NCBI RefSeq assembly: GCF_000497125.1 | Contig: NC_090599.1 | Coordinates: 124,001 to 188,000, forward strand | DNA: 64,000 nucleotides | Source: Spironucleus salmonicida | Lineage: Eukaryota | Reading direction: 5' to 3' | Shown: in pieces, positions 1-64,000 of the stretch | How positions within the stretch are numbered: position 1 is the stretch's first letter | How the letters are laid out: every line of letters starts with the position of its first letter | Made by a program: the position numbers and the translations under genes | Notes under the pieces: model-generated | Databases searched by the model: none | Told to the model about the DNA's origin: nothing | What the model saw: the letters and a program-made list of their open reading frames with translations, nothing else

Positions 1-2047
1 TCCACTCCCACTCATTATCAATTTCAGCGGCTATTAATATTAAATTCTCAAAACAGTCTTAAAATATATCTTTTATATTTTATACCAATCCAATTTTTAA
101 AAGCAAAACAACCATATTTTCTTAAATTCCTTCCCTGAACGAAAAATCGTTTATGACTTCGCTACATAATGCAGCTAAACTGCTTTGTTTTCCAGAAATA
201 TCACAAAACTCAATAGATTTTTGCAAAAAATAGGACATCTCTATATTCGAATTTTATTTAATATCATCTTCAAGTTAAAAACATACAGAATTGAATAATT
301 AATATATTAGTGCTACATTGATATAATGAGCAAAATCAGCTAAAACTAAAAAGCAGTATTGTTATATTTAGCTTTAAATTGAAGTTCCTAACACAAGGAG
401 TTCCAAATAATTCGGTAATTTATCATGAAACAAAACATCAATTTGAGATAAAATCTCTAAAAACTAAAATACTTATTCTGCAAGCCAATAATCAAACGTC
501 TCCGTTTTTAATGACTAAAGTAGAACAGGCGTGATGTGATTTAACAAACTATACGTGCTAGAAATAATTTATTCGTTTCCACTCATAATTCCTTAGCTTA
601 AAAGCTAAAACCCAGTTTCATAAGTCTATATTGAATGATCTGGTATAGAATCACGTCTACAAATAAAGAAGTTGAGTTCTTCAAAATTAATGAAATAATT
701 GATCATTTTAATAAAGCTTTCACATATAATATTTTATTGATCTATAGTCACAAGAAGCCCACATAGTTTTGTGATCTCTGTTATAACAATTGTTGATTTG
801 CTGTAGTTACCTGTTATATTATTTAAGAGCTATGCAAAATGTGTAAAAATATAACTGAATGAACTTGTTTGGTAAATTTACTGTAGAAGTTGTAACAAAG
901 CAACTGTAACTTGTTCATTACTTTAGTTTGTTAGTAGAAAATTTATTACACTTAAAATATCCTAGTCTACAAACTAATGGTCTTCGGATAGAGTTATTAG
1001 AAAATTAATAACTGCAAAAATAGAATCTTCACACAATTAAGTATTTAGTTGTTAAACTAATGCGGATATAATAGGTGTGTACTCTTCGCTGCTTAAATCA
1101 AAAGAGCTTAAAAGAAATAATGATATTTAAAATTTTGTTTAGTCTTATACTACAGGAAACTATTAAATTACAAATTATAATAATTCATGCTTGAATTTTG
1201 TTTGAATGTAATAGCTTTCTGAAATAAACTAAGACAAACCTTTAATAGCATAATTTGTGTAATTCCATTTATTAATAAATGGCTCCTATAAATCAAATAA
1301 ATTTGAACATATTTGAACATAAATATCTTCTTTTTATTAATTAGTGAGGCTTTCCTCTATAATTTAATTATAATTTTTATTTGTAAAAATCTCAAAAATA
1401 ATTTATCCACATATTTCAAAGTTTAACGTTAAAAATTTTGTAGAAAATAAAATTAAACTACTGGTATGACGAAGAATCAAGTTTTAAAATTTTACCAATA
1501 ATATTAATATAAACTTAAGAGATTATATATTAAAATCTAGCAAATTAAGATTCTTCTCTAAGAAATACTCATTCAGTGTGTAATTTTCCAATATAGTTAA
1601 TATCTCAATACCTTGATTTTGATCAAGTTAATAAAGATTCTCTAGATTTGTAAAAATAAAAGTGTACAATTCTTAAGACAAGTGGGGTTCTAATAACAAT
1701 TTTTTTACTAAATAAAAGTTAGGAGCTAATTAAATTTGCTATTAAAGGAAATTGGGAATAGTTTTAATTTTTTTGCAAATAATATAAATAATTTCAACTG
1801 AAAGATTATCAGTAAGTAACATGAAGTGTTTAAGGATATCTTCTAAAATAATATCATCATTAATAAACTTAATTTCATTTTTAAGAAGTATAACGGCTAA
1901 TTAATTAGTTTCAGAAAAATTCATTAACCAATACATAAACTAAGGCTAGTTTCTAAATTTCTATAATTTCATTTCTATTTATTAATGACTCAATAGATTT
2001 GTTGTGCATTGTTCCAAAAATAAATATAAATCTGTCTAATTATCCAT
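1..2047 (-). CDS. Hypothetical protein, 3' end runs off the left edge
   Basis: ATG at 2047 (MDNQTDLYLFLEQ...) is in the same frame as the open reading at 1-120 (...IAAEIDNEWEW) with TAA/TAG=Gln. The interior was not checked codon by codon. Confidence 0.6.
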
Positions 2048-2204
2048 TTTACTATCTATAATATTATATAATATCATAAGTATTTATCATAATTTTTACA
2101 CAAAATCATTTTCATGTTTTATTTCTAGTAAAGAGCTCATGTTTCAGAACCTTAATTAAAACAACTCTCATTATCAATAACTTCATAAATTTAAGAATAA
2201 TACA

Positions 2205-2630
2205 TCATTACTAGTTAATTGAAGTTAATGCATTTGCAAAACCTTAGTTAGGTAAAACACACGTCCTTTTAGATTAAACATAACTAAACGCATCATAATA
2301 ACTTAAATTTTGTGTTTTCATAACATAATAAACAGCAGCGGCTCCAGAACGGGATACTCCAAGCCCACAATGAACTAAAATAGGTCTATACTCAATGTGC
2401 TCTTTTATAAATTAAAATGATTCTTACATCAATTTTAAGAAATACTAAGGATCTACTGTTGGTTTATCCTCGAGATTAAAAAATATGTAATATTCTGCCC
2501 ATTTTGGTGCACCGGTATCTTTAACACCAAAGGTTACACAAACTTTTGCATCTTCTGGTTTTTCGGATAGCTTTTAGCATGCGGCATTCCCTAAGTATAG
2601 ATTCTTTACAATTTTATTATATAGTTTCAT
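2205..2630 (-). CDS. Dual-specificity protein phosphatase (atypical, catalytic domain only)
   Basis: LYLGN; catalytic loop VHCGLGVSRS (CX5R); KRTCVLPNQGF. Confidence 0.9.
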
Positions 2631-2701
2631 GTTTTTGTTAACTATAAATTCTATAATATAATATATCTTATAATATATCTTATTTTCTTTTAGATTGTAA
2701 T

Positions 2702-2711
2702 TTTCCACTCC
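2702..2711 (+). promoter_or_regulatory. C-rich pre-ATG element TTTCCACTCC (RPL22)
   Basis: The same 10-mer precedes RPL27, RPS3a and RPS30. Confidence 0.7.
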
Positions 2712-2718
2712 TTGAGCC

Positions 2719-3057
2719 ATGAATACTTATTTCATTGATTTCACTGAAGCCGTTGAAACCGCCCAGATCGATGTTAACCATTTTGTTGACTTCCTCAAGA
2801 CCTAAATGCGTGTTAACCGTCATAAGGCTGTCCTTGCCAAGTGCTGCACCATCGTTGTTGAAGGTAACAAAGTTACTATCACACCTAAAGAAGATTTTGA
2901 TTTTACCAAACGTTATGCTAAGTATCTTGCTCGTAAATATATCAACACCACCAACGAAGGTACTTATAGAAATATCTTCAGAATCCTCGAAAACGGTAAA
3001 CTTGGTTACAAGCTTGTTAACTGCGCCATTGAAGAAGACGAAGAAGCCCAGGAGTGA
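2719..3057 (+). CDS. RPL22: 60S ribosomal protein L22e
   Basis: MNTYFIDFT...FVDFLKTQMRVN...FTKRYAKYLARKY; acidic tail; one in-frame TAA read as Gln. Confidence 0.85.
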
Positions 3058-3131
3058 TGACTAACGTGAGCCAGATTCACATCAGTCTACTAGTAATAGC
3101 TTAGATTTGATGATATATATAAAAATTCATT

Positions 3132-3869
3132 TCAATCCCACACTTTTCGTGCTATTTCCTCCCCTTGAATATATTCTTTTTTAAGCAACTTAATTTATCG
3201 CAGTCTCGGTGCCACAAACAGTGCTTATTCCATTAATTCAATTTATTTTTTAACTATTTTTACCCAATTAAATACTCTCTATTAAAACCAAAACTAATCG
3301 TAATCATCAGAATATTTGAATGTAATAATAAGTTGTTAAAAGAATGCACATTATATAATTGGGGAATCTTTTAAAATGGTTAGCTTCCTTTATTCATAAA
3401 CTATATTATCAATTTTACGAATAATTGATAATTCTGGAACTTTCTTTTTAATCTCAAATTTATATTAGATAAGATCTAAAAAATTTATTATAATTATATC
3501 ACAGTTTAATATGCAAGGTGTAAAAGATCTTCCTAAAAATTTATATTCAAATACGTCAAACCACCAAGGATAATAATTATCTTTTATAACTATATTTTAC
3601 TATGACAAATCTATTTTATGTGGAGGATTCTATTTTTTTAATTATAATTATTGATTATAGTCTATATAGCTAGTTTAAACAATGCATGGAATTTTACGAT
3701 AATGCTATTACACAGATTAGATTGGTTTAATATCTTGTAGATATTCGCTAATTATTTTTGATGACTATACCTGCTATCTTTTTGTGTCAGTCCATATCTT
3801 TCGTAGTTTTAGGACCGTAGAATAGCTCATTTGTAGAATGGTATGAAATACATATATTATTTTAACCAT
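3132..3869 (-). CDS. Hypothetical protein
   Basis: Open frame ending IARKVWD-TGA; the start may be the later ATG near 3830. Confidence 0.55.
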
Positions 3870-3955
3870 GATGCTAATATATATATGTATTTAAATAATA
3901 TTAAATAATTATATATTAATATATGTATATAATTTTCCTAACTTCACCTCTAAAA

Positions 3956-4789
3956 ATGGACTAACTTATGAATTTCCCTGGTATGGGTATGCCAAAATAG
4001 AATACAAAACAAACTGATTCTTCAGAGACTGTAGTCATATCAACAATCGCTCTCATCAAAATGGTTAAACATGCACAGCGTGGTATCCCTGTTGAAGTCA
4101 TGGGGCTTTGTCTTGGTTCATTTATTGACTAGTACACGATTTATATTACTGATGTATTTGCTATGCCACAAATAGGGTAGTCTGACTCCGTTGAATCAAT
4201 TGATGAGGAGTACTAGGCTGAAATGCTAAATCAGTTGGAAAAAGTTAGAGTTACGGAAAAAGTAGTAGGGTGGTTTCACTCACACCCAGGCTATCATTGT
4301 TGGTTATCTGGCGTCGATCAAAAAATGTAGTAAACATTCGAATAGTTAAATCCTAGATGTGTCGCGATTGTTGTCGATCCTGTCAATTCTGCAAACGGAA
4401 GAATTGAACTTGAAGCGTTTAGACTTACTGAAAATAAACTATCTCTTAGTGCAGGTCCAGATTCACGCATTGCCACTTCTCAAGTTGGTTATTTAAGGAA
4501 AAAAGACCCAAGTTCAGTTCTTCATGGGATGGGTAGTTAATTCTACTAAATGAACATTTAATTTTGTTAAAATGGGGCAGAAAACACTATAACCAATAAA
4601 ATAAGTACTAAAAAATGGCCTGAACTAATTGGTGGAACGACGGTTAATATTATTGATAATATGGACAAAATATTAGACGGTATAAGGAATAACGACCTGA
4701 TTGGTGTAGAAGAAGAAGCTGAAAATTTATTGGACGAAACTGTATAGGGGGATCTTGATCTTGTGTTGAGGGGAATGATGTTCAGTTGA
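3956..4789 (+). CDS. RPN11: 26S proteasome lid deubiquitinase Rpn11/POH1
   Basis: [24 protein letters not shown] motif [23 protein letters not shown]. Confidence 0.95.
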
Positions 4790-5391
4790 GCGATTTTATA
4801 TTTTTTTTTAAATTGAAATAATATTTAAATCTTAATTTTGTGTTAAAAATATTCCATTTTTTGCATTTTCATGTTCAAGTAAAATCAAAAACATTCATTA
4901 GCATTGAAATATAACTAACCTTACAAAATAATCATTATCACTAGGTATGAATCTTACGATAAAATTAATCAACAAATTATTAAAATCATAGCATGTTAAA
5001 ATCAGTTAATTACTTTATTTATTTTAGCGAAACTGATAGAGTAATTGCATTATAACACCATTGGCAATTTATTAATATATTTTAAGGTTAAGAAGATATA
5101 ACATACATATTACTATTATAATTATAACTATGTAATAACTTATTAATATTTTCTTGATCATATAGTTTAGTACAAGAAGTACGAGAAGTCATTTTTAGAT
5201 AATAGTAAATAAATAAAACTTATATTAATCATTTTACGATTCTCTTTAATATGATATATGTATTTATATACCTAAATATTAATTATAAATAAATTTTATG
5301 ACTATGACTAATTTATTACTGTTAATAATAAATATATTTCTATTTTTTGTTCCATTATTTATATATTATAATAATAGGTAACAGGCTTTAA

Positions 5392-6072
5392 ATGCAATCT
5401 GCTTCACGAAGTTAAGGAAATAGAAAATTTATAGCATCACAACATCGAATAGCTAGCTAAGTAAATAAAATACGATCTTATGAGTAAGTTTTATAAAAAA
5501 TTGAAATGATTAAGCCTAATTCTTCTCATTTCTTATCATTGTAAAAACGATCAATTTCACCATAGTTATTCACTAATTTCAGCTAGACAATATCAAAACA
5601 ATTAGATATTGAAAAATTTGATCTAAAAGATACCTAATAATTTAGCTTTAAAGTATAGACAGAAAATTGGTGGTATGATTTCTAATCAGTAAAATTTAAC
5701 AGGTTACCGTTTAATAAAGTAGATGTAGCATTACTACTTAAAAATTATGAATTACTTTTTATGGATTCTAAAACTGAAATCAAACGCAAAAAGAATCATT
5801 TTGTAATACGATAGACAGATGATATTCTTTATTTAAATAATAAAAATATTATTTCAAACAGTGAATCACTTTTTGGAGCGCCATATATAAAATCTTTGAA
5901 TAATTTATTCTATTTTTCGCAACGAACGGATAAATTTAAAATTCAATAATGTTATATGAACTAGATATAAATTATAAATGATATGATGTTAATTTTAAAT
6001 CACGCTTTAAGGATAGCTAAAAAAATGTACAGATTTAAATAAGAAGGTACTAATTTACCATTACTTTAATGA
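5392..6072 (+). CDS. Hypothetical protein
   Basis: 226-aa ORF from ATG to TGA, tail-to-tail with the next gene. Confidence 0.6.
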
Positions 6073-6074
6073 AC

Positions 6075-6599
6075 TCAAAATTTCCTTGTTACGACTACTA
6101 AATTCTATTTATATTCAACGCCAATAATATTCAGTTCAACTAGCTGGCTAATGATTTCTTCGAATTCTTATATTAATGTCTCTTTACTCATATGTTTACT
6201 ACCTTCCAACTCGTTATATTTCAATAATATATCATAAATAGGATGCTCAAAAGCCATATTTTGTATACATTTGAAAAGTATTCCAATCTTTGTTCTATCA
6301 TTTTATACAAGAATTTATATTGTATTATTAGTAAAGTTTTACTCTCCAAAATTTTCAAAAATCAATTAATTTGAAGATTTTTAATATTTAGCTTTTATCA
6401 TCTTTAATGCCATGCCAATGTTTATTTGTTTAGTAATTTTATCACCAAAAATGTTATTATAAATAACTTTTACATCTCCACAATTACTTTCATTGTTAAC
6501 TAATTTAGATAAGTCAAAGTCATATTTCTCACCTTCTAAAAATAACAATACCTCGAGTTTTCTAAAAACTACCTGACTTTATTTTTCTATATCTATCAT
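6075..6599 (-). CDS. Hypothetical protein
   Basis: 174-aa ORF MIDIEKQSQVVFRKLE... Confidence 0.6.
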
Positions 6600-6624
6600 G
6601 AATTTATATACATTTTGCTAATAT

Positions 6625-6933
6625 ATGGATGGCGCTGGAAAATTTTTATTTAATGACTATTTTACATCATTCGCGTAAAATTATGCTTAATAGAGAGGTA
6701 AATTATTAGATTTTTATAAAAATTACAATGAAAGTGTAGTTCGTTAGATTAGTAGCTAGATTACGTCGTCAAATTTAAACGATCCCTGGAACGTAAAAGA
6801 TTTAAATTCAGATATTGGAAAGTAGTTTTGTTGCTCATAAAATTATGCTAAATTGTTGTAGATTGATGTTTAAATTAATTTAGGAAGCAGCGATGAAATA
6901 GTGATAATAGTAATGTTATTTATTACTTAATGA
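6625..6933 (+). CDS. Small hypothetical protein
   Basis: 102-aa ORF MDGAGKFLFNDYF...; divergent from the previous gene with only 25 bp between the ATGs. Confidence 0.45.
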
Positions 6934-7303
6934 TGTATTTACTCAATAAGACAATATAATAAATCTATATCGTCTATTATGATAATTTAATTTTCTTATA
7001 TTTACTATATTTACGAGTTAACATAAATAGCTTACTCATACTCTTATTTAATAAACTCTGTAATAATTTTTCCTACTTGTAATGAGTTATCAGGGTTAAT
7101 ATCCATTTAAAAAATAATAAAATTATTATAAATTCTTTTATTTTTGACAGACTCTTATAGATATTAAAATATATAGTATAAATTATCGAATAATTATACT
7201 TTAAGTTCTTAAATAAAGTTCTATTGAGCAATATCATAAATTTTATTTATTATACTCATTTTAGATAATAACTATTATTATCTAATACACAATATATATT
7301 AAA

Positions 7304-7969
7304 ATGGATATTACTTCTCTATTTATTGAAAACCTTCAAAATGTAAGCTTACAACTAACTGAAAACAATATCAACAGTGTTTATAATAATTTACTTGTAT
7401 CTGTATAAAAAGCGTAATATATACAATAATTAGGGTAATAAGATCTACTGTAATAAATTAATTAATTTTCATCCCTTATTACATAATCCTCTAATATTGT
7501 ATCTAAACATGTTAAAACACTAAGTTATATACAATAGAAAGTATTTAAGTAATAAAAGCTGCTCATTTTGCCACTTATTTCTAATCTATAAGAGTAGATT
7601 TAAAAAATTACATCTATTAATCATTATGAACCTTAGGTATAATTATAAAGTTAATAAGAAACCGTTGAGATTTCAACTACTGCTCTTTAATTATAAGAGA
7701 AGCCTTCTTAAAACATGTATTAAATTAATAATATTTTAAGATAAATATAAAATACACAAAAAATAACAAATGCCGCAATTTAATCTTAAGGGGAGAGTTT
7801 ATGGAGAGTAGGTGACAATTTAGATACTGCTGAAAAATTTTTAGATAGGGCAAATGGTAAATTCTAATCAGCACTGAAAAATGTGAAAGGATATTGGAAA
7901 ATATTACTAATTGTATTCTTATTTGTCTTTATTTATGTTATTGGCAAGGCTTTAGTTAAAAAGCTGTGA
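7304..7969 (+). CDS. Q-SNARE (syntaxin-like), tail-anchored
   Basis: Heptad region IQSQGESLWRVGDNLDTAEKFLDRAN followed by a C-terminal hydrophobic segment ILLIVFLFVFIYVIG. Confidence 0.75.
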
Positions 7970-8208
7970 GAAATTATAATTTTTTTTAATAAATATATTA
8001 TTTGGAATCAGATATTAGCTCCTTAGATATCTCATAATTTTATATATAGTTATAATATTTAATATAAACACTTCAAAATTAAATTGCGTCTCTTTTTATT
8101 ATCTCACATTGTAATTTTCATTTAATTTATCATTTTACCAATAAATTTAGGTAAAGATATATTCTAATATATAAATTTGTTATAAACATTTTATCTAATT
8201 TAATTATA

Positions 8209-9009
8209 ATGAATCCTGCTTTCATCAAAGAAGACTGGCTTACACCATTATTAAATGATATTTAAATAAAAATTCTATGTGCAAATGATATTTCTGAACC
8301 TTTACCAAACACATAAATATTTCATATCTAAAAAATAACCACTGGGAAAGCGTTTGCAGAGTAAGTTATAAGGCATAGTATTTCAAGAACACATTTTCTC
8401 ATTATTTATGATAATGATGGAATTTCTGCACCTTTACTATGGTTTTAGTTCCTTTACTTTGGGCATGCTCTTAATAATTTATCTATAATAAAGGGTGGAT
8501 ATAAGTCATGGTAGGGTGCAAAAGGACATCTCATTCGCCCCAAGTCTGGCTCTTCTTCTAGCTATTCTGCCACTCCATAAATATAAATGAGAATTAGGAA
8601 AGATGAACTAATTGAATTTTGTAGGTAACTTCAAGATAGTGTAATAGTATCAAAAATAGCTGGAAAATATCCAATTCCATCTTAAAGAAAACCAAAATTT
8701 TCATAATTAATAGATTGCCGAGACTGTTCTGAAAATATTTTCCCTGGGGCTATAAACATATCATGGAGTATTTTTATTATTGACGATATAACCGTTCCAA
8801 ATATAGCTATATTTGATGAAAAAAAAGTTAATGTTGAGTAAGGCATAATTATAGTAGGAGATACTATGGATCATTGCGCTATTGTTGCATTTAATGCATA
8901 CTTAAGATGTGGTGAAATAGATAAGATATAAATATATTTTGAGAATATTTAAGACTTAATGGGAACTTTTTTAACAGACAATACATTCCAATATTAGACT
9001 TCTGAATGA
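8209..9009 (+). CDS. Tandem rhodanese / sulfurtransferase-like protein
   Basis: IIYDNDG...LWFQFLYFGH...IIKGGYKSW; IDCR...FPGAINISW. Confidence 0.75.
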
Positions 9010-9046
9010 ATATATTATAATATTATATTTTCCCCCAAAATTTAGA

Positions 9047-9454
9047 ATGAACAAAAGATCTCCATATCATGTTACAGACGATCACTTTAAATAAACATTT
9101 TCTATATCCACAAAATTAAATATTTTAGATTGGATGGCATAAGATAGTAAAAGAACATCATATCAAGCATCTAAATATTTTAATATTAATTCAAAGACAA
9201 TTAGAAATTGGAAAAAGTAAGAGCCTATACTACGTAGAGTAAGAGATCCAGATACAGTTCTGAGAGTCTCTAAACATCAGAAATTTTAATAATAAGACCT
9301 TATTATAACTCCATCTAATAGTTTAAAGTCATCTGAAGTTGATATTGATAAATAATAAGAAAGTTTTACAGCCTAATAATGCGCAGCAAATCAATCAATT
9401 AATATTACAGCCGATTTAGCTAGCTTATTAGAAGCTATGCTAAGAAATTAGTGA
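9047..9454 (+). CDS. Brinker/CENP-B-type HTH DNA-binding protein
   Basis: TFSISTKLNILDW...SYQASKYFNINSKTIRNWKKQE. Confidence 0.7.
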
Positions 9455-9507
9455 ATTGTGTTTAAGTATAATGTTATATTACAAGAATATTCTGATTGTA
9501 TTCAAAA

Positions 9508-9888
9508 ATGTCAACCAAATTTAATTTGGCATTTAATTAAGATAGGAAATACATTCTAAATCAAGGATCATAGGCTGTTGATGCGATGTCTGAAAAAGAC
9601 TACTAAATGTACATACCTGATAGAAAATATAATGTACAACGAAAAGCAGAATTTTAGAAATTGGAGTAAATTCATCAAAGTATGTTCACTTTAGATAGTT
9701 TAAAACACTCTACCATAATATTTACAGATATACCTACAAAGATTGATCCAGTTTTAACCGAAAAATGTTATTAATTAGATGAACTATTTCCAAATGTACG
9801 AATAAGTAAATAGGGAAAAATTAGAAAAGCTAGTCCATTAATGATTGCCAGCTAGCTTCGATAGAGGAATCGAAATAAATAATAGTGA
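9508..9888 (+). CDS. Hypothetical protein
   Basis: 126-aa ORF whose stop lies in a TAGTGA context. Confidence 0.6.
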
Positions 9889-9977
9889 GATAATTAACCC
9901 CAAATTTAATTTATATTGTACTTGAATGTATAATTTAATATTTTTAGCTATTAATATTTTACTTTCACATACTTGAA

Positions 9978-10409
9978 ATGTAATGGAATGATATCATAGA
10001 GTTACCACTCTATGTAATCACAAATGTAGATAATTTGATGGAGCATTTAGGGCTCACAACTGAGGATAGAAACATAGCATAAAAAGTTTCGGATATGGCA
10101 TTAGTGCTATTGGGATATGAATAATATAAACCTAGCACATTTAAAGAAAATGTGTAGTAGAAAGTACTATTTAGCAACAATGAGCTAATTGAACTGTTTT
10201 TTAATTTTGTAAGAAATCCTATGTTAAAAAGTTCAGAAATGGTTCAACTTGCTGATAAAATGAATTTACCAATTCGTTCAGTGAAAGGCTGGTTCTATAA
10301 CAAACGCTCAGACCTAAAAGAGGGAAAATTAACTATTCCTCCTCTTGTCTAAGAAGAAATTGGAGTTGAAATTGTCATTAAACTATTGGAGGCATTTTAA
10401 ACCAAGTGA
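9978..10409 (+). CDS. Homeodomain protein (non-TALE)
   Basis: Homeodomain at about 10149-10328 with F8, L13, L16, F20, L34, L40, V45, W48, F49, N51 and R53 in register (VKGWFYNKRS). Confidence 0.85.
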
Positions 10410-11824
10410 TCATCTTTTTTCGAAATTGTTAGACTTAATTAAAATCCTGTTATAACAGTAAGTTAATTGAAATAATTTGATGTTGCTGATAAAAAGTATC
10501 CTGCTAATGCCATTTTGGAATTATATTTATTTTGTGTGTCGTTTAATTTTCGATTAGTAAAAAAATAGAATATATTTACTAAAAACAAATTAAAATAACT
10601 AAATATATCGTGTAATGAGGTAATAATATTGACATAACTTATAAATACAAAAAAAATACTATGTTTTTCAAGTAATGGTATTTTAAATATAAAGAACGTA
10701 ATTAATCTTACTAGTAATAGTGTTCATAACTTAACCAGTGGTTAAATTGATAAATTAATAAAAATATGCCTTACTTATGATAATAAATCATTAAATATAA
10801 TTATCATAATAGAACTGCAACATATTTAAGTATAGAAATCACTCTATCATAAACTTAATAGAATTTTGTTAAATAAATTTATTAAGATATTTGCATAGCG
10901 TTAATGATAAAGTATTACAAATCAATCGTTATTATTTACTAGTATATATAATTCGATATATGATATCGCAATAGACTTTATTTTTAATTTAGATAAACGA
11001 AAAGAATTGTTATGCCATAAATTTTATCTGTTGACATCTGATATATATCCATTGAAATTTATCTTATATATGAACATAAATTATTATAAGTTTATAGTTT
11101 ACCATCTTAACTGTATAAGTTTTCACTATACAATATATTTGTTGAACTATGGACATAAAACTAAAAAGCTGAAAAATATACTAGATAGATAATAATTTAT
11201 AAAAATTACATAGTTATTAGTGTGCTGTAATATTTTAGACATATAAATTTAGTAGGTGGATATGAATTCTATTTTAACATACTTACTTGATAAAAGATGA
11301 AAAAGAACTAGATATTTTATGAAAAATATGACAGTATTATAGTATTACTTTAACACAATAATATAATTTACAAAGTTATCTTCTAAGTGGATTTTTAAAA
11401 TAAATGATGCATTATCAATAAATTAAATTTACCTGAAAAATTGGAAATTAAATTATTAATTAGAAGACCATAATTACAGTTTGTTTAAAATGGAATATTA
11501 AAATATAATAATGATAATTATTAAAATTTACAGTATATAGAAAGCTAAGATAAATTAAAATGATTAAATTGCTAATGTACACGGTTATTTATAAATAATA
11601 AATATTTTTCTCATTATTTTAAAGTTAAGATCAAAATATTATAATATAAAAGAATAGGATATTATTAAAATTTCATCAACTGCTTCTATTAGTAATATAT
11701 TTTGAATATAAACCTAATGAATTCATATAAATTTAGGCTATAAATAATATATTTTTGGTAAATTTGAATGTTATTATTTAAATAGATTACTATACTATAA
11801 TATACAAATATAAATACAATAATA

Positions 11825-12118
11825 ATGCATATAATTAATGTTACTTTTGAAGGTGTTGAAGAATTAGCTATATTAGAATTTTAAGGGTCATTTGCAACAT
11901 TATAGTTAGTATTAGGTAAAATAGAGATTGATAATAATATTGCAAGATTTTAATCTGGCCCAAATTTCTTAGTTGGTCGAGTTATAAAGCTCCCAAAATC
12001 TTTATATGTATTAACATAGAATCATGATGATTAGTAGAATTCACTTAGCATCACTGGAAAAGTCACGCTAAAAATTATATTTGACTAAGAACCAGATCAT
12101 TATTATAGTGAGATATGA
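11825..12118 (+). CDS. CTF8: Chromosome transmission fidelity protein 8 (Ctf18-RFC subunit)
   Basis: ILEFQGS...LGKI...LVGRVIKLPKSLYVL...KIIFDQEP; 97 aa. Confidence 0.75.
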
Positions 12119-12125
12119 ATTATAT

Positions 12126-12587
12126 TCAGTACAGTTTTCTGTCTAAATTCTTATCCAAACTATCTTCTAATAATAAAATTCTACGTTTATAAGACTCAAT
12201 AGTATCAATAAGTAAATTATAATCTGTTTCCACTTATAAAAGTTGCTTATGCATCTATTCAGGGCTTCTCAATGGATCATGGTCTAAGTCTCCAGCTTTC
12301 AGAATTTCAAACTCTTCTTAGATTCCACGTACTTTTTTAAGATTCTACATAAATTCTTAATCTTAACCTTACAATTCTGCTGCCTAGTTTTTAATTCGAT
12401 GCATATATTATAAAACTAATTTCATATTCTCTCGATCATCAATACAAGATGCCTATAATTATTCATAATAGTATTCACATATTTTTGATATATCCGATAG
12501 CTTAGCTTCTGGTAAGGCCCTTTGCGATATGCCATTTTCGCGATAGTCATATAAAATTGCTGGCCAATGAGGTTTATAGTTATACAT
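12126..12587 (-). CDS. Hypothetical protein
   Basis: ORF MYNYKPHWPAILYD...; alternative in-frame ATG at 12635. Confidence 0.6.
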
Positions 12588-12677
12588 TATGAAATTTGCT
12601 GAAAAATTACTATATATAATATATGTTTTATGCATGTTTTTTAGCGTTTTAATTTTTCTAAAAATACCCTCTCATAA

Positions 12678-13256
12678 ATGGCTTATAATGTAAAAATCAC
12701 TATACCTAAGACCTTTGAAGAAAACGAATAATTTTTAAAATAAAAGCTTGAAGAAGAATATCCTAACAATACCACAGAGCTAATGATAGCCGCTTCATAT
12801 GGTGATCTATTTACTTGTTAAAAACGGATTAAAGAAGCTGGAAAGACAAATTCAGCAGGTAATACAGCACTGATGTATGCATGCGGTTCAGGTAGATTAC
12901 CTGTTATTTAACTGCTAATTGAGAAAGAAGATATTAGGCTCAGAAACATAAAAGGTGCCTCTGGTGTGGATATGGCGTTCATGGCTAGGCGTTTCGAAGC
13001 ATGTAGCTTCTTAGAAACATACTGTATTCAACATAACTACCATGAGTTAAAACCTGTTATTAGATCAACAAAGTAAGGCGAACAATAAGCGGTCTAAAAG
13101 CTTAAATCGGATTATTAATTAGAAGCTAGTGATATGTATCCTGAGAGCACAAATTCTGTCAATTAGCATAAGTAATTACAAACTTTAAAATGTAATTGTG
13201 GTACAATAATTTCAAAATAGTATAAATTCTGCACTGGGTGCGGAAAAAAATAATGA
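12678..13256 (+). CDS. Ankyrin-repeat protein with C-terminal zinc ribbon
   Basis: TELMIAA, GNTALMYAC; C-terminal KCNCG...KFCTGCGKK. Confidence 0.85.
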
Positions 13257-13261
13257 TCAAT

Positions 13262-14356
13262 TCACTTTATATTCATAGACAAAGCAGAAATATCTTTTAG
13301 AATTTTGCCCATCTTTTTCTAGTCGATAACATCTTCAGTTTAAATACTCGTTTGTGTTAAAAATGTGTTTAAATTTATCATTTTTGGCAAGAGCATTTAT
13401 ACTCTAACATTTTGGACTATAAAATCATCTGTCAACTCTTTTGAAAATTATTAACTAAAAACATTGGCTTAATCAGTAAACATTTGTGCAAAGAACTAAA
13501 GCTAGGAAACAGGCTTTTAAATTTTTGTAAAAATATCAGTTATACCTCCTCGTGAATGTAAAATTTTAATTATTCCATTATCAAGGCCTATGAATACATT
13601 AGTAGATGCATCATTTGATGTGATGGCTGTTATTTTTAATTACTATTCTTGATCATTAAAAATCTCTACTTCTTCCTATTACGTATTTTCAAAACTAAGT
13701 AATCTCTAAAAGTAAATTTTACTTCCCTATACTACATACAGTTTGTCACCTAAAATACTCACAAGCTCTACTTCTTCTTAGAACGATATTATTTACCTAA
13801 CTTCAATTTAAGCTCCGTTTTATCCTTATACTAGTTCACTTACTCTAACTTTTCTATCACTACCACCTGATATTAAATAATTCCTCCAAAACTTAACAAA
13901 ATTAACCTTCAAACCATGATCATGAAAATTACTTATTTTTTCTCCACCTAATACTGCTAAACATACTGTTCCATCATCACTTCCAGAAAGTATAAGATTT
14001 TAGTATTGGTCTATTGAATTAATTTTTCGTGAATGATGATGCATTATCTAAATAAATTCGCCCAGCTATGTGAATAAATAAATTCTACCATCATTGGTTC
14101 CTAATGCCGTGTTTCCATTCACATCAGTAGATGCTAATGAAAATTCAACAGGAAATGTTGTTCGTGTTCTAACTGCAGGAGAATTATTAGAGAATGTATA
14201 TATTCGATTTTATCTAGATCTTATTGAAATAGAACCAAATGGAGTAAATGCTGAATAAAACCCTCCTTTATCATCACATTAAGATTTAAATAACTATGAT
14301 GTAGTATGTGGATCATAGATGGCATATTCATCGTTTAAAAACTAGGCACAAAGCAT
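13262..14356 (-). CDS. WD40-repeat protein
   Basis: HSRKINSI...LSGSDDGTV; HGLKVNFVKF...LISGGSDRKVRV. Confidence 0.75.
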
Positions 14357-14460
14357 AAAGAAAAGGTAGATGAAGTGATAAACATCTATTATATAATTTG
14401 TATATTTATGCAATAATTTGTATTTTATATTAATATATATCAAATTTATTATTACTAAAA

Positions 14461-14925
14461 ATGATTAAGAAGCAGAATAATTAATACCTTGTCTCTGTTG
14501 AAGAACTACTAAAAAATCCACAACTAGTTATTAATCAGTGTAAAAATCTTCCAATCATACCCTAGACCAAAAATGACAGGACAAATCTAAAATAAAACTA
14601 TCAGCGTTTCAGATGGACTTCAGAGCCAGAACGATTGTTTGATATCATTGTAACAGCTCTTGGAATACGTGATATTAAACCCAGATCATTTTTATAATAC
14701 TTTTCCAGCTATGATGTTAACTCTAATATATTGTCATCAAAAATATAAAAACATCGTTTAAAACTAATTAGATAATACTCACTGGAGAATATCAACTAAA
14801 TACAAAACTATCATTACTATTCTAAGCGTAATTCCGCAATAGTCGCTCAGCTAGCTGATCATTGGAGAATTCCTGGATTCTCCGGATTTTCGCATACTGA
14901 AATTCAGTAATTTATAAATGAATGA
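14461..14925 (+). CDS. GARP-like (SHAQKYF-class Myb) transcription factor
   Basis: RFRWTSEPERLFDIIVTALG...KPRSFL...SSKIQKHRL. Confidence 0.75.
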
Positions 14926-14927
14926 AT

Positions 14928-15758
14928 TCACTTTGCTCTTTATATATCTTTCCTATAGTCTTAAAACTGTAAGTTCAAGACGTCGTAAAACAATTCTTTC
15001 CACTCATCAAAACCTATTTCGTCCTTTCCCAAAGCTAGTTATAGGACCTCTATACACTCCACGACACCTCCAATTTCTAAGTCCATTTCTGGTTTAGGCA
15101 TCTTTTACTGAGAGTCTCCATCTCTTTCGGCTCTAAGCTTTTCATTTTCTTGTAAATTTTTATTAATATAATTAAGATGTTCGTGGTAGTCCTCTGCGAG
15201 CTGCAAGTGTAACTCGAGATCCTGATAACAAATATTGACAATTTCTGCCATCTTTTTTAGTGAAATTTTATCACTGAGATCTTTTGCACCAAGCATTAAA
15301 AATGATTCTGCAGCGAAATCAACTGTATCAGCTGCAGAGGTTCTGTAGTTTAAAATTTGAATAACATCTTAACCAGAAACTATCTTATTGGGTGCTTTTT
15401 TAGTACCAAAAGGCTCGCGTAAAAGTTGAAAGCAGGAGTTATAAGATAAGCATTTAATCGGATCAAAACGCGACTTGAAGAGCTACGGGGTAACTGTATT
15501 GTAGGGATTTGTAAAACCGTAGTTAGTGGTAAAATATGATAATGCGTATGATATTTCCTGCCTATTGAGTTGCTTACCATTTGAAATTATCTTTTACCGT
15601 GTTTTTTCTTGATAGGTAGAGTTTTATTCCTGCTCATACAAATCTTCTTCATTTTCATGAATTTACTCTATTATTTCATTGTTCTCTAACTATTCGATAC
15701 TTTAAATTTCTTGTTAGTTAGTATTTTCATTATTTTCTTGAACTTCTGGATTTTCCAT
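14928..15758 (-). CDS. Hypothetical protein with acidic N-terminus
   Basis: MENPEVQENNE...; contains track ORF 15105..15296; ends AAGTGA. Confidence 0.7.
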
Positions 15759-15805
15759 TCTATGATTATTGGAAATAAATATAATATATTATTATATAAA
15801 TAAAA

Positions 15806-16189
15806 TCAGTTGGCTTCCAATACAAAAACAACTTTTTCTTGGTCGCACAAAACATCACTTGAAAACATTCTTAGATTATATTTTTAAGGAAGTAATACAA
15901 TTTTCTATGTTTCATCAAAGTAAATGTCTGATAAATTTTCACATCGCATTGTCCCTATTTGATGGAACCCTGAATTTATTTTAGCCTATAATATAAATTA
16001 ATTAAATGTTATTTAAGTAAAATTTAAATTATCCAAAGGTCTTGATATATTCCCTTTAAATTTACAGTTTTCCAAATGAAACTCTACTTAACAACATGTA
16101 GTAATTGTTTTAAAAAAGGGATTCTGTAATGGAGAACAAGTTTACTAAAATTATTCTATTGACACAGATGCAAATGACGAAGAGGACAT
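15806..16189 (-). CDS. Hypothetical protein
   Basis: 127-aa ORF MSSSSFASVSIEQ... Confidence 0.55.
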
Positions 16190-16350
16190 TTCTTTTATTT
16201 ATTATCTTCCGGTTATTAGGTATAATAATATAAAATGTAATTTTTTAATACTACTTTATTAATAAAATTAATTATAGTAACTTTATAGTTTCGTAAAAAC
16301 TATCAATTATTTTATTATATTTCAAATCAATATCTGAGGCCGCACTCTAA

Positions 16351-17352
16351 ATGGTAGATCAACCTCATCCTTGCTTACTCCCGTTGAGTAGATAACATAA
16401 TGTTTATTATTATTTTATATAACCATTATTGACAATTTTATATCCATTTACTTTTGTATTAAGGATTGTATTAGTAATTCCATTATTAGCTTTATCAGCA
16501 TTTATTGATTATCTGACAAATTTGAGAACTGATCAAACAAAGCCATTATCTAATATTAGAAGAAGCATATATAGGATATAGAAAGCAATCCTATACAGAA
16601 CTGCACTATTTTTTTGTGGATGGATATTAGTTGTTAAAGGCAAGCCTAGTTAAAAAGCAAAAGCTCTTATGTCTAATCACTCTTCCATGTTGGATATTTT
16701 AGTATGTACAGCATCGGGCGTTGAGTCATGCATTTCTAAAGCAGGTATTGCTAATAACAAACTATTTGGTCCTACTATTCGTGTAACTAGATCAATTTTA
16801 GCTCGTTCAGGTGGAGCTACTGACGAAATAATAAAAAGATTTTCAGAGGATGGTTGGCCTCCATTAGGAGTTTTTCCTGCTGGGACAACAACTGTTTAAG
16901 CTGCAACTCCTAAAATGAGGACAGGTGTGTTTGTAAGCAAACCCAGTATTTAATTAGCTACTATAAAATATAATTCATTAGAAAATCCTTTCTATACTAC
17001 TGGTCCTAAAAACCATATCATTGGTGTGACTAGAGGATTATTCGGTTTAATTACTTTAGAGTTTTATGATGAGGTATACTAAGCAACTGAAGAGGAAGAT
17101 TATCATAATTATGCAGATAGAGTTGGTCAAAATTTAGCATAAAATTTAAATTCTCAGCTTACCACTTATTCTTTTAAGGACTCAGTCTGGTTCAGCGGTA
17201 ATAAATCTGTATCTAAAGAACAATTATCAGAAGATTATTAGAATGAATAATTATGGAGAGGGAACTATGAGTAATGGACGAAACTCTGTAAATAAAAACA
17301 TAAAAACCCGATGTTTGCTTGGTCTAAAGAGTAACTTGGGATTTTGGACTGA
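16351..17352 (+). CDS. Lysophospholipid acyltransferase (LPCAT/AGPAT family)
   Basis: N-terminal TM segment; catalytic SNHSSMLD (HX4D); VFPAGTT. Confidence 0.85.
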
Positions 17353-17366
17353 TATCTTCATTTAAT

Positions 17367-18095
17367 TCACTCTTCATATAATGATCCAATATATTATTAA
17401 ATTTTAGCCACATATTTTTCTGGAACATCCACAGCTATTAACTCTTCTCCTTTAGTATCACCTCCACTATAAATATACTCTTATAAACCACGCTCATCCA
17501 TCATTTAAATTTCTTTAATTGTAATTAACCCAGCCCAATGATATTAGGCAGTTTTCCATAGAACTGCTTCATTCCCACTAATTACTCGTCTAACTCTAGC
17601 TAATGCATCAACTACTGTAAAAGGACATGTTGATATAATTTATGTTGATTTTTTAAGATATTTAGGTAATTTTCTAGGGGGTTGTATAACAATTTTTTTA
17701 AAACGTTGGACTTATTCCAATAGCTATAATTCTTCCCCAGATAACCTTGGTCTCAATTAAGCTGTTTAGTGCTTAGAGTAACGGACTAATGCTAAGTGAA
17801 TAGTTTATGAAAAATCTAAATTCGGTAGCTCTTCTTAGTGTAAAAACTCTTACTCTCTAAAATTTTCTGCTAGGGCAATTCTAAAAAATTATTATCTAAG
17901 ATAACTGGCTTCTGATGCGGCCTGAATTGCAGCATGAAGTTAAGTATAGGATTAAAATGCTTCTCTAGATAAAACAAGTTATTCATTCGATTAATAAATA
18001 TAATCTGGAGAATCTATTGTCTTAGAATTTGTTAGCGAATAAATAGTTAGATCCACTTGAACAATATGTTCTTGGGATAATATATCAATTGTCAT
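17367..18095 (-). CDS. Hypothetical protein
   Basis: 242-aa ORF; upstream TTTCCACTCTTGA-ATG; ends GAGTGA. Confidence 0.65.
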
Positions 18096-18764
18096 TCAAG
18101 AGTGGAAAAATATAAAACATACTATTATATAATATAATGATGGTAGTATATTCAAAATTTATTACTAATATTCATTATTGATATATAAAATAGTATATAT
18201 ATAGTTTTACTTTAACTTATACTAATTCAGACTATCCACGCTGTAAACATTATTATAAGTAACGCACTGAAATTATCATCTATCTTTCAATAGTTGGTAT
18301 ATATATTAAAAAAATAAACCTGGTAAGATTACTAATGACTGTGTATATTAATTATATAAGAATCGTAGGTTATTTTAGTTAATATTATAAATTAGCCTAA
18401 ATTTTTATAGAAAATAGATTACTAAACGAGCGCATAGTTTTTGCGCCCAACTTTATTTATTCGGATATTGTTGTCTTTGCACATACAAGTATAGTCGTTA
18501 ATTTTATTTATAGGAATTGAAATAAATTAAATAAAGTCATTTATATACATATTATAATCATTACCTCTTTTTTAAACATAAAAGAAATTACTTTCTACCA
18601 AATAGGGTATTATAAGATTTTAAAACGTAAATACTTAAAAGTCTACTTGCTTTACTCCATAGAAACAATAATATTTTTGATTAAACAATGTATCCACGAT
18701 AAAATGAATCAATATATAACCTACCCAATATTATCCAAAATACCGTGACAAGACTTCTCTCACA

Positions 18765-19406
18765 TCACAACCCTTTCTCAAAAACTACCTTAAAACCGTC
18801 TTATCCCAAAACAGCAACGCTATATCCGCCTTCTACAACTTCTCCCATTACTCCTTTCACCATTTCTACTCCAAACTCACTATTTCCAAAAAGCCTCTCG
18901 ATTTCTTCTTATCCACTGGCAGCTCCAGCTCCGATGGCTTTTCCGAGCCATTCTTAGGCGTTTCCAGCGGCATCAACACAGAAACAGCGTCCTTTTTAAC
19001 AAAGTAAAATTGCACAGCCAAAAGGTCTTCCCATCGCTGCTTTTTTAGAGGAAGAACGTCCGAAATTAGACATGAAATTTGCAATTTGATTTGCAAGCTA
19101 TTAGAGCGAAATTTCACTGCCAAAATTGAATTTATGGTTTAATGAAATAGAACGAAGTTGTGTATATACTAACGATATATCGGATGAATAACCAGAAGAT
19201 ACAGCGTAAATTGAATCAGATATTTTTGCGAATGGTGATTTTGCGGCAGCAAGTGGCTAAGATATAGTTTCTGCTGCAAGGATTGTTTGTCCTTTACTGG
19301 TCACGCAGAGAGATGTGAGAGATAATTGAACTGATTTTAAAGCATATTCAGTCTAGTAAATTCTACCTTCTGGTGAGAAGACTCCAACATGACGATCGTA
19401 AGACAT
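18765..19406 (-). CDS. PSMA5: 20S proteasome alpha subunit (alpha5-like)
   Basis: MSYDRHVGVFSPEGRIYQTEYA; MGRPFGCAIL; GKAIGAG. Confidence 0.85.
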
Positions 19407-19674
19407 TTTAGAGGTGGGTGAAATAAAATTATATGATATTATACTATAATAAAATAAAACTTATGTGACTAGAAAATATAATCGATCACTTACTTCAAGA
19501 GTTTATTAATTCTCTGATATATTTCATTGATAGAAACTATCAGTTCATTTTAATATTAACAATGAAACAAGTATATTTTATATCGATTTATAAATAATGT
19601 GATTATGCTTTAATAATTCATCAGTTTATAAATATTAAACAATGTCGACTTAGAAAACGAATGGTATATATGAG

Positions 19675-20475
19675 TCACTTCAAAGAATATGAATTTTACT
19701 TTTCTGCATACCTTATTTATACTGGTGGAGGAATTGGTTCAGCTTATTAAGTTTTGAAAACAGGTTAATTTTCTTTCAAATTTACTTATTTTTAAACAGT
19801 TAATTCCATTTATAATTCAGTTTTTTATCCTGAAATACTATACTTTGCCTTTACGTCAACTAATTCAACGACTTCAGTTATTTTTGTATCTGTTTAATTT
19901 GATAAATTAAGGTTGCGTTTAAAATTACTTTTCATTTCTGCTATAGTATCACATTTAGCTTATGGCTCTTCTAAATTTATTGGAGCTACTTATAAGTTTG
20001 GATTTTCAATATAGTTCTCATTTTTTCTTAGCTATTATCCCTGATTTTTTTAATCACCAATGTTAATCGTATATTTTGAAAAGTTATAGTCGGATTTTTT
20101 ACCAGTGAGTTTTTCGTTAACTTCAAACTGATTATAATTTTTGGGTACCTTTAAGTTCAATTTTATATTATCATACTTATCTAAGTCATAATAGGCTATC
20201 TCTTTTTTTATGTTATTTTTATCATTAATAACATTAGCTATTTCTATATCTATGAAGTTTTCAGAATTACTTTTAGATTATTGGCTAATTTACTATAATT
20301 ATTTTATGTCTTTTATCCAGAATTCCTTATTAATAATACCAATGAGTCCTTTATATTAAATTGTTAATTTCTCATCATTATATTCTATCAATTTTCCATA
20401 TTTTCTTTTATGGTTATTAAGTGCATAAAATTAGATGTCTGTATGTAGAAATGATTAAAGTTTTTAGACATCCAT
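19675..20475 (-). CDS. Hypothetical protein
   Basis: 266-aa ORF checked for in-frame TGA; ends AAGTGA. Confidence 0.65.
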
Positions 20476-20528
20476 TTTATGAAAGATAAAAGAAGTGGTA
20501 TACATCTAATTATAATATAGTATAATAA

Positions 20529-22046
20529 TCAATCTGATGCACTATCTATATCTTTAAAAAATGCTTATCGTTATGCAATCTTTTTAGATTTACTAAGGGC
20601 TTACTTCTTCATTTTATCCTTTTAGCTTATCTTTTTAGTTATATTAACAGGTGCAAAAAAATCTGAAAATGATGAATCTGAGTCTATATGGCCAGGTTAA
20701 ATAATTTTTAGAAATTATCCTCCACTTTTTATCTCAGATATGCCTCCTCTACTTACCTCTTTTACATCTCCTGCCTCATCTATATCGACATCATCACTAG
20801 ACTCTGATTCGTCACTTTCTTCCACAGATTTAGTAGACTAATCCTAAACGGTTTTATTTATATTCTCATTGTTTTCATGTTATTCTGTCTATTCACCTTC
20901 ATGAGCAGTTTCTTCAGTTTCAAATTTTTCCTCAACGTCAATTTATTTGATCCCTATATCTTCCGCAAACCACTACATATCTTAAATAAATAATTTATTA
21001 CTTGCTCCACCTATTGCTAATAGGGAATAATCCTAACTAGGCTCAATTATCAGCACTGGATTGTTCTCATTTTCACATAAGGTACCTAATATTTAAAATG
21101 GTCGAATGCTTAAAATTTAAACACTTCCATTTTCACAACCAAAAAGCATAATACCTCCAGGAAGCTTGCAAATTGTTTCAATTGACTGAAACTAAGTTTA
21201 TAACTTTTGAATGGGCAGACTAAGCTCAGTTATATCATATTTTAATATTTCACCCTCTGAGGTACCTACAATTGTGAAATTAAAAATTGTCTCTAAACAG
21301 TTTAAATCATAATCTTCAGGTAGCGAATTCTCCTCTAGCCGAGAACTGAATGAATTTTTTAATTGAGATTTATATAAATAAACAGTTCCATCTCCTGAAG
21401 AGACAACTATCAAATCTTTTAATTACTTAATAGACGAAATAAAATCAGCAGCATCATGAAATTTACAAATGGTCGTATTGGTATTAATATTCTATATAAT
21501 GAGTTCACCATTATCTGTTCCAAAGGCAAAATAATAATTATCATGTAGTGTCTACGGGGCAGGGGGGAAATTCGCCCTCTTAAATGGTTAGATTAACTCT
21601 CTTTGCAAAGCAGCAATTTTTAAATTTTTTGATAATTCTTTTTATACCAAATTAAAAGAGTCATTATCAAAATTAAGCTACTAAAAAGCAGTAATTCCAG
21701 TGATATTAATATCAAAACGAGATTTGAACGAGTTATTCTCAATCATGAAAATTGCTGAGTTTGTATTAGAGCAAACAAAAAATTCATTTTCAGAAATGAA
21801 TGATGAATACCTTATAGCTGCAGATGAAAAATTACAATGATAAATAATAACAGTATGTAGCTAAAGTTTGTTGTCTAAATCAAAATCTTCAGAATTAAAA
21901 GAAGATGGTTCATCTTCTGGAGGTAAGATTTCACGAAGAATTAAATCTCCAACTTAGGTCCCATAAAGTATCATTAGGTGATTTGGACGAAAACATGCAG
22001 AAGTAACAATTGACTCTGTATCTATTGTTAAAAGGGTTTGTGACAT
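20529..22046 (-). CDS. WD40 protein, WDR55/Jip5-like, with acidic C-terminal region
   Basis: SACFRPNHLMILYGTQVGDL; VVSSGDGTV; IVGTSEG; D/E/S-rich tail ending AFFKDIDSASD. Confidence 0.7.
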
Positions 22047-22105
22047 TTTTGAAGGAATTGAAAAATAAAATATTATCATTTATTATATAGTTATCGCCAG
22101 TTTCT

Positions 22106-25100
22106 TCAAATAACTTCTCGCTCAATCCTACTGCCCTCGCAGCTCCCAACAACTTTAATTACCTTGCATTCGAGTTAACTTTCAGACATGATCCGTTCCC
22201 CAAAACTTTCACTGTGTGTTATGACCAAAAATTGCAATTAGCTTTTAGCACAAAATTCTGCAAGAACACGCGCCAATTCACCCTCATTACCTTCGTCTAA
22301 AAAGTTCGTAGGCTCATCTGTGCTGAAAATTGCAACACCAACATTTAGCGCTGAAACAAGTGCCACGCGAATTAAAATACTAGCTAATGCCTTCTAGCCG
22401 GCAGATATCATCCCTGTGAGAGGCCTCCATTCGTGATTAGACAACCCGAGTATCTCGAGTGTCTATTTCTAGACATTTCGAGAAAGTTTGATCGTTTCTA
22501 TATCTTTTCGCGAGTAAACTTGAACCCATAAACTTTCGAGGATCGAGTTGGCACGCGTAAAGCATGAGTCTTGAAACGTTGTGATGGCCGTTTTGAGCTG
22601 AATTGAGGCCGTTTTGAGCTCTTTTGAGAGATGAAAATTAGTAAGATTTTGAGCAAAAATACGCGTAATTTGAAGCTGTTTCTGACCTAGCAACTAAAGG
22701 GCTTGTGAAGAATTTGCGAGTGACTTGAAATTTTACGAAGTAGAAATTAGAAATTCATTTAGAATGCTCAAATTTTAGGCATAAAAATTGTGAGGTTTTG
22801 TGATGGTTTCCAACGATTATGCTGCCAATTTAACAGCTTTTGAGAGACTAGTTGGCATGTCTGATTTCAGTTTCTCGTGAAATTCGAATATCCTCGCAAG
22901 CTTTGCCAGGAATGTTGGCAATAAGCTGATGATTTGATTATGAGAGTTGTCAATTTGCGATTTCTTGGCCTTCAAATTTGTTATTTAGGACTGCTTAAAA
23001 ATGTGTTATTGCTGGTTTTAAAGGGAGATTTAGAGGGTTTAAATTGTCGAATTTGAGATTATTATATCATTCTCTATTTATCTTATCTCGTTTTTAAGCT
23101 CTTTTTAGTGCTTTTAGGCATTAAATTTGTCAATTTGACTCAGCGTTGAAAGAATTTTTGGCAAGTTCACCAGAACTGATTTGTTGAGTTCATCAAACGC
23201 GTTTTAGGCAGAGGACAGCGCCTTTTCGCTGGATTCGGCTAGAAGCGATTTTTGAGCAATCTCGATTTTGAGCTATTCTATTTTTTTGCTATTCGCGATA
23301 ATGAGGCCTTAAAAATCCTCTTAGTTAATTTTCAGGTTTTGGCGTTTTTTCTGTGCTCCGCGGAGCTTCAAAATATCGATATTTAGCGTTTGCGTAGCGA
23401 GCTATAACTCGTTTATTTGCATCTGCAACGCCTGGAATGCATTTTACTTTTCAGCAATGGAGTCTTTAACATTGATATTTTGTATATTACTAGATTGGAA
23501 GGAATTAATATTTTCTATCGTGGTATTGCTCGTTAAATTTTATAATAACGTGTTGTAGTCTCCAAATAGTTCCAATTGTTTTAAGACGGTTTAGTCATCT
23601 GCGAAAATTTAAAATAGCTAAATTTATTTTTGGTGTGTAAATATTAAATTAAATTCTTAAATTATGGATAGTGTAGTATCTAAAAGAGTCAATTAATCTT
23701 GTAGATCATCTAAAAATTTATTAATGTCTTCTATATCGGAAATATTAAATAGTGATAAAAATTCTTCTAAAAATTACCCAAATTCTATATGATCTTAAAT
23801 TTTTAATAGTTATTGCTTATTAGATGCTAGTGCACTTTATTAGATTTAAAATTCTGATAATAATTATACTAATTATGCTAAAAACACACCATCGTACGAT
23901 TTTCCCCTAACAAATTATTTTAAACTATCAGAAAAAACATTCAACTAGTGGACCTGATCGATGCCTTTTAAAATATAATTAGCTTATTCACATCCATCTT
24001 CAATGCTCGATATATGCTGTTCCAATAATTATGAGATAGCATTAAAAAACTCAATAGAACTATTAAAATTCAAATTTTATTTATTTTTAACAATTATAAT
24101 ATTTCTATATTTTACATTAATTATATTGAACATATTTTATAAAGTTAAGTCTTGTTAATTGCAGTATTATTATAACTAAGTATAGGCGTCTATAGAATTT
24201 TCTAACAACTGATTTTCAGTAAATTTTTTGGCTATTATACGATTATCTTCAGCTACAAGTTAACATTCCATAATCATTTACATTCCTATAATACCTTGAT
24301 TGACATCTTATTAATCTTTTTATAAAGCATTTAGCTGTTTTGTCTAAGATTAATATTTATTTTCATATTATACCAATAACTAATCCTCTCTAATCAAATT
24401 TTCCTGTTTTTACAAATCTTATTAATTTTACTTTAAATCAATTACTGATTTATTTAATTGAGTTTACAATAATTCTAAAGAGTCCTTTGAAAATTAAAAA
24501 TCAATTTAAGTTATTTTATACTCTTTCTTAACTGAGACAACACGTTCGTTAAATAATTAGTATATGTCAATGAAAGCATCTTAATTAGTGCCTGTCTTAT
24601 TTTTTAACTTATTAATTTGTATATTTATGAAAGATGGATTTTCTTAAAAAAGGTTGGCAATAAATTGTTAAACTTAATCTTCCATAATAATAGCATCTTC
24701 TTGAGTAATAATTTTATCACTATTATCATATTAAATCAAATCTTATTCAAAATCGTTTTTACGGATAATAAGATTTTGCTTCATTTGCTTTTCTTAATCT
24801 AATTTATTCTCTAATGTATCATCAATAACAAAATTAGATATAATCAGTACATCAACCACATCACCCAAAGCTATGATTTAATTAAATAATACAAATATCT
24901 CTTTAAACTACCCTAGAACTTCGCTAGATAACTCTAAAGCTTATTTACTAATATTTTGCAAAATAACTGCTTTTTGTTTTTCTTTTTACTATTATATTAA
25001 ATCCATTATATTTGTGTCTGCCTTTGCACGACGATTTCCTTCAGTTGAAAGCTCAGATGAGAATTTTGCTAACTTTTCAACATCAAATATTTCATTTGCT

Positions 25101-25489
25101 GTTTTATATAGGTCAGCTGGTTTTTGAAACATCCAATATGACTCTTCTACGGAGCAAAATAACAAATAATTCATGATTCCAGGTGAAATTTATTGATTTT
25201 GCGTGAGTATTCTTTTAGTGGATTTACCAGTTATCTGCAGTTCTTAATTAAAAACTTAATCATCAGAAAGTATAATTTTTGATGTTACTGTGAATGGAGG
25301 TCTTACTTTTTAGGAAGGGAAAGTGGAAGTGGCAGACCCTGAAAGTGAAAATTTTAATGCCTCTAATATTGTAGTCTTCCCAGCTCCATTAGGACCAATT
25401 ATTATATTAAGACTAGGAGAAAATTCAACCTTAGTTTTATTAACAAAGGATCTAATGTTTTAAAATTCAAGAGATTTAACTTTAAGCAT
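22106..25489 (-). CDS. RAD50: DNA repair protein RAD50
   Basis: NIRSF; Walker A GPNGAGKTT; signature SAGQKALASILIRVAL; DEPTNFLD; VITH; long coiled coil. Confidence 0.92.
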
Positions 25490-25550
25490 TTTTAAAATAA
25501 ACAGATGTAATAGATATAATAATAAGATATAGCAACATCAAAAAAGTAAA

Positions 25551-25955
25551 TCATTCTTACAAAGTTTTGAATGCACTGAAACTGCTCATTACACTTTCGT
25601 TGTCACTTTTATCAATTATTGATGATAAAAATGTATTTCTCATTAGTTTTTGTTTTTCAAATTATTATAAATCCTCCACTTAGTAAATTGATGATACTGT
25701 ATCAAAATCCATTGAAACCTTTGGCTTCAATAATTATGAATCACATTTTTAATGTAAATTTAATTCTATTTGCTTGGAATTATATCCATACTAGACTGAT
25801 TATGCTCCTGGATTATAATTTGAACGATCAGTTGTGGGAAATGCTAGTGACTTCGAATATACTTATTACTTAACTTTCTTATTCAATATAATTGTTTATT
25901 GAGCAGGTGTCTAAAATTGAGGGTTATTATTCTACTGTACAAACATGGGAGGCAT
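25551..25955 (-). CDS. Hypothetical protein
   Basis: 134-aa ORF MPPMFVQQ...; TCCACTCC element upstream of the ATG. Confidence 0.65.
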
Positions 25956-26231
25956 TTTGTAATTGGAGTGGATTTTATAAGTTATAGTTACTAAATATAT
26001 ATTTTAAAATAATGATAGTGATAATGAACATTTTCCGTTATCTATTTACTTACCAATTAATTGAAATAAATTTTGTGGTTTCTAATGTGGAAATTTATAA
26101 GAAATTAATTTCTTTTAAATTACATTATACTTTAACAAATATATTCAATCAGAAATAGTGATTTAAAAAAATAATTGTCGCTCCACTTTAAGAATTATAT
26201 TATTATATTATAATTTCAATAAACAGTTAAA

Positions 26232-26795
26232 ATGCCTGACTTTAATGCTTTGTAGCCTCCAAGTGTTTTGCCATTTTCCCATACACCACCTGAATAACTT
26301 AACCATACTTTTTCCTAGATTATTGATTAGGCTTCTATACATACAGCTACTGCTAGAAAATTATTACTAGATCTTCCAAACTAACATCCTGGTCTAGCAT
26401 CCTGTGCCTAATATTGGATCTTCTGTGTGAAATTTGAGTTATGTGCATCATCTTTTGGTCTCGCAACTGAGCGTCTAAATCAAGCATTTTCACACAAAGC
26501 GCAACCTGTTGAAACTTTGAAATAGACTCAGAAGTATCTCAATTAAATAGCCATAAAAAGCGATTTTGCAGCAGAAATTCTACCGAAAATCGAAAAAAAT
26601 TAAGTTTTTTAATAAAGTTAAACACTAATGAAAAAAGGAGCAGAATATGTTGAGAATATTAAAGAAGATATGTCTGAATACTATTAAGGAAGAGAATAAC
26701 AGGAAAAATACGTATTTGAGTAAGATGGGCGGGAAATTGTATAGATTTTAGGTAGTGTTGGCGGCAGTGTAGAGGAATTTATTGGCTACGAGTGA
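26232..26795 (+). CDS. Protein with CKAP2_C / Mad3-Bub1-like helical repeat
   Basis: LLDLPNQHPGLASCAQYWI...RLNQAFSHKAQPVETLK; ends GAGTGA. Confidence 0.55.
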
Positions 26796-27800
26796 CTGAT
26801 GGAATTATTGGATAAGCAGAAAAAATTATTTTAATTAATCTAAAAATTTAAGATTATAATATATTATATATTTCATATTATTGAGAAATTATTATTTTAG
26901 TTTGCAGTCGTTGATAAATCTATAAAACTAAAAAATAATATATGCTTATATTTGGGACTTTAAGGATTAATTAAAAATAATGTAAAGATTAATTACGCTT
27001 ATTTTCATTAATTTTATTCATATTCTATTACATAAATTTAATATTATTGTATATAAATTATTCCCTTTATTTTATGACTTTTAAAATGATATTTGTTACT
27101 TTTGGTATTACAAAATGTAACCAAATATATAAATAACTATTATATTCACTTAGAATATTATATATTAATTTCTTTATTACAAAATTATTTATTTTATATT
27201 AACTAGAAAATACTTCTAATTATTTTCATAAACTTGTTATTATATTTTTCAACTAGGAAAGGAAATCCTATATATAAATTATGGTTTATTTAGAATTAGT
27301 TATAAAAAGTTGTAACTATTAAATTTGGTTTACAAAAGTTATGGAAACTTAAATCGTTGTAAATTAAATAATAAGAATATTGTTTATTAAGTATGCATTT
27401 TTATATTTTGATATAAAACATTAAATAGCTATTGTTATTGAGCCCAGAACAAAGAACTACTAAGTAACTTAATTATTTAGAATAATTCTTTTAATCACTA
27501 AAATCTTAAAATGAAAATAATTATTTAAGGCTATAGTATAAACATCAGTATATAATTTGTCTGCCACTTAAACTTAATATGACTTATACTTTTTCTAAAT
27601 CTGAGAGGGTTTGCATACTGGGTTAATAGGTACTAATAAAATTTTAATTTTTGACTAACTAAATCATTTTAAACAACAAGATTGATATTTATTCAAAAAT
27701 TAAAATTAATCTTACTAGTAATTAAATAGATTGTGTTATTACTTAATTTAGAATCTTTGTAGAAATTATAGCAATTTAATATTTTAAATATATAATAGAC

Positions 27801-28472
27801 TCAGAGCACTTCTTTAAGATAATTTAAAACTTGAGTTAGATCTTTGTGATAGCATTCACATAAAGCCTACTTAAGATCTTTGTCATTTTCACTAGAAATA
27901 ACTCCATAAACCCACATACCAGTCGCTTTAGCTCCTTATAAACCTGGCAATGAATCTTCAAACACAGCTGATTCTTTTAAGTTTCCACTAATTCTGTTTA
28001 AACATTCTAAGTATACTGTTGGGTCAGGTTTTGATTTTCCAACCTCTTCACAAGTCACTAGACAATCGCTTAATTGCTTAAGTTCTGGGTGTACTTTGAA
28101 TACAAGATCAAACATTTTCCTACCAGTAGCCGTGGCAATACCAATTTTCTTTCCTTTTTATTTTAATAATCTGAGAAGTTCCATAGCACCATCAATAAAT
28201 GGGCATTGCGCATAAACCTTTCCTGTAAGTTCATAAAAATCTGCCAACATTACTGCTTCATCAGATTGAAGTTAAAATTACTATTTCAAAAATTTCATAT
28301 AATCTATACCACTGAGACCTGCGATTTAATTTTCAAAATCACTTCTTTTGTAGTTTTCAACACCGTGCTTAATCATTAAATCTCTATCGATAGTAGGAGC
28401 ATGTTATGCGGAATTAAATAGAGTACCATCAAAATCAAAAACAAAATATTACACAGATTTTAGAAACTCCAT
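27801..28472 (-). CDS. HAD-superfamily phosphatase (beta-PGM/HDHD1-like)
   Basis: FDFDGTLFNS; IATAT; KSKPDP; VFEDS. Confidence 0.9.
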
Positions 28473-28525
28473 TTGCAGAATTCAAATTATAATTAATATA
28501 GTATTATTATATTTTAATACATAGT

Positions 28526-29455
28526 TCACTAAAAAGTTTCAGGGAAAACAGCAAAAATAAATTAAGAAAATGGTAGAGCAAATTCGTCAATTTATAAAAT
28601 ATTTTACAAGTAAAGTTTTAGAGTCTCTTTTACATGTCTTGTCGGTGAAAGGTTATACATTGATTCTTTATTAATAAATGGCAAAAAAAATTCTAAATCT
28701 TAATAATCGCTATCTAATCCAGTAAGTTTTTAATCAAAAATATCATTTAAGAGTTATAGTTTTTCTTTTTGCTAGAACCTGAAAAGGATTTCACCCAGTA
28801 TCGCCAATTTAAGGTCGTAATTATTAATATTGAAAATCATTTTCATACCCTACTACAATCCGGCCTCTTGAGATATAATTATAGCAGAGATTGATGCTCG
28901 CAAATCTTTAAGGATGCCTGACTCCAGACTCTAGACAAAGTCAGATTTAATTGGCTAACACTCTGCTTATTAGTAGAAAAATAATATTTAAGAATTTAGT
29001 GTTTTAAAATATTTCTTAAAACTCATAAGCTGTTTAATAGACTAATTATCAACATTATAATTTGGATCATTTAATAAATAAAAAGTAAGGTCTTTAAATG
29101 AATCATTGCTAAGAAAGTTAACCTATTAATGTAGATATTCTGATATATCCTTTATTTATAAATGAATCAATACTAATAGTTTTACAAAAAGCTTTTGAAA
29201 CTAAGAAGTATCTTATTATGCTGAAATAAGGAAGGCAAATATGCTTATATCTAATTAGGCTGCTTAATATAATAATATATCATGCTTACTTGTGTATACT
29301 TCCCGTAACTGTGTAATTTACTTTGTAAAGCAATGTAAATTGGCTTCTTCAATACTATAAAAATTATATTTAGGTGTAATTTCCTAAAAATGAAGTGCTC
29401 TAGAGGCTGGTAAATCAACAATATCTTAACCTAAGATATCAAAAATAAAATCCAT
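28526..29455 (-). CDS. Hypothetical protein
   Basis: 309-aa ORF MDFIFDILGQ...; ends TAGTGA. Confidence 0.6.
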
Positions 29456-29527
29456 TTTAATAAATATACTATTATATACTATATTAATTGATAAATTAAT
29501 CAAAAAATTCATTTTATATTCACAAAA

Positions 29528-30418
29528 TCATTATCTCTCTCTGAATGAATTTAAAAACTACATTTCCATACTGTTACTAGCTACAGCAGCGATATTATCA
29601 ATTGCGAAGTCGTTAGTTTAATATAGTAAATCACAATTAATGATCTTTAACTTTAACCAATTTATAAACTCTATATCTATTTTAACTCCTTTATAGTGTT
29701 TTTCTTCGCAATAAGGAAAAGCTTCTCTTTCTTTGATCCCACTAAAATAAACAAAAATTTAAGCTAAATTATCTTCTATAATATTGATATTAATGATAAA
29801 TAATGTCCCATCTATTTATTTTTCATTAATCATTTACTGGGTTGCTTATTCTCCATCCGTCCTAATAAGAATAACGCGATTAAGTTTTTATTCTCTTTCT
29901 ATTGTAACAGTATGATTTTCATATGAAAACAAGTTATCTGTGAAAATAAATGAAAAATCCCCTTCAACGCATACCTTATGATTGTCCATGATTTTTTGAC
30001 AATAATCACTGGCTTTCTAAAGATATTAAAAAAGCTCACCGTTTATAGAAATATTGCGAATGGCTTAATTTTATTATTTCTTACATGAATATCGCTAATC
30101 AGTTGTTTTTCTTAATAATTAAATATACGAGTCCCTAGGATGCAAAAGGGCCAATGCTTAAATCGGATCATATGGATCTGGAAGTTAAATATTTTTAACT
30201 TTGTATATTAATGAATGGGAAATAGCTATAACTGTTGAAAACTGTTATTTTTAATCTATTATAACAATAGTAGAATCAAAAGATGAAGGAGCATCTATAT
30301 AATATGCTAATGGCTTAATAAGATTCTTATGGGAGTTAAAATACTCACTAGGAGGAGTAAGTAGCTGGGAACCCTTGAAATTCAAGGTTTAAGAAATATG
30401 ATGTCTTTGTAGTTGCAT
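29528..30418 (-). CDS. Hypothetical protein
   Basis: 296-aa ORF MQLQRHHISQ... Confidence 0.6.
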
Positions 30419-30556
30419 TATTAACATATAAATATACTTATATAATAAATCATATTTATCAAGATAATCTATTTCAAGATTATACTAAATTATATAGCAA
30501 TAAGTATATAATTTTAAAAATCCACCATTCTAAATTTTACCATTTCACTAAAATCA

Positions 30557-31297
30557 ATGGAGTCTCGCGAAGATTTAGTATTCATTGCCCAGTTAAACGA
30601 AAACGCTGAACGTTATGAGGATATGATCGAAACAATGAAGAAAATTATATCATTAGGCGAAGAGCTTAACGATAAGGAACGTAACCTTCTCTCTGTTGCA
30701 TATAAGAACATCATTGGCCCCCGTCGTGCTGCTTGGAGAATTGTCTCTACGATTGAGACTCGTGAGAAAGGTCGTACCAAACCTTCTTCTGCTAGAATCG
30801 AATATGTCACTGGTTACAGAGTTAAGATCGAAGAAGAACTCAAGGCTTACTGCAACGATGTATTATCCCTCATTGATAACAAATTTATCCCTACTTGCAC
30901 TGAAACCACCGCCAAAGTATTCTATTATAAGATGAAGGGTGATTACTTCCGTTATCTTGCTGAATTTACCCAGAAGGATGACAGGAAAGCTCATGCCAAC
31001 TAGTCTCTCGAAGCCTACAAAGCTGCTACCTAGATTGCTGAACAACTTAATCCTACTGATCCCATCAGACTCGGTCTCGCCCTTAACTATTCTGTATTTT
31101 ATTATGAAATTATGAATGATTCTGAGAAGGCTTGTGAACTTGCTAGGACTGCTTTCGACGCTGCTATCAATGACCTTGACAAGTTATCCCAGGATGCTTA
31201 TAAGGATGCCACTCTTATCATGTAACTTCTCCGTGATAACCTTAACCTTTGGATCAACGAAGACCATGTTGAAGGCAATGAGGAAGAAAACCAGTGA
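30557..31297 (+). CDS. 14-3-3 protein
   Basis: [39 protein letters not shown](TAA=Q)LLRDNLNLW. Confidence 0.98.
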
Positions 31298-31326
31298 GGT
31301 TTGCTATGATTCAAATTATAATTATT

Positions 31327-32250
31327 TCACTTAACATTTAGTGCTTATACAGCAGCTGAAATATGTTTTTTCATTTAGTCCATCTCTTAATTCTTCTGTT
31401 AAATTAATTCATTTTACTGTTAGATAATAGATTCCAACTCTTTAACTTTGTTGCTTAATTCAACTTAAGTGAGTAGTTAGGCACTAGCATCAATTGCTGA
31501 TAATTAAATAGCAGAGTTTTTAGCATGATTTTATGGTTCAGTATCACCATTAAACATAATTCTTTATATAGTAACCAAATCAGCATCAGCCATGGTACCC
31601 TACAATAACCTAGCAACCTATTGTTATTCATCATGACGTTATCTCATGACTGTACTGTAATTATCTTAAATACATCTTTTCTAAGCTCTCAATTGCGCAA
31701 TTTCCAACTTTAATGATTCAATTATTCTCTTCTACATCTAGTTTTCATTTTAACTTTCTTAAGATCTTGTGTTTTATTAATCTAACTACGATTAGAGTTA
31801 ATTCATCTAAGATTTAAGACAAGAAAAAATATCTTCTTAACCAGCAGATATGAGAATATCATGCTATGTCTACCCTTATTATTAAGGCATAACTGAATGA
31901 TTTTAAAAAACAGATAATTGGTCCTATGTAAGAGTTTAATGAGGGTTTGGCGACTATTGAACTTCTCCAATTTAGGAAATATCAATACCTAATTAAACAT
32001 TGTCTATGCATTATTTTTACTATTACAAATAATCTAAACTTAACCCATCATCTTATACGAGTGTCTAAGATTCTATCAGAGATTCACCTTGATATTTTGA
32101 TTTAAGATTCTTTATTTATTATTCTAAATCGTTACGCCGCTGTTAAGTATTATTTTATGTATATGTTAAAATTTTAGACTAAAGCTGACGACCTATAGAA
32201 TTTGAGCGTAGTTAAGATGCAGATCTTTTTGACTATGATGATGTATGCAT
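31327..32250 (-). CDS. Hypothetical coiled-coil protein
   Basis: 307-aa Q/E/K-rich ORF; ends AAGTGA. Confidence 0.6.
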
Positions 32251-32332
32251 GATTAGGGAAGGGCGGAATAATTTAATATAATATAAAGATATAAAAGAGT
32301 GTAAACATGTTCTTTTCTTTTTCCGTTTCAAT

Positions 32333-32989
32333 ATGTCGAGGTTCAATTCATCAGGTGGTAACTTTAGAGGTGGTAATAGTAAATTCTAACCTAGAGATGA
32401 TGGCCAAATGATAGATTCTTTACGTTTTATTCGTACTATAATTACTAAAGAAAAAGACTTAGCTTTAATGGAATGTTTAGATTAATCTAAAGTACCTAGA
32501 TTTAATGCATCTATTCAGAGCAAAGGTTAATAAATGGGTGTTGTTGATGATGTTTTAGGACCCATAGCCAGACATTTTATTGTAATGAAACCTCAACCTG
32601 GGATATCAATTTCTTCTCTAAAAGAAGGATCTGTATTTTAACTAGGTGAAGGTGCTCTACTGAGTATTGACAAATTTTTGCCATAGCCTACTGTTTCTAA
32701 AGCAAAGAAGGCCACTAAACCAACATTCAAAGGAAAAACTAATGATAGAAGCGGAAGTTTCAGTAGAGGCGGTAACGATAGACCCCAAGGCGGATTTAAT
32801 AGAGGAGGTAGTGAAAGACCGTAGGGCGGATTTAATAGAGGTGGAAGTAATGACAGACCTCAAGGAAACTTTAGCAGAGGAGGCGATAGACCCCAAGGTG
32901 GATTTAGAGGAGGAAACGACAGACCTCAGGGTGGATTTAGAGGTAACGATAGAGGCAACGATAGAGGTGGCCGCTTTGAAAGAAGATGA
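32333..32989 (+). CDS. GAR1: H/ACA snoRNP protein Gar1
   Basis: KVPRFNASI; GVVDDVLGPI; DKFLP; RGG-rich termini. Confidence 0.9.
32765..32945 (+). repeat. Degenerate coding tandem repeat, about five units of 33-39 bp encoding RGGxDRPQGGF
   Basis: Repeated AGACC(C/G/T)(C/T)A(A/G)GG..GATTTA within the GAR1 tail. Confidence 0.75.
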
Positions 32990-33081
32990 TATTCCTTATT
33001 TTTCATAATATATACTTAATTAAAAACTCTATTTTTAATCACCTATATATATTTATTTATCTAATTTATAAAAACCAAAAT

Positions 33082-34128
33082 ATGACAAAATTCATTCAGA
33101 TCCTATTTTGTACTGAGTAGTGTAAAAAATTATCTTAAAACCATCGTAGCCGTAAATACCTCAAATTATTTACTTTATTGGCAGTTTCCCTCTTGTTTTG
33201 TATTAATTTAGTTGGTGTTATTGTTTAGTTTTTTTATTTAAAGTAACATATATTTTCAGGTATCCTATTTGGGGTATACTGCTATTTAATGCTTCTTTCG
33301 GCTGTTAATTACTTTATGACTGCATTTCTAGATCCTGGCTCAATTTCACGTGATGCACCTCAATTAGATAGATCCTGTGTTCTTTGCTAAAAAATTAAAC
33401 CTATGCGTTCGCATCACTGCTCACAATGCTAAAAGTGTATATTAAAAATGGACCATCATTGTCCATGGGTTTAATAATGTGTTGGGTATAATAATTACGG
33501 ATAATTTTTTACTCTAATGCTTTTTTCATCATTTACTATGATATATTCATTCATTGTAATGTTGATTTAACTTCTTCTTTAAATATTTTACTTTAAAGTA
33601 CAAATAGGTTAAAGTTTGGTGTTTATTATTATTTCAACAATTTCACTAGTTATAACTGGCTGTTTCGGATTCATTACGAGTAAGCTATTCTTCTTCCATG
33701 TGCATTTAATAAAACGGAATTTGACTACTATTGAGTTTTATGAACTTTAAGCAGCTAAAAAATTAGATTCAGAAACAATTAATTATTATGATAAAGGGCA
33801 TAAGTCAAATTTCAGAGAAATTATTCCTTATCCTGTATTAATGTTTATTCCAGGTTGCAGAATAAAACCTTTATATAATCCATATTTTTCATTCGATTAT
33901 AGAACAAATAGAGAACTTAAAAGCTAGGTTTAGGTACATGAGAAACGACCAGTATCATAATAAACTATGAATGCAGATACTTAACTAAACAAAACTGATA
34001 ATAATTAAAGGCGGAAAGTTCTACCTCCAATTCGAAAATTAGATGAAACTAAAACGTTATCTCTGGATATTGAAACGTAAGTTACCAACTACACTGGTTA
34101 AATATTGCCATCTAGTATACAATAGTGA
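33082..34128 (+). CDS. DHHC palmitoyltransferase
   Basis: DPG; RSHHCSQC...MDHHCPWV; NLTTIE; four TM segments. Confidence 0.95.
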
Positions 34129-34134
34129 AATAAT

Positions 34135-35355
34135 TCAAACGTGTATTTTCTCTTCATCAAAATTTGACTTTTATTATTACTTAAATACCTTTTTAATTAC
34201 AAACAACTCAAGGAAGCATACAAAAGAATAAAAAAAGTAACACAAAAATTAATAACTATAGAGAAGGCGAAAAAGCATAATAATAACTAACGAAAGTAAA
34301 CGTTTTACAATCATAGATATTGAATAATAAATTTCTTTTTATTTTTAAGGAAATAATTCGGAACACAAAAAATAATAAAGACCAGACGGGCCAAGTTGAT
34401 TGAAGAATAAGAAAATACTTCTCATACAAATAAATCTATTAACGCTATAAATACCTAGAAATATATATGTACCAGATATAAAATTAATTATAGATATTCC
34501 TAATATGCTTAAAAGGTATTATTTCTTCTTACAAATATTTATTTTCTAAGAAAATATCATTGATAAAACATCTATTACTTAAAAATACAATACTATATAA
34601 ATAATGTGATACGATTTATTCATAGTCTATTATAAAAAGTCATATTGGTTACTATCAAAAGCTGCCAAGCCTGTTAACTATTAAACTGATCCTAATAAAA
34701 CAGCAATAGTAGCACCTTTTTTAAATTCTATAGTTTAGTATTTAAAACAATGAAAGAGTGAAAAATCCGATAAGCCCTCATCAATTTCGACTTATCTAAG
34801 TTTAGTATTAAAAACTACTAAAAATGCTGTCAACAGTGAATGTAGTACTAACATAAATTTATAGTGTAAGTAATATTTTACTATTAATAGATTGCATAAT
34901 GAGCAAAAAAAAATCGAAACTAAAATCGAAGTTTAAAACTATAGTGATATATTTTTGTCAGATTTTGGATATTATGCAGATATTATTATAGGCTGCAACG
35001 TTATTTAAATTTGAATGAGACCACCTTAAATTAATTTTTAAAAGGCAAGATGTAATGGATTTATAGGGAAAAGAAAAACTGAAAATGATAACAGTGATGA
35101 AAGAATAAATGAAAAAATAACTATATATGGTTTTGAATAAAATTTAGTAATACTAGGTAACATCAAAGAACCAACAAATTAACCCAATATATGGAATATA
35201 GAAAGGAACATATCAACTGTATATGAAATATCTTAGTTAAATAGGTAGCGTTAGAGAAATATTTAGTTATATAATTACAAAAATATTCCATATTAGATCC
35301 CATTAATCCAGGTAATAGTATATGAATAAATAGTAGACTTATCAGATTTAATCAT
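34135..35355 (-). CDS. MFS-like multi-pass transporter (sugar-porter-like)
   Basis: 406 aa with many hydrophobic segments; LGQFVGSL; QKLIQGG. Confidence 0.65.
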
Positions 35356-35412
35356 TATTATAAAAAATAAAAAAAATATGATATTGTTGAATATAATAAT
35401 ATAAAAATCAAT

Positions 35413-35898
35413 TCAAATAAGTCTTTATTATTATGAACTTTATTTCGCTTTATAAACCTCATAACAAATCCCAAATATAAATCTCACCAAAGCTAAAATA
35501 AAAAAGATAGACATAAGAATCAAATATGTAAGCGAATAACCATAAAGATAAACTACAAAATGAATAAAAGCCAATACAAATAAAGATAAATCAAGGTAGA
35601 AGCCCAAAGATGTTTTGTTAAAAAAAGCTAACTATGCAGAAAGCATTATGGTAACATTAAACATGAATAAAAAATATGTATAGGTGGTAGAAATCGGATA
35701 TCCTCTATACCCATCGATATTGGATGAAGCTACAGTTATAGAAAGGGCAATTACTAAAATAACTTAAAATATTTATACAAACAAGCTAATTAAAACACTA
35801 TTATTAGATTGTTCAAAAAGTGAATGACATGATTATTTACGTTAAAGTGTTAATAAAAGCTATTTTGTAAAAGTTGATAATATTTACTTTGAACCCAT
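35413..35898 (-). CDS. Small multi-pass membrane protein
   Basis: 161-aa ORF with about four hydrophobic stretches. Confidence 0.6.
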
Positions 35899-35956
35899 GA
35901 TTTACTTTTCATATAATTTATTATAAATATATGATAATAATATTTTCGGCAATTGA

Positions 35957-36490
35957 ATGTAGATTACGTCAAAAATAAATTAATTCAAAGAGTCACATGA
36001 TCCTACTATTTTATTTGACTATATTATAAGTTTATCTGCTAAATAGTAACTTGATTGCTGGCTAAATCCGTTAATACCTGCAATATTTGTATCGTCAGCT
36101 TTAAACAGATTCAATAACACATTTATTACATTGTATTAGCTAAATAAAGAACTTACTCCAAAGTTTTTATCACTAAAACTTCACATTATGGCATTTTCTT
36201 TACTAAATGCTTCTATTTCTGGAGAGTTACGAATTGAAATTTTAACATTCTTGACATTATTTGAAGATCTTGGAATTGACTCAATCACCGCAGGCTTGCT
36301 AGCTATCTAAACATTTAACATACAAGAAGTATAATTAGGTATACTGCTTATAAAATAGTCTTAAAATTGTATTCATTCCGACATGAAAAAGGAAATACTT
36401 TAATGTCTCACAGCAATAATTTAAAAAACTCCTTAGTTAGATGCTGAATCAATGAAAAATTTACTTGAATTAATATAAAATTTAAAGTGA
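35957..36490 (+). CDS. Hypothetical helical protein
   Basis: 177-aa ORF MQITSKINQ...; ends AAGTGA. Confidence 0.65.
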
Positions 36491-36502
36491 GAGAATATTT
36501 CT

Positions 36503-37084
36503 TCATTAACATTAGTCGCAGCCTTGGCATTCACATTCATCGTCTTCTTCTTCGAATTCTTCACATCCGCAATTAGATTCTTATTCATCACAAAAACTTT
36601 CTTCAACTGGTTGATCGTTGCAGTTGCACTCGAGGCAGCAGTCACAAGGTTAGTAGCATTGGCCACTATAGCAACAGTCGCAACCTTTTTAATTAGTACA
36701 TTAATGAGTTGGAATACCATTTTTCATAATATAATCAGTTAAAAGCTTGTTTTCCGCACGAAGAGTTTCAACCTCAGTTTGCATTGAAATAGTAGCATCA
36801 GATAGCTTTTTCATATGATCATTGACATGATCAATGAACTTATTAAGGTTTGTCTGAGTAACTCTATTCTCTAATTCAAGATCAATAATTTGTGTTTCAA
36901 GTTCCTCTTCAACTTTAGATTTTTGAAGCTACGATGCCTAAAGATCAATAGCGTTAAATTATGGTGCTTAGTAACTCATTGATGATTTCGACAATTATGA
37001 AAAGTTCAAGGAACTATTTTTCTTGCTAGATATATTCTACCTAATATCTTTCATCATATCGAAAAGAGTTTTGGTTTGGGACAT
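36503..37084 (-). CDS. Coiled-coil protein with Cys/acid-rich C-terminal tail
   Basis: Coiled coil followed by GCDCCYSGQCYQPCDCCLECNC...ECECQGCDQCQ; CCACTCC upstream. Confidence 0.75.
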
Positions 37085-37154
37085 GTTGATAAATGGAGTG
37101 GTTGCACATAATTTGATATATCAGTATATAATATTTATATTTAAAAAATTAGTT

Positions 37155-37994
37155 TCACTTTTTACCCCATTTATAGTCAGAAAGCACCTACTCAGGATTC
37201 ACAACAAACTCCATTTTGGCCATCACAGATTTAATTTCTCCATAATTACAGATCAACCACTCAACAGTCTCTATATATTAAAAGTTACCTCCAACTTCTT
37301 CAGCAAGTAAGTTAGGAGCAAAAATAATAGCTAAGTTATTAGCATTCATCATGTTCACACTACTTTCCAAGTTAACACACTCTAAAATTTATAGCACAAA
37401 AATTAGTAAAATAAAACGCTCTAAATCAACGTTTTCAACGAGCTTTTATACCACAAATTCAGAATTTTTACTTAATGATATCTCTTTAACTATAGTTTCA
37501 TCCAAGACTTTCACTTCTAACTATCTTAAAAACTACTTAATAAGTGAACAAATGACCTCTGTTGGCATCGATTCGAGTGATAACCCATGGTTGGCTTCGA
37601 GAGACTTTATTGCTGCTTGTAGTGAGCCAAAGTCTGGCGATGTTCTGAAAATTCCGATCGTCTTAGCTCGTTATTGAATTATTTTTTATGCATTCTAAAT
37701 GAAGATTGGGACAGAACAGTTTTCTGCATTTAGAAGTACTTTAAGATCTATACCAAACAGCTTTTCAGAATTTTTAGGCTTAAACAGTGTCGTAGTTTTT
37801 GTCTTAAGATCATTTCCAAAGTCTTTAAATTTTTCATCAATTTTAGATTCTTTAACTTTCTAACCAACTTCTTAGAAAGTTTACTTTGTCTATTCTCCAA
37901 ACTTTTGGAATCCATCTTTGGTACTTTTACTAAATTTAGAGAAGAAATCTTTGGTTTTATTAGCGAATTCATTTTCTGGCTTCTAGTCAGACAT
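37155..37994 (-). CDS. RhoGAP domain protein
   Basis: LFGIDL...VPIFI...GIFR (arginine finger)...SLIKQFLRQL...NKMMNANNLAIIFAPNL. Confidence 0.85.
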
Positions 37995-38130
37995 TTTGAT
38001 TTAATGAAATAGAAGTATTATTATATATATTTTTAATAATTTTTGGAATGGCATAAATCTCATATAAAAGTAATCTTAAAATTTAAAGTAAAGAGATTAT
38101 ATAATATTATTTAAATATATATTATTGAGA

Positions 38131-38817
38131 ATGCTGCATCAGGACTTGGGCGAATGCCCTATTTGCTGTGATCCATATACGGATATTAGCCAAGCAGAAT
38201 TTTATTTTTGCCCTTGTAAGTTTTAATTTTGTGGAATGTGTAAAGCTTAGCTTTTATGTTGCCCTAATTGTCGTCGGATTTTTGATGATTATGAAGAAAT
38301 TATACCTAATCCTTTTTTAAGATATAGTTATAAAGAATTAAATGATTTAAAAGTTAAAAATAATCGTCTTGTACGACTAAATCATCATTTAGATGGAGAT
38401 TTATCCGCTTTTGGAGAGATTGTTTAATAAATTTGTTTAGGAGCCACAACTCTTATATTATTTAAGAACTAAGATGATGCAATGGATTTTGCTAAATCTG
38501 TGAATGGGGTAATTATCAAAAATGTAAAATATTTAGCATAAATTGGTTTTTCCTCTTTTTGCAACTCTATAGTAAAACGAACTGAGTGTTAAGTTGAGAA
38601 TTGTATGTATGTTCACACATGGATTCCAGGGGAACTTTTGTATAACAAAACTTAAATCAAGGAAATGATGATAGCCGGGCGGGTGCCATTTAATTTCAAA
38701 TGCAAAACCTGCGATACAGTACCGCCTAGCTTGGCGAAAGCAATACCTATGGCTGACAGGATCGGAAAGTTCAGCCCAGATGTTCAGTCTGCTATTCGCT
38801 CTTGGGCCCTGGAATGA
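38131..38817 (+). CDS. NOT4: CCR4-NOT E3 ligase Not4 (C4C4 RING, RRM, CCCH)
   Basis: CPICC...FCPCKFQFCGMC...CPNCRR; RRM; C-x7-C-x4-CMYVH. Confidence 0.85.
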
Positions 38818-38880
38818 AAATCGCTTATTATATTAAATCTATACAAAAGTATTTTCGCCATTTGACGTATCCCTTCCACA

Positions 38881-40806
<1,926 letters not shown>

Positions 40807-40820
40807 CTGAAGTTAATATT

Positions 40821-41549
40821 TCACTATGTTTTCACATTCTCCATACCACCTACAATGTTCTCCAGCTCTATAATTCCCAGCCCTAACTACTAGTCGTCAA
40901 CATTTTATTCGCCTTATGCTGTGATTTCGATATGGAGCGTTGGCTCAGAATCGAACTGGGATGGAATACTGCATATGACTTCTTACTAGAACCGACCAAT
41001 CAGGCTGTCCGATACGAAGTCGTGTCCAAATTGATTTTATGGGGCATTTGCTGGGTGCTAAGAACCGGAATATCCTTATGATCCATCAAATTCCGTGGCG
41101 AAATGACCTGGAGAAATTATTCTAAATATTCGAAGCTATGCACGCAAACTTCTAAAAAATAGTCCTTTCCGCACTTGTTAATGAACTGGATGCATGGCTA
41201 ACGTGGATAAATATCTAAGTATGTGACCATCTACCTCAGTCTCTTATATTAGTTATTTCCTAGGCTTTTCTAACCTACCCGCCGCGTTGAGCTAATTTTA
41301 TGGAGACGAAATCCACTAGTTGCGATCTAGAGTATTTCCTCTCTATAGAGATAATTCAGTTAGTATGAGTTGGTTTCCGCTTATATTTTAAAATGTAGTT
41401 ATGATTTCTAAGAAATTAGTGCTTTCACCAAAATACGCCGTTAGAGGAGAAATAAATTTTAAGTATATTGCATCTGTGAATTATTCAGAAGAGTCGCTAC
41501 CTATAGGAATTTCATACGCTTGAATTAGTTGTTTTGTAAGAGATGACAT
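40821..41549 (-). CDS. Hypothetical protein (242 aa), copy 1
   Basis: MSSLTKQLIQAYEIP... open to TAGTGA. Confidence 0.7.
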
Positions 41550-41631
41550 TAAACCCTTAGTATTTATTAAATAAATATAGGAATGATATATTAAAATGAA
41601 AGTAATAACTAATAATCAAAAAGTGTTACAA

Positions 41632-42075
41632 ATGAAACTTTCCCCTATTTCTTTAAAGATTCAACATGTTATGTCACCTCATAGTAGAACTATTTAGAGA
41701 TCGCTATCTAAGGCGATGCCAACTTAGTATGATTATAATTATTAACTTAATACTGGTAAGTTTGGATAAAAATATATATAAAGCACCTAGTCTAATAGTC
41801 TGGAATCATTTATGCTTTAACCGAATGTGGTAGAGTAAAAGTTTATTGATCAATAACGATCTGAATCACTTCTAAAAATCGAAAACTTTAAACTGAAAGT
41901 TAAGGGAGAATAGCAAAAACGTCGAATAGAAGCGGTGAATGCAATCAATAAAATGAAGTATGATGCTCATATTGAAAATAGACGGTGTATCATACAGCTT
42001 CTTACCTAAAAGGCAGAACTAGAAGTACCAATATCAGAAATCCTCTCCTCGAAAAAAAAAGTTTATAAATAATGA
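41632..42075 (+). CDS. Hypothetical protein (147 aa), copy 1
   Basis: MKLSPISLKIQH...; alternative in-frame ATG at 41596. Confidence 0.6.
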
Positions 42076-42165
42076 TAATTATGTATTTACTGATATAAAG
42101 ATACTTCTACTTATGCTTCAAATTTTATCAAACTTTTACTGTTCATCCAATACCTAAATTCAAGT

Positions 42166-42351
42166 GAACTTTTGTATAACAAAACTTAAATCAAGGAAAT
42201 GATGATAGCCGGGCGGGTGCCATTTAATTTCAAATGCAAAACCTGCGATACAGTACCGCCTAGCTTGGCGAAAGCAATACCTATGGCTGACAGGATCGGA
42301 AAGTTCAGCCCAGATGTTCAGTCTGCTATTCGCTCTTGGGCCCTGGAATGA
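42166..42351 (+). pseudogene. NOT4 3' fragment
   Basis: Identical to 38632-38817; lacks the RING, RRM and CCCH regions. Confidence 0.85.
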
Positions 42352-42414
42352 AAATCGCTTATTATATTAAATCTATACAAAAGTATTTTCGCCATTTGAC
42401 GTATCCCTTCCACA

Positions 42415-44340
<1,926 letters not shown>

Positions 44341-44354
44341 CTGAAGTTAATATT

Positions 44355-45083
44355 TCACTATGTTTTCACATTCTCCATACCACCTACAATGTTCTCCAGC
44401 TCTATAATTCCCAGCCCTAACTACTAGTCGTCAACATTTTATTCGCCTTATGCTGTGATTTCGATATGGAGCGTTGGCTCAGAATCGAACTGGGATGGAA
44501 TACTGCATATGACTTCTTACTAGAACCGACCAATCAGGCTGTCCGATACGAAGTCGTGTCCAAATTGATTTTATGGGGCATTTGCTGGGTGCTAAGAACC
44601 GGAATATCCTTATGATCCATCAAATTCCGTGGCGAAATGACCTGGAGAAATTATTCTAAATATTCGAAGCTATGCACGCAAACTTCTAAAAAATAGTCCT
44701 TTCCGCACTTGTTAATGAACTGGATGCATGGCTAACGTGGATAAATATCTAAGTATGTGACCATCTACCTCAGTCTCTTATATTAGTTATTTCCTAGGCT
44801 TTTCTAACCTACCCGCCGCGTTGAGCTAATTTTATGGAGACGAAATCCACTAGTTGCGATCTAGAGTATTTCCTCTCTATAGAGATAATTCAGTTAGTAT
44901 GAGTTGGTTTCCGCTTATATTTTAAAATGTAGTTATGATTTCTAAGAAATTAGTGCTTTCACCAAAATACGCCGTTAGAGGAGAAATAAATTTTAAGTAT
45001 ATTGCATCTGTGAATTATTCAGAAGAGTCGCTACCTATAGGAATTTCATACGCTTGAATTAGTTGTTTTGTAAGAGATGACAT
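44355..45083 (-). CDS. Hypothetical protein (242 aa), copy 2
   Basis: Duplicate of 40821-41549. Confidence 0.7.
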
Positions 45084-45165
45084 TAAACCCTTAGTATTTA
45101 TTAAATAAATATAGGAATGATATATTAAAATGAAAGTAATAACTAATAATCAAAAAGTGTTACAA

Positions 45166-45609
45166 ATGAAACTTTCCCCTATTTCTTTAAAGATTCAACA
45201 TGTTATGTCACCTCATAGTAGAACTATTTAGAGATCGCTATCTAAGGCGATGCCAACTTAGTATGATTATAATTATTAACTTAATACTGGTAAGTTTGGA
45301 TAAAAATATATATAAAGCACCTAGTCTAATAGTCTGGAATCATTTATGCTTTAACCGAATGTGGTAGAGTAAAAGTTTATTGATCAATAACGATCTGAAT
45401 CACTTCTAAAAATCGAAAACTTTAAACTGAAAGTTAAGGGAGAATAGCAAAAACGTCGAATAGAAGCGGTGAATGCAATCAATAAAATGAAGTATGATGC
45501 TCATATTGAAAATAGACGGTGTATCATACAGCTTCTTACCTAAAAGGCAGAACTAGAAGTACCAATATCAGAAATCCTCTCCTCGAAAAAAAAAGTTTAT
45601 AAATAATGA
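45166..45609 (+). CDS. Hypothetical protein (147 aa), copy 2
   Basis: Duplicate of 41632-42075. Confidence 0.6.
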
Positions 45610-45699
45610 TAATTATGTATTTACTGATATAAAGATACTTCTACTTATGCTTCAAATTTTATCAAACTTTTACTGTTCATCCAATACCTAAATTCAAGT

Positions 45700-45885
45700 G
45701 AACTTTTGTATAACAAAACTTAAATCAAGGAAATGATGATAGCCGGGCGGGTGCCATTTAATTTCAAATGCAAAACCTGCGATACAGTACCGCCTAGCTT
45801 GGCGAAAGCAATACCTATGGCTGACAGGATCGGAAAGTTCAGCCCAGATGTTCAGTCTGCTATTCGCTCTTGGGCCCTGGAATGA
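45700..45885 (+). pseudogene. NOT4 3' fragment (second extra copy)
   Basis: Identical to 38632-38817. Confidence 0.85.
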
Positions 45886-45965
45886 AAAACTAAGTAATAA
45901 CGTATAATAATAAGTAAAACAAAGTAATATTTTATATAAATATGTATAACATCTCACAAAAGATT

Positions 45966-47033
<1,068 letters not shown>

Positions 47034-47153
47034 TGGTTATTTTGCGGAAAGGTCTTTAAATCAATATGGTATATAATATAAAAATACTACATAATTGAAA
47101 AATATATGATTATTATATATATAATATTTAATATTAATTGATTTCTTTTTTTG

Positions 47154-47168
47154 TTTCCACTCCACGTG
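47154..47168 (+). promoter_or_regulatory. Pre-ATG element TTTCCACTCCACGTG (RPL27)
   Basis: Identical 15-mer before RPS3a. Confidence 0.8.
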
Positions 47169-47172
47169 CCGA

Positions 47173-47556
47173 ATGTCCAATATATTCAAAGTTGGTTCTG
47201 TAGTCGTCATCCTCCAAGGTCGTCAAGCTGGAAAGAAAGCTGTGGTCATTAGCTTAAATGCTGGTCACGTTCTTGTCGCTGGAATGAACACTTTCCCTAA
47301 GGCTGTTCTTCCTTCTCATACTGTTAAACAGGCTGAGAAACGCTCTAAGTTTACTACTTTTGTTAAGAGCTATAATCCTAAACATCTTATGCCTACACGT
47401 TATACTCACAAACACACCCTTTAACAGTAAGTTAAGACTGATATGCTCAAGGATAAGGCTCAAAAGGAAAAAGCTGTAAAGAAAATTTAGGAAGCTTTTG
47501 AATCCGATTTCTTAGGTGGTAGCGACAGCTGGTTATTCAAGAAATTACCTTTCTGA
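47173..47556 (+). CDS. RPL27: 60S ribosomal protein L27e
   Basis: VVILQGRQAGKKAVV; FVKSYNPKHLMPTRY; WLFKKLPF. Confidence 0.95.
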
Positions 47557-47686
47557 TTTAATAATGTTGTTTTTGATATATTTTCTAAATACTTTAATCT
47601 ATAAAAGTGTAGATATAATTCAAGAATTAAAAAATACTCATTAATAATAAATATAACTGATTTAAAATAAGATAATCAAAAATTAA

Positions 47687-48424
47687 TCATTTAACTTCAA
47701 TGGGCTTACCAAATTCAGTTGAAGTACCAGAGTGAAGCTTGTTGATTCTTTCAACGTTGTACTTAGGGGTGGAGATAACCTTGACACGAGTGATCATGAT
47801 GTCACGAACAGCAAAATTCTTTTTGGCAGCTTCCATAATAGAAGTGTTAATGCTTTTATTGGCAAGACCAGTCATAAGTTTGTGGCAATCAAGATCCTTG
47901 ATGCTAGAGTGCATGGTCTCAAGCATGGCCTTACGTACTAAGTTGAGCTCGGAAGTCTTAGCATAACAGTTGGATTTCTTAATATTTTTAGATTTAGCAG
48001 TGAAACCAGTGGCAAAAACGCGGAGAACATAACCATCCTTGGTAGTAACATCTTAGGTGCAGCTAATGTGAGAACAACCCTTCTTAAACAAAGACTGTTC
48101 ATAGTGGCGGACAACCTAATAACCAGCAAAATCAGTGAGGCATTTTGAATCAGCACAAGAGACAATCTTGAAGTTGAAGTTTGAAGTACCATTTTGAGTT
48201 TCATTTTCAGCAAGATCTCCAAGGTTTGCTTTGACAATGCGACCTTTTACTACTTCAGTAGAAACACGCATACCTGAAGTTTTAGTGACAACGGTTTAAC
48301 CCATATCGGATTTTTTGAAAAGAGTCGGGGCTTAAACGTCATACCATTCTTTTCTGAGGAAAGGATCAGGTTTCGCACGTTGAACTATCTTCTTCTTCTT
48401 GTTAGAGTTGTTGCCAATAGCCAT
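47687..48424 (-). CDS. RPS3A: 40S ribosomal protein S3a (eS1)
   Basis: MAIGNN...[26 protein letters not shown]. Confidence 0.95.
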
Positions 48425-48425
48425 C

Positions 48426-48440
48426 CACGTGGAGTGGAAA
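48426..48440 (-). promoter_or_regulatory. Pre-ATG element TTTCCACTCCACGTG (RPS3a)
   Basis: Reverse complement of CACGTGGAGTGGAAA, 1 nt before the ATG. Confidence 0.8.
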
Positions 48441-48578
48441 TTCTAATTAAAAATTAACTATTAATGTTTTATACATATATTATTATAAAAATAATATTAT
48501 TAAAGAATATTTTATTATATTTCTATTTAATGAAATAAATGTATATTGATTTTCGCCATTTGACGTATCCCTTCCACA

Positions 48579-50504
<1,926 letters not shown>

Positions 50505-50518
50505 CTGAAGTTAATATT

Positions 50519-50733
50519 TCACTATGTTTTCACATTCTCCATACCACCTACAATGTTCTCCAGCTCTATAATTCCCAGCCCTAACTACTAGTCGTCAACA
50601 TTTTATTCGCCTTATGCTGTGATTTCGATATGGAGCGTTGGCTCAGAATCGAACTGGGATGGAATACTGCATATGACTTCTTACTAGAACCGACCAATCA
50701 GGCTGTCCGATACGAAGTCGTGTCCAAATTGAT
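50519..50733 (-). pseudogene. 3' fragment of the 242-aa hypothetical gene
   Basis: Matches 40821-41035 only; the 5' part and ATG are absent. Confidence 0.8.
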
Positions 50734-50846
50734 AATTTAAAAAATAATTTTATTATTTTAAAAGAAGATTTTATAAATAAAAATAATAAAAATTTAAGCA
50801 TATTTAAATAAAATAATATAAGTTCTTTCCATTTTTCATTCCCTAA

Positions 50847-52661
50847 ATGTCTGATTATCGTGGAAATGATAGACGTGGTGGATATGGTGATGACAGAAGA
50901 GGTGGGTATGGCGATAGATAAGATAGAGGCTCATATGGCGATAGAAATGGTGGAAATGATAGAGGTGGCTATGACAGAAATAGAGGTGGTGATAGATATG
51001 GTGGTGATCGTTACGGTGGTGATAGAGGTGGAAGTAGAATGTTTCAAGGATAATAAGATAATGGTTCGTGTTTTCCAGCATCGGAAAAAGAGTTATATAA
51101 ACATGCAGATTCAATCGATCCTACTCAAATTGACTATTCATTCTATGATCTGCCTATCAAACTCCATAAAAATAAAAATCCTGATATTGAGCCTTTAGCT
51201 ACATTAGAAGATATGCTTGCATTTTTACCAGCTCAAGTTGCAACAAACATTAAACGTTTAAAATATTAATAACCTACTCCAATTTAAAAGTACTCATTAC
51301 CTATTGCATTTTCTGGGGTTGATTTATTAGCTACATCATAGACAGGTTCTGGTAAGTCGGCAGCATTTTTATTGCCAGTTATTAAAGATATAATGGATAA
51401 TAACCTTAAGGCTATTACTAAATCTCCTCAAGATATCAAAGATATAGGCTGGAGCAGATCACCATTTGGTGGAAGAGCGTAACCTTTTGTTATTGTATTA
51501 AGTCCAACTCGTGAATTAGCTTTGTAAAATTTTAATGCTGCCTGGTAGTTCAGTTATAAAACAGGAATTTTAACCAGAGTTTGTTATGGCGGTGAAGGCA
51601 TGAGAGAATAGAGTTTGGCGCTACGTTGTGGTGCTGATATAATTATTGCTACTCCTGGTAGGGTTAAAGCTTTTATTGAGAGTGGTTAAATAGATTTATC
51701 TTATGTAACAACTTTTATTTTAGATGAAGGTGATACTATGATAGACATGGGTTTTATTAATGATATAAAGGCTATACGTAAATCAATCATAGAATCTAAA
51801 AAAATTGCTTAGGCTGAAAAGACACCTATTTCAGACAGGAAACTGCAAACTTTATTATTTTCTGCTACATTCCCTAAAGAAATAAGAAATATAGCAGATG
51901 AATTTTTAGATACTCCTTATCATTTAGAAATAGGTACTGTCGGAGTAAGTGGAGTCAATATTTCCTAGTATTGTTTTAACCCTTCTATGATTTCTAGATA
52001 TTCTTACCTTAAGGCTATTTTATAGTATCCAGGTAGAGTTATATTATTTTGCAATAAAAAATCTTCGGTTAATTAATTAACCGAATAACTTAAGCGTGAT
52101 GTGGTAAATGGTTCATTATCAAAGATTCCTGAAGATATTCAAACTGAAGTACAAATTATGTTTAATTCTAGAGATGAAGCAGTTTCTACTAACGCTGGTG
52201 AAGAATTATCTAAACCTAGTTAAATAGAGTGTTTATCTGGTGACAATACATAAAGACAAAGAATCATAGTTTTAGATTAATTTAAATCTGGTGAATTGAA
52301 GCTTTTGGTATGCACAGATGTCGCTTAAAGAGGACTAGACTTACCTAAAGTAGATTTTGTCATCAATTATGAAATGCCAGCAAATATTGAAGATTATTCT
52401 CATAGAATTGGTAGAACTGGTAGAGCAGGAAGGAAAGGTACTGCTGTGTCATTTATTGAAAATGGTGATTCTACTTTAATGCTCAGAAAATTAGCCGAAA
52501 ATCTTATTAGTAGCAAATAAGATGTGCCAGAATGGTTAAGTTAATAGGCTAACTAAAGAGGAAATAAAGGTGGTTTTTAGAGAGGAGGTTATTCCAGAGG
52601 TGGCAACAATTCTAGAGGTGGAAATTCATATGGCGGAAGAGGTGGATCATTCAACTGGTGA
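50847..52661 (+). CDS. DDX3/Ded1-like DEAD-box RNA helicase with RGG termini (motif II = DEGD)
   Basis: [42 protein letters not shown]-terminal Trp. Confidence 0.92.
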
Positions 52662-52761
52662 ACAATATTAATTTTATAATATAGATAAACAGATATATTT
52701 TTTTATTAAAGATTTAATTATTTGTATAATAAATTTATAATATTGTACATATAATCGAAAA

Positions 52762-55700
52762 ATGTCGAGTTATGAAAAATTAATTGAATTAAATGTGGCA
52801 AACAAGAAAGCTCCAAAAAATAAAATAGTCACTACAAAGTACAATATTATAACATTTTTGCCTAAATTCTTATGTTATTAGTACATGTAACCTAGCAATA
52901 TATATTATTTACTGAATGCGGTTGCTGGTTTTATCGTATATGTGGTAGCCCCAATGTCTAACGTCCTTCCGATTATTTTTGTGCTGTTTGTATCTGCTGT
53001 AAGAGAAATTATAGAAGATGTAAACAGATACCACTAGGATAATATTTAAAATAATTATTAATATAGAATTTTAAGAGGTGGTTAGTATTTACTTACTAAA
53101 TCTAAAGATATTTAATAGGGTGATATAATTAATTTATCCTTTAATTAGGAGGTCCCTGCTGATTGTCTTCTATTGAATGTTAACGATACATCAAACGTTC
53201 TCTTTGTTTCTACTGTCTAATTAGACGGAGAAAGCAATTTAAAACGAAAATATACTTTAAATTAAGCTATAAATAATCCAGCAAATGTTTAAGTTGATTT
53301 ACCTTCGTCAGATATGGCAACTTTTAACGGAGTTTACAATAATAGTATAGAGTTTAACATACAAAACGTTATTTTAAAAGGTATGAAAATAAAATCATAA
53401 TCATAACTAGTAGCAGCTGTAATATATACAGCTAAACAGACAAAAATCATGGTATCATAGTCTAAACCTAGACAAAAATAGTCAAAGTAATCATAAAGGA
53501 TGATTAAAATCATTATGATTCAAGCTTTAATTTCAATAATTCTAATGTTTGTTCTACCTTTTCTTTCGATAGTTGGATTTCAGCTTTCCAAAAATGAGCC
53601 TTACTTTGCTGCTGAACCGACATCGTTAACTGCAATTTATATATAAAAATGTATTATATACTTTATAGTTTTAGCATATTTTCTACCCATTAGTTTATTT
53701 GTTGCTATTGAAGTAATACGCATGCTAATGACGTACTAATTCAATTTAGATCGAAATTACCTATCGAAAGAGGCAAAATTATACTTTTAAGAGCATGGAA
53801 AATTAGATATTTCCAATGAAGAATTAGGGAAGCTTAACAAAGTTCAACTATCAGCGACAGTTAAAAATTCTGCAGTAATTGAAAACTTATTTGAAGTTGA
53901 TGTTATTTTCAGTGATAAAACCGGAACTTTGACAAGGAATGATATGAAATTGGTATAAACTTGCGACATGAATAATAATATTTTTGATATTACTACTAAT
54001 GAAAAGATACCAGAGGTGTAGATATTTTTATTGGGATTATGTAATACGTTATATTAGTTTGAAAATGATATTTAAGGTGAATCATTAGATGAAATTGCAT
54101 TTTATAAAGGCGCATTATAATACGGTATGTAGCTTATATAAAGGTACGCAGATTAAGTTATTTATCAGTATAAAGGCCAAGAAATTATCTATTAGATTTT
54201 GGCTATTGTACCATTTAGCTCTGATCGAAAACGGATGTCAATAATCTTGAAAGAAGTAAATACTTGCTTTACTCCTGTAGAAATCTCTTCACCAAATTAA
54301 CCTTTTGTACTAACTAAAGGAGCGGATAATGAAATTTTAAACTTGTGTACAGGTAATTTTACCTCTGCTTAATTTAATATTCTATAATTTTCTTAAAACG
54401 GGCTAAGAACACTAGTCTTTGGTGTAGGTAAATTGGATGATGATTTCATAGTTAATTGGGTTTCAAGATTTAAAGATATTGTGAATCTTGGGGAGCATAA
54501 CCATATTTATTAATAGCACGTTCATTTAGTTGAAACTTTAATTATACCTTTATTAATAACAGCAGTAGAAGATCAATTATAAGATAATTTAAATGATACA
54601 CTTAAATCATTTTAAGAAGCATAAATTTAACTATGGATGTTAACTGGTGATAAAAATGAAACTGCTTTAGCTATTGCCCAAACTTCTGGTATGATTAGCA
54701 ACAGTGACATAGTTATTCAACTAACTGATATTACTGATCAAGATTCAGATGACTCACTATTGCTAAAAATATTTAATAATTTGAAAGATGTTAAAGAAAT
54801 TAGAAAACTTCTTAACAATTTTAAGAAATAATATTATATAAGAAAACCTATACGAAATAAAGTTAACTGCTTCAAATCTGAAATAAATTACTCTATCCTA
54901 ATTGATGGATACAATATTAAAAAACTTTAGGATTTAGGTTTAATTCATGTTTTTTTCTTTATTGCTTAACAAGCTAAAACTATTATTGCATGTAGGCTGA
55001 CACCGGCGCAGAAGGCATTTATAGTATAGGAAACAAAGCGTGTTAATACTACCCTGACGACTATGGCTGTTGGAGATGGAAATAACGATGTCCCCATGAT
55101 CATTCAAGCGGATGTCGGCGTTGGGATTGCTGGAAAAGAAGGTCTATTTGCGTGTAATAATGCAGATATAACCTTTACCGAATTTTCGCATCTGAAAAGA
55201 GCAATTTTAGTTAATGGACGATACAACCACATACGATTTAGCGAATTAATTGACTATAACATTTATAGAAATTCTATCATCCCTTGTATCACTATAGTAT
55301 ATTCATTTTACGATAAATTCTCTGTCAATATATTTTTTGATTCATTACTTCTCCTCTTGTACAATCTAGCCATATAAAATTTTCCTATCCTCTTCCAGTC
55401 AATTACTGTAAAGGATATCTAAGAAGATGTTTTACTTAATATTCCGTGCCTTTATAGACTTTCACGTGACAAATAACGTGCTAGTTTCAAATCTGTATAT
55501 TTACGTGTCGCTATTGGAATATATCAGTCAATTATTATCGTACTGGTCACAAGATTCACGTTTGGATATGGAATGATAACATAAAGTGGTTAAAATGGAG
55601 ATTTTAATTGTGCTTTATAGTTTGCATTCGTATCACTTATAGCAATTACGACAATCGAGTATTTCTTATACAATAACTTTTACACATATTTCTCTTTAGC

Positions 55701-55938
55701 AGCAGTTCTCCTGATTTTCATTCTCACCGGTTTGGCAATGATTTTTGGCAATTATTCCACGCTATTTGGCATCACTTAGGTCGCCTCTGTCGTATTGTTA
55801 TAAAATAATATGCAGTTTTATTTAGTTTTTTTCTGCACCACGCTAATTTCTTCAATTCCATCAATACTTTTGGTTCTATTAACACGATATTACTTTCCCA
55901 CCTCAACTGATTTAGCCAGAAGCTATAAAATAGAGTGA
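52762..55938 (+). CDS. P4-type ATPase (phospholipid flippase)
   Basis: NKIVTTKY; LDGESNLK; PISL; FSDKTGTLTRN; LTGDK; GDGNND; GIAGKEG. Confidence 0.95.
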
Positions 55939-55948
55939 AAAATTTGCT

Positions 55949-57595
55949 TCACAAAATCGCTTTTACGAACAGGTCATCAAATGCGTATTTTTCATCGCTC
56001 TCTCGCTATAATATCATGAATTCGGCACTACTGCAGTCTTGACACAGCTTGTCCCCACCAGCAATTTTAACGATTTCCCATCGCCTCAGTTCACAATTTT
56101 AGCATAATTTTAGTTGCTCCTACTTCAAAAATGCTTGTGCGAACTATGTAGCTGTTACGTCGAACTTCTTCTAAATAATTACTGATTCTGCACCTATAAG
56201 ATTAAAACGAACTTACAGACTCTAGTAACTATCAATAAGTGCTTAAATTGACGCTAGAATAGTTTTTAATTATTATTTTTGACTGCTAAAGTTGAGCTGA
56301 TTTTGAGTGTGGGAAACTATATTTAATGGCTTTTGGTGAATAAGAATCTTCTGTTTAACAAGAGCATGCAAACTGAAAAGCTATTGGAATTAGCTGTTTA
56401 GCTAAGTTTCCAATTAATTTATAATCTAAATATGCTGGTTATATTTGTTAAGTTGGGTTTCGTCTGAGGAAATCGCAAAATTGTCGACTTAAAGGTCTTA
56501 AATCTGCGCATTCTGCCTATAAATCTGCTACTAAATTGTGTAGATATCAGGTTCTACAGATTTAAGGATGTCTGCTGCATCTGATGTTGATGTATGAATT
56601 AGGTCGAATACTGCAGAAAACTGTTTTGAGATTCTGTTAAAACGAACCTTATTTTGAGCAAAAACTTCAATTTCTGGAGATAATTTAATTTCATTTTGTT
56701 GCTTAAACGCTTATAAACTAAGCAATTACTATTTCAACTAATTAAGCACTGAACTATTGGGTAGCATTTTTAAAATATCAGAAATTATTTCATTTTCTGT
56801 TCCATTTTAAGAAATTTACTAAATTTCAGGGATTTTGTATTCACATAAAAGCTCTATAAAGCTTTTAGTAAGTGAATTACTTGCACTCTGGTTCTTGATT
56901 CTGCAATAATTTTTGGTAAAAGTTTGCTCAATTTAATTGATTTTTGCAATGTCATCTTCGGAAATTTATGATTTTTTCTAGCCCTCAATTTCGCGATTTA
57001 ATTATTCTGTAGTAGTTTCTTTAATTTACTAAAGGGAATATAGCATTTACAGTTATTTTATGTAATACTAGCAAATTATTCTTGCTTCATTTTCAGCATC
57101 GCAGATTGTAGATTCGTCTTTGCAAAAATTAAGGTAGTTTTTCTACAATGTTTAATAGGTGTTTTTATCGAGCTGGAGACTACTAAGATTCTGAATTTCT
57201 GAAATAAGTTAATGGAAATTCATAGTAACATTATCTTCAAGTACATTAAATAATTAATTGTCTCGATCTCTTATAATTAGATGCCTTAGAAACTATGATA
57301 CATGATCTCTAGAAATTTCTAGCTATTCTTGGGTAGATGGTGTAATATCAATTAAATTTTAGAGCGATAAATTAAGATTTTTACTTATTTCGTATATTTG
57401 GTCTTTATAAGACTATGAAAATGACGATTTTTACAAAACCTCGTCTTGGCATTATTAGTCAACACCATTTTAAAGTACCAGAATATACTACTTAATAGAT
57501 TCAATCTCTAATAATAAACTTTATCTTTGTTAAAACTTAATTAACTTTGTTAGACCATTTTCACCTAATGATAACTAAGGCTGTTCTGGGTTCAT
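55949..57595 (-). CDS. Long coiled-coil protein with degenerate C-terminal RING (BRE1-like)
   Basis: 548-aa Q/E/L-rich ORF ending LCQNCELRRWEIVKIAGGDKLCQDCS...FDDLFVKAIL. Confidence 0.6.
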
Positions 57596-57664
57596 TGAAG
57601 AGAAAGTATTAACTAATATTTATAATATAATAATTATAAATATAAATATTTCAGAGTTGCAAAA

Positions 57665-59194
57665 ATGAATGACATAGATGATTATATGGAAGTTGATGTT
57701 AATTTAGATTAAATTCCAGACATGGACTCATACGAGAGACTAGAAGAAGCCCTTAATTTCTATTAGTAACCTTAAATTATGATTAAAATATAAGGATTTT
57801 CTCCTTTTATCAATAATCCATAGTGTTTTGATGATCAACGATTCTCACAAGAATTATTTGATAATACTAAGGAAATACTTGAAACAGTAAGCAGAGCTTC
57901 TATCATTCATACTATATCAAATGGATTTTAATAAATTGCTGATTTTATTTCAATTAAATCTGTCTCATAATATACGATATTGTTTTTAGATACTTTGATT
58001 AAAACAATAAATAATGCGGAAAAATTCGGTTTTACAGATGATTTATGCCTCTCCATTTTAGCTATTATTACAACTATTGAGAGATTTTTGTAAGTTTTAT
58101 TTTTAAAACCAGAAGTCGCTTACACCTAGTATGAATATTATATGAATATCGGAGTATAGTTTTATCCCCTGATATTCACACTTGTCAAACTTTTTGGAGA
58201 ATTTTCGTAGGAGTTACAAAATGCTATTTCGTGTACAACTGAACCATCAAGACATGCAAATTTACTAATTTAATTGTTTATTGTTTGTAATGACTGGCTA
58301 TTACAGGCATCAAACTACCCATTTACCTCTTCTGCGCTTATATATAAACTTATGGAAACTCCTGAGATTTCATAAGAAATAGTATTTTCTCTAACTCAAG
58401 ATCATCCTCTTTCTCATTGCATAGTTTCAATCTTTTCAAATCTAGCATTTGCTGACTGGAGTGAAGATTTCACTCTTAAAATCATCAAAATTTCATCTTA
58501 ATCACTCATTTCAAATGTTCTAAAAAGTGAAAAATTGGCCGAAAAGATAATGAATATTTTATGGAATTTCAACTTAATTGAAACACACATTGACCTCACT
58601 ATTTCATGTGCTGCAATGCTTGGATTTTCTGGATTTTATGAGAATTACGAGCTTGTCACTAAAATGATTCTGCATATTTCAAATGCAAGTCAAAATGTCG
58701 AATTAAGTAGCGTACTTGCAGTATGTTATGATTTATTTTTATCTAATATCGAATCATTTGAGGAAAACGATTTGGGTGTTAAAATAGCTGTCCATTTACA
58801 AGATTTAAATATTAGAACACGTGTTATTTACAGAGTTCTTGGCAGTAAATTTTTATGTAAATTTTTAACTGAAAAAATAGCTAAAAGGGTTTATAACTAT
58901 GCAGCGCAAAGTGTGATTTAGCTTTTCAAAACTAACGATTTAAGCCTTAACAATACATTCCTATCAGTTGTCGTAAACTTGAAAATGTCTTATAAATCAA
59001 TTTTGAAAAATATCTCACTTTCAGACGAAGCACGGAGAATTTTCGCTATAAAACTAAATAAGGGAGTCGAACAATGCGATTTGCTAATGCTATCATTAAT
59101 TGGAGAGATTGGAGAAGGAGAAATAAGAGAAGGTGAATTATTAGAAGAAACGACATAGAGATTAGGCCTTAGTGGTATATATGGGTTTAAGTGA
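57665..59194 (+). CDS. Hypothetical alpha-helical (HEAT/ARM-like) protein
   Basis: 509-aa ORF containing track ORF 58535..58921; ends AAGTGA. Confidence 0.65.
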
Positions 59195-59220
59195 GCCATT
59201 ATGTAAAATATAAATTGAAA

Positions 59221-59312
59221 ATATACTGACTGGACATGATAGTGTACAGTCAAACGGTATTTGAGTCGTTTTGACCATACAATAAATATGTTTGCATGGC
59301 TTCGACGATCAT
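59221..59312 (-). ncRNA. Candidate structured small RNA (two hairpins), class unknown
   Basis: Intergenic; stems GCCATGCAA/TTGTATGGT plus GTCG/CGAC and TGACTG/CAGTCA on the minus strand; TTTCCACTTT element immediately upstream. Confidence 0.4.
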
Positions 59313-59440
59313 TAAAGTGGAAAGTTGAAAGTAGTCTGGAATAAATATATATAATACTAAGATAGTTGGAACACAGCATGAACTCAAAAATTTCGGCATA
59401 TTATATATAATAGATAAATAACTAAAAAATTCATTCCGCA

Positions 59441-60745
59441 ATGTCTGGTGTAAGCAAATAGTAGTAAAACAAATATAGATTTGTGGCAAAGAAAGGTTCT
59501 GGAGCATTTGCCGATGTAATATAAGCATAAAATACGAAAACTATGGAAATGGTAGCAATTAAAAGACTAAAATAAGTTTATAAATCAGTGGATAAGATTA
59601 CTAAACTACGCGAAATATAAGCACTTAAACTACTTTAGAATCATCCTACTGTAGTACATTTACTAGAAATTTTATTTGACCGTAACACAGGAAAACTCGC
59701 GATGGTTTTTGAATTAATGACTATGAATTTGTATGAAATTATTAAAAATAAGAAGTAGTACTTGTAGGATAGATAAATTAAGTTTTACTTCTTTTAGATG
59801 ATGGATGGCCTAGCTGCTATGCATGCAGCTGGATATTTTCATAGAGATATTAAACCAGAAAATGTTTTAATGAAAAAGTAAAACGATTCTTATTTGACTC
59901 ATGAAGTTAAAATTGCCGATGTAGGATCCTGCCGATAGATAGATACTCCACATCCCTATACAGAATACATTTCAACAAGATGGTATAGGTCTCCAGAAAC
60001 TATCTTATCAGATGGAGTTTATGGTCCAGAAATGGATATTTTTGGTTCTGCATGCTTATTGTTTGAACTATCTGCTCTCTTTCCACTTTTCCCTGGAAAG
60101 GACGAACTGGATTAAATCTATAGAATCCATTCTGTACTTGGAACGCCATAATAGTAAGTAATGGATAGAATTCGGAAAGGTGTAGTTAATAACCCAATTA
60201 AAGGTGACTTTGCACCTGTTAAGGGAACCGGAATTCATCGATTGGCAACAAACCTTAGACCAGACTGCTTGGATTTACTAGAAAAGATGCTAACTTATGA
60301 CCCATTATAAAGATTGACTGCTAGTTAGGTTTTGCAACATCATTACTTTGATGATATACCTTCTATATTATCAGATGCTAGAGCTCAAAAAGCAAATAAG
60401 GAATTAATTAATCACCTAGAAAAAACTTGGTGCAGTGTTAGAGGACTTACTGAAGTTCCTATCAAATAAAAATAAGTAAATTCTGATTTCTCAGATGATG
60501 AAATTAATAGGGATGATAAAGGAATTTAAAATAAAACGATAAAATAGAGAGTTAAAAAAGTTGTTAAACATTAATAAGCGACTAATGGATAGTAAAGTCT
60601 TCTATAAGTGGTCCCTTTGTAAAAGAAGAAGGTAGATTAGAATAAGTAAAATGGTCCAATTATAGTAAGCGTACCTTTACCAGCTCTAAATAAAGGTATG
60701 ACAAACCAATTTTACAAAGCTGGATTAAAAATGATGAAAAAATGA
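59441..60745 (+). CDS. CMGC kinase, RCK family (MOK-like)
   Basis: KKGSGAFADV; LREIQALK; HRDIKPEN; DVGSC; YTEYISTRWYRSPE. Confidence 0.92.
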
Positions 60746-60780
60746 GTGACTAATTTCTTTTTCTTTTAGGACTTATTAAA

Positions 60781-60999
60781 TCACTCGGAAACGAGACCTC
60801 TCTTCTTTCTGATGATGAAAGAGTTAGGTGTAAGCTGCTTGCCATTATCCATGAGATCATTGGAGAGGAAGAATTTTTTATACTTCTTATTGAGGAGAGC
60901 ACGACCACGAACGGAACGGGCTTTAGGTTGTTTTTCAACCTTAGGGGTTTGTTTACGAACCTTACCAGCGCTAGAAAGACCACCGTGTGCACGAGCCAT
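60781..60999 (-). CDS. RPS30: 40S ribosomal protein S30 (no ubiquitin-like fusion)
   Basis: HGGLSSAGKVRKQTPKVEKQ...GRA...PNS. Confidence 0.95.
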   Translation of the reverse strand: MARAHGGLSSAGKVRKQTPKVEKQPKARSVRGRALLNKKYKKFFLSNDLMDNGKQLTPNSFIIRKKRGLVSE

Positions 61000-61002
61000 C
61001 AG

Positions 61003-61015
61003 CGTGGAGTGGAAA
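61003..61015 (-). promoter_or_regulatory. Pre-ATG element TTTCCACTCCACG (RPS30)
   Basis: 13-mer shared with RPL27 and RPS3a, 3 nt before the ATG. Confidence 0.8.
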
Positions 61016-61098
61016 CAGTACTTAAAATTCTAATGAAATATACAATTTAATATGATGAATAATCAAGTTATTTCTTTAAAATTTCCTTCCATCGGTGA

Positions 61099-61443
61099 AT
61101 GTCCTAGTTCTAAAAACAATTTGAAGACCTTCAGGCTTAATATGTAAAATTATAAGAATAAAAATCTAAATTGATTGAATTAAAGTACGAGAACGAAATG
61201 GTTTTGAAAGATTTTGAAACTTTAAATGAAAAAACAAATATTTTTTAGATGGTTGGCCCAGCTATGGTGCCTAAGCCTTTAGATGAGGCATAAAAAAATA
61301 TTACTGAAAAAGTATCCTTTATTGTAAAGTAGTTAGCTTCTTTAGAGGAGTAAATGAGTAAATTGGAGAAAGAAATAATTGATATCAACAAGAAGAGAAT
61401 TGCGTATGCTTAACAGTAAGCTGAGTAACAAGAAAAGAAATGA
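61099..61443 (+). CDS. Prefoldin beta subunit (PFDN6-like)
   Basis: ENEMVLKDFETL...IFQMVGPAMV...EAQKNITEKVSFI. Confidence 0.85.
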
Positions 61444-62035
61444 TGCATTTTATTCTTTTAATTTTTAAATAATTTATATATCTATCATTGATATTTCTTG
61501 AATAGATCGTCTGTTTTACTTTTAATAATAATAAATTACAATGAGGCCTCATAAATTATTACAAAAATAATTTCTATATAGATAAAATTAACAATTACTG
61601 TGATTTTATAGTAATTAGTCTTCTTATTATCATCTTATAATACAACATTTAAATCATTTTTACAAGCCAATAATAATTTATTATAATATAACATATATTA
61701 TAATGAATGCAAAATTCAAGATATAATACATGATATAAAGTTTTCATGATTTACACTATTTTTCACATATTAAAATAGTTTATTAATACTAGAATTAAAA
61801 TTTACTATGCCTAAAACTATAATTAGGAGAATCAACTCTAAAACGATAAATGTCAACTAACCTGATTAAAATAAATATTATAGAGAAAATACAAGTAAAG
61901 CAAATAATAGCAACCTTAATATGAGGCATTTAAGATATTAAATAGCATCCCCTACTATAAACTTTGGAGTAACATGTACAATTCATGATGGATGGTTAAT
62001 ATCTCCATTTTTATTTCCATTCCTATTTAAAAAAA

Positions 62036-63562
62036 ATGAATTTTATTCCCACAACAGCACTACCAGAGAGTACAAAGAAACTAGTTTATGTCCCACCATC
62101 ACATGAAAAGAAGTAAAAAGATTCAGAGAATCAAGCATGCTATCCACTTTCTGAAGAATTACTTTTTAAATAATCAAATACAGTAAAACCACCACAGCAG
62201 CAGGAGGTGTTTGTTACATCATCAGTTAATGATTAAATAGCCCCTTTAAAAACAATGGAATAATTTTTCGCGGTAATTCCTCCTTAAATTATTTTGAACA
62301 TTAAAAAACTTTAATATATCAGTCCATCTGCGATTCAGCAATATACTATTCCAATAGCTATTACTGGATCAGATATTCTAGCAACATCATAAACTGGGAC
62401 TGGTAAATCTGCAGCATTCCTCATACCGTCTCTTTCTTAAATTTTGACTGAAAATCTTAAGAAATTGACAAAGTCACCTTAAGAACATAAGTCTAATTAT
62501 TCGGCAGTTGCAAAACCCTTTATCATTATTTTGTCGCCAACCCGTGAACTAGCTTTACAAAATTTTAAGGCCTCTTGCTAATTTTCTTTTAAAACAGGGA
62601 TTTTGACGCGTGTTTGCTACGGAGGAGAAGGCTTAAAAGAGCAGCAAATAGCACTTAAAAGAGGATGTGATGTGTTAATTGGCACACCAGGACGTCTTAA
62701 AGACTACATGAAATAAAAACTAATAGATTTTTCCTATATGAAAACTTTTATTTTAGACGAAGCTGACACAATGATCAATATGGGCTTCATCAATGACATC
62801 AAGTTCATAAGGCAAGAAATTATTGAATAAACCTACTAACGGTCAAAATCCCAGCTGCAAACACTCATGTTTTCTGCCACATTTCCAAACTCAGTTAAGC
62901 AAATAGCGAACGCATTTCTCAATTCTCCGTATTATATTCGCGTAGGGGATATTTTTTCTTGTGCGAAAAACGTCAAATAAATTATCTTGAAGCCGCAGGA
63001 CTTTAAGAAGCAGCTCTTCCTCAAATTTCTACTCCTCCAAAAGGGCGGGGCGTTGGTCTTCTGCAACACCAAAGCCACAGTAGCGAAATTAACGAAATTT
63101 TTGATTACTGAAATTCAGCAGAAAACGCTGCGCCAAATCCCCCAAATTCAGGCGGACGAGTTCGCCAAAATCACAGATTTTGACTTTTGCGAAACCGAAA
63201 TTTTACCGCAAAACGTGCAGTCGCTCAGCGGCGATAACACGCAGCAGGAGCGCAACGAAGCGATCGCAAACTTCTCCAACGACGCGCTGAAAATGCTCAT
63301 TTGTACGGACGTGGCGCAGCGCGGAATCGACCTGCCGAACGTCCAGTTCGTCGTGAACTACGAGATGCCGGACACATTCGAGGAGTACCAGCACCGCATC
63401 GGCCGGACCGGCCGCGCCGGAAAGGCGGGCACCGCTATCAGCTTCGTGGGCGAATTCGACAGCAAGGAGATGCTGAAGGGGGTCGCCGGGAACCTTGTCC
63501 GGAGCGAGAACGAGGTCCCAGCGTGGCTGTAGAGCATTTTCGAAAGAAAACGGCGCAAGTGA
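62036..63562 (+). CDS. DDX3/Ded1-like DEAD-box RNA helicase, paralog without RGG termini
   Basis: [37 protein letters not shown]; ends AAGTGA. Confidence 0.92.
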
Positions 63563-63576
63563 GCAATTTATAGAAA

Positions 63577-64000
63577 TCAGTCCTTCAAAAACGAGTAGTA
63601 ACTAGCCTCCTCTTCGACCTCCTCCTTCTTGATGTCTGCGAGTATCTTCTCGCCAGAGCTTTTGAGCGTTTGGATGCGCGCCTCCAGCAGCTAAATTGCC
63701 GATTTAATGAAGTTTTTGTCGCTATCTAGGAAGGCATCCGAGTAACCTAGCTGCAGGTAGAGTAGCGATTCTTTGAGCGATTAAGACTGCGCTTAGAGGA
63801 CGACTAGAACATTGTTGATGCTGATGTTCAGATCTGCATTGTTGACTGTGGGTTCTTTGTTGCCGGCGAGATTAGGCAGTATCATTGGTAGTTTCATACC
63901 TATCTTGGGGGTCGTGCCCGAGGTTGGCCTTCTAGTTGAAAGGCGACCTGTATTGGGGAATTACTGCGTCTTTATTTTCTTGTTATTCTAAATAATAACC
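63577..64000 (-). CDS. Hypothetical protein, 5' end beyond the window
   Basis: Open frame ending ...DIKKEEVEEEASYYSFLKD-TGA. Confidence 0.6.

Follow-up and report, generated by a model that had tools for sequence, protein, structure and literature searches.

A pyrimidine-G step downstream of the shared C-rich promoter motif sets ribosomal protein genes apart in Spironucleus salmonicida and probably marks their transcription starts

Introduction

TOP mRNAs begin with a C that is followed by an uninterrupted pyrimidine run, and the Trichomonas vaginalis motif M5, CCTTT, is enriched in ribosomal protein (RP) genes. In metazoans, transcription from the TRF2-dependent TCT initiator starts at a C within a pyrimidine tract (YC initiation) and the tract becomes the TOP (PMC10695386); like the RP promoters discussed here, the TCT/5′TOP promoters are a core-promoter class for RP and translation-machinery genes that is defined by the start site (PMC10695386 and PMC8047918, as far as the available parts of these papers describe it). 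T. vaginalis, a related metamonad, uses an initiator (Inr; TCA+1Py(T/A)) that is bound by IBP39 and is likewise a short, start-setting core element near the ATG, and M5 is given as an alternative motif in the available part of the same source (PMC4450334).

The closest described element is that of S. salmonicida itself, a parasite of salmon: a C-rich motif that 16.7% of genes, and 71 of 82 RP genes, carry ∼10 bp 5′ of the ATG (Xu et al. 2014, PMC3916229). Myb proteins are expanded in the species (PMC3916229). The published logo is 11 nt long, the genes bearing the motif are highly expressed, and an A-run before the ATG has been proposed as an initiator; Fig. 1 of that paper includes an RPS30-prefoldin 6-RNA helicase region resembling the part from 59 to 64 kb of the 64-kb stretch of DNA analyzed here (the window). 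The CCACTCC element described below is this published motif, matched by its text description rather than its logo, and it too is found ∼10 bp before the ATG, in most RP genes as well as in many others. The available part of PMC3916229 describes neither an RP-specific sub-form, nor a downstream YG/YA rule, nor start sites, which are found or predicted here.

Results

The pattern TTTCCACTCC, TTT followed by the C-rich core, has four matches in the window, one upstream of each RP gene, compared to a mean of 0.06 in shuffled sequence (four were reached in 0 of 100 shuffles), bearing out a first-pass annotation that had seen a shared element before all four. The genes are RPL22, RPL27, RPS3a, and RPS30, as identified by Pfam at genome loci with identical DNA (L149, L043, L043, and L045, respectively), and a codon-usage scan found no fifth RP gene in the window. 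The features are as follows, where YR denotes a pyrimidine-purine step and positions with a plus sign are counted downstream of the core.

2702..2711, + strand: TTT plus C-rich core CCACTCC (core 2705-2711), 5′ of RPL22, pattern search
2712..2718, + strand: RPL22 spacer TTGAGCC; first YR step TG, with G at 2714 the predicted transcription start
2719..3057, + strand: RPL22 ORF, 112 aa (code 6); Pfam Ribosomal_L22e, E 5.5e-15 (L149)
47154..47163, + strand: TTT plus C-rich core (core 47157-47163), 5′ of RPL27, pattern search
47164..47172, + strand: RPL27 spacer ACGTGCCGA; first YR step CG, with G at 47166 the predicted start
47173..47556, + strand: RPL27 ORF, 127 aa; Pfam Ribosomal_L27e, E 2.6e-22 (L043)
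48431..48440, − strand: TTT plus C-rich core (core 48437-48431), 5′ of RPS3a, pattern search
48425..48430, − strand: RPS3a spacer ACGTGG; first YR step CG, with G at 48428 the predicted start
47687..48424, − strand: RPS3a ORF, 245 aa; Pfam Ribosomal_S3Ae, E 5.8e-50 (L043)
61006..61015, − strand: TTT plus C-rich core (core 61012-61006), 5′ of RPS30, pattern search
61000..61005, − strand: RPS30 spacer ACGCTG; first YR step CG, with G at 61003 the predicted start
60781..60999, − strand: RPS30 ORF, 72 aa; Pfam Ribosomal_S30, E 1.8e-15 (L045)
37095..37101, − strand: CCACTCC core 5′ of the ATG at 37084 (non-RP gene); A-type spacer ATTTATCAAC, its first YR step being TA at +5
25965..25971, − strand: CCACTCC core 5′ of the ATG at 25955 (non-RP gene); A-type spacer AATTACAAA, its first YR step being TA at +5
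18099..18105, − strand: variant core CCACTCT of a non-RP gene (ATG 18095); spacer TGA, whose G at +2 falls short of the RP range (+3 to +6)

The spacers of the four RP genes read as first reported; ACG is present in three of them, the RPL22 spacer being the exception. CACGTG does occur in two of the promoters (RPL27 and RPS3a), and weaker cores do precede the non-RP ATGs at 18095, 25955, and 37084, as noted.

The C-rich element is frequent across the genome, with 358 matches of TTTCCACTCC (9 for a reversed-pattern control) and 1,002 of CCACTCC followed by ATG within 12 nt (control, 113), the latter including repeats. Among the first 30 genome matches of TTTCCACTCC, 11 are directly 5′ of an ORF of at least 100 aa, and six of these 11 genes code for RPs; an antisense open frame of at least 200 codons holds 16 of the 30, but also six of the 11 promoter matches, and is a weak test of non-promoter matches. 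For comparison of gene classes, a set was collected blind to the spacer (T plus core plus ATG within 12 nt; 187 unique rows, with 17 short-ORF rows dropped), giving 50 RP and 97 non-RP promoters, of which 36 and 29, respectively, carry TTTCCACTCC. The pattern is not RP-specific, and the pyrimidine element is not restricted to RP and translation genes as a TCT/TOP element would be; the tie of the C-rich motif to RP genes is real, although already in print (PMC3916229).

RP promoters nonetheless have a distinctive layout around the core, as seen in 74 RP families. The core ends 5 to 11 nt from the ATG in all 74, is exact in 62, and has one or two mismatches in 12; it is entered through a strong T-rich run, often ATTT, with TT at −9/−8. 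An A-run initiator is proposed in the available part of PMC3916229, but AAA before the ATG is absent in 73 of the 74 families. RPL18a (three copies in the genome) is outside the count, its gene start not being covered by the examined stretch, and RPL6, RPL7, and RACK1 were not located in the genome. Variant cores gave no RP gene on inspection for TCCACTCD+SG (31 genome matches) or TTBDACTCC+SG (32, compared to 40 for the control), with part of these ORFs Pfam-scanned; TTCCACTTC has 63 matches, including the known S15a and S19, and none of 20 others examined is an RP gene.

An ACG extension of the core is strongly enriched at RP genes. The 13-mer CCACTCCACG has 30 genome matches, 18 of them with an ATG 3 to 6 nt away, and 17 of these 18 precede RP genes; in the spacer-blind set, 15 of 50 RP promoters and one of 97 others have ACG directly after the core, and 11 and none, respectively, have ACGT. 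The claim that the extended form is RP-specific stands as an enrichment, but ACG covers just 15 of the 74 RP families and the 13-mer just 13. CACGTG is found in eight families, RPL27 and RPS3a included; it is the palindrome of the bHLH-bound E-box, but whereas an E-box regulon would have it in most members, 66 of 74 families lack it, and it overlaps the presumed start. A genome search for HLH domains (PF00010) gave 0 matches, but control searches were also silent and the result is uninformative. ACG spacers measure 6 or 9 nt in 13 of 15 cases, i.e., with an in-frame near-cognate ACG, an observation made post hoc.

These enrichments, in particular the 17 RP genes among 18 ATG-proximal CCACTCCACG matches, favor the idea first put forward, that ACG or CACGTG, as an E-box or similar site, binds a transcription factor dedicated to RP genes and defines an RP regulon. 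We consider it improbable, as ACG and CACGTG reach few of the families, compared to all 74 for the YG step described below, and YG sits anywhere from 3 to 6 nt past the core, whereas a fixed composite site would keep a constant distance. A class-specific promoter form is present at RP genes, as had been proposed, but the 13-mer and CACGTG are sub-cases of the YG rule, and ACG(TG) appears to be one frequent spelling of the RP start site within it.

The first YR step after the core is YG, 3 to 6 nt downstream, in 74 of 74 RP families (two of which rest on a tied core alignment). In the spacer-blind set this holds for 50 of 50 RP but nine of 97 non-RP promoters, and other motif-bearing genes, ribosome-biogenesis genes included, mostly have YA at this step. 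The rule is new for RP genes; it emerged post hoc among ∼15 spacer features, before the blind tests, in which YG is present in three of three RP genes found by codon usage without regard to the motif and in nine of nine found by a Pfam genome search after the prediction was recorded (shuffle P 0.0002; L34 and S16 each have two equally good core alignments, and G follows only from the upstream one). Non-RP genes also have a preferred spacing, with a YR step avoided at +2 (10 observed, 24.9 under the null, P 0.0002) and favored at +3 to +5 (66 compared to 55.7 expected, P 0.015).

RP spacers are G-rich as well as short (5 to 11 nt), but when each is shuffled, YG is reached in 28.1 of 50 on average and in no more than 39 over 5,000 shuffles, compared to the observed 50, so the rule is positional and not mere G-richness. 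High expression or local GC bias could still have given rise to a G-rich spacer with no function of its own, given that RP coding regions have a higher GC content than the genome and that C-rich-motif genes are highly expressed (PMC3916229, in its available part), but this is very unlikely: composition-preserving shuffles peak at 49 of 65 and never reach the observed count, and actin, histone H2B, and Ran have A-type spacers, so that the rule is not general to housekeeping genes either. G-type spacers are not exclusive to RP genes; besides the nine in the blind set, they make up 27 of 140 non-RP promoters over all queries (partly G-selected), most of them unannotated, and they occur on TCTP, ABCE1/RLI, an eIF3i-like gene, eIF5A, and an eRF3-like GTPase. 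None of 20 CCACTTC-variant matches examined belongs to an RP gene, though nine are G-first, which also counts against RP exclusivity of G.

As judged from sequence, RP genes would form a promoter class of their own, with a T-rich run, YG at +3 to +6, a G-rich spacer of 5 to 11 nt, and no AAA before the ATG. A subunit-specific spacer length was considered and rejected: spacers of 7 nt or less were found in 18 of 23 40S and 11 of 32 60S families among the first 55 (P 0.002), with no replication in 19 later families (7 of 9 and 7 of 10, P 0.96). Two ORF-less loci with RP-type spacers (L274 and L363) have no Rfam match and fold no better than shuffles (z of −0.15 and −0.84).

The G after the core probably marks the start of RP transcripts. 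The reading we favor, with somewhat better than even confidence, is that transcription starts downstream of the core and that RP mRNAs begin at the YG guanine with leaders of 1 to 9 nt. CCACTCC, the known core-promoter element, most likely lies just 5′ of the start and positions RNA polymerase II, which would initiate at the first YR step 3 to 6 nt past the core, this step being YG at RP genes and YA at most other motif-bearing genes; the pyrimidine tract would be left outside the RP mRNA because the start falls downstream of the core. In RPL21 and RPL39 an out-of-frame ATG follows the core immediately and its G is the predicted start, so that starting there removes the upstream ATG from both mRNAs.

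Direct transcript ends come from S. vortens, in which five RP mRNAs mapped by 5′RACE have leaders of 2 to 12 nt without a pyrimidine tract (PMC6679479). In Rps15 a CCACACC core leads into a pyrimidine run, and the mapped end is the first G beyond that run (PMC6679479); this position downstream of the C-rich core fits a G start and not TOP. Counting against a G start at this spacing, the guanine of Rps15 lies 10 nt past the core instead of 3 to 6, and the Rpl7a transcript starts with AC; the first base of three products is a mismatched T, and Rps15 is the one gene for which genomic sequence upstream is given (PMC6679479). The poly-dC primer would mask leading C's only. The suggestion that TTTCCACTCC is the mRNA 5′ end, conferring TOP-like translational control, is not borne out by these leaders. 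The element is pyrimidine-rich, TTT before the core is commoner in RP promoters, and TOP tracts mark many mammalian RP mRNAs (PMC8047918, in its available part), but the tract is broken by an A and is common to about a sixth of all genes (PMC3916229), and with none of the five S. vortens products beginning with a pyrimidine tract we regard this as extremely unlikely.

Transcription could also start earlier, at the A inside CCACTCC or just after it, making the G-rich spacer a 5′ UTR with an RP-specific translational or RNA-stability element. CCACTCC fits YYA+1NWYY, which we take to be the metazoan-type initiator consensus, and a C|A step right at the core end offers an alternative start in 44 of 74 RP genes, which counts against a G start. 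The core also resembles the Trichomonas Inr (PMC4450334), and the non-RP genes with G-type spacers named above form the kind of set that is translationally co-controlled elsewhere. We think such an early start unlikely: it would put out-of-frame ATGs in the RPL21 and RPL39 leaders, 30 of the 74 RP genes have no A after the core, and in S. vortens the Rps15 end is downstream of its core.

Two observations concern contigs, which cannot show starts. Contigs whose RNA status is guessed end 5 to 12 nt inside the ORF of a kinase gene (ATG 47033) in four of four runs of one study, and among the pieces listed, adapter-joined contig ends, also of guessed RNA status, lie 3 to 13 nt inside RPL27 and RPS3a.

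Discussion

The Spironucleus RP promoters differ from the TCT/TOP system in that the pyrimidine tract is common to other genes and probably lies upstream of the start, and the mark of RP genes is a purine (G) step. They differ from the Trichomonas Inr in sequence and in a start predicted downstream of the C-rich element, not within it; a genome search for the IBD domain (PF10416) gave 0 matches, but control searches were also silent and it is uninformative.

Promoters are minimal in diplomonads and leaders measure only a few bases, and some 80 RP genes need coordinating; the RP promoter class may serve coordinated high or regulated expression. A tentative and on balance doubtful extension of a G start is that Spironucleus independently evolved a start-nucleotide code, in which a core shared by over a thousand genes directs RP genes and some translation factors (TCTP, ABCE1, eIF5A, eIF3i-like, and eRF3-like) to start at G and the rest at A, with the cap-adjacent G and a G-rich leader of 1 to 9 nt being read by a cap-binding or initiation factor for group control. 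Such a code, if true, would be a purine-based counterpart of metazoan TCT/TOP in a eukaryote with leaders that leave no room for other UTR signals.

A one-base rule that holds throughout the 74 RP families gives exact predictions of start sites, and it would help in picking true start codons where upstream ATGs mislead, as at RPL21, RPL39, RPS13, RPL11, and RPS5. If the predicted starts are true, RP core promoters defined by the first base would have an origin in metamonads separate from that of the TCT motif in animals.

The C-rich element of the window

By its position and distribution, the element upstream of the ribosomal protein (RP) genes in the window is the published Spironucleus C-rich motif. 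The text of Xu et al. 2014 (PMC3916229) describes an 11-nt motif ∼10 bp upstream of the ATG in 16.7% of genes, links it to high expression, and terms it a putative promoter element, with the A-run before the ATG proposed as initiator; it reports the motif at 71 of 82 RP genes, so the motif-RP link drawn in the first-pass annotation was already published. Our literature search, which covered openly available articles and the main text of PMC3916229, found the motif in PMC3916229 alone and, in the text searched, no RP-specific sub-form; PMC9509377 has no promoter passage.

The 10-mer TTTCCACTCC is present four times in the window (0.06 expected), and every copy directly precedes an RP gene (RPL22, RPL27, RPS3a, and RPS30, by Pfam and sequence), confirming the claim of an element upstream of all four; the spacers (bases between the core, CCACTCC, and the ATG) and ATG distances originally described are also right on sequence check, and the ACG extension is present in three of the four. 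A codon-usage scan of the window, which uses genetic code 6 (TAA/TAG = Gln), reveals no fifth RP gene. The gene order at 59 to 64 kb (RPS30, prefoldin-like, DEAD-helicase, the latter two named by inspection of translations without a family match) is that of the Fig. 1 legend of PMC3916229. An HSP70/BiP-like gene, also named by inspection without a family match, is present in three copies with identical upstream sequence (window 38881-40806, 42415-44340, and from 48579 [+]); copies 1 and 2 lie within a tandem unit of ∼3.5 kb, and the third and RPS3a diverge from a short promoter region common to both. Two presumed RNA runs have poly(A) loose ends at window 50521.

Genome-wide distribution of the 10-mer and its extension

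In the 14.5-Mb genome (G000), TTTCCACTCC has 358 matches versus 9 for a reversed control. Among the first 30 matches (L001-L030), 11 precede an open reading frame (ORF) and 6 of these 11 are RP genes; eight follow GAT, far from a start codon, and many are within open frames of the antisense strand (GVEN/EWKI-type peptides). A subtelomeric array at G000:C1:9174-47383, with a period of ∼345 bp, has CCACTCCCAATG in each unit and inflates genome-wide core-plus-ATG counts.

Promoters were compared in a blind set, gathered by core-plus-ATG patterns without constraint on spacer bases: TTCCACTCC or VTCCACTCC followed by ATG, in four queries (85, 62, 17, and 80 matches; 65 of the last 80 fetched directly, duplicates skipped, and spacers of ≤3 nt after TTCCACTCC incompletely covered). 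ORFs were classed by Pfam, with a few judged spurious by eye left out of the scan, and collapsing duplicates left 187 rows: 50 RP, 120 non-RP (ORF ≥45 aa), and 17 short-ORF promoters, which were dropped. A stricter filter (100 aa, AT-rich upstream DNA) kept 97 of the 120 non-RP promoters.

Table. Sequence features of RP and non-RP promoters (RP; non-RP)
TTT before core: 36/50; 29/97
ACG directly after core: 15/50; 1/97
Spacer G fraction: 0.29; 0.05
Spacer ending AAA: 1/50; 27/97
First pyrimidine-purine (YR) step in spacer is YG: 50/50; 9/97
T at -9, upstream of core: 40/50; 48/97
A at -4, upstream of core: 35/50; 34/97

The 10-mer is thus not RP specific, given 6 RP genes among its 11 ORF-preceding copies and TTT plus core in 29 non-RP promoters. 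The ACG extension is a specific mark but a rare one, present in 15 of 74 RP families; 13 of the 74 have the complete 13-mer, and 8 have CACGTG. Genome-wide, CCACTCCACG has 30 matches versus 15 for its control; 18 have an ATG 3 to 6 nt away, of which 17 are RP genes of 15 families, and the remaining 12 lack an ATG within 28 nt. A dedicated ACG/E-box factor fits poorly and is improbable.

A YG step marks RP promoters

In every RP promoter of the blind set the first YR step in the spacer is YG (G-type), whereas non-RP promoters mostly have YA (A-type) at an equal distance, +3 to +5 from the core end, and avoid a YR step at +2 (10 observed versus 24.9 expected). Shuffling each RP spacer gives a mean of 28.1 of 50 YG-first and a maximum of 39; the observed 50 lie above every shuffle, and position therefore matters. 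That the G spacer is a neutral by-product fits poorly and is very improbable. RP spacers are 5 to 11 nt long with peaks at 6 nt (28/74) and 9 nt (20/74), versus a flat non-RP distribution; a 40S/60S split as the reason for the two peaks did not replicate.

Because YG was picked after ∼15 features had been tried, it was tested on RP genes found independently of the motif. L23a, S15a, and S19, which were found by codon usage and have variant cores, all fit. For RP genes located by a Pfam genome search, the prediction was fixed in writing before fetching; nine starts were recovered (L34, S13, L11, S16, S9, L4, L14, S5, and L7a; the stretch fetched for L18a missed its start), and all nine have a core with 1 to 2 mismatches and YG at +3 to +6 (shuffle P, 0.0002), although for L34 and S16 there are two equally good core alignments, of which only the upstream one gives G. 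Two non-RP L7Ae-family genes fetched beside the nine are A-type; snoRNP-type genes of this family at L011:1501-1530 and L438:200-226 have tandem C-rich cores and are A-type, which sets them apart from RP genes that share the fold. Another 12 RP families were collected with patterns that include the G and are no independent tests. Overall, the rule holds in 74 of 74 RP families, the G lying at +3 (29), +4 (27), +5 (14), or +6 (4).

RP genes are almost universally G-type, yet the type is not exclusive to them. Across all queries 27 of 140 non-RP promoters are G-type, many of them unannotated; family matches include TCTP, ABCE1/RLI, eIF3i-like, eIF5A, an eRF3-like GTPase, and Mrt4-like, the eRF3-like and Mrt4-like names going beyond the family match by our inference. 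A-type genes include ribosome-biogenesis genes (Cbf5-, Brix-, Nip7-, Pno1-, and POP1-family matches) as well as actin, H2B, and Ran. The variant core CCACTTC yielded no RP genes among 20 fetched matches.

Two AT-rich, promoter-like sites have a core followed by a G spacer of the RP type but lack an ORF:
L274:1502-1560 (G000:C4:512446), downstream open frame of 6 codons, first 30 nt similar to the RPL30 intron in its 5' portion
L363:1430-1521 (-) (G000:C4:363127), downstream open frame of 1 codon
These are possible small non-coding RNA genes; neither has an Rfam match, and folding is non-significant. The S. salmonicida branch-point motif is present in the RPL30 and RPS24 introns, and a third copy, at L049:1699 (+), is probably one of two published hypothetical-gene introns.

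Predicted transcription starts

Transcription starts favor a pyrimidine-purine step. We read the spacer YR step as a start site because it lies at a near-fixed distance behind the core in both gene classes, and RP transcripts would then probably start at the YG guanine, downstream of the core. The main rival, in which transcription begins within the core or immediately past it and the G-rich spacer serves as a leader element, is unlikely. In RPL21 (L080:1510-1520) and RPL39 (L123:130-138), an out-of-frame ATG immediately follows the core, and the G of this ATG is the predicted start; starting there destroys the upstream ATG, which favors the G over an earlier start. An ATG lies within 2 of 65 RP spacers (8.0 expected); for RPS13, RPL11, and RPS5, gene calling would be misled by in-frame ATGs that lie farther upstream. 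Contigs from the presumed RNA runs do not resolve a start and carry no weight in this reading.

The 5' ends of five Spironucleus vortens RP mRNAs, as described in Hudson et al. 2019 (PMC6679479), also favor the G over an earlier start. Leaders are short, and in Rps15, the only one of the five whose upstream sequence is given, a TTTT-CCACACC core precedes a pyrimidine run, and the 5' end is at the first G after the run. In three other products the first position (±1) aligns to a G in genomic or read sequence; Rpl7a begins with AC. These ends come from another species; the Rps15 distance is 10 nt, mismatches occur at first bases, and Rpl30 may carry a non-templated G. None of the five leaders begins with a C-rich tract, and a TOP element, which fits poorly, is the least probable of the readings.

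The metazoan TCT class likewise marks genes of the translation machinery where their transcription starts (PMC10695386, PMC8047918), but the Spironucleus element is no member of it, because its pyrimidine tract is common to other genes and its RP mark is a purine. Genome profile searches for IBD and HLH proteins gave no matches and are uninformative, the controls being equally silent. In Trichomonas, M5 is linked to RP genes. The Spironucleus element resembles the Trichomonas arrangement of Inr and M5 as described in PMC4450334. With G as the first transcribed base, RP leaders would be 1 to 9 nt, mostly 3 to 7 nt, in line with the 1- to 10-nt leaders reported for Giardia (PMC1805757). The C-rich motif is thus known, and the RP-specific G rule appears to be new and, as a sequence pattern, strong.
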